This document shows positions 1 to 64,000 of a stretch of DNA of 64,000 bases, one piece after another. Made by a program: the position numbers and the translations under genes. Source of the stretch: Malacoraja senta. Lineage: Eukaryota. Location: assembly GCA_038087875.1 (NCBI GenBank), contig CM075992.1, positions 9,364,001 through 9,428,000 of the forward strand, written 5' to 3'. The notes under the pieces are model-generated. The model was not told the origin of the DNA. It did no database searches and saw only the letters and a program-made list of their open reading frames with translations. Position 1 is the stretch's first letter. Every line of letters begins with the position of its first letter.

Positions 1-390
1 AATTGCCAACAACCCACTTTTTCTTGGGAGGTTTTGATCTGCGGCTCTGTTCTGATGCAAATATTTCCAAGATTTTTTGTTATTTAAGATTGTCAGTGTC
101 TGAAGTATTTTGCGGACAGTCTGTTTATACATCCATCTGTTAACAATTATGAAGTAAAAGTTTGTAACTCTGGAGTTAAATTGGACATTTGGGAGAAATC
201 CTTTCCTGCAGGGATGAGTGTTTAAAGGTTTCAACTGATTTAATTTCTTTTCCGGGCTAGTCCTCGATCAATTAGCAATATCCTGTTGTGCTGTAATGTG
301 GTTGAATAATTGTTTATCGGTCTTGTGTTTTTAAAAAAAAAACCCAACCCTAGCGATGAATAAGGATAACGGTTTACTGTTAAATTCTAG

Positions 391-485
391 GCCCTGACAT
401 CTGTGGCCCGGGAACAAAGAAAGTCCATGTCATTTTCAACTACAAAGGAAAGAATCACTTGATATCCAAGGATGTTCGTTGCAAG
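391..485 (+). CDS. CALR: Calreticulin exon 4 (lectin/N domain)
   Basis: ag|GC CCT GAC ATC TGT GGC...TGC AAG|gtgagt; translates (G)PDICGPGTKKVHVIFNYKGKNHLISKDVRCK, the calreticulin signature; 95 bp. Confidence 0.97.
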
Positions 486-701
486 GTGAGTAGTGTTCTG
501 CTCGGAGGAGTGATCAAAGTTGTGGTTTAATATTGGGCATTAGGTCTCATCAAAACTGGGGAAATAAACTATGTCCCTATACATATCTCCCATTCTTTTA
601 TGTTAGCTTTGGGGCTTTTCAGGGATTGTGGTGTGAAGATTTTTGTTTGTTGATTTGGTTAGTGTGTGTAAAAGCATCTCCTGTAGTATCACTTGCACTC
701 A

Positions 702-982
702 GTTTAGACTTTGGAGATACAGCGTGGAAACGGGCCCTTTGGCCCATTGAGTCTGTGCTGATCAGTGATCACCCTGTACGCTAGCACTATCCTGCACACT
801 GGGGACGATTTACAATTTTACAGAAGCCAATTCACGTACAAACCTAACGTCTTTAGAGTGGTGGAGACCGGAACACCTGGAGAAAACACAGCGAGAATGT
901 ACAAACCCCGTACAGACAGCACCCGTAGTCAGGATCGAACTGGGTCTCTGCTGCTGTAAGGCAGCAACCCGACTGCCACAGT
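702..982 (-). mobile_element. HE1-like V-SINE
   Basis: Reverse complement of tRNA-like head, V-domain (ggtttgtacattctc..gtgttttctccagg) and CR1-type tail (aagggcccgtttcc). Confidence 0.8.
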
Positions 983-1215
983 CTTGGAACATTTCTGTAC
1001 AGATGCTAGAACAAATTAAATTGGGAGATACTTAGTGGCAGAAGTAAAATTAACTGTTGCAGGTTGATTACTTAACTTGCACACTACTTTGGGTGGTTGT
1101 TGTAGTAATAATTGAAGAGTTCTGGTTACAGTGTCCAGATGAAGTGATGCAGTTTAGTGCTGCAGCATTGCATGTGCTCAAGGCCAGCTGAAGCATCTTT
1201 CCTTCATTTTTCTAG

Positions 1216-1425
1216 GATGATGAATTCACACATCTGTATACCCTTATCGTCCGTCCTGACAATACATACGAAGTAAAAATTGACAACCAGAAAGTTGAAT
1301 CGGGTAGCTTGGAAGAAGACTGGGATTTCCTGCCACCAAAGACTATTAAAGATCCAGATGCCAAGAAACCAGATGACTGGGATGAGCGTGCAAAGATTGA
1401 TGATCCCGAGGATGTAAAACCTGAG
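1216..1425 (+). CDS. CALR: Calreticulin exon 5
   Basis: ag|[70 protein letters not shown]|gt; 210 bp, phase 0. Confidence 0.97.
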
Positions 1426-1516
1426 GTGACTGGGGCTGTTGCGGTAATGGCGTGGTTGCGTATTTAGATGGTGATTTCCTTCGTGGTCTCTTTACCTTCT
1501 GTTTTTCCCCCATCAG

Positions 1517-1630
1517 GACTGGGATAAGCCAGAGCATATTCCTGACCCTGATGCCAAGAAACCTGAAGATTGGGATGATGAGATGGATGGGGAATGGGAG
1601 CCACCTATGATTCAGAACCCCGAGTACAAG
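1517..1630 (+). CDS. CALR: Calreticulin exon 6 (P domain)
   Basis: ag|[38 protein letters not shown]|gt; 114 bp after a 91-bp intron. Confidence 0.97.
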
Positions 1631-3736
1631 GTAGCCCTTGACTTTGCTTTTCTTACGGCATCAGCTTGCCTGTTCTGTATCAATGTATTGTTTGATATCT
1701 CATCCATGGAGCATCTCAGTGGGTCAGGCACCATCCCTGGAGTACGGTACTGAGAATGTGCTGCATGAATGCCAGCCTAGATTCAAGATCAAATTTCCAC
1801 TCTTACCCTGAAGGGTAGACCACAATGGTGGAGAAACTCAGTGAGACAGGCAGCATCTCTGGAGAGAAGGAAAGGGTGACGTTTTGGGGCGAGACCCTTC
1901 TTCAGACGTCTCAACCCAAAAGTCACCTATTCCTTCTCTCCAGAGTTGCCTGTCCCGCTGAGTTACTCCACCATTTTGTGTCTCTCTTTGGTTTAAACCA
2001 CCATATGCAGTACCTTCGTACACATTCCATTCCCCCACTGGTCCTCCTTCCTATGTTCTTCGTGGGACCCGGCCCAAAGGTACCTACTCAGTGACTCTAA
2101 CCTCGGACTGCTGCAGTTCTCCCCAATTCTGTTTATGGTACCCGACCCCCTGCTTTGTAGAGGACTTGGACCTTCAACTGCTGCGGTTCTGGCGGGACTT
2201 TGTTCCTTAATGGGGCTGCCAAACCTCCATCACAATCACTATTCTCTCTTTGCTATGCTATCCTCCCTCCCTCACTTTGGCAACCAATTTGATGGCATAC
2301 TTCAACTGCTCCACACAGGAAGAAATTTGCATTCCATATGAACTGACATGGAGACTCGGGACTGACCAGTCGCTGGGGCTCACTTTGTTTTCCTGTAGAG
2401 CAAAGCTAAAGGTTAGCTTTCCCAGCAGATCCTCCAAGAAGTGTCGCCAATCCACTGGGCTCTTGACAACTTGCATTCAGACACGTACTATCCTAAAAGT
2501 TTCAACTTTTATACAGATTAATGGAAATATTGCGCAATTTAATTCCTTATTACCAATCACAATATATGTTCTTAAGCATTAATATCTAATAAAAACGACA
2601 TGCTATTCTATCTTCTATTTGCATCTAATCTTAACAAAGATAACACTATGCTGTACGGATATAGCTAGCTGTACATTAAAGAATGACTCTAACCTTGTGC
2701 TGTGCGTCAAAGGATGTCCAAAGGTCCAAAGGCTCTGGACATCTTAAATTTGTCATACTGGTACTTCACTTGCCTGGTGGGGAGTGTCGGTGGAAATTGG
2801 GTTGGCATTTCAGGCAAACATTCCTTGTCTAAGTTGTAGATCAACCAAAATAGTGATGCCAACAGTTTGTCACTGTTTTGGAGATATCCTTTGTTCTATT
2901 TTTCTTCCCCCTCTATCCTCAACACTTGGTTTCTCTCTCCCAGTTCTGAAGTGCCTTGGCAATGTTAAGTGTATCTCTTCTCACTGATGCTGCCTGACGT
3001 GCATTTTCTATTGAGATGTACAAGACCAGAGTTGTGCTTGTTTGTCAAGTTTCCTGATGTCGTGATTTGGAATTAATTCTGAGTTTCAAGTTGAAGCATG
3101 TTTGCTGAATAGTATTTTCATTAGGAAACAAGAATTGTCTAGGCTGTAACCTTAGTTGCTGTGGGTCGGTTTCATTATGGCATGAGTAGAAATGGCTGGT
3201 TGCTACAATCAATCTTGTCTCTCAATTTCTCACTTGTGGACAAATGAGATATCAAATGTGTGTAGTCTGATGAGTGCCCCTTGTGCACATAAAGACCCTT
3301 CAATGATGCCAAGTTAGCTGATTGTTGATTTAAAGAGCAGCTCTTAAGTTCCCTGTAATTCCCTTTTTGTTACGTGACAGACGCTACCTGATCTCTCCAA
3401 CATATGGAGATGCATGGCAATTGTCAGTGTTCACATTCTGTCTATGAAATGTAGCTAAGAAATTTTAAAATTACTGTTAGATGCCAAACTTAAATTGGGC
3501 TTATCATTGGCACTTAATGTCAAGCTTGCAACCATTTTTGTCACAGTTGAGTGCTGAGCTTGATTTTCTTAGATTCAGCTTGACTGTAAATCAGTCGGTA
3601 ATGTATATTTCTCTATTCTAGCTGACTGCAGGTTCAATGACAGTTTTATGGTAAACAATAGTCATTCCAATTCTAGCTTCACACAGCCCGTGTGGATGCT
3701 GATCGTCGGTCAGGGACAGGCCGTGTGAGTCATTGG

Positions 3737-4136
3737 GTCATAAGTGATAGAAGCAGAATTAGGCCATTCAGCCCATCAAGTCTCCTCTACCATTTAATCA
3801 GGGCTGATCTAACTTTCCATATAACTCCATTCTCCTGCCTTCTCCTCATAACCTCTGACACCCGTACTAATCAAGAATCTATCTACCTCGGCCTCAAATA
3901 TATACACTGACTGTCTCCACAGCCTTTTGTGGCAAATAATTCCACAGATTCACCACCCTCTGACTAAAGAAATTCCTCCATCTTCCTAAAAGAACGTCCT
4001 TTAATTCTGAGGCTAGTCCTAGACTCTCCCACTAGTGGAAACATCCTCTCCGCATCCACTCTATCCAAGCCTTTTACTGTTATGTTTCAATGAGGTCCCC
4101 CCCTCATTCTTCTATACTCCAGCGAGTGCAGGTCCT
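3737..4136 (-). mobile_element. CR1/HER1 LINE 3' fragment
   Basis: Same RT C-terminal and 3' UTR sequence as the other CR1 copies in the window. Confidence 0.8.
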
Positions 4137-4363
4137 GTGCCGACAAACGTCCTGGCAGTCTGTCAAGGGCACCCCGTTAAGAACAGAGGAACCCAGCGTG
4201 AGGGGCTGCAGCAAACAAAGGGGGACTGGCAGGGGGGCAAGAATGAAGAGGGACCATTGGATATTGAATACTTTTAGTAACTTTGTTGGCGCCCTATACT
4301 AAACTCTTTGCATACTTGTGTACTGTACAGAATCTCACTGTACCAAGTACATGTGACAATAAA

Positions 4364-6889
4364 CAGTGCCATCCATAGTGTTTGGGACATAGACCCATCA
4401 TTTATTTATTTGCCTCTGTACTCCACAATTTGAGATTTGTAATATTTAAAAAAATCACATGTGCACATTGTCAAATTTTATTAAAGTCTATTTTTATACA
4501 TTTTTGTTTCACCATGTGGAAATTACAGCTTTGTTTATACATAGTTCCCTCCCCCCCCCCCCCCCCCATTTCAGGGCACCATAATGTTTGGGACACATGG
4601 CTTCACAGGTGTTTGTAATTGCTCAGGTCTATTTAATTGCCTCCTTAATGCAGGTATAAGAGAACTCTCAGTCTTTCCATCACCTTTGGAAACTTTTATT
4701 GCTGTTTATCAACATGAGGACCAAAGTTGTGCCAATGAAAGTCAAAGAAGCCATTATAATAATAATAATAATACATTTTATTTATGGGTGCCTTTCAAAA
4801 GTCTCAAGGGCACCGTACAAAGTTTAACATGTAAGTGGAATGAAATAAATATTAAAGACATCACGAGTACACAAATTAAAGCCAGAAATTCAATCCAAAA
4901 ACAAAAATCAAAGACACACTATGGAAGAGAGAGCAGCGGCTGCTAAAGCGCGCCAGCGTCCACTCTCCCCTCAGACCACCATCTTGGACATAGACTAACA
5001 TAGACACTACACATTACACACAAAATCATCCCCCCCACAATGATTACCACTGTGGGGGAAGGCACAATGTCCAGTCCCCAACCCCAGTTCAACCCAAAGT
5101 CAGGCCTATTGAGGCCTCCACAGTTGCCTCTACGGAGGCCCGATGTTCCTGGCCGTTCTCACCGGGTGTTGCCCCAGCGTCGGGAGAGTCCTCGCAGCGG
5201 CTGGGACGGCTGGAATGGCCGGTTTCCTACCGGAATACGTGGCACCAGAAGCCAACAAGGCCGCGCCGATTTGGAGCTCCGAGGCTCCCGATGTTGAAGT
5301 CGGCGCCGCGTCCCGCAGCCCGGAGGTGTTGAGCTCGGCGGTCGCAGCTCCAGCGCGGCGACCCAGGCAAGGCTTCGCCCGCTCTGCGATGGCGCTCCAG
5401 CGCTGTGCCGCCACCGAAGCTGAAGGTGCTGGGCAGTCCCCGCCAGGAAACGCCTGCTGGTAGGCCGCAAGGATGGGTCGGCGGGGCAGCCCGGAGAAAA
5501 AGCTGCCTCACCGACCAGGTAGGGACTTAGAAAATAGTTTCCCCCTTACCCCCCCACATTAAAAGTCAAGATTCCCCCAAAAACAAAGACTAAGAAAAAC
5601 TAAAAAATTAAGTAAAAAGTGAAATTAACGGACGGCTGCTGGTTAGCAGCCGTTCACCAAGATGGCTCCTCTTGAGACTGAAACAAGAATAAAACTGTTA
5701 GAGACATCAGCCAAACCTTAGGCTTACCAAAATCAACTGTTTGGAACATCATTAAGAAGAAAGAGCGCTGGTGAGCTTACTAATCACAAAAGGACTGGCA
5801 GGCCAAGGAAGACCTCCACAGCTGATGACAGAAGAATTCTCTCTATAATAAAGAAAAATGCCCAAACACCTGTCCGACAGATCAGAAACATTCTTCAGGA
5901 GTCAGGTGTGGATTTGTCAATGACCACTGTCTGCAGAAGACTTCATGAACAGAAATACAGAGGCGACATTGCAAGATGCAAACCACTGGTTAGCTGCAAA
6001 AATAGGATGGCTAGGTTACAGTTTGCCAAGAAGTACTTAAAAGAGCAACCACAGTTCTGGAAAAAGGTCTTGTGGACAGAGGAGATGAAGAGTAACTTAT
6101 ATCAGAGTGTTGGCAAGAGCAAAGTATGGAGGAGAGAAGGAACTGCCCAAGATCCAAAGCATACCACCGCATCTGTGAAACACGGTGGTGGGGGTATTAT
6201 GGCCTGGGCATGTATGGCTCACTTATCTTCATTGATGATACAACTGCTGATGGTGGTAGCATAAAGAATTCTGAAGGGTATAGACACATCCTATCTGCTC
6301 AAGTTCAAACAAATGCCTCAAAACTCATTGGCTGGCGGTTCGTTCTACAGCAAGACAATAATCCCAAACATACTGCTAAAGCAACAAAGGAGGTTTTCAA
6401 AGCTAAAAAATGGTAAATTCTTGAGTGGCCAAGTCAATCACCCGATCTGAACCCAACTGAGCATTCCTTTTATATGCTGAAGAGAAAACTGAAGGTTTAG
6501 CCCCAAAACAAGCATAAGTTAAAGATGGCTGCAATACAGGCCTGGCAGAGCATCACCAGAGAAGACACGCAGCAACTGATGGTCCATGAATCGGTCTTCA
6601 AACAGTCATTGCATGCAAAGGATGTGCAGCAAAATATTAAACATGACTACTTTCATTTACATGACATTGCTGTGTCCCAAACATTATGGGTGCCCTGAAA
6701 TAGGGGGACAATGTATGAGCACTCTTGTAAGTTTCTACATGGTGAATCCAAAATGGCCTTTATTAAAATCTGACCGTGCACTTTAACCACATGTGATTTT
6801 TGTTTTTCTATTACAAATATCAAATTGTGGAGTACAAAGGCAAATAAATAAATGATGGGCCTTTGTCCCAAAGATTATGGAGGGCACTG
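4364..6889 (+). mobile_element. Tc1/mariner transposon (IR/DR type), decayed, interrupted by an insertion
   Basis: ~220-bp TIRs CAGTGCC...GGCACTG|TA with internal direct repeats (tgtttgggaca); transposase starts MRTKVVPMKVKEAI at 4714, resumes ~5673 (TVRDISQTLGLPKSTVWNIIKK; VKHGGG; QQDNNPKH; WPSQSPDLNP), frameshifted. Confidence 0.92.
4756..5671 (-). mobile_element. GC-rich non-autonomous retro-element, copy 1 (L2-like tail, (TAT)n end)
   Basis: Splits the Tc1 ORF; shares ordered motifs with 43419-44277, 61744-62623 and 19773-20010. Confidence 0.75.
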
Positions 6890-7066
6890 TAGAATCAATC
6901 AACACTTAGAATGCACATGATTCCTACCCTCTAGCAGGAAGAATTATAATTCAGATGAAAATTAATTGGAATCTGGGTTTATAGTTTGTATTGCTCTCTG
7001 GATGCTGCCTGACCCAATCTTAAGAGCATTAATTTGTTACTAATGTGATTTTATTATTTTCACCAG

Positions 7067-7210
7067 GGTGAATGGAAACCAGCACAGATTGATAATCCAG
7101 ATTACAAAGGAAAATGGATTCATCCTGAAATTGATAATCCAGAGTATACACCAGACTCTGACCTGTACAGTTACAAAGATATTTCTGTGATTGGCCTGGA
7201 TTTGTGGCAG
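7067..7210 (+). CDS. CALR: Calreticulin exon 7
   Basis: ag|GEWKPAQIDNPDYKGKWIHPEIDNPEYTPDSDLYSYKDISVIGLDLWQ|gt; 144 bp. Confidence 0.97.
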
Positions 7211-8144
7211 GTTAGTGCAATGCTTGTTCCACAATAGAGGGCTACAGATATCTGCCCAAAGAATTTGACTTGATATCTAAATTCCATTTTAGTTTTGCAC
7301 GCATTGAAGGTCTATTGTGTAATGCAGATACTGAGTCTATTTTCACGTTTGCTTTCCATGTTTTGAAGTGAAGCTTGGGGCCAAAGGATTGGAAATTCCC
7401 AATCTTGGTCTTCCTACCTCATTATTAGCAATATATTAGTTTGGTTTAGAGAGAGCATTAGTCCACGACGACCGGTGATCCTGTACACTATCCTACACAC
7501 TAGGAACAATAAAACTACAAACCTGCATGTCTTTGGTGTATAAGTGGAGAAAACTCCCACGGTCACAGGGAGGATCGTAGTCGGGATTGTACCCGGGTCT
7601 CTGGCGCTTTAAGGCAGCAACTCACTCGCTGTGCCGCCTCTCAACTTCCATCCTGCTATGTATTTTAAACCATGGCTGGCAGCAATTTGTATTTCAATCT
7701 ACAATTCACATACTGCAGTAACAGAAAGCAGTCTTCCACCAAATTTGATTCTGCATGCATTTCGGGTAGTGCTTTAATTTGTAGAGTCGGTGATGTTTAT
7801 TTGGGAAATTTGGCATGTTTATTTGGGAAAATTAAGTTTCTTGGTTCAAATTTCTTCCATCGTTCATTCAAAGTCAAATATTAAAATGTATTCAGAATCT
7901 TAGTAACTCAACTTTCCACTGGCTGTAGTTCAATTAAACATTACATTTTTGTTATTTGAAATTGGCATCAGGATCAAAGATGCATGTAGCTGGACATCAA
8001 ACTGCCACAAGCACCGAGAGTTGTATTTTCACCTTGTTTCGCTGCCTTGTGGTTTATGGGCCAGCTACTTTGTATCTGGAGTTGGTACCTTGATTTTGTT
8101 CAACATTTTGTCATAACCACACAATGTATACTTTAACTTTTCAG

Positions 8145-8237
8145 GTTAAATCTGGAACAATATTTGATAACTTCTTGATCACAGATGATGAAAAATATGC
8201 TGAGAAGGTTGGAAAGGACACCTGGGGAAACGCCAAA
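8145..8237 (+). CDS. CALR: Calreticulin exon 8
   Basis: ag|VKSGTIFDNFLITDDEKYAEKVGKDTWGNAK|gtaaga; 93 bp. Confidence 0.96.
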
Positions 8238-9109
8238 GTAAGAAGCAACTTGTCTCTGCAGAAAGGGAAAGCAGTGTTTAAAAATATTGTATGAAATATT
8301 TCTAGCATGCAGAAATTGTTGACTTTCTGACTTTTCCCAATTGGACTGGTTCGAGAATTGAAGCTGCCCACTCTAGGAACAAAAGGCTGATAAAACTAAC
8401 CCGAGTGCATTGTAGTTGGGGAAATGCATGCATAACTGTTGACAATTCAATTATCTTGTAGCCCATTTTTGGGGTGGGGAGAATGGGTGGAAAGTCCTAG
8501 AGCTATACAGCGTGGAAACAGCCCTTCAGCACTAGTTCCTAACCAATCTAGTCCCACTTGCCTGCATCTGGACCATATCCCTCCAAACCTTTTCTAACCG
8601 TGTACCCATGCAGGTTCCAGCTTATCTTTTTTGCACTCTTTGTTTTAATGGCATCCTATAGCAGGGCAGCCACGATTGTATATAGTGCTCCATTTGTGAG
8701 CCATGAAGTGTGCCTTTACTACAAAGGGTTGTGTTTTCCTATGTTGGTTTAGATTCACAATGATTCCGGTTAAATAGATTTTATGTATACCGCATGTTCA
8801 ATGTTGGATTTGTCAAATGCTTGTGTACTTGCTGGGGCTGATCCCAAATGTGTTTAATTTCAAGTCCTTGTTCTCTATATTTAATTATCTTATGGAATTG
8901 GGGTTCCTTACATTTAGTTTTATTCTGGCACAATAGGTTGTAAGTTTACTGTGCCACTGACTTAGTGAGAAATTTGCCAGCAACTTCCCAATAGATTAAA
9001 ATGATTTACCCAGGCAAAATTCAATAATGAAAAGACTACTATTTGGGGATATTCCTGTCTCGACTGCTGTTTTATGTGCGAGAGACAATTGATTACTTGT
9101 TGTCCGCAG

Positions 9110-9313
9110 GATCCTGAAAAGAAAATGAAGGAGCAACAGGATGAAGAGGAGAGGAAGAAACGCGAGGAAGAGGAAAAGAAGGATAAGGTGGACGATGAAG
9201 GTGATGAAGATGAGGAAGAGGAAGATGATGATAAGGAAGAAGAAAAGGAGGAGGAAGAGGAAGAGGAGGAGGAGGAAGAAGAAACAGAAGCTGTTCCTAA
9301 AGATGAGTTGTAA
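9110..9313 (+). CDS. CALR: Calreticulin exon 9, coding part (acidic Ca-binding C domain, KDEL)
   Basis: ag|DPEKKMKEQQDEEERKKREEEE...EAVPKDEL-TAA; ER retention signal before the stop. Confidence 0.97.
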   Translation, partial: DPEKKMKEQQDEEERKKREEEEKKDKVDDEGDEDEEEEDDDKEEEKEEEEEEEEEEEETEAVPKDEL

Positions 9314-10384
9314 AGAATGTAGTATACTGTTGGGAGATGAAATGGCAGCAGGGCAATGTACAGAGAACCTTTACACAAGCAATTGGGACCCCTTATTGGA
9401 ATGTGCTCTTTTCATTTTTGTTTACAAAAGGTTACAAAAGTGTGGCTTGGGTTCTTTTAGTTTGGGCTTGGAAGCAAGGGCCAGTTTATTTCCTGTTTAA
9501 AACAAAATGCATCCACAGAAGGGACTAATCTAGAAATTGAGTACTAAATTACTGACGTTTTTGCCTTCAACGTGGGTTGGGGGAAGCAGCAGTTCCAATG
9601 TGAATGTGGAACTAGAGATTGTTTTGCACAATGACGACATCCACTTGACTGCAATGAAGTAGCCACATTTTAAGTCTGGAAATCAACTGAGCGGCATTTA
9701 TCAATACAGGCTTCATCAATATTTTTTTGACTGGGGATTTTCACTTTGGTTTTCGAATGTGTCAACCCCTCAGTAAAATGTTTTGCAGTCATTTCAGGCT
9801 TGGTAGGGTTTCCATGCTGCTGATTTAACTTGTTTCTATGTGTCTTGTACACTGAAGAGTGTATTTAAGCCTGTCTGAAATTTTGCAGTTGATGCCTGTT
9901 GATTTTCCAGCACGCACTGGTTCAGATTTATTCAACCACTTGATTCTTTAAACGATTAAATCTGGTGGTGGGTATTTTGCATTCAATGGGAATGATCTGA
10001 ATTAAATTAGAACATTTTCACTTCCATGGGTTTACCATTAACGGGCTTCAACTGTAAGTGTAATTGTACAACTGCCTTTGCTCATTCATTTGGAGAACAA
10101 TTAGGTCTTGCAGGACTGCACAGATTAAATAATGTTTTGGCTCTTTCCAAATCCAGGGTCTACTTTGTATTTTGCATTCTTTATATAGGGGTTTCAAGAG
10201 GAGGAGGAAAATCTTTAGTTCCAAAAAATACAAAACAAAACTTAATTTCTGTACAGACCAAGACTAAAGTTTGTCATTTTAATCTGTTATTTAAATGTTG
10301 TAAATTGGTGATTTAATCGATGACCGTGTTTTTGGAAAACTTAAGTTCTGTGTGCAATACAGATACGTTTGATCACATTTCTAC

Positions 10385-10390
10385 AATAAA
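10385..10390 (+). terminator. Probable CALR polyadenylation signal
   Basis: AATAAA at the end of a ~1.07-kb 3' UTR with no repeat that I recognise, followed by GT/T-rich sequence (gagttttgtggatttcttgttcgttcttgt). Confidence 0.7.
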
Positions 10391-11169
10391 TACCAAATGG
10401 AAGTGATGAGTTTTGTGGATTTCTTGTTCGTTCTTGTCTGAGGCAAATGTTGGAGATGTCTCCATTTGAAGATAGACACAAAATGCTGGAGTAACTCAGC
10501 ACGACAGGCAGCATCCCTGGAGAGAAGGAATGGGTGACATTTTCATACTGCTACACATCACAGATGCTGTCTCTTGACAGATGATGCACTGAGCTGTGTT
10601 CCCTGTGAGATGCCTATATTTTGGAAGAATTGAACATTTGTTTCTAGGTTCATGGTGAATATTTGCACCTTGTTTAGCACTTGCAAAATCTGGTTATAGT
10701 CCCACTGGACACATTAATCGTGTACAATAGTCAGTTGAAACGTTTAAACTCGTAATACCATAGTAGCCCGTGAGTTTACCATAGTGACTCGTGAGTAACT
10801 CGTGTGTTTGGCCTGAGTGCCAGAAGTGAAATGTTGAAGATTAGTCATCTCGGGAGAACTTGGGTAGGTGATGTTTCGGGTCGGGACCCTTCTTCAAACT
10901 TTAGACCCTTCTTTCACCCGAAACATCACCTGTCCATGTTCTCGACAGATACTGCCTGACACGTTGAGTTACTCCAGCACTTATTTTTTTCTCGTAAACC
11001 AGCTTCTGTAATTCCTTGTGTTCCAAAATTTAATGCTTTATAAATCTCCAGAGATGCTGCCTGTCCTGCGGTTCCCACGCAATGTGACATCTACCGTGCA
11101 TACATTGCCAACTGTTTTGGCAGCAGCATAATCTTCCGGTTAGTACACTCAGTGTTGCTGAGGCCTAAT

Positions 11170-12260
11170 TTATGTAGAGACAAGAAACTGCAGATGCTGG
11201 AATCATGATCATAAAACACACACAAAGTGTTGGAGGAGTAACTCAGCGGGACAGGCAGCATCAGCTGAGGGAATGGGCAGACGCTCGAAAAGAAGGGATC
11301 CGAAACGTTGCCTATCCATTCCTTCCACAGATGCTGCCTGACCCGCTGGTTTACTTTGACACTTCGTGAGTTCATATCATACGAGCAGAATTAGGCCATT
11401 TGGCCCATCGAGTTGCTCCAACACTTTGTGTTTCGCTCAACATGCAAGCATCTGTGGTCCCCCATGTCTCCATTTGATAGCTGGAAGAACTCAGCGGGTC
11501 ATGGAGTCTGAAGATGGACCCCGACCCAAACCCTCGCCTGCCCGTTTCCTTCCACCGATTTCATGTAGTCACTTTTTGATAAAACCTCACCGCCCGTTAT
11601 TCCAAGTCCATTTAATTCCGCGTGTCTCAATTTCATTCATTAAGTCGCCGGTACTGTCACATCGTTCGTTTACAGTCAATACAACGGAACAGTCTGAAGA
11701 AGGGCGACGATAGACACAAAGCTGGAGTAACTCAGCAGGACAGGCAGCATCTCTGGAGAGAAGGAATGGGTGATGTTTTGGGTTGAGACTCTTTGACAGA
11801 CGTATGGGAAACGAGAGATATAGATGTATTGTAGAGAGATAAAGATCAATGAATGCAAAAAAGTAACGATGATAAAGGAAACAGACCATTGTTTGTTGGG
11901 TGAAAACGAGAAGCTGGTATGACTTGGGTGGAGGAGGGATAGACAGGGAATGCCGGGGTTACTTGAAGTGAGAGAAATCAATATACCACTGGGCTGTAAG
12001 CTGCCCAAGCGAAATATGAAATGCTGTTCCTCCAATTTGCATTTAGCCTCACTCTGACTGGAGGAGACCTTGGACAGAAAGGTCAGTGTGGGAATGGGAA
12101 GTGTGTGGCAACCGGGAGATCAGGTAGCAACCGGGAGAGTCGCGATCCGAAACGTCACCCATTCCTTCTCTCCAGAGATGCTGTTTGACCCTCTGAGTTA
12201 CTTCAGCTTTTGGTGTCTTATCGTCGGGGTAAACCAGCATCTGCAGTTCCTTCCTACACA
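11170..12260. mobile_element. Cluster of Penelope-like terminal-repeat fragments in both orientations
   Basis: EEQHFIFRLGSLQPSG GIY-YIG C-terminus on - strand; repeated gagatgctgcctgtcc/ctgagttactccagc units. Confidence 0.8.
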
Positions 12261-13691
12261 ACAGAACAGTACGAGGAGCGGTTAATGTTAGAGGCTGCTC
12301 ACTAACCTCACTACGTTTACATCGTCCTCTCCAGCAATGAATAAATATAATTTGGTTACTGTATTATTGACTACAACTGCCCGTTTAAAAGCAGTAATGA
12401 CTGCTCTTTAATTCTCAACCACTGGATATTTGCCTGGAAACATATTGCAAGTTTTCGTTCAGTGAGATAATTCAATTTTAATAGACTGTTAAATCCGGTG
12501 CCACTTCACAACAAACTAAACTACCTATAATTTAAATAGAGCATTTAGGAACGATAATCAAATTCCCAAGACTATTTCACATATATAATTGCCGCACCAC
12601 TTCACACCGAGTTGTCCGTGATGTTTAAAGGGGCTGGCATCTGCCCTGATCTGTTGTTCGGATAAAACACTTTGAAATAATTTGAAGTTTAGAAATTAAT
12701 CCTCGCTGCCTAATGTACACTTTGGGCTAAGATTTGATCCCTGCACAATGCAATGTAAACGGAATGGAATCTCTATTAACGTTCTGAGACTCTCTACATA
12801 ATGGAAGTGATCACATTCAGCCCTTCGAGCCAGCATTGCCATTCAATATGATCATGGCTGATCATCCAAAATCAGTACCCAGTTTCTGCTTTCTCCCCAT
12901 ATCCCTTGATTTCGTAACCCTAAGAAATGTTGAACATGGGAGGCTTTTTATAGTGTAAAAAAAAACTGCATGACATTTTTAACATGTGATGATTTTTCCA
13001 CATGTCGGTAGTCATTGTTGGCTCAAGAGTAACTCGGGAGAGGAACTTGGTACATCGCAGAAATGAGAAGTAAACGACAAACTTAGACATACACGTGGGA
13101 ACTCGTGAACATAAACTTGGTATCTCGTAGAAAACCACGAGTTTGATTTTTTCTTTCACTCGGGATTACTCGTGGGTGGACTCGCACCGTAAGACGGGGC
13201 CAATAGTGCGGAAACGGGCACTTCAGAAACTCATCCATGGCAACCAAGATGCCCGATCTAAACTAGTTCCATTTGCACATGTTTGGCCCACATCCCTCTG
13301 CATCTTTCCGATCCATATATCCATCCAAATGATAATTACATTTTGTACCTGCCCCAACTACTTCCTCTGGCAGTTCACTCCATATCCCCACCCTCCTGTG
13401 GGAAGTGTCTTGGGTTTCTCCTCTCACCACAAGCAAACCTATGTCCCCAACCCTGTGAAAAAGACAGCATTCATCCTGTTTATTCCCCACTGATTGTATA
13501 TGCCTAGTATTGCTACTTGGCCTCCTGTGCTGCAAGGAATAAAATCCTAGCCTGCCCAACCTTTCCCTGCAGCTTCTGACATCTTATGCACTCATTCCAG
13601 CTTAATGGCATTCTTCCTACAGCAACGTGTTCAAAACTCAACAAAGTGCTTCAAATGTAGCTCTGCTTGGTTACAAAATGACTGAAAACAC

Positions 13692-14160
13692 TGGGTGGCA
13701 CAGCAGTAGAGTTCCTGACTGCACAAGAGACCCCAGTTCATAGATACATAGATACATAGAAAATAGGTGCAGGAGTAGGCCATTCGGCCCTTCGAGCCTG
13801 CACCGCCATTCAATATGATCATGGCTGATCATCCAACTCAGTATCCCGTACCTGCCTTCTCTCCATACCCCCTGATCCCTTTAGCCACAAGGGCCACATC
13901 TAACTCCCTCTTAAATATAGCCAATGAACTGGCCTCAACTACCCTCTGTGGCAGAGAGTTCCAGAGATTCACCACGAGTTCAATCCTGTACAGAGTTTGT
14001 ACGTTCTCCATGTGACCACGTGGGTTTTCTGAGATCTGTTTCCTCCCACACTTGATTGGCTTGGAATAGGTACGAATTGCCCCCAGTATGTGTTAATGTG
14101 CAGGGATCATTTGTCGGTGTGGGCTGAAGGGCCTGTTACCACACTGTATAAACGAAACTA
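13692..14160 (+). mobile_element. HE1-like SINE interrupted by a young CR1 3' end (13741-13975, - strand)
   Basis: SINE head 13692-13740, body resumes at 13976; CR1 piece nearly identical to 38785-39013. Confidence 0.75.
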
Positions 14161-14394
14161 CTGTAAGGAGATGGCTATCTAAAATAAGAATATGGGTGGA
14201 ACCCAGCATCAAAATGACCAAGAGATTCCTAACTGTTCTCCACACACTCCCCTCCCACGCCACGTGCTCAAAGATCGAAGATTGGGGCTGAAGTGTAACC
14301 AGAATTTGAGGAGAAACCTCTTCCTGCATTTAAACCAGAAATGGTGTTGTACTGTTCTAATTTTGACTATGGACATACAGTAATAGACTGACTT

Positions 14395-14745
14395 GTGTAG
14401 GAAGGAACTACAGATGCTGGTTTAAACCGAAGATAGACACAAAAAGCTGGAGTAACTCTGGAGAGAAGGAATGGGTGACGTTTCGGGTCGAGACCCTTCT
14501 TCAGACTGGTTACGGATAAGGGAAACGAGAGATATAGACGATGTAGAGAGATAAAGAACAATGAATAAAAGATATGCAAAAAAGTAATGATGCTAAAGGA
14601 AAGGCTGTTGGCTGTTTGCTGGGGTGAGAATGAGAAGCTGGTGCGACGGGTGGGGAGGGGTGGAGAGAGATTGCAGGGGTTACTTGAAGTTAGAGAAATC
14701 AATATTCATTACCACTGGGTCGTAAGCTGCCCAAGTGAAATATGA
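14395..14745 (-). mobile_element. Penelope-like 3' end with hammerhead-like motif
   Basis: Reverse complement of CTGAAGAAGGGTCTCGACCCGAAACGTC at 14477-14504. Confidence 0.8.
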
Positions 14746-15242
14746 CATGTTGTTGTGCGGGGACTGGGGTGAGGCTACATTTGAAGTACGATGTTCATTT
14801 TGGTCACCCTGCTATTGGGAGGTTGGTAAGCTGGAAAGAGTGCAGTTAAGATTTGATGTTGAGTGCTTGATCTATAGAGAGGTTGGGCAGGCTAGGACTT
14901 TATTCCATGGAGTGCAGAAGTTACTCCAGCACTTTGTGTCTGCATTACATTGAAGTTCAGATTTGCTGATACCTGTCTTTCTAAAGTGCCTACGTGCAAA
15001 TTCTCATGGGCTGTGCCAGTGTGGCCAACTAGAGGCCCAGTTTGAAAGGGTCACAGGATGCCAGAGGTCTCCTCCACAGGGTTTTGTAGAACATGCCTGG
15101 ACAGTCCACGGGTCAGTGAAAGCTGAAGGACATAACTGATGCATCTTCATGAATGTTCATCATTTGCTTCCCCTTTAAACTGCACTGTTTTTAAATATAT
15201 ACCATGATTCGTGGCCAAACGACTGCTATACAAGGATAGGAA

Positions 15243-15497
15243 CAAAGATACATTCCTCTTTAGTGGGGAACCTGAAGAAAGACTGGTGTAAAGTGCTTGA
15301 ATCGCTTACATTGGCGATTCGAGCACTATAGCTGAACGGCTCGCTATGCTGGTAGATGTGGACGCCATGACAGAAGCCCATTAACAAAATACCCTCGTAT
15401 ATTTGATTTCCAAAATGGCGCGAAAAAATTACCCATGAGCCATGACCGTACTATGGCTTTTCGTCAAGTGGTCTATCTTGCTCCTCTAGTATCTTTG
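15243..15497. mobile_element. Possible MITE with CAAAGATAC...GTATCTTTG termini
   Basis: 9-bp inverted termini, internal caaaatggcg; no convincing TSD. Confidence 0.35.
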
Positions 15498-15721
15498 GAT
15501 GTGCGGGGGACTGGGGTGAGGCTACATTTGAAGTACGAAGTACGATGAGGCACACCACTGCTGTGCAATACCCAATTTAAACACTAGGGGCTTTGGGTAA
15601 TTCTGGTTCCACTCTTCAGGATGGTATATTGGTCTTGGTATTGTGCTTGATGTACAAGTGCAAAAATAGATTAAGGAGGAAGATTATATGCTGTGGGTAA
15701 AGAAACTTATCCATTGAATTT

Positions 15722-15988
15722 TAGTTTCGTTGAGAGAGACAGCGTGGAAACATACCCTTCTGCCCACGTAGTCCACGCCGACCTGCACTCTAGCACTATC
15801 CTACACACTAGAGACAATTAGAATTTTACTGAAGCAAATTAACCTGCAAACGTGTATGTCTTTGGAGTGTGGGAGGAAACCGGAGCATCAGGAGAAACCC
15901 ACCCAGTCACGTGGAGAACGTGCAAGCTCCGTACAGAGAGCAGCCGTAGTCGGGATCGAACCGGGGTCTTTGGGGCTGTAAGGCACCA
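15722..15988 (-). mobile_element. HE1-like V-SINE
   Basis: Reverse-complement V-SINE body and tail. Confidence 0.8.
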
Positions 15989-16020
15989 GATGGGGAGTCT
16001 AGGGTGAGGAAATCTATAAG

Positions 16021-16357
16021 GCAGGAAATATGTTGCCGATGTTGGGGAGTGCAGAACCAGGGGCCACAGTTTAAGAATAAGGGGTAGGCCATTTAGAACA
16101 GAGATGAGGAAACACATTTTCACCAGTGAGTTATTAATCTGTGGAATTCTCTGCCTCAGAAGGCAGTGGAGGCCAATTCTCTGGATGCTTTCAAGAGAGA
16201 GTTTGATTGAGCTCTTAAGATAGCGGAGTCAGGGGATATGGGGAGAAGGCAGGAACGGGGTACTGATGTGGATTGTGGATGTGCAGCCATGATCACAGTG
16301 AATGGCGGTGCTGGCTCGAGGGACCGAATGGCCTGCTCCTGCACTTATTGTCTATTG
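16021..16357 (+). mobile_element. CR1/HER1 LINE 3' end
   Basis: RTRGHSLRIRGRPFRTEMRKH motif and 3' UTR. Confidence 0.85.
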
Positions 16358-17092
16358 AATGGAGAAACTTTCTGCACTTTGGTAGAACTTTGAAACACAG
16401 AATGGGTTAGGAAATGCTGGTTAAGCATATGCTGGAGACATGAGAGGGAGCTGCAGGTCATTGGCATCTACCTGGGCTTAAAGAAGATGCAGAACTGCAG
16501 ATGATGCAATCTTGAACAAATCATAAAATACTAGAGGAACTCAACAGGTCAGGCAGCATCTGTGGAGGAAATGGCTTCTCCCCATGACCTCTGACACCCG
16601 TACTGATCAAGAATCTATCTATCTCTGCCATAAAAATATCCACTACTTGGTCTCCACAGCCTTCTGTGGCAATGAATTCCATTAGGCTGACCACCCTCTG
16701 ACTAAAGAAATTCCTCCTCGTCTTCTTCCTAAAGGAGCGTCCTTTAATTCTGAGGCTATGACCTCTAGTCCTAGACTCTCACTAGTGGAAATATCCTCTC
16801 CACATTCACTCTATCCAAAACTATTTGTCCTCCAGTTTGAATGTGGCCTCACTCTGAAAATGGAGGAGGCCGTGGACAGAAATATCAGTGTGGGAATGGG
16901 ATCCACGGACCCCAGCAGCACTTCCAGGTGAGACAGAGGTACACACGCCCTTCCTCTAATCTCATCTGCATTTTGGTGCTCCAGATGTAGCCTCCGTTAC
17001 AAGCGTAGAGCAGGTGATAGTTTCACCGGATGCTTGCACTCAGTCCACCAAGACCTACTGGATCTTTCAGTTGCTAAAGACTTTATCGCCTA

Positions 17093-18452
17093 TCATGCAT
17101 TGAAGTGGTTTGCATATGACTCAAAGTTTAAGCCAGGGGTGTACGATTCAAAATTCAAAGAATGGGCACAAAAAGGCATAACGGCAATGTATACAGTTTC
17201 AGAAAATGACGAGTTTATGAGCTTCCAAGATTTAAAGTCAAAGTATGCTCGGAAAACAAAGATTTTTTTTAGATACTTGCAATTAAGAGACTACTTTACA
17301 AAAGAGATAAGGCCAGAACTAGATGAAACTTCAAATAATGTGATCAAGGTGTTGTGGATGGATACAAACAGAAGGGATCTCGGGTCATCTCTGCTTTCTA
17401 CCAAGCTCTGGTGGGAAGTGAGGGAGAATCAACGCTCTGCATAAAAACAAAATGGGAAGCAGAATTAAAGATTCAAATAATAGAAGATGGCGGGACTGTC
17501 ATATGAGGAAAGATTGAAAAGACTAGGCTTGTATTCACTGGAGTTTAGAAGGATGAGGGGGAATCTTATAGAAGCATATAAAATTATAAAAGGACTGGAC
17601 AAGGTAGATGCAGGAAAAATGTTCCCAATGTTGGGCGAGTCCAGAACCAGGGGCCACAGTCTTAGAATAAAGGGGAGGTCATTTAAGACTGAGGTGAGAA
17701 AAAACCTTTTCACCCAGAGAGTTGTGAATTTGTGGAATTCCCTGCCACAGAGGGCAGTGGAGGCCAAGTCACTGGATGGATTTAAGAGAGAGTTAGATAT
17801 AGCTCTAGGGGCTAATGGAATCAAGGGATATGGGAGAAGGCAGGCACGGTTATTGATTGGGACGATCAGCCATGAATGGCGGTGCTGGCTCGAAGGCCTA
17901 ATGGCCTCCTCCTGCACCAATTTTCTATGTTTCTATGATAGAAGATACCTATTTGATTAAAGTTTTGCTTGCAGCAAGTAAGAAGGCCATTACCAGGCAG
18001 TGGCTTAATGAAAAAAGCCAAAACAGGAAGAGTGGCTAGAAATTTGTGCGATACATCTTTACTATGGAGAAACGGACATATTTCTTGAAAGTCGAGGAGA
18101 ATTCATTTGAGAAGATCTGGGAAAAATGTACTGTTTATTTGAGCCATGACACCAACTATATAATTGCCGAGCTAGATATGTGAAGACTGTGTTATATAGA
18201 ACTAGATGGTATGTTTGTACGAATATTGAAATATCTCCAGATAACTAATCAATGTGACTTTTTTTAAAATCCGGTAAGTGAACCACACGGTCTTATTCCA
18301 ATTTTTTATTTATTTAATTTGTGTTTTTTGGGGGGTTTCCTATTTATTTATTTTGATTGTTGCTTTTCTTATTTTATTTATGGTGATGATGTTGCACTGT
18401 TTGTATATATCTCTGAAAAATCAATAAAAACGTACGTTTTTAAATAAAAAAT
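17093..18452 (+). mobile_element. L1-clade LINE 3' fragment with internal deletion and nested CR1
   Basis: FKEWAQKGI..FFRYLQLRDY..KWEAEL..LLAASKKAITRQW..MEKRTY..FEKIW; A-rich tail; 16-bp TSD aagactt(t/a)atcgccta at 17077-17092 and 18453-18468. Confidence 0.85.
17489..17937 (+). mobile_element. CR1/HER1 LINE 3' end nested in L1
   Basis: GLSYEERLKRLGLYSLEFRRMRG; TSD atagaagat at 17480-17488 and 17938-17946. Confidence 0.9.
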
Positions 18453-18570
18453 AAGACTTAATCGCCTACTCCCCTTCCTTTTACTATTCCATCATTTTAG
18501 GTAGCACTGCCCCTCCCCCATTCCCCCTCCTGCACCCCACCCAGGTGTGTGCAGCCATTTCTCCTACTAT

Positions 18571-19609
18571 TAGGTATGTTACAAAACTTACCTTCAGTCG
18601 CGCTGTAATTCTGCCACTGGCCGTGTGCGCGATTTTGGCGCCTTTAAGGGGGGCGGGGTTAAAACGCGGGTTTCTCCTCCCTTGTCCTGAATTATATTTC
18701 GTTGGAGTACAAGCATTGGCTGACAAATCGTTCCTAGTGGCGTTTTGTCAATTTTTAATTTTTATTAAATCGTCAATGTCAGCGTTAGAGTAATTTTAAA
18801 AGCAGCTCCTGAAGCGTCAGCGCCGATAACGGGGACGGATTTCACACACGGGACAGGTAAACGAAAGTGGTTTCTTTAAATGTATAAAAGTGCTTCTTAA
18901 GAAGCCTTTAATTCACATTTTTTCATGCGACACGGTGATTTTATTCCCCGAATTAACGGCAGTATTTTTCATGCCAATACGGGGTTAAATTCACCGCAAA
19001 TGAACGTTCCAAAAGATCGCGTTCCAGAAATCCTCACTCACAAGATGTTTTAAATGCCCATTAATTTACAGGTATTAAACATTCAATTCCTTCCATTTGG
19101 CCTGTAAATTCATGAAAATTAGATTTAAAAATTATGTTATATTGTGAATTATTGTGTGAATGTTATTTGGACACTTAGGCTATTTAAAAATGTTAATCTA
19201 TTCTTAAGAAATTGATAGATGTTTAGATCTAGTAATTGAATTTTGTAATTAGCTACAATTAGGTAACTAACTAATTATATGCTTACTTTCATGTCTTCTA
19301 TGTAAGATTGTTTCATATTTGTTTCAGAATGCTTCAATCTATAATAACTGAAAATTTCTTTCAGTTATCTTAATTTTTAAGAAAGTTATGGGCTTTTAAC
19401 TGTCCTCGATCACAGCTTTTGTGTTAAGTCAATGGAAAAGCAATAGGGAACAAGATGCTAATTTCCGAGTATGAAAATGGCCATAACTTCTTTAATACTG
19501 AAGATATGAAAGTGAATTAGGTGTCAAATTAAACTTCTTTTTATGCTTTATCTGATGGGATAAATTGCAGACTTTATTTTTAAAATCTCAAAATTTTGTA
19601 ACATTGCTA
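18571..19609. mobile_element. Non-autonomous DNA transposon (hAT-like TAG termini)
   Basis: Imperfect TIR TAGGTATGTTACAAAA / TTTTGTAACATTGCTA; ctactat duplicated on both flanks; no transposase. Confidence 0.75.
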
Positions 19610-19772
19610 CTACTATCCTTTCCTCTGACTTCACATTTCACTTCTCTCATATGATACCCTTTTATCTTTTTCATCTATAACATTTGTTCACCCATGTGCC
19701 AATCAAAAACCATTTCTCCGGACTTTAGTGGTGTAACAAATTAGGATGGATCTTGGAACATGGAACGGTACA

Positions 19773-20010
19773 TTCAAGACATTCAAGATTCAAGATTTCC
19801 TTTATTGTCATTCAGACCTTTCGGTCTGAACGAAATTGTGATGCCTGCAGTCATACACAGAACCAATAATAACAAAACAGACAATAAACACAAATTAAAC
19901 ATCCACCACAGTGAGTTCACCAAGCACATCCTCACTGTGATGGAGGCAAAGTCTTAGTCTCCGTCTCTTCCCTCCTTGTTCTCCCTCTGCGCTGAGGCGA
20001 TCGATCGATA
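19773..20010 (-). mobile_element. GC-rich retro-element family, 5'-truncated copy 4 (Rex1-like tail)
   Basis: (TCAAGAT)n end, tttattgtca tail, family hairpin at 19902-19944. Confidence 0.6.
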
Positions 20011-20020
20011 CTACATGTTA

Positions 20021-20295
20021 AGGGCAGCGCAGTGGCACAGCGGTAGAGTTGCTGCCTTACAGTGCCCGGGACCTGGGTTCGATCATGATTGTGGGTGCTG
20101 TCTGTACGGAGTTTGTACGTTCTCCTTGTGACCTGCGAGGGTTTCCTACCACATCCCAAAGAAGAGCGGGTTTGTAGGCTAATTGGCTTCTGTAGATTGT
20201 CCGTCGTGTGTAGGTTAGAACTAGTATACAGGTAATCGCAGGTGTGCGGACTAGGTGGCCAGAAGGGCCTGTTACCATGCTATCTCTAAACTAAA
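20021..20295 (+). mobile_element. HE1-like V-SINE
   Basis: gtggcacagcggtagagttgctgccttacag..gggttcgatc head; gaagggcctgtt tail. Confidence 0.85.
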
Positions 20296-21426
20296 GTACA
20301 GCATAAAAACACCCACTCAGTCCACAATGTTTTGCTAAACATGATGCCATGACCATCACGTATCTGCCTGCACGTGATCCTTGTCCCTCATTCCCTGTGT
20401 ATCTATGTGCCTACTCAAATGTCTCTGAAGTGCCTCTATTGTATTTGCCTCCACCACCACCCCTGGCAGCACATTCCAGGCACCCACCACTCTCCGTATA
20501 ATACACTTGCTCATCTCACTTTAAAGCTATGCCCTCTAGTATTTGACAAGGTTATGACTGTCTGCTGTATCTATGCGTCTCATAATTTTATCAAGTCTCC
20601 CCTCAACCCCCGGCCTTCCAGAGAAAACAGTTTTAAGTCCAAGGTAGACACAAACAGCTGGGGTAACTCAGCGGGATAGGCAACATCTCTGGAGAGAAGG
20701 AATGGGTGACAATTTGGGTCAAGACCCTTCTTCAGACCAACTTTCCCTCGAGGTGAAACCCTTCAAGCCAGGCAGCATTCTGGTAAACTATATTTCCATT
20801 TTGGGGAAAAAAGGTTCTGACTCTACCCTTTCTGTGCCTCTCAGTTTATATACCTGACGCTATTATTTCTCCTAACCCATTCGGAATGCTAACCATCTAT
20901 ATGTTTGAGTAGTAACACAAACAAGCAGTTACTGCAAGGAGTAAGGTCTTCAGCAAAGATATACAACGGTGCAGGAGGAGGCCATTCGGCATTTCGAGCC
21001 AGCACCACCATATATTGTGATCATGGCTGATCATCCACAATCAGTACCCCGCTCCTGCCTTCTCCCCATATCCCTGACTCCGCTATTTTAAGAGCTCTAT
21101 TTAACTCTCTCTTGAAAGCATCCAGAGAATAAGCGAGTTCGGTATTCCAACTGTGCATGCCCAGGTCATAGGTCACAAGCGAAAAATACTCTTGGCAGCT
21201 GTTCTGCGGCATGGACACAGACTTGCGCCTCGTCCGCAGCCAGGATCGATCCCGGGTCTCCAGCACCGCAATCGCTGCCGAACTGCCACTGGACCATCCC
21301 CGTCCCATCCCGAGTGCCCTACCAGCCCTGCCTGGACTTACGGAAACGATGGCCCAGGCTTATAGCCAGCGCGGAGAAGCAGTGCTAACTCCACAGCTCC
21401 GGGCTGTTGCGTCAGTCCAGACAGGG

Positions 21427-21626
21427 NNNNNNNNNNNNNNNNNNNNNNNNNNNNNNNNNNNNNNNNNNNNNNNNNNNNNNNNNNNNNNNNNNNNNNNNNN
21501 NNNNNNNNNNNNNNNNNNNNNNNNNNNNNNNNNNNNNNNNNNNNNNNNNNNNNNNNNNNNNNNNNNNNNNNNNNNNNNNNNNNNNNNNNNNNNNNNNNNN
21601 NNNNNNNNNNNNNNNNNNNNNNNNNN
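21427..21626. other. Assembly gap (200 N)
   Basis: Run of 200 N. Confidence 1.
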
Positions 21627-22243
21627 TAACAACATTCAGATAATAATCTGCCTTCCTGTTTTTGCCACCAAAGTGGATAACCTCACACTTATCCACATTA
21701 AACTGCATCTGCCCACTCACATAACCTGTTCAAGTCACCCTGCATTCTCATAGCATCCTCCTCACAGTTCACACTGCCACCCAGCTTTGTGTCATCTGCA
21801 AATTTGCTAATGTTACTTTTAATCCCTTCATCTAAATCATCAATGTATATTGTAAATAGCTGCGGTCCCAGCACCGAGCCTTGCGGTACCCCACTAGTCA
21901 CTGCCTGCCATTCTGAAAGGGACCCGTTAATCCCTACTCTTTGTTTCCTGTCTGCCAACCAATTTTCTATCCATGTCAGTACCCTACCCCCAATACCATG
22001 TGCTCTCATTTTGCCCCCTAATCTCCTATGTGGGACCTTATCAAATGCTTTCTGAAAGTCCAGGTACATTACATCCATTGGTTCTCCCGTGTCTATTTTC
22101 CTAGTTACATCCTAAAAAAATCCAGATTAGTCAAGCATGATTTCCCCTGACTCGGACCGATCCTGTTTCTGCTATCCAAATGAGCCGCTATTTCATCTTT
22201 TATAATTGACTCCAGCATTTTCCCCACCACCGATGACAGGCTA
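21627..22243 (-). mobile_element. CR1/HER1 LINE reverse-transcriptase fragment
   Basis: [33 protein letters not shown] motifs. Confidence 0.92.
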
Positions 22244-22549
22244 CATTGATCAAACTGAACTTTTTTTCTCGTTTATTATATTGTTTACAGTGTACCGAAA
22301 TTCATGTGTAGGAAAGAACTGCGGATGCTGGTATACACCGAAGATAGCCTGTTTCTGTGCTGTGTGACTCCATGTCTCTACCTGTACATGTAAAAGCACT
22401 TTGGGCAAGGAGCAGTACTATCAGGATAGGAAATGATAGTACATTTTACCCAGGGTCACTCTGGGATCGACACAAAAAGCTGGAGTTGCTCAGCGGGACA
22501 GGCAGCATCTCTGGAGAGAAGGAATGGGTGAGGTCTCGGATCTTCAGAC

Positions 22550-23000
22550 TATTATTGTTTTTATGTGTATTTTTGTGTGTGTGTGCAATATATAAATTTG
22601 TATATATATATATATATATAGATGTATAAATATAATTGTTCAATCTGGGACCTATGTGTCTGTGTGTGTAAATACACATGCATTGTTCTATCTGGGATAT
22701 GTATATATATAAATCATTGTTCTATCTGGGACATATGTGTGTGTGTGTGTGTGTATATATTTATTTAATTATATATATGCTATCTGGGACATATGTGTGT
22801 GCATATATAGAGATATGTATTTAATTGTTCTAACTGGGACATATGTAAACATACATATAATTGTTATATCTGGGACATGTCTGTGTGTATATATATATAT
22901 ATTTCATTATTCCATCTGGGAGATATGTGTGGGTGTATATTTATATATTTGTCATTGTTCTGTCTGGGACATATGACAATAAAACACTTAACTCTTGACT
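22550..23000 (+). repeat. Minisatellite of ~8 units (attgttctatctgggacatatg) separated by (TA)n/(TG)n, derived from a Rex1 3' tail
   Basis: Last unit ends cattgttctgtctgggacatatgacaataaa, matching the Rex1 tail at 40508-40538. Confidence 0.8.
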
Positions 23001-23820
23001 AAACAAGTAGCCACCATTGCTGGGCCCATGTCACGTGACTGTACCTGAGCTGGGCGACGTCCACGCGTCATCACGCAGCCGGTCTCCCTGGCGATGACGT
23101 TACACGCTGACGCGGGCCTTGCGTCAACATGGCGGCTGTCTGAGGCTTTGACACCTGTCCGCCCGGTAGAAATTTCCAGCAAGTTGACGGAGAAGCGGCA
23201 CCGCGAGCACGAATCCCCCCCGCCGGAGGGAGGAGGGGGGAAGACAGGCCCACCCGCGCGCGGCCGCCGTCGCCACCATCATGCTGGTCACCGTGAAAAC
23301 GCTGCAGCAGCAAACGTTCAAAATCGAGATCGACGCCGAGCAAACGGTGAGGCGGCGCCGTGGGGGCGGGGTGGGGTCAGGGGGCGGGGCGTTGTAGTGG
23401 GCGGGGTCAAAGAGGGGCGAGGCCACAACGAGGTGGGCGGGACGCACGGCGTTGGGCGGGGCATCAGTGTGATGGACAGGTCCTAACGGAGGGTGGTGAG
23501 GAGGCGCGGCTGAGGAGGGGGCGTTGCCATGGGCCTGGGCTGGGTGTGACGGGGGGGGGGGGTGGGGCGGCGCCGGGCGTGGTCATTGGCAGGGGGTGGG
23601 GCTCAGGGAGGGGCGTTGCGGGGGCGGGGTGAGTCGGAGCCAGTGCTCAGGGGAGGGGGGCGGGGCAAGAGGCGTTGCCGTGGTCTCGGCATCGAGGGGC
23701 GGGGCATTGACGGGGCGTGTCCCGAGTTAGATCACATGACAGGGGGCGGGGCATCCGGGTGACGGACAGCACCTGGCGGTGGGAGCCGCCGTTGGGGGAG
23801 GGGCGGGTCTTGATGTCGGT
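23000..23820 (+). promoter_or_regulatory. CpG island / RAD23A promoter, exon 1 and start of intron 1
   Basis: CpG-dense; palindromic GTCACGTGAC E-box/CLEAR-type motif 23030-23039; CRE-like TGACG half sites (GATGACGTTA 23093-23102); YY1-like CAACATGGCGGC 23125-23136; many GGGCGG boxes in intron 1. Confidence 0.85.
23281..23346 (+). CDS. RAD23A: RAD23 homolog A exon 1 (UBL start)
   Basis: caccatcATG; MLVTVKTLQQQTFKIEIDAEQT|gtgagg; RAD23 UBL N-terminus. Confidence 0.93.
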
Positions 23821-24022
23821 CACGTGTGACTCAGCGGGACAGGTAGCATCAAAGATCTTTGGGCAGCATCTCTGGAGAGAAGGAATGGTCGGCGTTTCGA
23901 GTCGAGACCCTTCTGCAGACTGAGAGTCAGGGGAGAGGGAGACACAGAGATAAGGAAGTGAAAGGTGTGAAAACAAAACATCAGAGGAGATGCAGCTCAA
24001 GGAAAAAGTAGAATAGTACATT

Positions 24023-24701
24023 CTTCAATTCTTGTCAATTCTTCCCTTCCCTCCCATACCACCACCTCCCCTGGTACTTTCCCTTGCAACCGCAAGAGAT
24101 GCAACACTTGTCCCTTCACCTCCCCTCTCTGCTCCATTCAAGGACCCAAGCAGTCGTTCCAGGTGCGACAGAGGTTCACCTGCATCTCCTCCAACCTCAT
24201 CTATTGCATTCGCTGCTCTAGATGCCAGCTGATCTACATCGGTGAGACCAAGCAGAGGCTTGGCGATCGTTTCGCCGAACACCTCCGGTCGGTCCGCAAT
24301 AACCAACCTGAACTCCCGGTGGCTCAGCACTTCAACTCCCCCTCCCATTCCGTATCTGACCTCTCTGTCCTGGGTCTCCTCCATGGCCACAGCGAGCAAC
24401 ACCGTAAATTGGAGGAAATGCACCTCATATTCCGCTTGGGCAGTCTACATCCTGGGGGCTTGAACATTGAATTCTCCCAATTCTGCTAGCCCTTGCTGTC
24501 CCCTCCCCTTCATCAGCCATCTGGTTGTCTCCTCCCCTCCCCCAGCCCTCGGGCTCCTCCTCCGCCTTTTTTCCTTTTTTCCTTTCTTCTCCCCACCCCC
24601 TATCAGTCTGAAGAAGGGTTTCGGCCCAAAACGTTACCTATTTCCTTCGCTCCATAGATGCTGCTGCACCCGCTGAGTTTCTCCAGCATTTTTGTGTACC
24701 T
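24023..24701 (+). mobile_element. Penelope-like element 3' part (GIY-YIG endonuclease plus terminal repeat)
   Basis: NLIYCIRCSRCQLIYIGETKQRLGDRFAEH..VAQHF..GLN; 14-bp TSD tagaatagtacatt at 24009-24022 and 24702-24715; inserted into an antisense Penelope remnant. Confidence 0.9.
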
Positions 24702-24900
24702 TAGAATAGTACATTGTTAGCTAGGAGAAAGAGACAACGAAGCAAACAGATAAAAATTAATCGGGGGGACAGTCAGACTGGTTGGAGAACTGGGAAGGGG
24801 CAGGGATGGAGAGAGAGGGAAAGCAAGGTTACCTGAAGTTAGAGAAGTCAATATCGACACCTGTATGAGAAAGGTCTCGAACCCGAAATGTCACCCATTC

Positions 24901-25652
24901 AATAGGCAATAGACAATAGGTGCAGGAGTAGGCCATTCGGCCCTTCGAGCCAGTGATCATGTCTGATCATCCCCAATCAGTACCCCGTTCCTGCCTTCAC
25001 CCTATATCCCCTGACTCTGCTATTTTTAAGAGCCCTGTCTAGCTCTCTCTTGAAAGCATCCAGAGAACCGGCCTCCACCGCCCTCTGAGGCAGAGAATTC
25101 CACAGAATCACCACTCTCTGTGAGAAAAAGTGTTTCCTCGTCTCCGTTCTAAATGGCTTACTCCTTATTCTTAAACTGTGGGCCCTGGTTCTGGACTCCC
25201 CCAACATCGGGAATATGTTTCCTGCCTCTAGCGTGTTCAAACCCTTAGCAATCTTATATGTTTCAATGAGATACCCTCTCATCCTTCTAAACTCCAGTGT
25301 ACAAGCCCAGCTGCTCCATTCTCTCAGCATATGACAGTCCCGCCATCCCGGGAATTAACCTTGTAAACCTACGCTGCACTCCCTCAATAACAAGAATGTC
25401 CTTCCTCAAATTAGGGGACCAAAACTGCACACAATACTCCAGGTGTGGTCTCACTATGGCTCTGTCCAACTGCAGAAGGACCTCTTTGCTCCTAAAATTC
25501 GATTCCTCTTGTTATAAAGGCCAACATTCCATTCGCTTTCTTCACTACCTGCTGTACCTGCATGCTTACTTTCATAGACTGATGTACAAGGACCCCCAGA
25601 TCCCGTTGTACTCCCCCTTTTCCCAACTTGACGCCATTTAGATAGTAATCCT
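24901..25652 (-). mobile_element. CR1/HER1 LINE 3' fragment
   Basis: VRPHLEYCVQFWSP; LEFRRMRG motifs. Confidence 0.9.
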
Positions 25653-26805
25653 TCTCTCCTGTGATGTTGCCTGTCCCCGCTGAGTTACTCCAGCTTTTTA
25701 TGTGTATCTTCAATATTGATGCTGCTAGGGTGTAAGTTGCCCAAGCAAAATATGAGGTGTTGTTCCTCCAGTTTGGAAGAATTGGAATTTGGAGGAATCA
25801 GGAGCCGTCGTTGGAGGGGCGGCGCGATGGGATGGGTTAGGATCTGCTTCAGGTGTGAATTGGGCAGGTCCTGGTGGTGTGAGGGAGACATCCTTGGGGT
25901 GAGGGCTAGCTCAGGCCTGGAGGAGGGGCTCTAGGTATAAACCAGCGGTCTGAAGAAGGGTCTCAACCCAAAACGTCACCCATTCTTTCTCTCCAGAGAT
26001 GCTGCCTGTCTAGCTGAAGTGCTCCAGCTTTTTGTGTCTATCTGCAATTCTTTGTTTCTACTGAAAACAGAGTTTGCTGAAAATATTCAGCAGGGCAGAC
26101 CACATCACATCTGTGGAAAGAGCAACAAAGCTAAAGCTAATGGAGATTCTGAAACTGAGAAGGAGACTAATTTTTTGTAAAGTGCTGAGAGGGTGTGGGG
26201 ATATCTCTGATGGGGTAATACTAGGGAATAGCTGGAAACAAGGTTACCGGTCAGTGAATTAAAGGAAGTAGTTAGAGAGTGAGGACACAGGCATTGCAAC
26301 ATGTCAAGTAGGAGATGTACCTGGTTGGCCAGACTGGGTATAACCTTCACTTTCTGAGAGGAAAAAGATCAATAAAGCACGCCAACACCTATACTTTCTT
26401 CGAAGGCTTTTACAGATGAACTGTAGAAAACATCTTATTGGGATGCATTAAACCCAATTTGGGAACACATCCATCCAATACTCAAGAGAGCAGTGGACAT
26501 AGCCCAGACCATAACACAAACCAACCTGCCTTCCCTTGAAGATAGACACAAAGTGCTGCAGTAACTCAGCGGGATAGGCAGCATCTCTGGATAGAAGGAA
26601 TGGGTGATGTTTCGGGTCGAGACCATTCTTCAGACTGAGGGCCGGGGAGAAGGAAACTAAAGATATGGAATGGTAGGAAAGAACTGCAAATGCTGGTTTA
26701 AATCAAAGGTAGACACAAAAAGCTGAAGTAACTCAGCGAGTTAGGCAGCATCTCTGGAGAGAAGGAATGGGTGACGTTTCGGGTCGAGACCCTTCTTCAG
26801 ACTGT

Positions 26806-27355
26806 AAGTATTGTGTACAGTTTTGGTCTCCTAATTTGAGGAAGGACATCCTTGTGATTGAGGCAGTGCAGCGTACGTTCACAAGATTGATCCCTGGGAT
26901 GGTGGGACTGTCATGAGGAAAGATTGAAAAGACTAGGCTTGTATTCACTGGAGTTTAGAAGAATGAGGGGGGATTTTATAGAGACATATAAAATTATAAA
27001 AGGACTGGACAAGCTAGATGGAGGAAAAATGTTCCCAATGTTGGGTGAGTCCAGAACCAGGGGCCACGGTCTTAGAATGAAGGGGAGGCCAACTAAGACT
27101 GAGGTAAGAAAAAACTTCACCCAGAGAGTTGTGAATTTGTAGAATTCCTGCCACAGAGGGCAGTGGAGGCAAAATCACTGGATGGATTTAAGCGAGAGTT
27201 AATAGAGCTCTAGGGGCTAGTGGAATCAAGGGATATGGGGAGAAGGCAGGCACGGGTTATTGATTGGGGACGATCAGCCATGATCGCAATGAATGGCGGT
27301 GCTGGCTCGAAGGGCCGAATGGCCTCCTCCTGCACCTATTTTCTATGTTTCTATG
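26806..27355 (+). mobile_element. CR1/HER1 LINE 3' end
   Basis: RLGLYSLEFRRMRGDFIETYKI; (ttctatg)n tail. Confidence 0.9.
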
Positions 27356-28945
27356 TAAGGGTACAAAGAGCATGTATGGTGTGAAAAGGACAGATCAAAG
27401 CAGATGGTGATCAAGGAAATGTACAATGGTTCATTGTTGGCTGAGAGGAAGGTGACAATGAGGTGTACAAACAGTAAAATTAATCAGGAGGACAGTGAAA
27501 CAAGTAAGAGAACTAGGGTAGGGGAGGGATGGAGAGAGCGGAAAATCAAGGATTACTTGAAGTTAGAGAAATCAATATTGATACCGCTGGGTTTTAAGGC
27601 CTAAGTGAAATATGAGGTGCTGTTCCTCGGAAAATGCATACCTCTAGATACAGTTGGTCCTTTCATCAGCTAGAGTGCCGTCCTGACCTCCCATCTAACT
27701 CATTGGAGACCTTTGAACTATCTTTAATCAGACTTTATGGGACCTGAATGTTATATTGTGCACTAAATGCTGCACCCTTTATCAATTATCTGCACACTGT
27801 GGACGTCTAGATGGTATTCATGTATAGTCTTTTCTTTTACTGGATAACAAGCAAACAAAAGCTTTTGATTGTCTCTCAGTACATGTGATATTAATAAATG
27901 ATATAAAGAAAACTATCAACGATGGGCATCTGATACAAACAGGGAAATCAGGATACCTTAAGCTGTAGAAATTAATATTGACTTGTATCTAGATGGAACC
28001 TGAGACAGTTCCTCAAGCTTATGTTGGGCCTCATTGTAAGAACACAGATACCAGTAGGTGAGAATGGGATGGAAAATTTCCAGCATTTTCTGTTTTTATT
28101 TAAAATTTTCTAATACCTGGTTTATTCTTTTTCAATACCGTGGCTTTGATGTTATTATTAAGTGAATAATATTAGCCAAGATTCTGAGAAGAATCTTTAC
28201 CAGTGGGCAGTGCCAAGTTAATTGACCACAGTTAATGTCCTTTGTGTATGGGAGAAGTGGCAGAATCTGGGTGTGGAGTTGATCAGAATATGGAAGAAGA
28301 AAATTGGATTTAAGTAAATTGAAGACACGAGAAGCTACAGATGCTGGAATATTGAACAAAACACAAAGTGCTGGAGGGTCCTTACCTGAAATGTCATCTG
28401 TCTATTTCCTCCACATATGGAGGAATTGGTGCTTGATGGATGGTGTGGATTTAAAATGTATTGAACAGATTTAGTACAGCAGAGGAACAGGCCCTTTGTG
28501 CCACAATGGCTGAGCTAAACATGATATCCAGACTGTCTCTTATCTGCCTACACATAATCCATATACCCCAATCCCTGCGTATCCATGTGCCAAAAGTCAA
28601 AAATCTCTTACATGTTGGGCCAAAGGGCCTATTTCTATCCAGATAAGTCCATGACCCAATGAAACTTTTAATGCCCATTGGAAAGGGATAGTTTAATTTC
28701 TTGCCTAACAGACTACAACCATATTATAATGACTTCTTGAATTTCTAATTTAATGATAGCGCCTCCACCTAGACTTTGTGCTCAGGCATCTTGAAACATG
28801 AATCCATTACTACTTGGCAAAGTGGAACAAAGGGAAGCATTCTGACTGAGTTGTACCGTGAAACCTGATTTTGTGCATACAAGGAGATCCCAGAACTGCT
28901 TCCCACAGGGGTTTAAAATAGAGTCATACAGCACAGAAGACACGG

Positions 28946-29237
28946 TGGGCATCACGGTGGCGCAGAGTTGCTGCCTTACAGCTGCAAAGACCCGGATTTG
29001 ATCTTAACTACGGGTGCTGTCTGTACGGAGTTTGTATGTTCTCCCTGTGACAGCGTGGGTTTTCCCCCGGGGCCCCGGTTTCCTCCCACATTCAAAAATG
29101 TACAGGCTTGTAGGTTAATGGTTACAGTAAAGATTGTAAAATGTGTGTAGTGTGTGGTAGTGTACAGGTCGGAGCGGACTTGGTGGGCTGAAGGGCCTGT
29201 TTCCTATATGCAGATGTATCTCTAACCTAAACTAAAC
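28946..29237 (+). mobile_element. HE1-like V-SINE
   Basis: V-domain and tail. Confidence 0.75.
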
Positions 29238-31215
29238 AGTCCCTTCAGTCCACCATGACCATCAAGTACCTGGCTGTATTCGTTTATCAGCTCTTGGTTT
29301 ATAGCTTTCAATTGCTTATCTAGATAAGTTGCAAATGTGGGAGTACCTGCTTCCACACCCATGTAAGCAGCGAGGTCTAGTTTCCATGTGCTATTTGGGT
29401 GAAAACATTCCTCTAAACCTCTTATGATGCACATATACCCTCTTGTTTTAGATGCCATTTCCTTGGAGAAATGTTTCCTACCATCTACCATTTCTATATC
29501 TCTCATAATTTTGCATTTTCTGTCAGATCACCTCTCAGCCTCCATTGGTCCAAGGAAAACAAGGCCAGTTTCTCTTCATAAATGAAATGCTTCTTCCTGG
29601 AGAATCTCTGCACCCTCTCCGCCACATACACATTTTTTTGTATTTTGGGGTGACCAAAATTGCACCGAGTTCTTAAACTGTGAACAGGGCTGTGGAGGCC
29701 AAGTCAATGGATATTTTTAAGGCAGAGATTGATAGATTGTTGATTAGTACGGGTGTCAGGGGTTATGGGGAGAATGGGGTTAGGAGGGAGAGATAGATCA
29801 GCCATGATTGAATGGTGAAGTAGACTTGATGGGCCGAATGGCCGAATGAAAAAGTTACTTATATAACAACTAAACAGGTTCGCTTCTTAATAGTCAAGTC
29901 AAGTCACATTTATTTATATAGCACATTTAAAAAACAACTCTCGTTGGCCAAAGTGCTTTACATTTGTTATAAGAATGAGTCTCTTTTTGAACTTGGCTCA
30001 AAAGATTTATAACAACCAACACATTTTATCATTCGAGTATAGCTCCGCTCCCCATTCATGGCAGTTTCTTAAAGGGACACACCATAACCTGTCTGTTCAT
30101 TTGCATTTCAAAGGACAAACTGTTCTTAAAGGGACACACACACCTTTGCTCATTGCTTCAAATTTCACACATTCCACATACAAAAAACATTGTTTTACAA
30201 GCAGTACATATACAAAAAAACATTGTTTTACCAGCAATATATAATATTTCATCTTCAAAGACGTCTCTTTGTAATTTACTTTCCCTTTTTCTGACAAGAC
30301 TTCTGTTTACCAGAATCCTGGTTACCTAACCCTAATTGGACATTGATCCAGATCGTGATTAGTCAGACTCCCCATGACTTTTCAGTCTCCCTACCCCATC
30401 CTCATTTCTCCACCGAATTTTCCTTCATCCCCAATTTTTTTACTGGTCCTATCACATATGAACTTGTGAACCACATACATTGATTTTTTGTTTATTATAT
30501 ATTATCTATGTGTACTGTGTTTACAGGCCTGTCATGCTGTTGCTTGTAAGAATTCCATTGTCTGTTGTCAGAACATAAGGGAAGGTTCGCTACAGGGATG
30601 GTTTTTCTAGAGACATTTGTTTAACATAATTATAGACAGAAAACTATTTTTTGATAAAGGTTAGTTTTTGATTACTTTAGCAGCAGCAAAGGTCATGCTG
30701 TTCGTGGCGCAGGAGAGAAAGGTCAGTGTGGGAAAGGGAGGGGGAGTCAAAGTGTTTAGCAACTGGGAGATCAGGTAGGTTTAGGCGGACTGGGCGAAGG
30801 TGTTCAGTGAATACAGCGAGGTGTTCCCTACGTTCTACACTGTTTAATTCATTGTGTCGTCAACTCCATTTACCCCATTGTAGGGATATCTACAGTGATA
30901 ACTAGTCATCTTTGAAAGGATCAATACTTGAAGGTATATTCGGGTTAATATTATCATTGACATTTGGAGATATTATTAATATCTTGGCCGTGCTGTATGG
31001 TCAGCAATTTAGTAGCCTGTTGGATAATTGGTTCCAAATGTGTGGTGTAATTTGCTACACTCTGGGGATATTAATAATCCACATAAACTGTGGCCATGAG
31101 AAGATCAGGTACCAAGAACTATCTGTTGACACATAAATGGGATAACTAAATGTACTAAAGTATAAATGCTTGACCCAATGAGAGCATTTATATATCATTC
31201 CATAAAACTTGTGGA

Positions 31216-32214
31216 GTGGACACTATCCCCTACTGCCAATTCCTCCGTCTACGCCGCATCTGCACCCAGGATGAGATGTTCCAAACCAGGGCATCGGAGA
31301 TGTCCTCATTCTTTAGGGAACGGGGGTTCCCTTCTTCGACTATAGATGAGCCTCTCACCAGGGTCTCCTCCACATCCCGTAGCTCCGCTCTCACTCCCCA
31401 TCACCCAACTCGTAACAAGGACATAGTCCCCCTTGTCCTCACCTTCCACCCTACCAGCTGTCACATACAACAGAAAATCCTCCGACATTTTCGCCACCTC
31501 CAACGGGATCCCACCACTGGCCACATCTTCCCATCTCCACCCCTTTCGGCTTTCCGCAGAGACCGCTCCCTCCGTAACTCCTTGGTCAGTTCCTCCCAAA
31601 CCACCCACTCCCTGGTACTTTCCGTTGTAACCGCAAGAAATGCTACACTTGTCGCTTTACCTCCCCCCTCGACTCCATCCAAGGACCCAAGCAGTCTTTC
31701 CAGGTGAGGCAGAGGTTCACCTGCACCTCCTCCAACCTCATCTATTACATCCGCTGCTCTAGGTGTCAACTTCTCTACATCGGTGTGACCAAGCACAGGC
31801 TTGGCGATCACTTCGCCCAACACCTCCGCACAGTTCGCATTAACCAACCTGATCTCCCAGTGGCTCAGCACTTCAACTCCCCCTCCCATTCCGAATCCGA
31901 CCTTTCTGTCCTGGGCCACCTCCATGGCCAGAGTGAGTCCCACCGCAAATTTGAGGAGCAGCACCTCATATTTCGCTTGGGTAGTTTACATCCCAGCGGT
32001 ATGAACATTAACTTCTGCAATTTCATGTAGTCCCTGCTTTCTCCTCCTTCCCCTCCCCAACTCTCCCACTGCCTTTTGTCTCCACCTCTTCCTTTCTTCT
32101 TCCCGCCCCCCCCCACATCAGTCTGAAGAAGGGTCTCGACCTGAAACGTAACCTATTCCTCGCTCCATAGATGCTGCCTCACCTGCTGAGTTTCTCAAGC
32201 ATTTTTGTCTACCT
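31216..32214 (+). mobile_element. Penelope-like element (RT thumb, GIY-YIG, terminal repeat), frameshifted
   Basis: IPYCQFLRLRRIC..RGFP..PLVLTFHP..AFRRDRSLRNSLV; NLIYYIRCSRCQLLYIG; hammerhead-like motif ~32123-32150. Confidence 0.9.
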
Positions 32215-32489
32215 TGGAGTGTTAACTTGTATTGTACAAAGATATTATTTAACTGTGAAAATGTCACTTCCACCATTAACACACTCTTGATTCTCCTCTG
32301 TGTTGGAATACCAAAGATACAGTATGTACAATCTGGTACAGGATTGTTGGAAGACATTGCCATTTACAGGAAACATATTATTTCTACTCTCTGCTTGATC
32401 AAGTGAATTTGGAATAGATGTAGCAGTTCTTTTAAAGGATAGATTAACTCCTTGGTGAACTCACAATACAAATTAACTAGTGACTTGTC

Positions 32490-33210
32490 TGTCAAGTCAA
32501 GTCACATTTATTTCTATAGCACATTTAAAAAACAACTCTCGTTGACCAAAGTGATTTACATTTGTTATAAGAATAGTATACACAAGCAAAATACATAAAT
32601 ATATACAAATAGCCCTCGCTCAGAGGACGTCAGGAAAGGCTTGGGAGAACAGATACATTTTTAGTCTAGACTTAAAGGAGTCAATGGAGGGGGCAGTTCT
32701 GATGGGAAGAGGGATGCTGTTCCACAGTCTAGGAGCTGCAACTGCAAAGGCGCGGTCGCCCCTGAGCTTATGCCTAGACCGCGGGACATTCAGCAACCCC
32801 AAGTCGGCCGATCTGAGGGACCTGGAGGTGGTGTAGTGGGTGAGAAGACTTTAATGTAGGTGGGTGCAAGCCCATTGAGGGCTTTGTAGACAAAGAGGAG
32901 GGTCTTGATATTTATTCGGAACCGCACAGGGAGCCAGTGGAGACAGGCCAGGATCGGGGTGATGTGGTCCCTTTTTCGGGTGCCCGTCAGGAGTCTCGCT
33001 GCGACTTTTTGGACCAGTTGCAGGCGGGACAGGGAAGATTGGCTGATGCCAGTGTAAAGGGAGTTGCAGTAATCTAGGCGGGAGGAGATAAATGTGTGGA
33101 TGATCTTTTCGAGGTCATCAAACTGGAGGAATTGTTTTATTTTAGCTATCATCCGAAGCTGAAAGAAGCTAGCTTTTACCATGGCATTGACTTGTTTGTC
33201 AAATTTCACT
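32490..33210 (-). mobile_element. L2-clade LINE 3' fragment
   Basis: SRLDYCNSL..LQLVQ..AARLL..HITPIL..LHWLPV..GDRAFAVAAPRLWN; (TTGAC)n tail; short tail copy also at 29893-29975. Confidence 0.9.
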
Positions 33211-34043
33211 TAATTCCATTAATGTTAATAGAATTTTGCTTTTATGCACACGCTGTTTATATAATAAGAGAGAGGTTTAAAGTGCTTTGATATTTTTTTC
33301 GTTAGGCCTGATATATGCAATTGTTTTTATTATGCAGTGAGTTAAAATAATGTTACGTGCAATAACCACTTTAAAGTGTTAATAACTTACATAACAGCAG
33401 TTTTTAAAAATACATTCACAAAATTAATAATAATAATTAAGTCAATTAAGTCAATTAATTAAGTAAAATGGCAATTATTTTAGGGCAGCCGACGTTTCAG
33501 GCCAGGGCCCTTTTTCAGACATCAGTAAGATTGGATCAGCTATGATCTTGCTGCATAAGCAGAAATAAGATGTCATTAGACAGGTGCACATTAAACCTGA
33601 GAATATTGGCAGGCGATGCTGTGTAGATAGTGGAACAAACAGGGCTGTTTTGAACAAAATAAAATTTCAAGGCTGGATTAGGAAGGGGGACTGTAGATAG
33701 CACAGACTCTGTGGGTCGAAGGCTCTGTTTCTGTGTTGTATCTGTAAAGTCTAATTAAATTCCATTGGTGAGGAAACTTATGATGCAATTTTTAAGCCAA
33801 CATTATTGTTTTGATCTGCATTTTTCATCTTTTACTCTTCTGAAGACATTAGCTCTTGAGTCATGGTTCCAGAGGCATTGGCAGATTTTATCTACTTGTT
33901 CAGGGAAGCACTCAGTACTGAAACCTCAGATAATTGTTTTGTTATTTAACATGCAGGCACAGAGGCTAGTGAGTAGCTTATCATTATTTGCCTGGTCGTA
34001 ATCAGTTAGCGTGATACATTACAGAGGGAGTGTATAAACGGCA

Positions 34044-34379
34044 GGGGTGGTGCGGTGGCGCAGCGGTAGAGTTGCTGCCTTACAGCACTTGTAGCACCGG
34101 AGACCCGGGTTCGATCCCGACCATGGGTGCTATCTCTACGGAGTTTGTACGTTCTCCCCATGAGCGCGTGGGTTTTCTCCGAGATCTTCGGTTTCCTCCC
34201 ACACTCCAAAGACGTACAGGTTTGTAGGTTAATTTGGTTGGGTTTGTATACTTGGTATAAGCGTAAATTGTCCCTAGTGTGTGTAGGCTTGTGTAAATGT
34301 GCGGGGATCGCTGATCGGTGTGGACTCGGTGGGCTGAAGGGCCTGTTTCCGCGCTGCATCTCCAAAACTAAAACTAAAC
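34044..34379 (+). mobile_element. HE1-like V-SINE, near full length
   Basis: A/B-box head, V-domain, CR1-type tail with (ctaaaa)n. Confidence 0.9.
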
Positions 34380-34801
34380 ACAGAAAATGCTGGAAACCTC
34401 TCAGCAGGTCAGGCAGCATTTTGGAAAGAAATTTAGTTAACATTTCAGGTCAGGCATTAGTATTAATTTAATGTTTTTTTCCGATTTCCAGCATCAGCAG
34501 TTTTACTCAGCATTTTTCATCTTCTACTCTTCTGAAGACATTAGCTCTTGTGTCATGGTTCCAGGGGCATTGGCCTCCGGTGGCTGGTGTGGTTCAGCAA
34601 GACATTATATTGTGCTAGAATCCTGAAAATTAGTAGGGGAGAGTTAAAAGACTTTTGAGAGGACTTTCAGGAAATGTTAAGCATGATATATAAGATATTA
34701 AATTTGGGGGTCACATTTGAGCTGCATGATTTATTGTTCTGATTATTCCCAATTATATGTTTGATTATTTATTAATAATCTATTAAAATGTTACTTGGCA
34801 G

Positions 34802-34960
34802 GTGCAAGTCCTGAAAGAACGTATTGAAGCGGAGAAGGGCGTTAATTTCCCTGTTGCCTGTCAGAAGCTGATATATGCTGGGAAGATTTTAAACAATGAT
34901 ATTCAACTCAAGGAATACAAGATTGATGAGAAGAATTTTGTTGTTGTTATGGTCACAAAG
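34802..34960 (+). CDS. RAD23A: RAD23A exon 2 (UBL domain)
   Basis: ag|[53 protein letters not shown]|gt. Confidence 0.95.
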
Positions 34961-36359
34961 GTGTGCAATCATTTCTGATTAAAGCAATAGTTCCATTTTC
35001 TATGTGGGTACAGCATCTTCTGGGAGCCTTGGCTAATGCAAAGTTATTATTTCCCAGTCAATGATTTCCAACATGAATGGAGGAGTTTCCCTTTCATATT
35101 ACCTTATTTTAACATGCTTTTGCATTTGGGCAGTACTTTTCCCATGGTGGAAATGTTATGCCACCATTTTTTGATTAGTCCCAATCAAAACCCTCCAAAC
35201 CCGGTGATCCCAGTCTGAAGAAGGGTCTCGACCTGTCCAGAGATGCTGCCTGTCCCGCTGAGTTACTCCAGCTTTTTGTGTCGATCCCAGAGTGACCCTG
35301 GGTAAGATGTACTACCATTTCCTATCCTGACAGTACTGCTCCCAGCCCAAAGTGCTTATAATATAGACATGGAGTCATACAGCACAGAAACAGGCCCTTT
35401 GGCCCAACTTGCCTATGCCGACCAAGCTGCCCTATTTACACTGGCCCACCTGCCTGCATTGGCCCTTATCTCTCCAAACCTTTCCTATCTATGTACCTGT
35501 CCAAATGTCTTTTCAATGTTGTTATAGTATCTGCCTCAACTATTTCCTCTGGCAGCTCATTCTACACCCTGCTATAGTTCTGCTATAAATGCTTGCTTCC
35601 ATAACACAAATTGATATAATGCGAATGATAAATGAAAGAACACTATTTTCATTATGTGAGCTGAATTGGTTATAATGTGATTTTGATTGGGGACTTGAGA
35701 ACCACTTGAAAGTTACTTTGGAAATGGACAGCATAAAAAAAAATTGTCTTGGATTTAAACAGGTAAAACGTTTTGATGCAACATCCCCCCAGGAATCAGA
35801 TACCATTGTCTATAAGGACACAGCTGCTACTTTAGCCAGGGGTGGCCATTGAAATTGACAAGCAATTGCTTCTGTTGACATGTATGCACCAATGCTGTAT
35901 TACCAATGTAACATACAACCTTTAATGTTTTTATCTTGCAGTAACAGAAATAAGCTTTGGGAAAGACCTTCATTTTTGAAATCCTGCAGGAAAAATAGCT
36001 CTGTTATTCCAAGAAACTCACTCGCCCCTAATCCTAATTTTCCCACTGTCTTTACAATGCAATCTTCTATAACATGAGGTTTCTTAGGAATGCCACTATG
36101 GCATTATAGCAGAACTACCAGCATCCAGTGTGGGGAATGCACTGTGCAGATATAGGTCACGTGAAGTTATTGAAATATTGCCGTGATATCTGAGATGTTC
36201 CTCAATATATTTCTGATAATTTACTGGTTTGAAACTTTATTTAATGTGTCCTTTGCATTGCATATGTGTAGGTAGAGTTTGTGTTTTCTTTCATTTTCCT
36301 CAAAATACTACTCATCATAGGCTAATGTTAAATAAAATGTTTTCATTCTATATATCATA

Positions 36360-37956
36360 TTGTGCATTCAGAAAGTATTCAGACCCATTCACTTTTTCCA
36401 CATTTTGTTGCATTACAGCCTTTTTCTAAAATGGATTAAATTCATTTTTTTTATCATCTATCTACATACAATACCCCATAATAAAAAAGCGAAAACAGGT
36501 GTTTAGAAATGTTTGTAAAGTAATTCAAAAGAAATATCACATTTAAGAAGTATTCAGACCCTTTACTCTGTACTTTGTTGAGGCACCTTTAGCAGCGATT
36601 ACAACCTCAAGTCTTCTTGAGTATGACGCTACAAGCTTGGCACACCGGTATTTGGGTAATTTCTCCCATTCTTCTCTGCAGATCCTCTCAAGCTCTGTCA
36701 GGTTGGATGGGGAGTGGCGATGCACAGCTATTTTCAGGTCCCTCCAGAGATGTTCGATCGGGTTCGAGTCCAGGCTCTGAGGGCTGGGCCACTCAATGAC
36801 ATTCACAGACTTGTCACGAAGCCACTCCTGCATTGTCTTGGCTGTGTGCTTAGGGTCTTTGTCCTGTTGGAAGGCGAACCTCCGCCCCAGTCTGAGGGCC
36901 AGACGCTCTGGAGCAGGTTTTCATCAAGGATCTCTCTGTACTTTGCTCCGTTCATCTTTTCCTTGATCCTGACTAGTCTCCCAGTTCCTGCCACTGAAAA
37001 CATCCCCACAGTATGATGCTGCCACCACCATGCTTCACCGTAGGTATGGTATTGGCCAGGTGATGAGCGGTGCCTGGTTTCCTCCAGATGTGACGCTTGG
37101 CATTCGGGCCAGAGAGTTCAATCTTGGTTTCATCAGACCAGAGAATCTTGTTTCTCATGGTCTGAGAGTCCTTTAGGTGCCTTTTGGCAAACTCCAAGCG
37201 GGCTGTCATGTGCCTTTTACTGAGGAGTGGCTTCCGTCTGGCCACTCTACCATAAAGGCCTGATTGGTGGAGTGCTGCAGATATAGTTGTCCTTATGGAA
37301 GGTTCTCCCATCTCCACAGAGGAACTCTGGAGCTCTGTCAGAGTGACCATCGGGTTCTTGGTTACCTCCCTGACCAAGGCCCTTCTCCCCGATTACTCAG
37401 TTTGACCGGCTCTATGACGAGTCCTGGTGGTTCCAAAGTTCTTCCATCTAAGAATGACGGAGGCCACTGTGCTCTTCGGGACCTGCAATGCTGCAGAAAT
37501 TGTTCTATACCCTTCCCCAGATCTATGTCGACACAATCCTGTCTCGGAGGTCTACGGACAATTCCTTCGTCTTCATGGCTTGGTTTTTGCTCTGACATGC
37601 ACTGTCAACTGTGGGACCTTATATCGACAGGTGTGTGCCTTTCCAAATCATGTCCAATCAATTTAATTTACCACTGGTGGACTCCAATCAAGTTGTAGAA
37701 ACATCTTAAGGATAATCAATGGAAACAGGATGAAATTTGAGTGTCATAGCAAAATATATGAATAATTATGTAAATGTGATATTTCAGTTATTTCTTTTTA
37801 ATTTGCAAAATTATCTAAACACCTTTCGCTTCTTCATTCTGGGGTATTGTGTATAGATTGATGATAACGAAAATGAATTTAATCCATTTTAAAATAAGGC
37901 TGTAATGTAACAAATGTGGAAAAGTGAAGGGGTCTGAAGACTTTCTGAATGCCCTG
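36360..37956 (-). mobile_element. Near full-length Tc1 transposon, transposase frameshifted
   Basis: TA flanks; TIR tgcattcagaaagtattcagaccc; ATG at 37576; WSDETKIEL, TVKHGGGSI, NPIEHLW, KGASTKY motifs. Confidence 0.95.
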
Positions 37957-38030
37957 TATATCACAATGTGTAATGGTTTATTAATTCAATGATTAATTAG
38001 AAAGTACCTTTTTTAATGAAAACTCTGCAG

Positions 38031-38170
38031 CCTAAAGTTGCCTCGGCAGAAGTGGGATCTACTTCTACAGTTGGGTTGTCGTCCACCCAGTCACAGTCAG
38101 AAGGAGATAATCAGAATACAGATGAAGGAAGCCAAGCCCAAACTATAACCAGCTCTGTTTCAATATCCAG
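38031..38170 (+). CDS. RAD23A: RAD23A exon 3 (S/T-rich linker)
   Basis: cag|PKVASAEVGSTSTVGLSSTQSQSEGDNQNTDEGSQAQTITSSVSIS-AG|gtacag; 140 bp, ends phase 2. Confidence 0.85.
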
Positions 38171-38427
38171 GTACAGAAACTTTAAACAAAATCAAACCAT
38201 TGAGGGGGCAAAGGGGAACGTCTAGCTGATTCTCTTTAAATCCCCCTGTGCTTACCTTCCACTGTCTGTTGGGAATACTCCATTTTATGCTTCCAGGCTA
38301 TGTGCTCTCCTTGCTGTGTTGCAACATCCAGAGGTTCCTTGGTCATATCACAAGCATGCCTTGGTCCTTCATAGACTGGCACTAATATGGTTGCTGCGGG
38401 ACCCTGGCCCAAGGGATGAATAAGTTG

Positions 38428-38710
38428 CAGTGGCACAGCTGGTAGAGCCACTGTTTTACAGTGCCAGAGACAGGCTTCGATCCTGACCTCGGCTGCTGTT
38501 TGTGTAGAGTTTGAGTGTTTTCCCTGTGACCGCGTGGGTTTCCTCTGGGTTCCACCCACGTCCCAAAGACATGCGAGTTTGTAGGAGATTGGCCCTAGTG
38601 TGGTGGGGAGTGGATGCAAAGGTGGGATAACATAGAACTAGTGATCCATGGTCAGCATGACTCAGTGGGCTGAAGGGCCTGTTTCCATGCTCTATACCGA
38701 AACCAAACTA
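38428..38710 (+). mobile_element. HE1-like V-SINE, diverged
   Basis: V-domain and tail. Confidence 0.7.
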
Positions 38711-38783
38711 CTGTAAGTTATGCACAGGACCAACCAATAGACATTGACACACAAGAAACTGTAGATGCTGGAATCTTGAGTAG

Positions 38784-39727
38784 AAACATAGAAACATAGA
38801 AATTAGGTGCAGGAGTAGGCCATTCGGCCCTTCGAGCCTGCACCGCCATTCAATATGATCATGGCTGATCATCCAACTCAGTATCCCGTACCTGCCTTCT
38901 CTCCATACCCTCTGATCCCTTTAGCCACAAGGGCCACATCTAACTCCCTCTTAAATATAGCCAATGAACTGGCTTCGACTACCCTCTGTGGCAGAGAGTT
39001 CCAGAGATTCACCACTCTCTGTGTGAAAAAAGTTCTTCTCATCTCGGTTTTAAAGGATTTCCCCCTTATCCTTAAGCTGTGACCCCTTGTCCTGGACTTC
39101 CCCAACATCGGGAGCAATCTTCCTGCATCTAGCCTGTCCAACCCCTTAAGAATTTTGTAAGTTTCTATAAGATCCCCTCTCAATCTCCTAAATTCTAGAG
39201 AGTATAAACCAAGTCTATCCAGTCTTTCTTCATAAGACAGTCCTGACATCCCAGGAATCAGTCTGGTGAACCTTCTCTGCACTCCCTCTATGGCAATAAT
39301 GTCCTTCCTCAGATTTGGAGACCAAAACTGTACGCAATACTCCAGGTGTGGTCTCACCAAGACCCTGTACAACTGCAGTAGAACCTCCCTGCTCCTATAC
39401 TCAAATCCTTTTGCTATGAAAGCTAACATACCATTCGCTTTCTTCACTGCCTGCTGCACCTGCGTGCCTACTTTCAATGACTGGTGTACCATGACACCCA
39501 GGTCTCGCTTCATCTCCCCTTTTCCTAGTCGGCCACCATTTAGATAATAGTCTGCTTTCCTGTTTTTGCCACCAAAATGGATAACCTCACATTTATCCAC
39601 ATTATACTGCATCTGCCAAACATTTGGCCACTCACCCAGCCTATCCAAGTCACCTTGCAGTCTCCTAGCATCCTCCTCACAGCTAACACTGCCCCCCAGC
39701 TTAGTGTCATCTGCAAACTTGGAGATA
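38784..39727 (-). mobile_element. Young CR1/HER1 LINE 3' fragment with open ORF2 C-terminus
   Basis: Uninterrupted 256-aa ORF 38878-39648 (QYNVDKCEVIHFG..VRPHLEYCVQFWSP..). Confidence 0.95.
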
Positions 39728-40057
39728 TTGCCTGGAGTTATTCAGCATGTCAGGCATCTCTGGAGAACATGAATAGGCAATGTTTTGGATCAGAACTCTT
39801 CTTCAGACTGATTGTAGTAGGGGGGGGGGGGAGGGGGGGAGAAAGGTGGGAAATTGGTGGGGTTGGGGTTGGGACAAAGCCTGGCAAGTGATATGCAATT
39901 TCAAGCGAGGGTGGTTTTGTTGGCAGATGGATGGACAAAGGCTAGAGATGAAAAGGAGACGTGTTCGATAAGACGGAAATGTGAAACCAGAGGGAGGATA
40001 TGGATGGATCGGGTGGGGGAGAGGGTAAAGGGACTAGGAAAGTGAGATAAATGGATG

Positions 40058-40556
40058 GACGTGGCTTGGTTCGGCAACTTGAGTGCCCAGGAGCGGAAAA
40101 GACTACAAAAAGTGGTATACACTGCCCAGTCCATCATCGGCTCTGACCTCCCTATCATCGAGGGGATCTATCACAGTCGCTGCCTCAAAAAGACTGGCAA
40201 AATCATCAAGGACCCACACCATCCTGGCCACACACTCATCTCCCCGCTACCTTCAGGTAGAAGGTACAGGAGCCTGAAGACTGCAACGTCCAGGTTCAGG
40301 AATAGCTACTTCCCCACAGCCATCAGGCTATTAAACTCAACATACAAAACTCTGAACATTCATAGCCCATTACCTGTTTATTTGCACTTTATCAGTTTTA
40401 TATATTCATGTGTGTATATATTTATACAATGGTATATGGACACACTGATCTGTTCTGTATTATTCATGCCTACTATATTCTGTTGTGCTGAAGCAAAGCA
40501 AGAATGTCATTGTCCTATCTGGGACACATGACAATAAACTCTCTTGAATCTTGAAT
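40058..40556 (+). mobile_element. Rex1/Babar LINE 3' end
   Basis: WFGN..LQKVV.TAQSIIG..IIKDPHHPGH..LPSGRRYRSL..RFRNSYFPTAIRLLN; (cttgaat)n tail. Confidence 0.9.
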
Positions 40557-40807
40557 CTACACTTGCCAGGCTTAGACACAGCGCCATCTCCTTTCCAGCT
40601 ATCTCCCCTGCACTACAATCAGCCTGATGAAGGGTCCCGACCCGAAATTACTTATCTGTTTCCTCCACAGATGCTGAGTTACTCTAACACTTTGTGTTTT
40701 ACTAATAGACATTGATGTCCAGGGATCTGACCCAAAACCAGAATAATATAACAGAAGTTTTGTACAATTTAACATAATTAAAAGTATTTTAAATATCATT
40801 GTCTTCA

Positions 40808-41330
40808 GTTTTGGGCACCATGTTATGGGAAAGATATTGTCAAGCTGGAAAGGGTGCAGAGAAGATTTACAAGGATGTTGCCAGGACTCGAGGGCCTGAG
40901 CTCTGGGGAGAGGTTGAGCAAGCTAGGACTTAATTCCTTGGACCGCAGGAGGATGAGGGATGATCTTATAGAGAGGTGTATAAAATTATGAGAGGAATAG
41001 ATCGGGTAGACGCACAGAGTCTTGCCCAGAGAAGGGGAATAGAGAACCCGAAGACATAGGTTTAAGGTGTGGGGGGAAAGATTTAATAGGAATCTGAGGG
41101 TAACTTTTTCACACAAAGGGTGGTGGGTGTAGGGAACAAGCTGCCAGAAGAGGTAGTTGAGGCAGGGACTGTCGCAATGTTTAAGAAACATTTAGACAGG
41201 TACATGGATAGCACAGGTTTAGAAGGATATGTGCCAAATGCAGGTAGGTGGGTCTAGTGTAGATGGGACATGTTGGCCAGTCCGAAGGGCCTGTTTCCAT
41301 GCGGTAAGACATGGTGACTCTATGACTCTA
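40808..41330 (+). mobile_element. CR1 LINE 3' end (older subfamily)
   Basis: cagttttgggcacca..gaaagggtgcagagaagattt; gggcctgtt..atgactctatgac tail. Confidence 0.85.
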
Positions 41331-41365
41331 TTGGTTAAAGATGTCTCTTAAATCTGTATTCACAG

Positions 41366-41520
41366 TTCAATGCCTTCTTCTGGGAGTGACATACTCTCTG
41401 CTCATTCTGTCACTGATCTACTCCCTACGCAAGTATCAATGATCGATTTACTCTCAGAGCCCAGTTTGCAGAATGAAATGCCCGAGGGTCTGCCCCATAA
41501 CAATGGTATAATGACATCAG
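41366..41520 (+). CDS. RAD23A: RAD23A exon 4 (linker; predicted, longer than mammalian)
   Basis: cacag|T-SMPSSGSDILSAHSVTDLLPTQVSMIDLLSEPSLQNEMPEGLPHNNGIMTS-G|gtcagt; 155 bp open frame joining phase 2 (exon 3) to phase 1 (exon 5); SMPSSGS resembles mammalian SVPSSGS. Confidence 0.75.
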
Positions 41521-41807
41521 GTCAGTAAATTCATACCTGGATTTTATAAACTTGAAGGAGGGTTGTGGGACTAGACTAGGAAATGCAATGAATATGTAAC
41601 ACTTTCTTTCTCTATTGACAATTTATGATCTGCTGTTGCCATGAAAATCAGTTGTAATAGCTATAAAAGAGTGATGTGCAGTGACACAAGCATGGTGCAG
41701 TCATAATGTGTAGGGGTGATCTGTAAATAATCTCCATTGTCTGATTTCTTAATGGCAGCCAATTCATGCGTTATTTTCTAAAATAATGTCCTATGAAAGG
41801 AGTGTTT

Positions 41808-42676
41808 AGGGCAGCACGGTGACACAGCAGTAGAGTTGTTGCCTCACAACGTCAGAGACCTGGGTTTGATCTTGTCCCAAGTTCACAACTTATAGGAGTA
41901 GAATTAGGCCATTCACCCATCGGGTCTACTCCGCCATTCAATCATGGCTGATCTCTGCCTCCTAATCCAATTTTCCTGCCTTCTCCCCAAAACCCTTGAC
42001 ACCCGTTCTAATCAAGAATGTGTCTATCTCTGCCTTAAAAATATCCACTGACTTGGCCTCCACAGCCCTCTGTGGCAAAGAGTTCCACAGATTAACTACC
42101 CACTGACTACCCTCCTCGCCTCCTTTGTAAAAGAGTGTCCTTTAATTCTGAGGCTGTGACCTCTGGTCCTAGACTCTCCCACCAGAGGAAACATCCTTTT
42201 CACATCCACTCTATCGAAGCCTTTCATTATTCTGTGTTTCAATGAGGTCCCCCCTCAACCTTCTAAACTCCAGCGAGTACAGGCCCAGTGCCGTCAAACG
42301 CTCATCATATGCTAACCCACTAATTCCTGGAATCATTCTTGTAAACCTCCTCTGGACCCTCTCTAGAGCCAGCACATCCTTCCTCAAATATGGGGCCAAC
42401 ATTTGCTCACAGCAAATTTGCTCACTGTGTACGGGTGCTGTCTGTATGGGTGCTGTCTGTGTATGTTCTCCCTGGGACCGTATATGTTTTCTCCAGGTGC
42501 TCTGGTTTCCTCCCACATCCCGAAGACGTACAGGTTTGTAGGTTAAGTGGCTTTGGTAAAATTGTAAAATTAATCCTAGTGCGTAGAACAGAACTAGTGT
42601 ATGGGGTGATCGCCGGTCGGCGTGGACTCGGTGGGCCGAAGGGCCTGTATCCACGCTGTACCCCAAAAGTCTAAAG
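41808..42676 (+). mobile_element. HE1-like SINE split by a CR1 3' fragment (41881-42399, - strand)
   Basis: Head 41808-41875, body resumes ~42425. Confidence 0.8.
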
Positions 42677-42884
42677 ACTATTTAGTACTTCTCTGCACTA
42701 GTTTTACTTTGGTAACAATATAACATAATTGCTGCCTCCATATACAATGGTGTGGATGTGTTTGTGTAAGCTACGTAATGTAACATTTTGAGTATTTATT
42801 GCTATTCTACCCCCGATAGTTGTAGATATCGACGGCTACACTGAAATATGTAAGTTTGTCATTGATCACCAGCACACCATAGTA

Positions 42885-44361
42885 CAGTAAACCCTCAATA
42901 TAACGGAGCACAGGGGGGGGGGGGGGGGAATGGTGTCCGTTATTGCTGACTGTCCGCTATAACCAAGTAAGGGTTTACTTCAACCACCTAGTGGACATTC
43001 CGTGAAACGAGTTGTTTTCAAATACAAAGTTCTTTTTAACAGCTAAAAATTTATCTTTGTTACTGCAAGCTAAAAATATTAAAGGCTGTTTGTTCCATTG
43101 TTTAATAGTTAAGTGTCGATCCAAGCGATCGGTTGTCAATTTCAATGCATTGTCAATTTCAGTGTCTTGTCAATTTCAAAGCATTGCCGATTTCAATGCC
43201 TTGTCAATTTCAATGCATTGTCAGTTTCAATGCATTGTTAATTGACAATGCTTTGAAATTGACGGCACTGAAATTGACAATGCATTGAAATTGACAACCG
43301 ATCGCTTGGATTGACACTTAACTATTAAACAAAGTAACAAACAGCCTTTAATATTTTTAATGCCTTGTCAGTTTCAATGCTTTGTCAGTTTCAAAGCATT
43401 GCCAATTTAAATGCATGGCAAGTTCAAGTTCAAGTTCAAGCTACATTTATTGTCACATGCACCAATTGGTACAGTGAGATTTGAGTTACCTTACAGCCAT
43501 ACGAATAAAAAGAACACAATACACGATAGAATTTAACATGAACATCCCCATACAACGGAATCAATGTTTCCCACTGTGAGGGAAGGCAACAAAGTTAAAG
43601 TTCCGTCATCTTCCTCTTTGTTCACCCGTGGTCAGGGCCTTTGAGCCCTCCGCAGTCGCTGCTACGGTGGCCCGATGTTCAGACCCTCTCGCCGGGATGA
43701 TCGGAGCTCCAGCGTCGGAACGGAAGAACACACTCAGCGGCTTGTAGTTTCTGAATCGGCCACTTCTTACTGGAGGCCACGGCTCCCGAAGTCCACAGGC
43801 CGAGCTGGGCGGAGATTCAACACTGGCAACCCTCGGCAAAAGATCCCAGGACTTTGGGATGTGAGAGTCAGCGCCGCCCGCAGCTAGAAGCTCCGCAAAC
43901 CACAGCTCCACGGTGTTAATCACCAGGCCCAACACGCCGGAGCTCCAACACAGGCGATCCCCGATAAGGCATCGTCCCACTCCGCGATGGAATTCAGTGC
44001 TGCGCCGCTGCTGAAGCTCTGGCCGGTCTCCGGCAGGAAAGGCCGCGCCAATCCAGTTGGTAGGCCGTGAGGGGGGCGAAGATGCGACTCGGAGAAAAGA
44101 CGCATCCTCGACCAGGAAGTGACAGGAAACGGTTTCCCCTCTTCCCCCCCCCCCCCCACATAAAAAAGACAAGAAACCTCTAAAAACATACTTTTAGACA
44201 GACTAAAAATAACAAAAAGGGTGAAAGGACGGACAGCTGCTGGCGAGGCTGCCACGCTCGATGGCGTCACCCGATGGTATGGCGCAGTATACAGTTCTGA
44301 AAGAGACAGTCCGCTATAACCAAAATCTGTTGTTAAGAGGTCTGTAATAGAGGGTTTGCTG
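42885..44361. mobile_element. Tc1/pogo(Tigger)-type MITE with nested insertion
   Basis: TA|CAGTAAACCCTC...GAGGGTTTGCTG|TA; subterminal gtccgctataacc repeats. Confidence 0.8.
43419..44277 (-). mobile_element. GC-rich retro-element family, copy 2 (Rex1-like tail, (TTGAAC)n)
   Basis: Shared motifs and hairpin (43545-43584) with copies 1 and 3. Confidence 0.75.
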
Positions 44362-44413
44362 TATTGAGATTCTAAAATGTTGATTTAGTTTAATCTTCCA
44401 CTTCCATTTCCAG

Positions 44414-44541
44414 TGACGAGCCCAGCCTATGAGACCATGGTGTCTGAAATCATATCGATGGGTTATGAGCGTGAGCAGGTGGTGGCAGCATTAAGAGCAA
44501 GCTTCAATAACCCACACAGGGCAGTGGAATACCTGCTGACG
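44414..44541 (+). CDS. RAD23A: RAD23A exon 5 (UBA1)
   Basis: ag|(V)[42 protein letters not shown]|gtaagg; 128 bp. Confidence 0.96.
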
Positions 44542-45295
44542 GTAAGGGACATGGCTGGCTGTTTGAGGGAAGTGGCTTCATGGGTCTGTGTGAATACATA
44601 TGTACTTGTGTTGGGTGCTCCTCAACTGTATTCAGCGCAGCTCTCTCAGATGGTTCCAGGTAAAGCAATGTAGGTGATGGTCTTTTGTGTGCCAGGTACA
44701 ACTCAGAATGAAGCGCTTTCACTTCTGTCAGAGATTGGCTAACGGTCATAGAGTCATGCGGCGTGAAAACAGGTCCTTCAGCCCAACTCGCCCACAACAT
44801 GCCCCATCTACACTAGTCCCACCTGCCGGCTTTTGGCCCATATCCCTCTAAACCTACCCATATCCATATCCATATCCTACCCTATCCATAACGTCGTTGT
44901 ACTGTTGGATGAACCATCCTTTGGATGTGATGTTAACCCAAGACCTTATGTCAGGTAGACATAAAAGATCCAGTGTTGCAGAATTAAATATCTCGTGTCA
45001 TAATACACATCTCTTAATTAACACTAAAATCAAATAACCTCATCATTGTCACACTGCAGTTTGTAAGAGCTTGCTTTGGAGATATTGGCTGCTGCAATTT
45101 CTATGTGACAAGAGTGGCTACATTTAAAAGTGCTACACTGACTCTTCGAAATTATCCTGAGGTTGTAAAAGGTGCTATTTAAATGTATGTTTTAAAATAA
45201 GTCGGCTAAAATCCAAACTATCACATGCAGGCAAAGGAATTAGCATCATATTCGGCATGGACATTGTGAGCAGAAGGGCCTGTTGCTGTGCTGTT

Positions 45296-45718
45296 CTTAG
45301 GCCCCCTTTGATCATGACTGACCATGGGTGTATCCGGGGTGTTATTCCCTATATGGAGGACGCCTGTGTGTGACTTTGTTTAACGTGGGGAGACTGGTGC
45401 ACAGACAGCCACCCCACGGTCCTTGACAGATCTGAGTCAGGATCCAGTGGCATGAAGTCCAAGACGACCGAAGACCCTTTTCTGCTGCAGCCTTCATCCG
45501 CCTTCCCAGCCGTTGTGACGCTCCACTAAGGTCAGCCATCGTCCTCCGCCTGTTCCACCGGTGAGGTCTTGGTTGGATTGCTCTTTGTCAGAGACCTCCC
45601 CCTCGACCTTACCGCCATGGGGGGCCCTACCAGGAGCATAGCTCCAGACGGCATCGCTCTCAGGATCTCAGGTCCACACAAGCTTCTCCACCACGACAAG
45701 ATGACAACCCACTGAGAA
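45296..45718 (-). mobile_element. Short RTE-derived non-autonomous element (5' UTR-like part plus short tail)
   Basis: - strand cttgtcgtggtggagaagcttgtg..gagctatgctcctggtagggcc resembles RTE/BovB 5' UTRs as recalled; no ORF. Confidence 0.55.
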
Positions 45719-46403
45719 GCGCTATACTGTACTGTTGTACGTTCTATACAATGTTCTGGATGGCACAGTTTTTATTCTTTTTTCAGCATTTGGTTATTGC
45801 TGGCAAATCGACTATTTATTGCTCAACACTTATTGCTCTTGGGAAGGTGGTGGTGAGCTGTAGTTGGAGGTGAAGCTGCTCCCATGGTGGTGTTAAGTGG
45901 GGCGTGCCGGTTTTGGACCCTGTGATGATAATCACTATACTTCAATAGTGCTTTATTTATCACATATGCAACTGCACAGTGAGATTATTTTTGCATATAT
46001 TATACATGGAGGTGCCACCATGTTTGGCAACATTATGTAAAGTCCAAAGTCCGGTCAGCCCACCCGCTTGATGTGTGGGAAGGAACTGCAGTTGCTGGTT
46101 TCCACCGAAGATAGACACAAAAAGCTGGAGTAACTCATCTGGAGAAAAGGAATAGGCGACATTTCTGGTCAAGACCCTTCTTCAGATTGAGAGTCAGGGG
46201 AAAGGGGACTCTGAGTCTGAAGAATGGTCTCGACCAGAAACATCACCCATTCCTTCTCTCCAGAGATGCTGCCTGACCCACTGAGTTACTCCAGATTTTT
46301 GTGTCTATCCAAGCGCTCGATGTACTGGAGCAGTTCCTGTGAACCGACGTCCCTCTCCTCTCCTTGAAGGCGCTGGAGGCATTACCCCGGTTCACCGTCC
46401 CAC

Positions 46404-47169
46404 AGGGGCTGTCCCACTGCAGCGACCTAATCTGCGAGTTCAGAAGAGTTTGCCCTCGACTCATACTCGCAGCGTGGTCTACACGAGGTACTAGGAGGTC
46501 TTTGTAACTCTCCTTCATGCTCGAGAGTAGTCCCCGCGTACTCGAGGCCTCAGCTAGGTCGCGGCGTATTTTTCATCATGCTGAAAAATGCCCGCGAATA
46601 AAAAAAGGTCGCCATGGAAAACAAATCGATATTTTTTTACTCGTAGGTTTAGTCGAGGTAGGTCGTAGTAGGTCGGCATGTTAGTCGTAGGTAGTCGAGG
46701 GTAGTCGAAGGAAATCGAGGGTAGTCGAAAGTAAAGCTCGTTGAGAAAAAAAAGGTAAGTAAACCGACCGGTAATGTTAAATGCCCACTAAACTTTATTA
46801 AAAGTTGTCTGGCTTCTTAAAAGTGTCTCCACTCCTTCAACCCCCCTTCTCTCCCCTTCTCCCCCTTCTCCCCCCTACTCTTCCCTTCTCTCCCCTTCTC
46901 TCTCCTTCTCTCCCACCCCCTCTCCGCGCTTTCTAAAGGACTTACCATTATGTGCCAACCGTCTTTTACCTTCCTGTTCATCGCGGGTGTGAATTCAGAC
47001 AGCGCTCCCCCGCTTTCCCTGGCCCCTGCCTTTGCGATGTGTTTGTGTGCGTGCGGTCGGTCGATCCAGCTCGCGGATTCATCGCTGATGGTCAATCCAG
47101 CTGGAGGTTTTTCAGGCGAGTGCCCTCGAGCTTGAAGGTTGAAGCAGTCGCGTTAATGGGACAGGTCCT
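46404..47169. mobile_element. MITE with GGG(G/C)CTGTCCCA termini (Harbinger/Kolobok-like)
   Basis: ggggctgtcccact ... aatgggacaggtcc; related to 53511-53756. Confidence 0.7.
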
Positions 47170-48302
47170 TACTGGTCCATGCTGCTCACGTCCGACGTCT
47201 CCAGCACCCTTCTTGTCCCGTTGTCCAACAAACCTTTGGGCTGGTTCCTGATCCTGCCGACCGAAGAGCCTTTGGGCAGATTATGAGACTTTGGGCTGGT
47301 TAGAAAGAGGATTGGTGATATATTTCCAAGTTAGGACAAGAGGGGACTCTGATGTTGATGCAGCTACTGCTCTTGTCCTTGATGATCAAGAAACTGCAGA
47401 TGCTGGAATCTTAAACAATGCACAAAGTGCTGGAGGAACTCAGCGAGTCAGTTAGCACCTGTGGAGGGAATGATCAAAAGACGTTTCAGGGTCGGGACCC
47501 TTCTTCAGACTAAATCTGTAAAAGGACCCAACCCAAAACATTACCTGCCCATTCCCACCACAGATGCTGCCTGACCCTCATCTATTGTCTTTCTGCTGAC
47601 TGGTTAGCACACAACAAAAGCTTTTCACTGTACCTCGGTACACGTGACATTAAACTAAACTCAACTCAACGAAACTCAAACGGCTTCCTCCAGCACTTTG
47701 TGGTTTGCTCATGGTAGCCTATGCAAATAACTGCATTGCATTACATAGAAGGTACACATTCATAAGTGATAGGAGCAGAATTAGGCCATTCGGCCCATTG
47801 GGTCTACTCCGCCATTCAATCACGGCTGATCTTCCCCCTCAACTCCATTCTCCTGCCTTCTCCCCATAACTACCCGTACTAATCAAGAACCAAACAATTC
47901 CAACAGATTTGTCAGGCAAGATCTCCCCTTCACAAAACCATTCTGACTCTGGCCTATTAGTCCCAGAGTACCATCTACAAAATATTAAATGGGATTAGTG
48001 TAGGGTTAGCATAAATAGATGTTGCTGAATGGTGCGGACTTGGTGGGCTAAAGGGCCAGTATTTGTGCTGTATGACTCTGACCCATTTACATGTTTACTG
48101 ATAGTATAGTGATGGTACGTAAGCTGACACTATTAAGTTAATGAGGAGCGAGAGTAAATGATGTATTTATTGCCATATCATTTCATATAAACGGTACATT
48201 ATTTATATTAAATGGTGTGTTGTAAAATTACAATGTAAAATTTAAAAAAGTATTTTAATCTTGTTCGCAGAGGCACATTGAACCTGTTTTCTTTGTTTCT
48301 AG

Positions 48303-48396
48303 GGTCTGCCTGAGAGTCCAGTGGGTCCAGAGCAGGAGAGTACAACACCTCAAGATAGTCCTGAATCTGGTCAAGAATACAATCCAGAAACACTAG
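48303..48396 (+). CDS. RAD23A: RAD23A exon 6 (3' end ambiguous: 48396 GC donor or 48369 GT donor)
   Basis: tag|GLPESPVGPEQESTTPQDSPESGQEYNPETL-G|gcaagg; both candidate donors are phase 1, as exon 7 requires. Confidence 0.78.
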
Positions 48397-49406
48397 GCAA
48401 GGAGTAATGCTTTTAGTAAATAATTTGACAAAGCTTCCTCAAAGACCATTAGACATAGTCTGAAGAAGGGTTTCGGCCCGAAACGTTACCTATTTCCTTC
48501 GCAGACATAGAAGCAGAATTAGGCAGTTCAGCCCATCAAGTCTACTCCGCCATTTGATCATGGCTGATCTATTTTTCCTTCTCAACCACATTCTACTGCA
48601 TTCTTCCAGTAACCTTTGAATCCCTTACTAATCAAGAACGTTCAATATCCACTTTAAAATTGCCCAATGACTTGACCTCCTATGGCTCAAGAAATTCCTC
48701 CTCGTCTCCATTCTAAAGTTCTTTTACTCTGAGGCTGTGCTCTCTGGTTCTAGACTCTCCCTGTACTGGAAACATCCTCTCCACATCCACTCTACCTCGG
48801 CCTTTCAATGATATCCTCCCTCTCATCCTTCTAAACTCTTGTATATCTTGGTTACATATGCTGAAGATGTTTGTAGATGTCGAGTAGCAGTTATCAGAAC
48901 TTTTATGTAAACATAAGTTCATAAGTTCCCGAAGCAGAATTAGGCCATTTAGCCCATCAAATTTACTCTGCCATTCAATCATGGATGGTCTATCTTTCTC
49001 TCTCAACCCCATTTTCCTGTTTTCGCCCCAAAGAAATATTTCTCCGCCTTAGAAATATCCATTGACATGGCCTCCACAGCCATCTGTGGCAATGAATTCC
49101 ACAGTTTTACCACCCACTGACTGAAGAAACCATTGACTCTGACTATTAACCATTATTTTGGCTAAACCATTTTGTTTTGGTGATGTGTCCCACTGGCATT
49201 CTGTAGTGTGGACCCCCTTGTGTAGTCATGACTTAAGCATGCTCAGCTGGTGACAGCCCCAGGCTATTTGATGTCAAATCTCATGTTCTTCCCCAGACCA
49301 TCAGTCATAGGCAAATCTCATGTTCTTAACCAGACCGTCAGGCTGTACTCCCGCTCCCTGCTTCTAAGCAGAAACTGAACCATGAGATTCCGCTACAGGA
49401 TGTACA

Positions 49407-49651
49407 GGGCGGCGCGGTGGTGCAGCGGTAGAGTCGTTGCCTTACATCGCTTGCAGCGCCAGAGACCCGGTTTCTTCTCACATTCCAAAGACGTACAAGT
49501 TTGTAGGTTAATTGGCTTGGTATAAGTGTAAATTGTCCCTAGTGTGTGTAGGATAATGTCAATGTGCGGGGATCGCTGGTCGGTGCGGACTCAGTGGGCC
49601 GAAGGGCCTGTTTCCATGCTGTATCTCTAAATGAAACTAAACTAAACTAAA
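49407..49651 (+). mobile_element. HE1-like V-SINE (internally deleted)
   Basis: Head and tail present, (aaact)n end. Confidence 0.8.
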
Positions 49652-50525
49652 AATGTTGGTCTGAGGAAACAGATGAGCTCTTATATGTCTGCTGAATGTT
49701 AGTCGTGGAGAACAGTCTTTAACCATTGTTAAGGAGGTGAGAACAAAGTACTTACAATAACATGAGTAGACCGAGCCAATGGCGTCTTTATCAAATGGAA
49801 ATAGTGTTTAACAAATAGCGTGGAAACAGGCCCCAAAGCCCAACTTGCTCACACTGACCAATATGTCCCATTTACACTAGTACCACCTGCCTGCGTTTAG
49901 CCCATGTCCCTATAACCCTGTCCTATCAAATTTATTGGAGTTCTTTCTTTTAGTGTCACTAACAGAGTTGATAAAGAGTGGTTGGTGTATTAGATGTGTA
50001 TGTGGATTTCCAGATTATATTCAATAATGTGCCACATAAAATGTCACATGGCGTGATAATGACTAATGGAGTGATGACATTGAGTGTACCTGTTGGAGAG
50101 TGCCAAACTTTAGGCAAGTGGCATGTTTAAGTAAGTAAGTAAGTAAGTAAGTAAGTTTATTGGCCAAGTATTCACATACAAGGAATTTGTCTTGGTGCTC
50201 CGCCCACAAGTAACAACATGATATACAGTGACAGTTACGAATGACTCAGAAAACACTAAACATTAATAATAATAATACATTAATGATAAAACACCATTGA
50301 TCAAGCATGTGAACCAACAAAATACTAGATCAAAGGGAGGCTACAGATTTTTGGCTGTTGAGTAGAGCAACTACTCGTGGATAAAAGATTTAAAGAGTCT
50401 TTCTGTTATAAGTTAGTTAGTATTAATACCCTCACTTCAGTGAGGTTCTACTGTATCTGTCTGTCTACGACTGAAGAAGGGTTCCGACCCGAAACGTCAC
50501 CTATTCTGTTTCTCCAGAGATGCTG

Positions 50526-51676
50526 GTTAACAGCAACTGTGAGCCGTTTCAAGTCAGATCAGGAGTGAAACAGGGATGCATGATTTCCCCAACACTGTTC
50601 ACCATCTTCATTGCGACAGCCATCCACATCATCAAGGTCGACCAACCCCCAGGAATCGAAATCGTCTACAGAACAGACTTTTCAATCTTGCCCGTCTCAA
50701 GTCCAAAACTAAGACATCTATGAGCTCCCTCATCGAGTTCCAATACGCAGACGACAACTGTGTTGCAGCTCTCTCAGAAAATCATCTGCAACAGATCCTG
50801 ACTGCCTTCAACAGTGCATACACAAAACTTGGACTTACCATCAACTACAAGAATCGTCACCAATTGAGACAAATCGGAAAGAACCGTCAATTCAACTTGG
50901 TGGAACAACCCTGGAAAATGTGGATCGCTTTCCGTACCTTGGAAGTCACCTCTCCTCCAATGTTGACCTTGATGACGATATCCAACATCGTCTTAAGTGT
51001 GCCGGAACAGCTTTTGGACGTCTTCCAACGAGAGTCTTTCAAAATCATAACATCCGAACAGACACCAAAATGTTAGTGTACAAGGCAGTGGTGATTCCAA
51101 CGCTCCTGTATGCATCAGAAACCTGGACAACATACCGACGCCATCTGAAAACACTTGAAAAGTTCCATCAACGATGTCTTCGAAGCAGCTTAAATATCAG
51201 CTGGGAAGACAGAAGAACCAACGTCAGCGTGCTGAATGAAGCAAAAACATCTAGCATCGAAGCCTTCATCATCAAGAACCAACTAAGATGGGTCGGACAT
51301 CCTTCTACTCCCAGCTTAAAGAAGGCAAATGTAAAAGAGGCGGATAAAAGAAGAGATTCAAAGACGCCTTAAAAGCCAGCATGAAGAAATGTGCAATCGA
51401 CATCGACAATTGGGAAACCAATGCCAAGGACAGGAAACTCTGGCGAACCATTATCCAAGAAGGAACAGCGACCTTCAAAGCCAACAGATGCGCAGAATTA
51501 GAAGGAAAGAGAAGAAAACGGAAAGAGAGGCAGCAACAACCAAAGCCCGATCTGCCATCTGGAATTACCTGTCCTGAATGCCGAAGAACTTTCAAAGTCA
51601 GGATTGGACTCATAAGCCACCTGAGAGTCCATAAAAACAACCATCATCCTCGACCTTGAGGGATAGCCCCGACGAC
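50526..51676 (+). mobile_element. RTE-clade LINE 3' fragment inserted in a Penelope terminal repeat
   Basis: GVKQGCMISPTLF, QYADD, FPYLGS, LLYASETWT, QLRWVGH, C-terminal CPECRRTF..SHLRVH zinc finger. Confidence 0.92.
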
Positions 51677-52216
51677 TCCAGCATTTTGAGTCCATCTTTG
51701 GTATAAACCAGCATCTGCAGTTCCTTCCTACACATTTTGTATTGCATCAAATTATATTTCAAAGATTAATTTACCGAACTACTTTGAACTCTTTACTGTA
51801 GGATCTTAGTTGTGAATAATCACTCTTTGATTGTAGGAGGTAGATTGTGAAGCAGATTAACCACAGTTATTTATATTTTAAGTGGAGAATTTTTTATTTT
51901 GAAGAGTAAATTCTAAAGATTGTAACTTTACTAAGGAATTTCCAAACGTAATTACAATTCTTGCAAGCCATTATAAAACATACGACTAGATGACTAGATG
52001 ATAAAGGAAACAGGCCATTATTAGCTGTCTGTAGGGTGAAAATGAGAAGCTAGTGCGACTTGGGTGGGGGAGGGATAAGATGTGGACTCCGATACATCAG
52101 CGAGACCAAACACAGACTGGTAGATCGTTTTGCGGGACACCTTCGTTCAGCCCGCCTGAAATTACCTGATCTTCCGGTTGCTGGACACTTTAATTCTCCT
52201 TCCCATTCCTACACAG

Positions 52217-52838
52217 TCAATAGACATTAGACAATAGACAATAGGTGCAGGAGTAGGCCATTTGGCCCTTCGAGCCAGCACCACCATTCAATGTGATCAT
52301 GGCTGATCATCCCCAATCAAGTACCCCGTTCCTGCCTTCTCCCCATATCCCCTGACTCCGCTATTTTTAAGAGCCCTATCTAGCTCTCTCTTGAAAGCTT
52401 CCAGAGAACCTGCCTCCACCGCCCTCTGAGGCAGAGAATTCCACAGACTCACCACTCTATGTGAGAAAAAGTGTTTCCTCGTCTCCGTTCTAAATGGCTT
52501 ACTCCTTATTCTTAAACTGTGGCCCCTGGTTCTGGACTCGCACAACATCGGGAACATGTTTCCTGCCTCTAGTGGGTCCAAGCCCTTAACAATCTTATAT
52601 GTTTCAATGAGAATCCCTTCTCATCCTTCTAAACTCCAGAGTGTACAAGCCCAGCTGCTCCATTTTCTCAGCATATGACAGTCCCGCCATCCTGGGAATC
52701 AACCTTGTAGACCTACGCTGCACTCCCTCAATAGCAAGAATGTCCTTCCTCAAATTAGGGGACCAAAACTGCACACAATACTCCAGGTGTGGTCTCATTA
52801 GGGCTCTGTACAATTGCAGAAGGACCTCTTTGCTCCTA
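52217..52838 (-). mobile_element. CR1/HER1 LINE 3' fragment nested in an antisense-to-sense Penelope remnant
   Basis: RPHLEYCVQFWSP..; (caataga)n tail. Confidence 0.9.
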
Positions 52839-53510
52839 TCTGTCCTTTCTGTCCTAGGTCTCCTCCATTGTCAGAGTGAGGCTAAAAGCAAATTGGAGGA
52901 ATTTCCAATTGGAGGAATTTCCAATTGGAGGAGCAAATTGGAGGAATTTGCAATCTCATATTTTGCTTGGGCAGCTTAGTGGTATGAATATTGATTTCTC
53001 TAACTTCAGGTAGCCCTGGCATTCCCTCTCCCTCTATCCCTCCCTCACCCAAGTCGCACTAGCATCTCATTTTCACTCTAAACAGCTAACAATGGCCTGT
53101 TTCCTTTATCATTGTTACTTTTTTGCATCTTTCATTCATTGTTCTTTATCTCTCCACATCATCATCTATATCTCTCGTTTCCCTAATCCCTAACCAGTCT
53201 GAAGAAGGGTCTCGACCCGAAATGTCACCCATTCCTTCTCTCCAGAGATGCTGCCTGTCCTGCTGACTTATTCCAGATTTTTGTGTCTATCAACATGGAT
53301 AGTATTGTTTCCTTCATCGTGGCAAGTGGATGGGCAAAAGTTACTGATTAGAAGTGGAAACTGTTGTGCTTGGAAGTATTGAGTTTATCAATAAGCATTT
53401 TGAATCTTGGGACATTTTTTCTTGCGGCACCTAAAAGTGGAGGTCAGCCATACATTCCTTGGCTCTGGACAGTGACTATCCATCATAGTGGGGTGAAGAC
53501 ACTATATTAA

Positions 53511-53756
53511 GGGCCTGTCCCACCTTCACAACCTAATTCACAACCTCTGCTGAGTTTGCCCTTGACTCATACTCGCAGCATGGTCGTCACGAGGTCGTAG
53601 GAAGTCGTAGGAGGTCGTAGGTAGGTCGTAGCAGGCCGTAATGCTAGTCGTAGGTACTCGTGGCATCAAGTAGGTCGGGGCGTTTTTTCTAGCATGATGA
53701 AAAATGTCCACAAGTAAACAAGGTCATGAATTAGGTCGTGAAAATGGGACAGGCCC
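53511..53756. mobile_element. MITE, TIR GGGCCTGTCCCA, flanked by TTAA
   Basis: ttaa|gggcctgtcccac ... atgggacaggccc|ttaa; internal ggtcgtag repeats. Confidence 0.8.
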
Positions 53757-53830
53757 TTAAGACTGCGTAGAGGATTGGTTAACGGATAGAAGACCTGGAA
53801 TAGGTGTAAATGAATAATTACATAGAACAT

Positions 53831-54122
53831 AGCGGTAGAGTTGCTGCCTTACAGCGTTTTCAGTGCCAGAGATGCCAATTCGATCCCGAGTATGGGTGCT
53901 GTGTGTACGGAGTTTGTACGTTCTCCCTGTGACCGCGTGGATTTTCTCCGAGATCTTCGGTTTCCTCCAAAGACATACAGGTTTGTAGGTTGATTGGCTT
54001 GGTATGATTGTGAATTGTCCCTAGTGTGTAGGATAGTGTTAGTGTGTGGGGATCGCTGGTCGGTGCGGTCTCGGTGGGCCGACGGGGCTGTTTATAGACT
54101 GTCTCTCTAAACTAAACTAAAC
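53831..54122 (+). mobile_element. HE1-like V-SINE
   Basis: Head, V-domain, tail. Confidence 0.85.
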
Positions 54123-55143
54123 ATGGCACCAAAGCCGGTCTTAATCCTCGCTAATTCAGACTGGGATTAAGTGTTTCAACAGACAATATGCAACTTCTAG
54201 GGAGCTGCTCTGCTCTGATCTTTTCACTAATAACATAAAACTAATTCAGTAAAGAGGTGGTGAAATTCCCGTAGAGGATCTTCAAATAACATTGAGTTGA
54301 GTTTAGTTTATTCTAACGGTACGGTGAAAAGATTTTGTTGCATGCTAACCAGCGGAAAGACAATACATGATTACAATCAAGCCATCCACAGTATACAGAA
54401 AAGAGTGGAGCGATTGCAATGCATGATCGCAGATCCACTTCTGCGACTAGCACACAGAGTCGCCTGCCTTGGGCGCCATCTTGGAAGATTTTTCCAAGAA
54501 AACAAGAAGCACTCGATGCCCTAGTGCGTTTAAAGGTGGATAGATCCCTAGGACCAGGACTAGAATTATCCCAAACTCCTGCAGGAGGCAAGGGAAGAGA
54601 TTGCTTGGGTTCTGGTTAAGGGTTTTAAATCTTCACTGGACATAAATGAGATACCGAATGACTGGGGGACAGCAAACATGGTCCCCCTTTTCAAGAACGA
54701 CAGCAAGGTAAAGCCTCATAATCATAGACCTATGAGCCTAACGTCAGTGGTCGGGAAGATGCTGGGAAAATGCTGAGGGAAGGGATTAATGACCACTTGG
54801 AAAGGTAAGGACTAACCAGATGCAGTTAGGTATCGGTTTTGGTTTATTGTCATGGTACAGTGAAAAGCTTTGTTTTGCATGCGAACCATACCGATCAGGT
54901 AATACCAAAGATAGACACAAAGTGCTGGAGTAACTCAGACTAAAGAAGAGTTCTGACCCGAAACGTCACCCATCCTTTTTCTCCAGAGATGTTGCCTGAC
55001 ACACTGAGCTACACCAGTAGTTTGTGTCTATCTTTGGTATTACCTGATCGGTATGGTTCGCATGCAAAACAAAGCTTTTCATTGTACCATGACAATGAAC
55101 CTAAACCTTTGGTATAAACCAGCATCTGCAGTTCCTTTCTACA

Positions 55144-55905
55144 GATCAGATAATACCATACATAAATACAATCAAGTCATCCTCTCAAGTATAATGGATA
55201 GGACCAAGCGCTTGATACAGAGTGCAGAATATAGTTCTCAGCATTGTAGAGTATCAGTTCCACAGACATAGTCCAATATCCACCATGGGGTAGAGGTGAA
55301 TCGGACTGTATGCTAACTTATGGAAGGACCATTCTGAAAACTGATGACAGAAGGGGAAAAGCTGTTCCTGAGTCCGGTGGGGCACTTTCAAGCTTCTATG
55401 ACTTCTGCAGGAATGGAGCATGGAGAAGAAGGAATAACCGGGGTGGAACGAGTCTTCGATTATGTTGGCTGTTTTTCCGAGGCAGCATGAAGTGTAGAAG
55501 GAGTCGATGGTGGGAAGTCTGCTCTGTGTGATGGTCTGGGCTACATATACAACTCTGCATTTTATTGTGGTCTTATGCAGAGCTATTCCCAAATCAAACT
55601 GATGCAATCCAACAGTACGCTTCCTATGTTGCATCTGTGCAAGTTTGTAAGAGTTATTGGAGACATGCCAACATTTCTTAGTCTCCTCAGGAAGTAGAGG
55701 CGTTGATGTGGCTTCTTGGCTGGCACATCAATGTGGTCAGTCCATGACAGATAACTGGTAATATTAATGCCAAGGATCTTAAGAGCTCTCAGCCATTTAC
55801 ACTTCAGTACTATTGATGCTGATGGGGGCATGTATGCCACTGTGCTTCCTGGTCGATAACTAGCATCTTCTTGCTGACATTGAGGGAGAGTTTATTGTCC
55901 TGACT
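55144..55905 (-). mobile_element. Rex1/Babar LINE fragment, decayed
   Basis: LSWTDHI..QRLYFLRRLR; VVYVAQTIT..LPTID. Confidence 0.8.
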
Positions 55906-56039
55906 CCAAGGACAGATCCTGTCCGACCAATTTGATTTCATCAGTCTGAAGAAGGTTCTCGACCCGAAACGTCACCTATTCCTTCGCTCCGTAGATGCTG
56001 CCTCACCCGCTGAGTTTCTCCAGCATTTTTGTCTACCAA

Positions 56040-57205
56040 TCTGGTTGAATTCTTTGAAGAGTAAACAAAATATATTGATGTGGGCAGAGCATATGTGATT
56101 TACATGGACGTTTGGCAAGGTCCCACTTGGGAACTGGTTCAAAAGGTTAGAGCCCATGGGATTCAGGGCGAGATGGAAATATTGGTTTGACAACAGGAGA
56201 AAGAGGATGATGGTAGAGGGTTGTTTTTGCAATTGGATGCCTACGTCTAGTGGTGTCCCTGAAGGATCAGTGCTGGGATCCAAGCTGTTTGCAATACACA
56301 TGACTGACATGGGTGTGGATGTGAGAGGCAAGATCAGTAATTTGTGGATGACATGAAGACTAGAAGAGTTGTTGATAGTGATATGGGTTGTTTTAGGCTG
56401 CAGAGAAACATTGATGTGCTGGTGAAACGGGCCGAGGAATAGTAGATGGAGTTTAATTCAGATAAATGTGAGGTGAGGCATTTTGGGAGTACTAATGAGG
56501 CTTGGATATACACCATGAATGTCAGGCTCTAAGGGAGTATTGAGGAGCAGAGATAATACAAAGGATCTTTGTCGATGCCAACACAGGTCGACAATGTGGT
56601 TACGCAGGCATGTATGATACTGGTCTTCATTGATCGGGGGCATTGATGACTGAAGTAGAGAGGTTATGCTCCAATATTATAAAACCTTGGTCAGACCTCA
56701 GCTGGTGTGTGCCTGTGGTTATGGTCACCAAGTTAAAGGGAAGATGTGGTAGTAGTGGGCAGAATGCAGAGGAGATTCACCAGGATGCTGCCAGAGATGG
56801 AGCAGTTCACTTATGAGGAGAGACTGGGGAAACTAGGTCTATTTTCCCTGGAGCAGAGGAGGTTAAGAGAGGAATTGATTGAGACGTGTAAAATTTTGAG
56901 AGGTGTATATATATAGGGTAGATTGCAAGAAACTTTTCCCCTTATCAGAGGCAGATAAAACTAGAGGATTTGGTTTAGGGTCAGGCGGAAGAGATTCAGA
57001 TGGGCTAGGAGGTGAAGCCTCTTCACCCAGAGAGTGGTAAGTACCTGGAGTGTGGTTGAAGCTGGGTCACTGACAGCAGATAAGAAGTATCTAGATATGG
57101 AATCGAACTGTCCAGGCATAGATGGCTGTGGACCAAGTGCTGCCAAGTCGAGTGCTTTTAGTCATTATGGATGAGTTGGGTCGAGATGCTGTATGAGTGT
57201 GACTC
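56040..57205 (+). mobile_element. Old CR1 LINE RT fragment (continues 54520-54820)
   Basis: SGVPEGSVLG; degenerate FADD and FNSDKCEV. Confidence 0.8.
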
Positions 57206-57363
57206 TTTGATTCAAATGCATGAAGAATATTGTGTGATCTACCAGACTTTTGAAGTATAATGAGTTAGAAACATGACACAGCTGTAAACCTGCTCCTGTC
57301 ACCTGGTTCTCCTGTTTAATGCTTCAGTCCTGACACGTTTTAAAATGTCCTTTCTTCCCGCAG

Positions 57364-57494
57364 GTGAGAGCTCTCTGGAGTTCCTTCACGATTTACCTCA
57401 GTTTCAGAACATGAGACAGGTACTTCAACAGAACCCATCGATGTTGCCGGCCCTTCTCCAGCAACTGGGGAGAGAAAACCCACAACTATTGCAG
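57364..57494 (+). CDS. RAD23A: RAD23A exon 7 (XPC-binding/STI1 domain)
   Basis: cag|(G)[43 protein letters not shown]|gtacgt; 131 bp. Confidence 0.95.
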
Positions 57495-57641
57495 GTACGT
57501 GTGAACAACTGAGCATCGAACAGGTCAGTATCTGACCTGAGAGACAGAATGTAGGGAGAACGGTGTCTGACCAAGTCTATCCCTCCCCCACCCAAGTCAC
57601 ACTAACCTCTCGTTTTCATTCAACAAACAGCTAATAATGGC

Positions 57642-57824
57642 CGGTAGACAAAAGTGCTGGAGAAACTCAGCGGGTGCGGCAGCATCTATGGAGCGAAGGA
57701 AATAGGCAACGTCTCGGGCCGAAACATTGCCTATTTCCTTCGCTCCATAGATGCTGCCGCACCCGCTGAGTTTCTCCAGCACTTTTGTCTACCTTCGATT
57801 TTCCAGCATCTGCAGTTCCTTCTT
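57642..57824. mobile_element. Fold-back Penelope-derived short element with 17-bp TSD
   Basis: Palindrome 57643-57793; TSD aaacagctaa(t/c)aatggc at 57625-57641 and 57825-57841. Confidence 0.85.
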
Positions 57825-59346
57825 AAACAGCTAACAATGGCATTTCCTTTATCATCATTACTTTTTTGCATCTTTTATTCATTGTTTTTATCTCTCTACT
57901 TTGTCTATATCTCTCGTTTCCCTTTTCCCTAACCAGTCTGAAGAAGGGTCTTGACCCGAAACGTCACCCATTCCTTCTCTCCAGAGCTGCTGCTTGTCCC
58001 GCTGAGTTACTCCAGCTTTTTGTGCCTCTCTTCGGTTTAAACCAGCATCTGCAGTTCCTTCCTACACAAGTCAGTCTATCATTGTACGTCCATAGTCAAA
58101 ATTAGAACAGTACAACACCATTTCCGGTTTAAATGCATAGCATCTCATTGCCTACATCTGATCCAAGCTAAATCCCATTGGAGCTGTTCGATGATGTTAG
58201 TGAGTGTGTGGGGATTTGAATGAACAATCTGTTTCCCCAGAACAGAGGTGGTTAATGATACAGAAAATACAAGTCTATTTCAGATTAAACTGTGACAGTG
58301 GAACAGATGTGTGACCAGTGAAAGGGCTGAAGTGAGAAAATTCTCCACACAGTGATCAGTTTGCAGACTGTTAACACAAATGTCAAACTTAACATAATTT
58401 AACAGGCACTTGGAGGCTGTGACCAGAATCGGGAGTAAAGAGTAAAGTTTTTAATTTGGTTATCGGAATGGACGTAACCCCCATCCCGTCTCCCTCCGTG
58501 CGCTTCCCACACCCTAGTCGTCGTACTAGTTTCACTGTCATCCTGTTGAGTTTCAATGTCTGTAGCTCGTTATCATCTACCCCACAGACAACAACGGACC
58601 ATTGTGGGCTCCACCTTCATTGATCATCGTTGCCTTTTGCATATGTTCCATTTACCTCGATACCTCTCGTTTCCCTCTCCCCTCACTCTCAATCTGAAGA
58701 AGGATCACGACCTGAAACATCACCTATTCCTTTTCTCCAAAGATGCTGCCTGTCCCGCTGAGTTACTCCAGCTTTCTGTGTCTATCTTTAAGCGGAATAG
58801 CATTCCTGGACATGGTGTACTTTGTGATAATGGTCACTGACCTTTGTTGGTACAATAAACTTTGGCCTAGATGCTTTGACCATCAGTAAAGTACTCACCA
58901 CTGATCTGGACAAAAGCTGGCACAAAGATCCAATGATCCCTGTGGCTTGGACACCCCCTTCTCTAGGATTTGTTGCTGTCACACATCTGTTCAAAGTACC
59001 ACTCTTAGTGCCCAACAACAGTGAAGCCATCAAGCAGAGCAACAAATCATATTGAAGTAGGAAGGAACTGCAAATGCTGGTTTACACCGGATAGATACAA
59101 AATGCTGGAGTAACTCAGCAGGACAGACAGCATCTCTGGATAGAAGATGTTTCGGGTCGAGACCCTTCTTCAGACTGAAGGAATGGGTGACGTTTTGGGT
59201 CGAGGCTGAAGGAATGGGTGACGTGTCTGAAGAAGGGTCTCGACCCGAAACGTCACTCATTCCTTCTATCCAGAGATGCTGCCTGTTGGTCCAGCATTCC
59301 TTCTATCCAGAGATGCTGCTGAGTTACATCAGCATTTTGTGTCTAT

Positions 59347-60480
59347 GTAGAAGTGGAAATGGTTGAGTGTTTCAAGTTTCTTGGTGTAAATATTACCAAC
59401 AATTTATCGTGGGCCAACCACATTTATGCGACATCAGGAAGGTACACCAACGCCTCTACTTCCTGAGGAGATTAGGGAAATTCTGCATGTCTCCAATGAC
59501 TCTTACAAGCTTCTACACTGGGCCTGTACTCGTTGGAGTTTAAAAGAATGAGGGGGGACCTCATTGAAACGTACCGACTAGTGAAAGGCTTGGATAGAGT
59601 GGATGTGGAGAGGATGTTTCCACTAGTGGAAGAGTCTCGAACTAGAGGTCACAGCCTCAGAATTAAAGTATGTTCCTTTAGGAAGGAGATGAGGAGGAAT
59701 TTCTTTAGCCAGAGGGTGGCGAATCTGTGGAATTTTTCACGACAGACGACTGTGGAGGCCATCATGGAAAATTTATAGACAGAGATAGATAGATTTTTGA
59801 TTAGTACAGATTCAGGGGTTATGGGGAGAAGGCAGGAGAATGGAGTTCGGAGGGAGAGATAGATCAGCCATGAATGAATGGCAGAGTAGACTTGATGGGC
59901 TGAATGGCCTAATTCTGCTCCTATCACTTATGACTTTATGACCGACAGGTGCACCAAATGTTGCATCACAGCTTGGTTTGGGAACAGTTCTACTCAAGAC
60001 CGCAAGAAATTCCATTGAACTGTAGATGTAGCCCAGTCTATCACACAGACCAGACTTCCCACCATTGACTCCATCTACACAATTCTGCCTTGGAAAAGAA
60101 GCCCAAATAATGAAAGACTTGTCCCACTCCAGTCATTCCTTCTTCCCCTAGCTCTCGTCCAGCAGAAAATACAGAAGCTTGAAAGCAGGCACCATCAAAC
60201 TCAGGAACAGATTTTTCCCCTCTATTATTAAGCATCTGAACAGTCGCTCCCTTGTCCGATTCACCTCTACCCCATTGCGGACATTGGACTTTGTCTGTGG
60301 AACTGATGCGCTACAATGCTGAGAACTATATTCTGCACTCTGTCTCTTCCCCTTTGATCTATCTATGGAACGAGTTTGACTTGATTGCATTTATTTAGAG
60401 CGTTATCTGAATTGTTTTTTTGTAGCACGCAAAACAAAGCTTTGCACCGTACCTCGGTATATGTGACGATAATAAACCCA
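59347..60480 (+). mobile_element. Rex1 LINE fragment interrupted by CR1 3' end (59519-59937)
   Basis: FKFLGVNI..LSWANH..QRLYFLRRL; resumes AWFGNS. Confidence 0.8.
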
Positions 60481-60496
60481 AACGCAAAATGATTAT

Positions 60497-60912
60497 GAGT
60501 TGAATATCCTCATCAGGAAGGCTGGCTCCGTCCTGGGGGCGGAGTTGGAGTTGGATTCATGGGAGGTTGGTCTTGGAGGGGAGGATGCTCCTCAAACTAC
60601 CGAGCATCATGGACAATACAGCTCACCCCCTCCATGACCCACTGGTGAACCTGAGGAGCACCTTCAGCAACAGACTGGTTCCACCAAGATGCAGCACAGA
60701 ACGCCACAGGAGATCCTTCTTCCCTGTGGCTATCAAACTGTACAACTCCTCCCCCTTCTGTCGTGGGGTAGACTGAGACTGACTCCCCCCCCCTCCCGCC
60801 CCCAATCTTTGCACATCCTCAATCCCTTTTCCACTCGTCACTTTAATTTCATGTTCCCTGTATCTTGCTGTGTTTTTATGACTGTTGGCAGATCAATTTC
60901 CCTCCTGGGATA
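60497..60912 (+). mobile_element. Rex1-clade LINE 3' end (second subfamily)
   Basis: IMDNTAHPLH..NRLVPPRCSTERHRRSFFPVAIKLYNS; tttccctcctgggataa tail. Confidence 0.8.
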
Positions 60913-61743
60913 AGGCAAGGCAAGGCAAGGCAAATTTATTTGTATAGCACCATTCGTGCAAACAGCAATTCAAGGTGCTTTACAGGAAAGAAAAAATAAA
61001 ATAGTCAATAATTAAAAATTGCAAAATAAGCAATACGACAAATGTATGAATAATAAAACAACGTCAATGAAGCAATAAAACAATTTTAAAAAGCACATAA
61101 AAGGGTTAAAATTAGACAGTTAAGATTACCTGCATGTCAGGTTATGGAAAAGCTCTAGTAAACAACAGTGTTTTAAGGCCTGATTTAAATGCGCTTACAG
61201 TCTGCACACCTCAGGTGTTCAGGGAGCTTGTTCCACAGGTGTGGAGCATCAAAACCCAATGCTGCTTCAGCCTTTTTAGTTCTGCCCCTGGGAACACAGA
61301 GTAAACCTGTCCCTGAAGACCTGAGGAGTCTAGGTGCCTCATATACAACAAGTAGGTCAGAGATGTATTTTGGACCTAGACCATTCAGTGCCTTGTAGGT
61401 CAGTAACAGAATTTTAAAATCTATCCTCTTACACACAGGGAGCCAGTGCAAAGATTTAAGGACAGGTGTAATGTGGTCCATTTTCTTGGTGTTGGTCAAG
61501 ACTCTGGCAGCGGCATTTTGGATAAGCTGCAGTTGTTTAATTGATTTTTTATTGAGACCTGTAAAGATGCCATTACAATAATCTAACCTACTAAAAATAT
61601 ATGCATGAACAAGTTTTTCAGTGTCTTCTTTGGACAGAAATCCCTTGATTCTTGCAATATTTTTTAGATGGTAATAGGCAGATCTGGTAATGGTCTTTAT
61701 ATGGCTGTTAAAATTCAAATTCGAGTCCATAACTACACCAAGA
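60913..61743 (-). mobile_element. L2-clade LINE 3' fragment
   Basis: SRLDYCNG..LQLIQNAAARVLT..HITPVL.SLHWLPV; (TTGCC)n tail. Confidence 0.9.
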
Positions 61744-62623
61744 TAAATAGTAAAGTAAAGTAAGTTTATTTATATAGCACTTTTCAATCAAATCACTGAA
61801 GCCAAAGTGCTTTACAGAGAGAATTAACCATATAAATGAAAAATAAAAGAGGTAGAAAAAAAAAGACAGGACACACTATTAGAGATTCAACACGAACATC
61901 CCCCCCCACAGCAGAGTCGACACTCTCCACTGTGAGGGAAGGGCACCAAAATGTCCAGTCCTCCTCCTCCTAGTCCACCCGAGGTCGGGGCCAGTTTGAG
62001 GCCACCGCAGCCGTTTGCCGCAACGGCAGCCCGATGATTATAGGCCCACCCGCCGGGAAGCTGGAACACCGGCATCGGGTGGAAAGTCCTCAGCGGCCTT
62101 GAAGTGTCTGGAGCGGCCGCTCCTTCCCCGGAGACTGCGGCGCCCATGGACTTCAGGCCGCGCCGGTTGGAGCTTCGACTCCGCGGTGTTTTTGATCCAG
62201 CGCCGCCCGCCCGCGGCGGGGTGCCCTCAAACCGCAGACCGCAGACCGCAGACCACAGACCACAGACCGCAGCTGCTCGATGTTGGTGGTCGGCGGTCAT
62301 AGCACACCGGAGCGGCGACCCGGCAAGGCATCGCCCGCTCCTTGTTGGTGTCCCAGCGCTGTGCCGCCGAAGCTGTGGTCCCCGGCAGGAACGCCGCTCC
62401 AGCCCGATGGAAGGCAGCATGGGGAGATCGGAGATGCGATTTGGAGGAAAACCGCATCTCCGACCAGGTAGGACTGGGGTTAAAACAGTTCCCCCCACCC
62501 CACCCCCCATATAGAAAGAATAGACCTCCAAATAAAAGTTATAGACAATAAAAAGGGTTAGAGGACGGACTGCAGGCAGGCGCCCATACAAACGGCGCCC
62601 ACTCCTGCACATCCGTCATCTTG
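61744..62623 (-). mobile_element. GC-rich retro-element family, copy 3 (L2-like tail)
   Basis: Tail tttatttatatagcac..aaagtgctttaca; hairpin 61899-61940; internal (cagacc(a/g))n. Confidence 0.75.
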
Positions 62624-62850
62624 AAATAGAAATAAATAAAGTTCTATCGTATCATGTCGTATTTATTTGAAAACATTCATTTATTTTAGCATCTGAAAGC
62701 TTGTTCGGCCCTTGTTTGACTTAGTATATTATGGCACAAATTACCCGCAGCCTACAATGAGTTAATGGTATGTGAAGTGCTTGTGTCTGTTTTGATGTAA
62801 CGGAGTGCTCCTTGGGGCAAATATAATGTTGAGTCATATCTTTCTTGCAG

Positions 62851-63006
62851 CAAATCAGCCAGCATCAGGAACAGTTCATCCAGATGTTAAACGAGCCCAT
62901 GGAGGAACCTGGAGAGATTGAAGAGGAGATGGGAGCGGTTGGAGAGGACACATCGCAAGCAAACTACATTCAGGTCACACCCCAAGAAAAGGAAGCCATA
63001 GAACGG
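62851..63006 (+). CDS. RAD23A: RAD23A exon 8 (end of XPC-binding domain, start of UBA2); last exon outside window
   Basis: cag|[52 protein letters not shown]|gtcagt; lacks the poly-Gly linker of RAD23B. Confidence 0.95.
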
Positions 63007-63043
63007 GTCAGTACAATTCACTAGAGAAATGCAGCCAAACCAG

Positions 63044-63412
63044 AAGATTGTTAAGGGCTTGGACACGCTAGAGGCAGGAAACATGTTCCCGATGTTGGGG
63101 GAGTCCAGAACCAGGGGCCACAGTTTAAGAATAAGGAGTAAGTCATTTAGAACGGAGACGAGGAAACACTTTTTCTCACAGAGAGTGGTGGGTCTGTGGA
63201 ATTCTCTGCCTCAGAGGGCGGTGGAGGCAGGTTCTCTGGATGCTTTCAAGAGAGAGCTAGTTAGGGCTCTTAAAAATAGCGGAGTCAGGGGATATGGGGA
63301 GAAGGCAGGAACGGGGTACTTGATTGGGGATGATCAGCCATGATCACATTGAATGGTGGTGCTGGCTCGAAGGGCCAAATGGCCTACTCCTGCACCTATT
63401 GTCTATTGTCTA
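63044..63412 (+). mobile_element. CR1/HER1 LINE 3' end
   Basis: KGLDTLEAGNMFPMLGESRTRGHSL. Confidence 0.9.
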
Positions 63413-63546
63413 TAAACCTTGGTGTTGGACTCAAAACAAACATTTCCCCCCTCTGGTTATTGTGTGTCAATGGCATTTCTAACATTGGCTTTGTTAAAAC
63501 AATGCTAATCAACATCTCTTGTCAACTCTACAAACATCTTAACGAT

Positions 63547-63858
63547 AGGGGCGGCACAGTGGCGTAGTGATAGAGGTGCTGCCTTACAGTGCCAGAGACC
63601 CGGGTTACATCCTGGATACACGTGTTGTCTGGATGGAGTTTGTACGTTCTCTCCGTGACCATGTGGGTTTTCTCCAGGTGCTCCATTTTTCTCCCACGCT
63701 CCACAGACATGCAGGCTTACAGGCTAATTTGGCTTCGGTAAAAATGGTAAATTGTCCCAAGTGTGTAGGATATTGCTAGTGTATGGGGATCGCTGGTCGA
63801 CGTGGACTCGGTGGGCCGAAGGGCCTGTTTCCACGCTGTATCTGAACACTAAACTAAA
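63547..63858 (+). mobile_element. HE1-like V-SINE
   Basis: Head, V-domain, tail. Confidence 0.85.
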
Positions 63859-64000
63859 TGTCAACTTTAATTAAAGTGGTACAATTCATTGTCCATTAGT
63901 TCTGATCACCGTTAGTATGTAGGGGACAGTCAGGTAGTTCTACAAGTACGATGGTTGTCCAGGATGGGTATGTTGTCCTCCTGGTGCCAGGGTGACTGAG

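Follow-up and report, generated by a model that had tools for sequence, protein, structure and literature searches.

Few SINE-like parasites are known to have heads of non-RNA origin (LP-SINEs of molluscs, two SINEs of birds, and Sadhu), and in the available parts of the published accounts the transcribing polymerase is untested or only inferred. Judging from the accessible text, mollusc LP-SINEs (Matetovici et al. 2016, PMC4758252) are the closest known relative in kind of the element described here. CORE-SINEs are listed with UnaL2 and RSg-1 partners in the available sections of PMC3747384, PMC5499810 and PMC5786205. The sources of SIDEs named in the portion of PMC5786205 at hand are RTE, Ingi, Vingi and R2 only, with no L2-derived module, and a CR1-derived element, Persaeus, is listed in PMC6740152.

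We analysed insertions in a 64-kb window of skate DNA (the whole stretch under study), here numbered copies 1 to 4. It is rather probable, in our view, that they represent a non-autonomous, non-coding SINE-like superfamily of ~0.9-kb elements with LINE-like 5' ends that has switched its partner LINE between L2 and Rex1. The build comprises a short LINE-like head, a T-rich stretch, a G-run, a CpG-rich body of ~500 nt between two hairpins, a T-rich spacer and a tail, the last consisting of a 50–60-nt 3' stem-loop plus microsatellite as in the partner LINE. This LINE-shared tail with stem-loop and tandem end is clear in copies 2 and 3 and recognizable by fold and motif only in copies 1 and 4.

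Related copies and their insertion limits

A sequence-only reading had proposed four related insertions with homologous bodies. Copies 1, 2 and 3 bear this out, with 62–65% identity over 648–776 columns (blastn, E 2e-31 to 3e-63) and local alignment scores of 91.5–137, far above the maxima of 30–36 among 200 shuffles each. Their bodies are 64–67% alike when ungapped. The shared CpG-rich body spans ~650–780 nt, and observed/expected CpG is 0.84–0.92 in the copies versus 0.47 in the whole window. Copy 4 proved to be a weak relative (44 identical letters among 51 aligned with copy 2; local score 34.5, shuffle maximum 29; nhmmer E 0.01). The motifs named earlier are present in the copies in the order given, while the limits of all four insertions were adjusted to those in Table 1. 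No further full copy was found by nhmmer in the 64-kb window.

Insertion of body and tail as a single unit is supported by the flanking repeats of copies 2–4 and by the interruption of a Tc1 gene by copy 1, in agreement with the earlier view that the tails are not separate adjacent insertions. The flanking repeats are each marginal singly, and their limits were partly set by eye. Copy 1, which is without a flanking repeat, sits in the beginning of the Tc1 transposase gene; the Tc1 inverted repeats lie at 4363–4597 and 6671–6890, the Tc1 frame picks up again at 5673, and the Pfam domain PF01498 lies downstream of the copy. Copy 3 adjoins a 5'-truncated L2, and the possibility that it is the 5' part of that L2 was rejected, as the L2 and its truncation point fall outside the copy 3 flanking repeat.

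Table 1 Features of the skate element and of reference LINEs in the window
Feature	Position	Strand	Remarks
Copy 1	4757..5672	-	head, body, 3' hairpin, two-part L2 module, (TTA)n end
Two-part L2 module of copy 1	4757..4987	-	second CAAGATGG start, motif, T-rich spacer, stem-loop
H1, copy 1	5476..5516	-	z -4.2; immediately after TACCTG motif
H3 (3' body hairpin), copy 1	5030..5060	-	z -3.6; first motif of the sequence-only reading
Copy 2	43420..44278	-	full-length, Rex1 tail, (CTTGAA)n end, inside RAD23 intron
Copy 2 flanking repeat, 5 bp	43415-19 / 44279-83		null probability 0.04-0.06
H1, copy 2	44077..44113	-	z -4.9
Duplication inside copy 2 body, 128-nt period	43796..44023	-	68% identity
H3, copy 2	43545..43584	-	z -1.6; decayed
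Rex1-type tail hairpin of copy 2, 4-nt loop	43453..43477	-	directly before TGACAATAAA
Copy 3	61751..62623	-	full-length, L2 tail, begins CAAGATGACG
Copy 3 flanking repeat, 6 bp	61745-50 / 62624-29		null probability 0.02-0.03
H1, copy 3	62426..62465	-	z -7.8
H3, copy 3	61900..61941	-	z -4.5
L2-type tail stem-loop of copy 3	61771..61816	-	predicted fold; z 10.4-12.4 to 3/3 L2 tails
Copy 4	19774..20011	-	5'-truncated distant relative, 3' body hairpin, Rex1-like tail hairpin; weak
Copy 4 flanking repeat, 5 bp	19769-73 / 20012-16		null probability 0.07-0.08
H3, copy 4	19902..19944	-	z -4.8
5'-truncated L2 next to copy 3	60915..61744	-	separate insertion, reference L2 tail, 78% to P0012
5'-truncated L2	32491..33209	-	reference tail, used in tail comparison
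5'-truncated Rex1	40046..40556	+	reference tail, 59% to P0123

The Rex1-tailed copy 2 type is a real interspersed high-copy family with defined ends. Between 0.45 and 0.60 of the copy 2 words are contained in 16 of 23 listed sequencing runs (7 organisms, 7 studies; one possibly the source species), with no RNA runs among those listed, run X17 probably being DNA. Three large runs each yielded 17,032–20,330 contigs of this type, although contig depth does not equal copy number and other Rex1-tailed repeats inflate the 3' depth. The 5' edge is sharp, with coverage falling 16–30-fold past ~44265 in 4/4 runs, and contigs covering 43436–43638 and 43463–43703 span the junction of tail and body. Family members are at least 80% alike. 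High copy number is established for this type only, copies 1 and 3 being one example each. Of the 128-nt duplication in copy 2, no more than one unit could be found in copy 1 (E 0.008), and in copy 3 the match to one unit is weak (E 0.76). Greater depth at the 3' side of the copy 2 type is consistent with 5' truncation and is left out of the argument.

Tails of L2 and Rex1 type

Tails were compared with the three L2 tails and seven Rex1-type tails of the window after microsatellites had been removed. The copy 3 tail matches 3/3 L2 tails (z 10.4–12.4) and none of the seven Rex1-type tails. For the copy 2 tail, z is 4.5–13.5 to six of the seven Rex1-type tails, 1.7 to the seventh, 5–6.5 to ORF-linked Rex1 tails and at most 2.8 to L2 tails; a value of 6.7 to L2b, obtained with microsatellites included, was probably spurious and fell to 2.8 once they were removed. 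The Rex1 clade is also that of RSg-1. Copies 2 and 3 are similar through the 3' body hairpin (H3) until ~43503/61855, beyond which the tails are clade-specific, and the predicted tail folds agree with the respective LINE class. The two reference ORF types (L2 and Rex1) are 28% alike, and LHWLP occurs in 117/120 matches of the L2 query and 0/11 of the Rex1 query. Motifs legible in the available text of L2- and Rex1-labelled published consensuses occur in 6/120 and 1/11 of these matches, respectively, in support of the clade labels.

The sequence-only reading had assigned L2 tails to copies 1 and 3 and Rex1 tails to copies 2 and 4. This assignment stands for copies 2 and 3, is weak for copy 4 (z 0.1–4.0 to Rex1 tails), and fails by sequence for copy 1, whose tail reaches z ≤1.2 to the L2 tails of the window and 2.4 to the tail of copy 3, but is recovered there by fold and 5' motif.

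The end of copy 1 includes an extra 230-nt module, overlooked in the earlier reading, that has a separate 5' end of LINE type. Within it lie an L2-type 5' motif (4949–4965) and an L2-type 3' stem-loop (4781–4821). The 11-mer of the motif is present in 6/1003 published CR1-group consensuses over the available first 400 nt of each; all six are L2, with the match no more than ~30 nt from the consensus 5' end. In a by-eye comparison with the accessible part of PolSen_L2-16, 32/34 aligned letters are identical. Since an L2-like tail fold is accompanied by a published L2 5' motif, we read the stretch as a two-part L2 module, in which the 5' and 3' ends of one LINE clade are joined (motif by eye, plus fold).

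The family might instead depend on Rex1 alone, with the L2-tailed copies 1 and 3 being one-off chimeras for which an L2 reverse transcriptase changed template to body RNA in the course of one insertion; we consider this unlikely. Multicopy status seen for the copy 2 type only and the dissimilar L2 tails of copies 1 and 3 would fit such accidents, and template switching is an accepted route of module exchange in the available text of PMC4758252. Yet L2 tails occur on two of the three full copies in 64 kb, more than rare accidents would be expected to leave, and three contigs from one small run carry a different sequence beyond H3 towards the tail, at 43552, which hints weakly at further tail types. 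The 33–36% divergence of the copy 1 and copy 3 bodies from copy 2 also exceeds the range of the copy 2 family and therefore points to separate lineages.

Heads, body structure and promoter type

Two body hairpins, H1 and H3, are conserved among the copies as predicted folds (Table 1). For H1, 34/36 cells are paired and 3/12 pairs are changed on both sides, a result equalled by 19/500 shuffles with three sequences only. Replacing the letters of H3 in copy 2 by the family majority lowers its predicted energy from -14.4 to -23.1 kcal/mol, i.e., the hairpin is better paired in the family. Overall body structure is not unusual (median window z ~0), and a global consensus fold of the body was set aside on account of a positive covariation term (+0.72).

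The copies are without protein-coding capacity. Pfam returned 0 families in 7/7 body frames, other protein searches with these frames were empty, and no ORF2 trace was found within the copies beyond a single match at E 9.5. No tRNA gene and no Rfam match near the gathering score was found, and thus no tRNA, 5S, 7SL or snRNA-derived head; an origin from rRNA, U1, 7SK or telomerase RNA was dropped on the same negative Rfam result. The Pol III A/B-box pattern occurs in none of the four copies under strict patterns, the strictness being evident from a control tRNA-SINE that gave an A box and no B box. Both the missing tRNA head and the lack of a common ORF had been noted from the sequence and are upheld.

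Skate L2-1, L2-3, Rex1-1, Rex1-2 and Rex1-12 consensuses all begin CAAGATGGCG in their available portions, and the start of copy 3 differs from this by one letter. The first 25–40 nt vary among copies, the CAAGATGG motif being inverted in copy 1 and absent from copy 2, and no long alignment of the heads to any named LINE was found. That the body is a long LINE 5' UTR, common to L2 and Rex1 lineages via promoter recruitment, and that the copies are simple SIDEs formed by internal deletion, with no swap at the level of the parasite, is quite unlikely: comparison by eye with the opening 400 nt available for 5 L2 and 19 Rex1 consensuses of skates shows no likeness to the body, and most of those with intact starts reach coding sequence inside these 400 nt. 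Exact body motifs, run against the same opening stretch of all 1003 consensuses, likewise gave no matches or scattered unrelated ones, and ORF2 traces are lacking apart from the match at E 9.5. Such a 5' UTR would nonetheless account for the resemblance of the heads to L2 and Rex1 5' ends, and it is favoured by ORF1-less CR1-group LINEs with 100–500-bp repeat units near the 5' UTR (accessible text of PMC13343379), by the 128-nt duplication in copy 2 and by the inner module of copy 1, itself a SIDE-type derivative.

Several short resemblances were discarded. An 11-mer shared with the available 5' UTRs of two dogfish CR1 elements was at chance level, and a 13-mer in the copy 3 head and the accessible part of LeuEri_Rex1-15 was a lone short match. 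Pattern scans returned 0, 4 and 0 loci in viral contigs, 1 in metagenome contigs, 0 and 0 in genome contigs and none in plasmids; the five loci were rejected as chance, being only motif matches with bit scores of 0.1–6.2.

Each full copy contains 7–8 T-runs of at least 4, several in the first 200 nt and some within the first 70–80 nt of copies 1–3. Runs of this length would terminate Pol III. It is very improbable that the family is a conventional SINE superfamily driven by Pol III (of Deu, V or CORE type, or snRNA-headed) with a head decayed past recognition: the 14 nt before H1 resemble by eye a stretch in the available shark Zenon 5' ends that we take to be Deu-like, and the TACCTG motif is reminiscent of the U1 5' end, but the tRNA, Rfam and A/B-box searches were negative, the 5' limit is sharp with T-runs ≤70 nt from it, and several 14-nt resemblances of this kind are expected by chance, the level at which the Deu-like 14-mer was dropped. 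The CpG-island character of the body, the T-runs inside the element and the likeness of its 5' motifs to those of LINEs suggest that it is probably transcribed by Pol II.

We hypothesize that an internal promoter, most likely of Pol II type, would drive transcription of this SINE-like superfamily with its L2 and Rex1 partners. The partner ORF2 protein would bind the tail stem-loop and insert the RNA by target-primed reverse transcription. Binding of ORF2 protein to the tail stem-loop has been demonstrated for zebrafish L2. New tails could be acquired via template switching or via read-through into a downstream LINE piece, and copy 1, in which the body is followed by an entire two-part L2 made up of a 5' and a 3' end, resembles the outcome of such an event. 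Because four copies carry four different tails on bodies 64–67% alike, the tail switches are probably old and repeated.

A conserved antisense splice-donor-like motif has GT in copies 1 and 3 and in one contig of the copy 2 type, and could allow each copy to act in host genes as a mobile promoter-exon of antisense orientation. The full combination, an undescribed and abundant vertebrate Pol II superfamily with a structured CpG-island body, repeated capture of L2 and Rex1 tails (in one case an entire two-part L2) and antisense promoter-exons, is possible but doubtful as a whole; within it, the hairpins may aid template switching or loading onto ORF2.

Comparison with known systems

No description of the skate family was found in the accessible literature, with subscription journals, Repbase Reports and bioRxiv supplements beyond reach and Dfam and Repbase outside the scope, and the available parts of PMC7245038, PMC2746220, PMC12361510 and bioRxiv 10.1101/2025.06.08.657570 hold nothing on it. 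The concept is less new than the sequence-only reading implied, given that LP-SINEs and the exchange of L2 and other tails in SINE superfamilies are published, at least in the portions available. Since tail exchange is already established, the skate element overturns no principle. Its natural L2- and Rex1-tailed forms offer a direct test of whether a 50–60-nt tail alone sets the partner across LINE clades, and L2 would join the short list of clades yielding two-part derivatives. Many CpG-island-like, spliceable inserts in skate genes are probably unclassified in repeat libraries.

The comparisons that follow refer to the available parts of the cited works. CORE, V and Deu SINEs, among them HE1 and SacSINE1 of elasmobranchs, likewise combine one body with different LINE tails (PMC3747384, PMC5499810, PMC5786205). 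In these SINEs the head is of tRNA or 5S type and contains Pol III boxes, whereas no such head was found in the skate copies; they are also shorter (SacSINE1 463 bp). SIDEs such as Bov-A, RIME and the R2 SIDEs (PMC5786205) place LINE 5' and 3' ends behind an unrelated head in Kojima's model, as in the last 230 nt of copy 1; the main skate body was traced to no LINE by exact motifs over the opening 400 nt of the 1003 consensuses. The bird elements BuceSINE and ManaSINE2 (Suh et al. 2016, PMC4844689) also have a GC-rich non-RNA head and a bipartite LINE tail, but their single partner is AviRTE, without the cross-clade tail switch of the skate element. Sadhu of Arabidopsis (PMC2848041) is likewise ~900 bp, non-coding and without Pol III boxes, with a pyrimidine patch behind a 5' motif and with divergent subfamilies, whereas its ends are poly(A), its duplications 7–18 bp and its copy number low, without a LINE-derived structured tail.

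LP-SINEs and the skate element are both non-coding and SINE-like and have exchanged modules. Their heads look more like those of LINEs than like small RNAs, and flanking repeats occur in both, marginal ones in the skate copies. In both, 3' tandem repeats lie behind a poly(A)-signal-like hexamer, and Pol II has been proposed. The ~70-bp LP-SINE head is common to Nimb and RTE LINEs, whereas skate heads vary and resemble L2 and Rex1 starts. Unlike LP-SINEs, the skate element has a long, CpG-rich, structured body, a vertebrate host and tails of two clades.

Body and tails of the element

The bodies, or CpG-rich shared parts, of minus-strand copies 1–3 are homologous, as the sequence-only reading had proposed, with pairwise identities of 62–65% over 648–776 columns (E 2e-31 to 3e-63; ungapped body identity 64–67%) and local alignment scores of 91.5–137 against shuffle maxima of 30–36. 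A profile built from these copies found no further full copy in the window and matched copy 4 (E 0.01), which retains the 3' hairpin. Its alignment with copy 2 has 44 identities in 51 letters and a score (34.5) that barely exceeds shuffles (29). Copy 4 is a probable but weak member.

On the element strand the order is head (40–60 nt), G-run, hairpin H1, CpG-rich core, hairpin H3, T-rich spacer, tail stem-loop and microsatellite. The heads share a GC patch followed by a T-rich stretch (z 4.7–10.9) and differ at their very start; the core has a GC content of 60–67% and a CpG o/e of 0.84–0.92 versus 0.47 for the window. H1, near the 5' end of the body, folds with z of −4.2, −4.9 and −7.8 in copies 1, 2 and 3, and H3, near the 3' end, with −3.6, −1.6, −4.5 and −4.8 in copies 1 to 4; family majority letters restore H3 pairing in the copy-2 type. 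With only three sequences, 34 of 36 H1 cells are paired, 3 of 12 pairs changed on both sides, and this covariation was equalled in 19 of 500 shuffles. Each of the seven hairpins is more stable when read on the element strand, a bias that is expected from G-U pairing in any case. Outside the hairpins, body structure is no greater than composition predicts (median z about 0). Copy 2 contains a 128-nt internal duplication, seen only in part in other copies.

The reference LINE fragments comprise two ORF types, 28% alike, which we take to be L2 and Rex1 from characteristic motifs. These labels, assigned by motif, are backed by motifs that the labelled PMC13343379 consensuses display. With microsatellites removed, the tail of copy 3 matched three of three L2 tails (z 10.4–12.4) and none of seven Rex1-type tails, and that of copy 2 matched six of the seven Rex1-type tails (z 4.5–13.5, including two behind Rex1 ORF pieces at 5.0 and 6.5), with L2 tails reaching at most 2.8; the proposed L2 and Rex1 likenesses thus stand for this pair. 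Because copies 2 and 3 are alike as far as about 43503/61855, the swapped piece is the last 85–105 nt. Copy 4 reached z of only 0.1–4.0 against Rex1 tails, chiefly through the terminal motif, but its tail folds into the same 4-nt-loop hairpin as that of copy 2.

Copy 1, said to end like the window's L2 tails, matched no local tail. Its end has the fold seen in copy 3 and in the L2 at 60930–60990, a fold not found in the L2 at 32505–32570. A second CAAGATGG start precedes this end at 4987, as does an 11-mer that, of 1003 published consensuses, occurs in six; each of these is an L2 and has the 11-mer at its 5' end. Fold, start and 11-mer together argue that copy 1 is the body plus a two-part L2; its module agrees with PolSen_L2-16 at 32 of 34 letters by eye.

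Insertions, genomic setting and copy number

Copies 2, 3 and 4 are flanked by direct repeats of 5, 6 and 5 bp, whose limits were partly set by eye; the corresponding null probabilities are 0.04–0.06, 0.02–0.03 and 0.07–0.08. No flanking direct repeat was found for copy 1, which sits between the inverted repeats of a Tc1 transposon and breaks its transposase gene within the first codons. The repeats, each marginal alone, enclose both body and tail and, with the split gene, support insertion of the two as one unit. The L2 beside copy 3 ends beyond that copy's direct repeat and is a separate insertion.

Elements and landmarks in the window
Feature	Position	Strand	Remarks
Copy 1	4757-5672	-	
Copy 2	43420-44278	-	
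Copy 3	61751-62623	-	
Copy 4	19774-20011	-	truncated
Tc1 transposon	4363-6890		split by copy 1; inverted repeats 220-235 bp, 74% alike
Non-coding piece	4140-4363	+	purine-rich body, no match to profile of copies 1-3; tail closely resembles that of copy 2 (z 13.5); may be a second family dependent on Rex1
~185-nt element	54300-54484	-	starts CCAAGATGGCG, ends in decayed Rex1-type tail; looks like a two-part Rex1 derivative
Similar 3' parts	47578-47669, 60423-60481		
Palindromic MITE-like element	43071-43420		17-bp repeats; copy 2 inserted into or beside it
Its relative	35847-35953		
tRNA-headed SINE	20020-20298	+	presumably HE1-type; directly adjoins copy 4; about ten relatives
Penelope-like GIY-YIG fragments (assigned by motif)	23971-24489 (-), 31174-32030 (+)		100-300-bp palindromic derivatives numerous across window
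Splice-donor-like CAG/GTAGG, copies 1 and 3	5511-5522, 62460-62471	+	opposite element strand
Copy 2 counterpart	44108-44119	+	GT lost; kept in a copy-2-type contig
RAD23-like exons	23281, about 44416	+	translated
Rex1-type tail hairpin motif	22700-22990	+	several tandem repeats, just upstream of RAD23 promoter island
Assembly gap	21427-21626		200 N

The Rex1 fragment at 40046–40375 marks the host as skate-like, since its nearest named relatives come from Leucoraja (91%) and Rhinoraja (83%). Because the gene that we take to be RAD23 lies on the plus strand, copy 2, and probably copy 3, is antisense within its introns; the splice-donor-like motif there points along the host sense direction.

Among the matches listed, 16 of 23 sequencing runs (7 organisms, 7 studies, one possibly the source organism) contained 0.45–0.60 of copy 2 words. 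Contigs aligned to copy 2 at 80% likeness numbered 17,032–20,330 in three large runs and 1,022 in a small one; they filled all 30 coverage bins, some bridged tail and body, and depth dropped 16–30-fold past about 44265 in four of four runs. The Rex1-tailed copy-2 type is a high-copy family with a fixed 5' end. This copy-number evidence covers the copy-2 type. We think it unlikely that the L2-tailed copies are one-off chimeras. The family is real and probably undescribed: no description was found in the literature searched, and an unclassified entry in Dfam or Repbase is probable because the repeat is so abundant.

Proposed mobilisation and comparison with known systems

Taken as a whole, the explanation that we favour with reasonable confidence is that an internal Pol II promoter would drive transcription, the element would be mobilised in trans, and tails would be captured through template switching or read-through. 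A CAAGATGGCG start, which we take to be a YY1 site, is common to skate L2 and Rex1 consensuses; it occurs 38 times in the consensus table, the 11 shown being 10 Rex1 starts and one L2 start. Rex1 coverage in rays is among the highest. According to PMC4176376, binding by the ORF2 proteins of zebrafish L2 is strict for the 3' stem-loop of their own element, so a new tail would mean a new driver.

As first proposed, the copies share no ORF, body frames having no match in Pfam, two large protein searches or the ESM Atlas. Alternatively to the favoured reading, the body could be the 5' UTR of an unseen LINE, which we judge rather improbable. That the element is a decayed Pol III SINE is very improbable: the claimed lack of a tRNA head agrees with ARAGORN (0 genes), Rfam matches within the copies were all far under gathering scores, no A box or B box patterns were found in them, and T-runs start 63–77 nt from the 5' end.

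Read by eye, Zenon consensus 5' ends resemble a tRNA-type head plus what we assume to be a Deu-like domain, so that these LINEs would begin as SINEs do. These shark and ray Zenon LINE 5' ends are rows 158, 853, 908 and 909 of supplementary table 2 of PMC13343379, and HypSab_Zenon-1.

Two-part derivatives are traced in Kojima 2018 only to RTE, Ingi, Vingi and R2; copy 1 suggests L2 as a further source. In the favoured reading, the trans-mobilised element would work like an LP-SINE (PMC4758252). Its tail exchange is as in the CORE and Deu superfamilies, but these have a small-RNA head, and none was found in the elements here.
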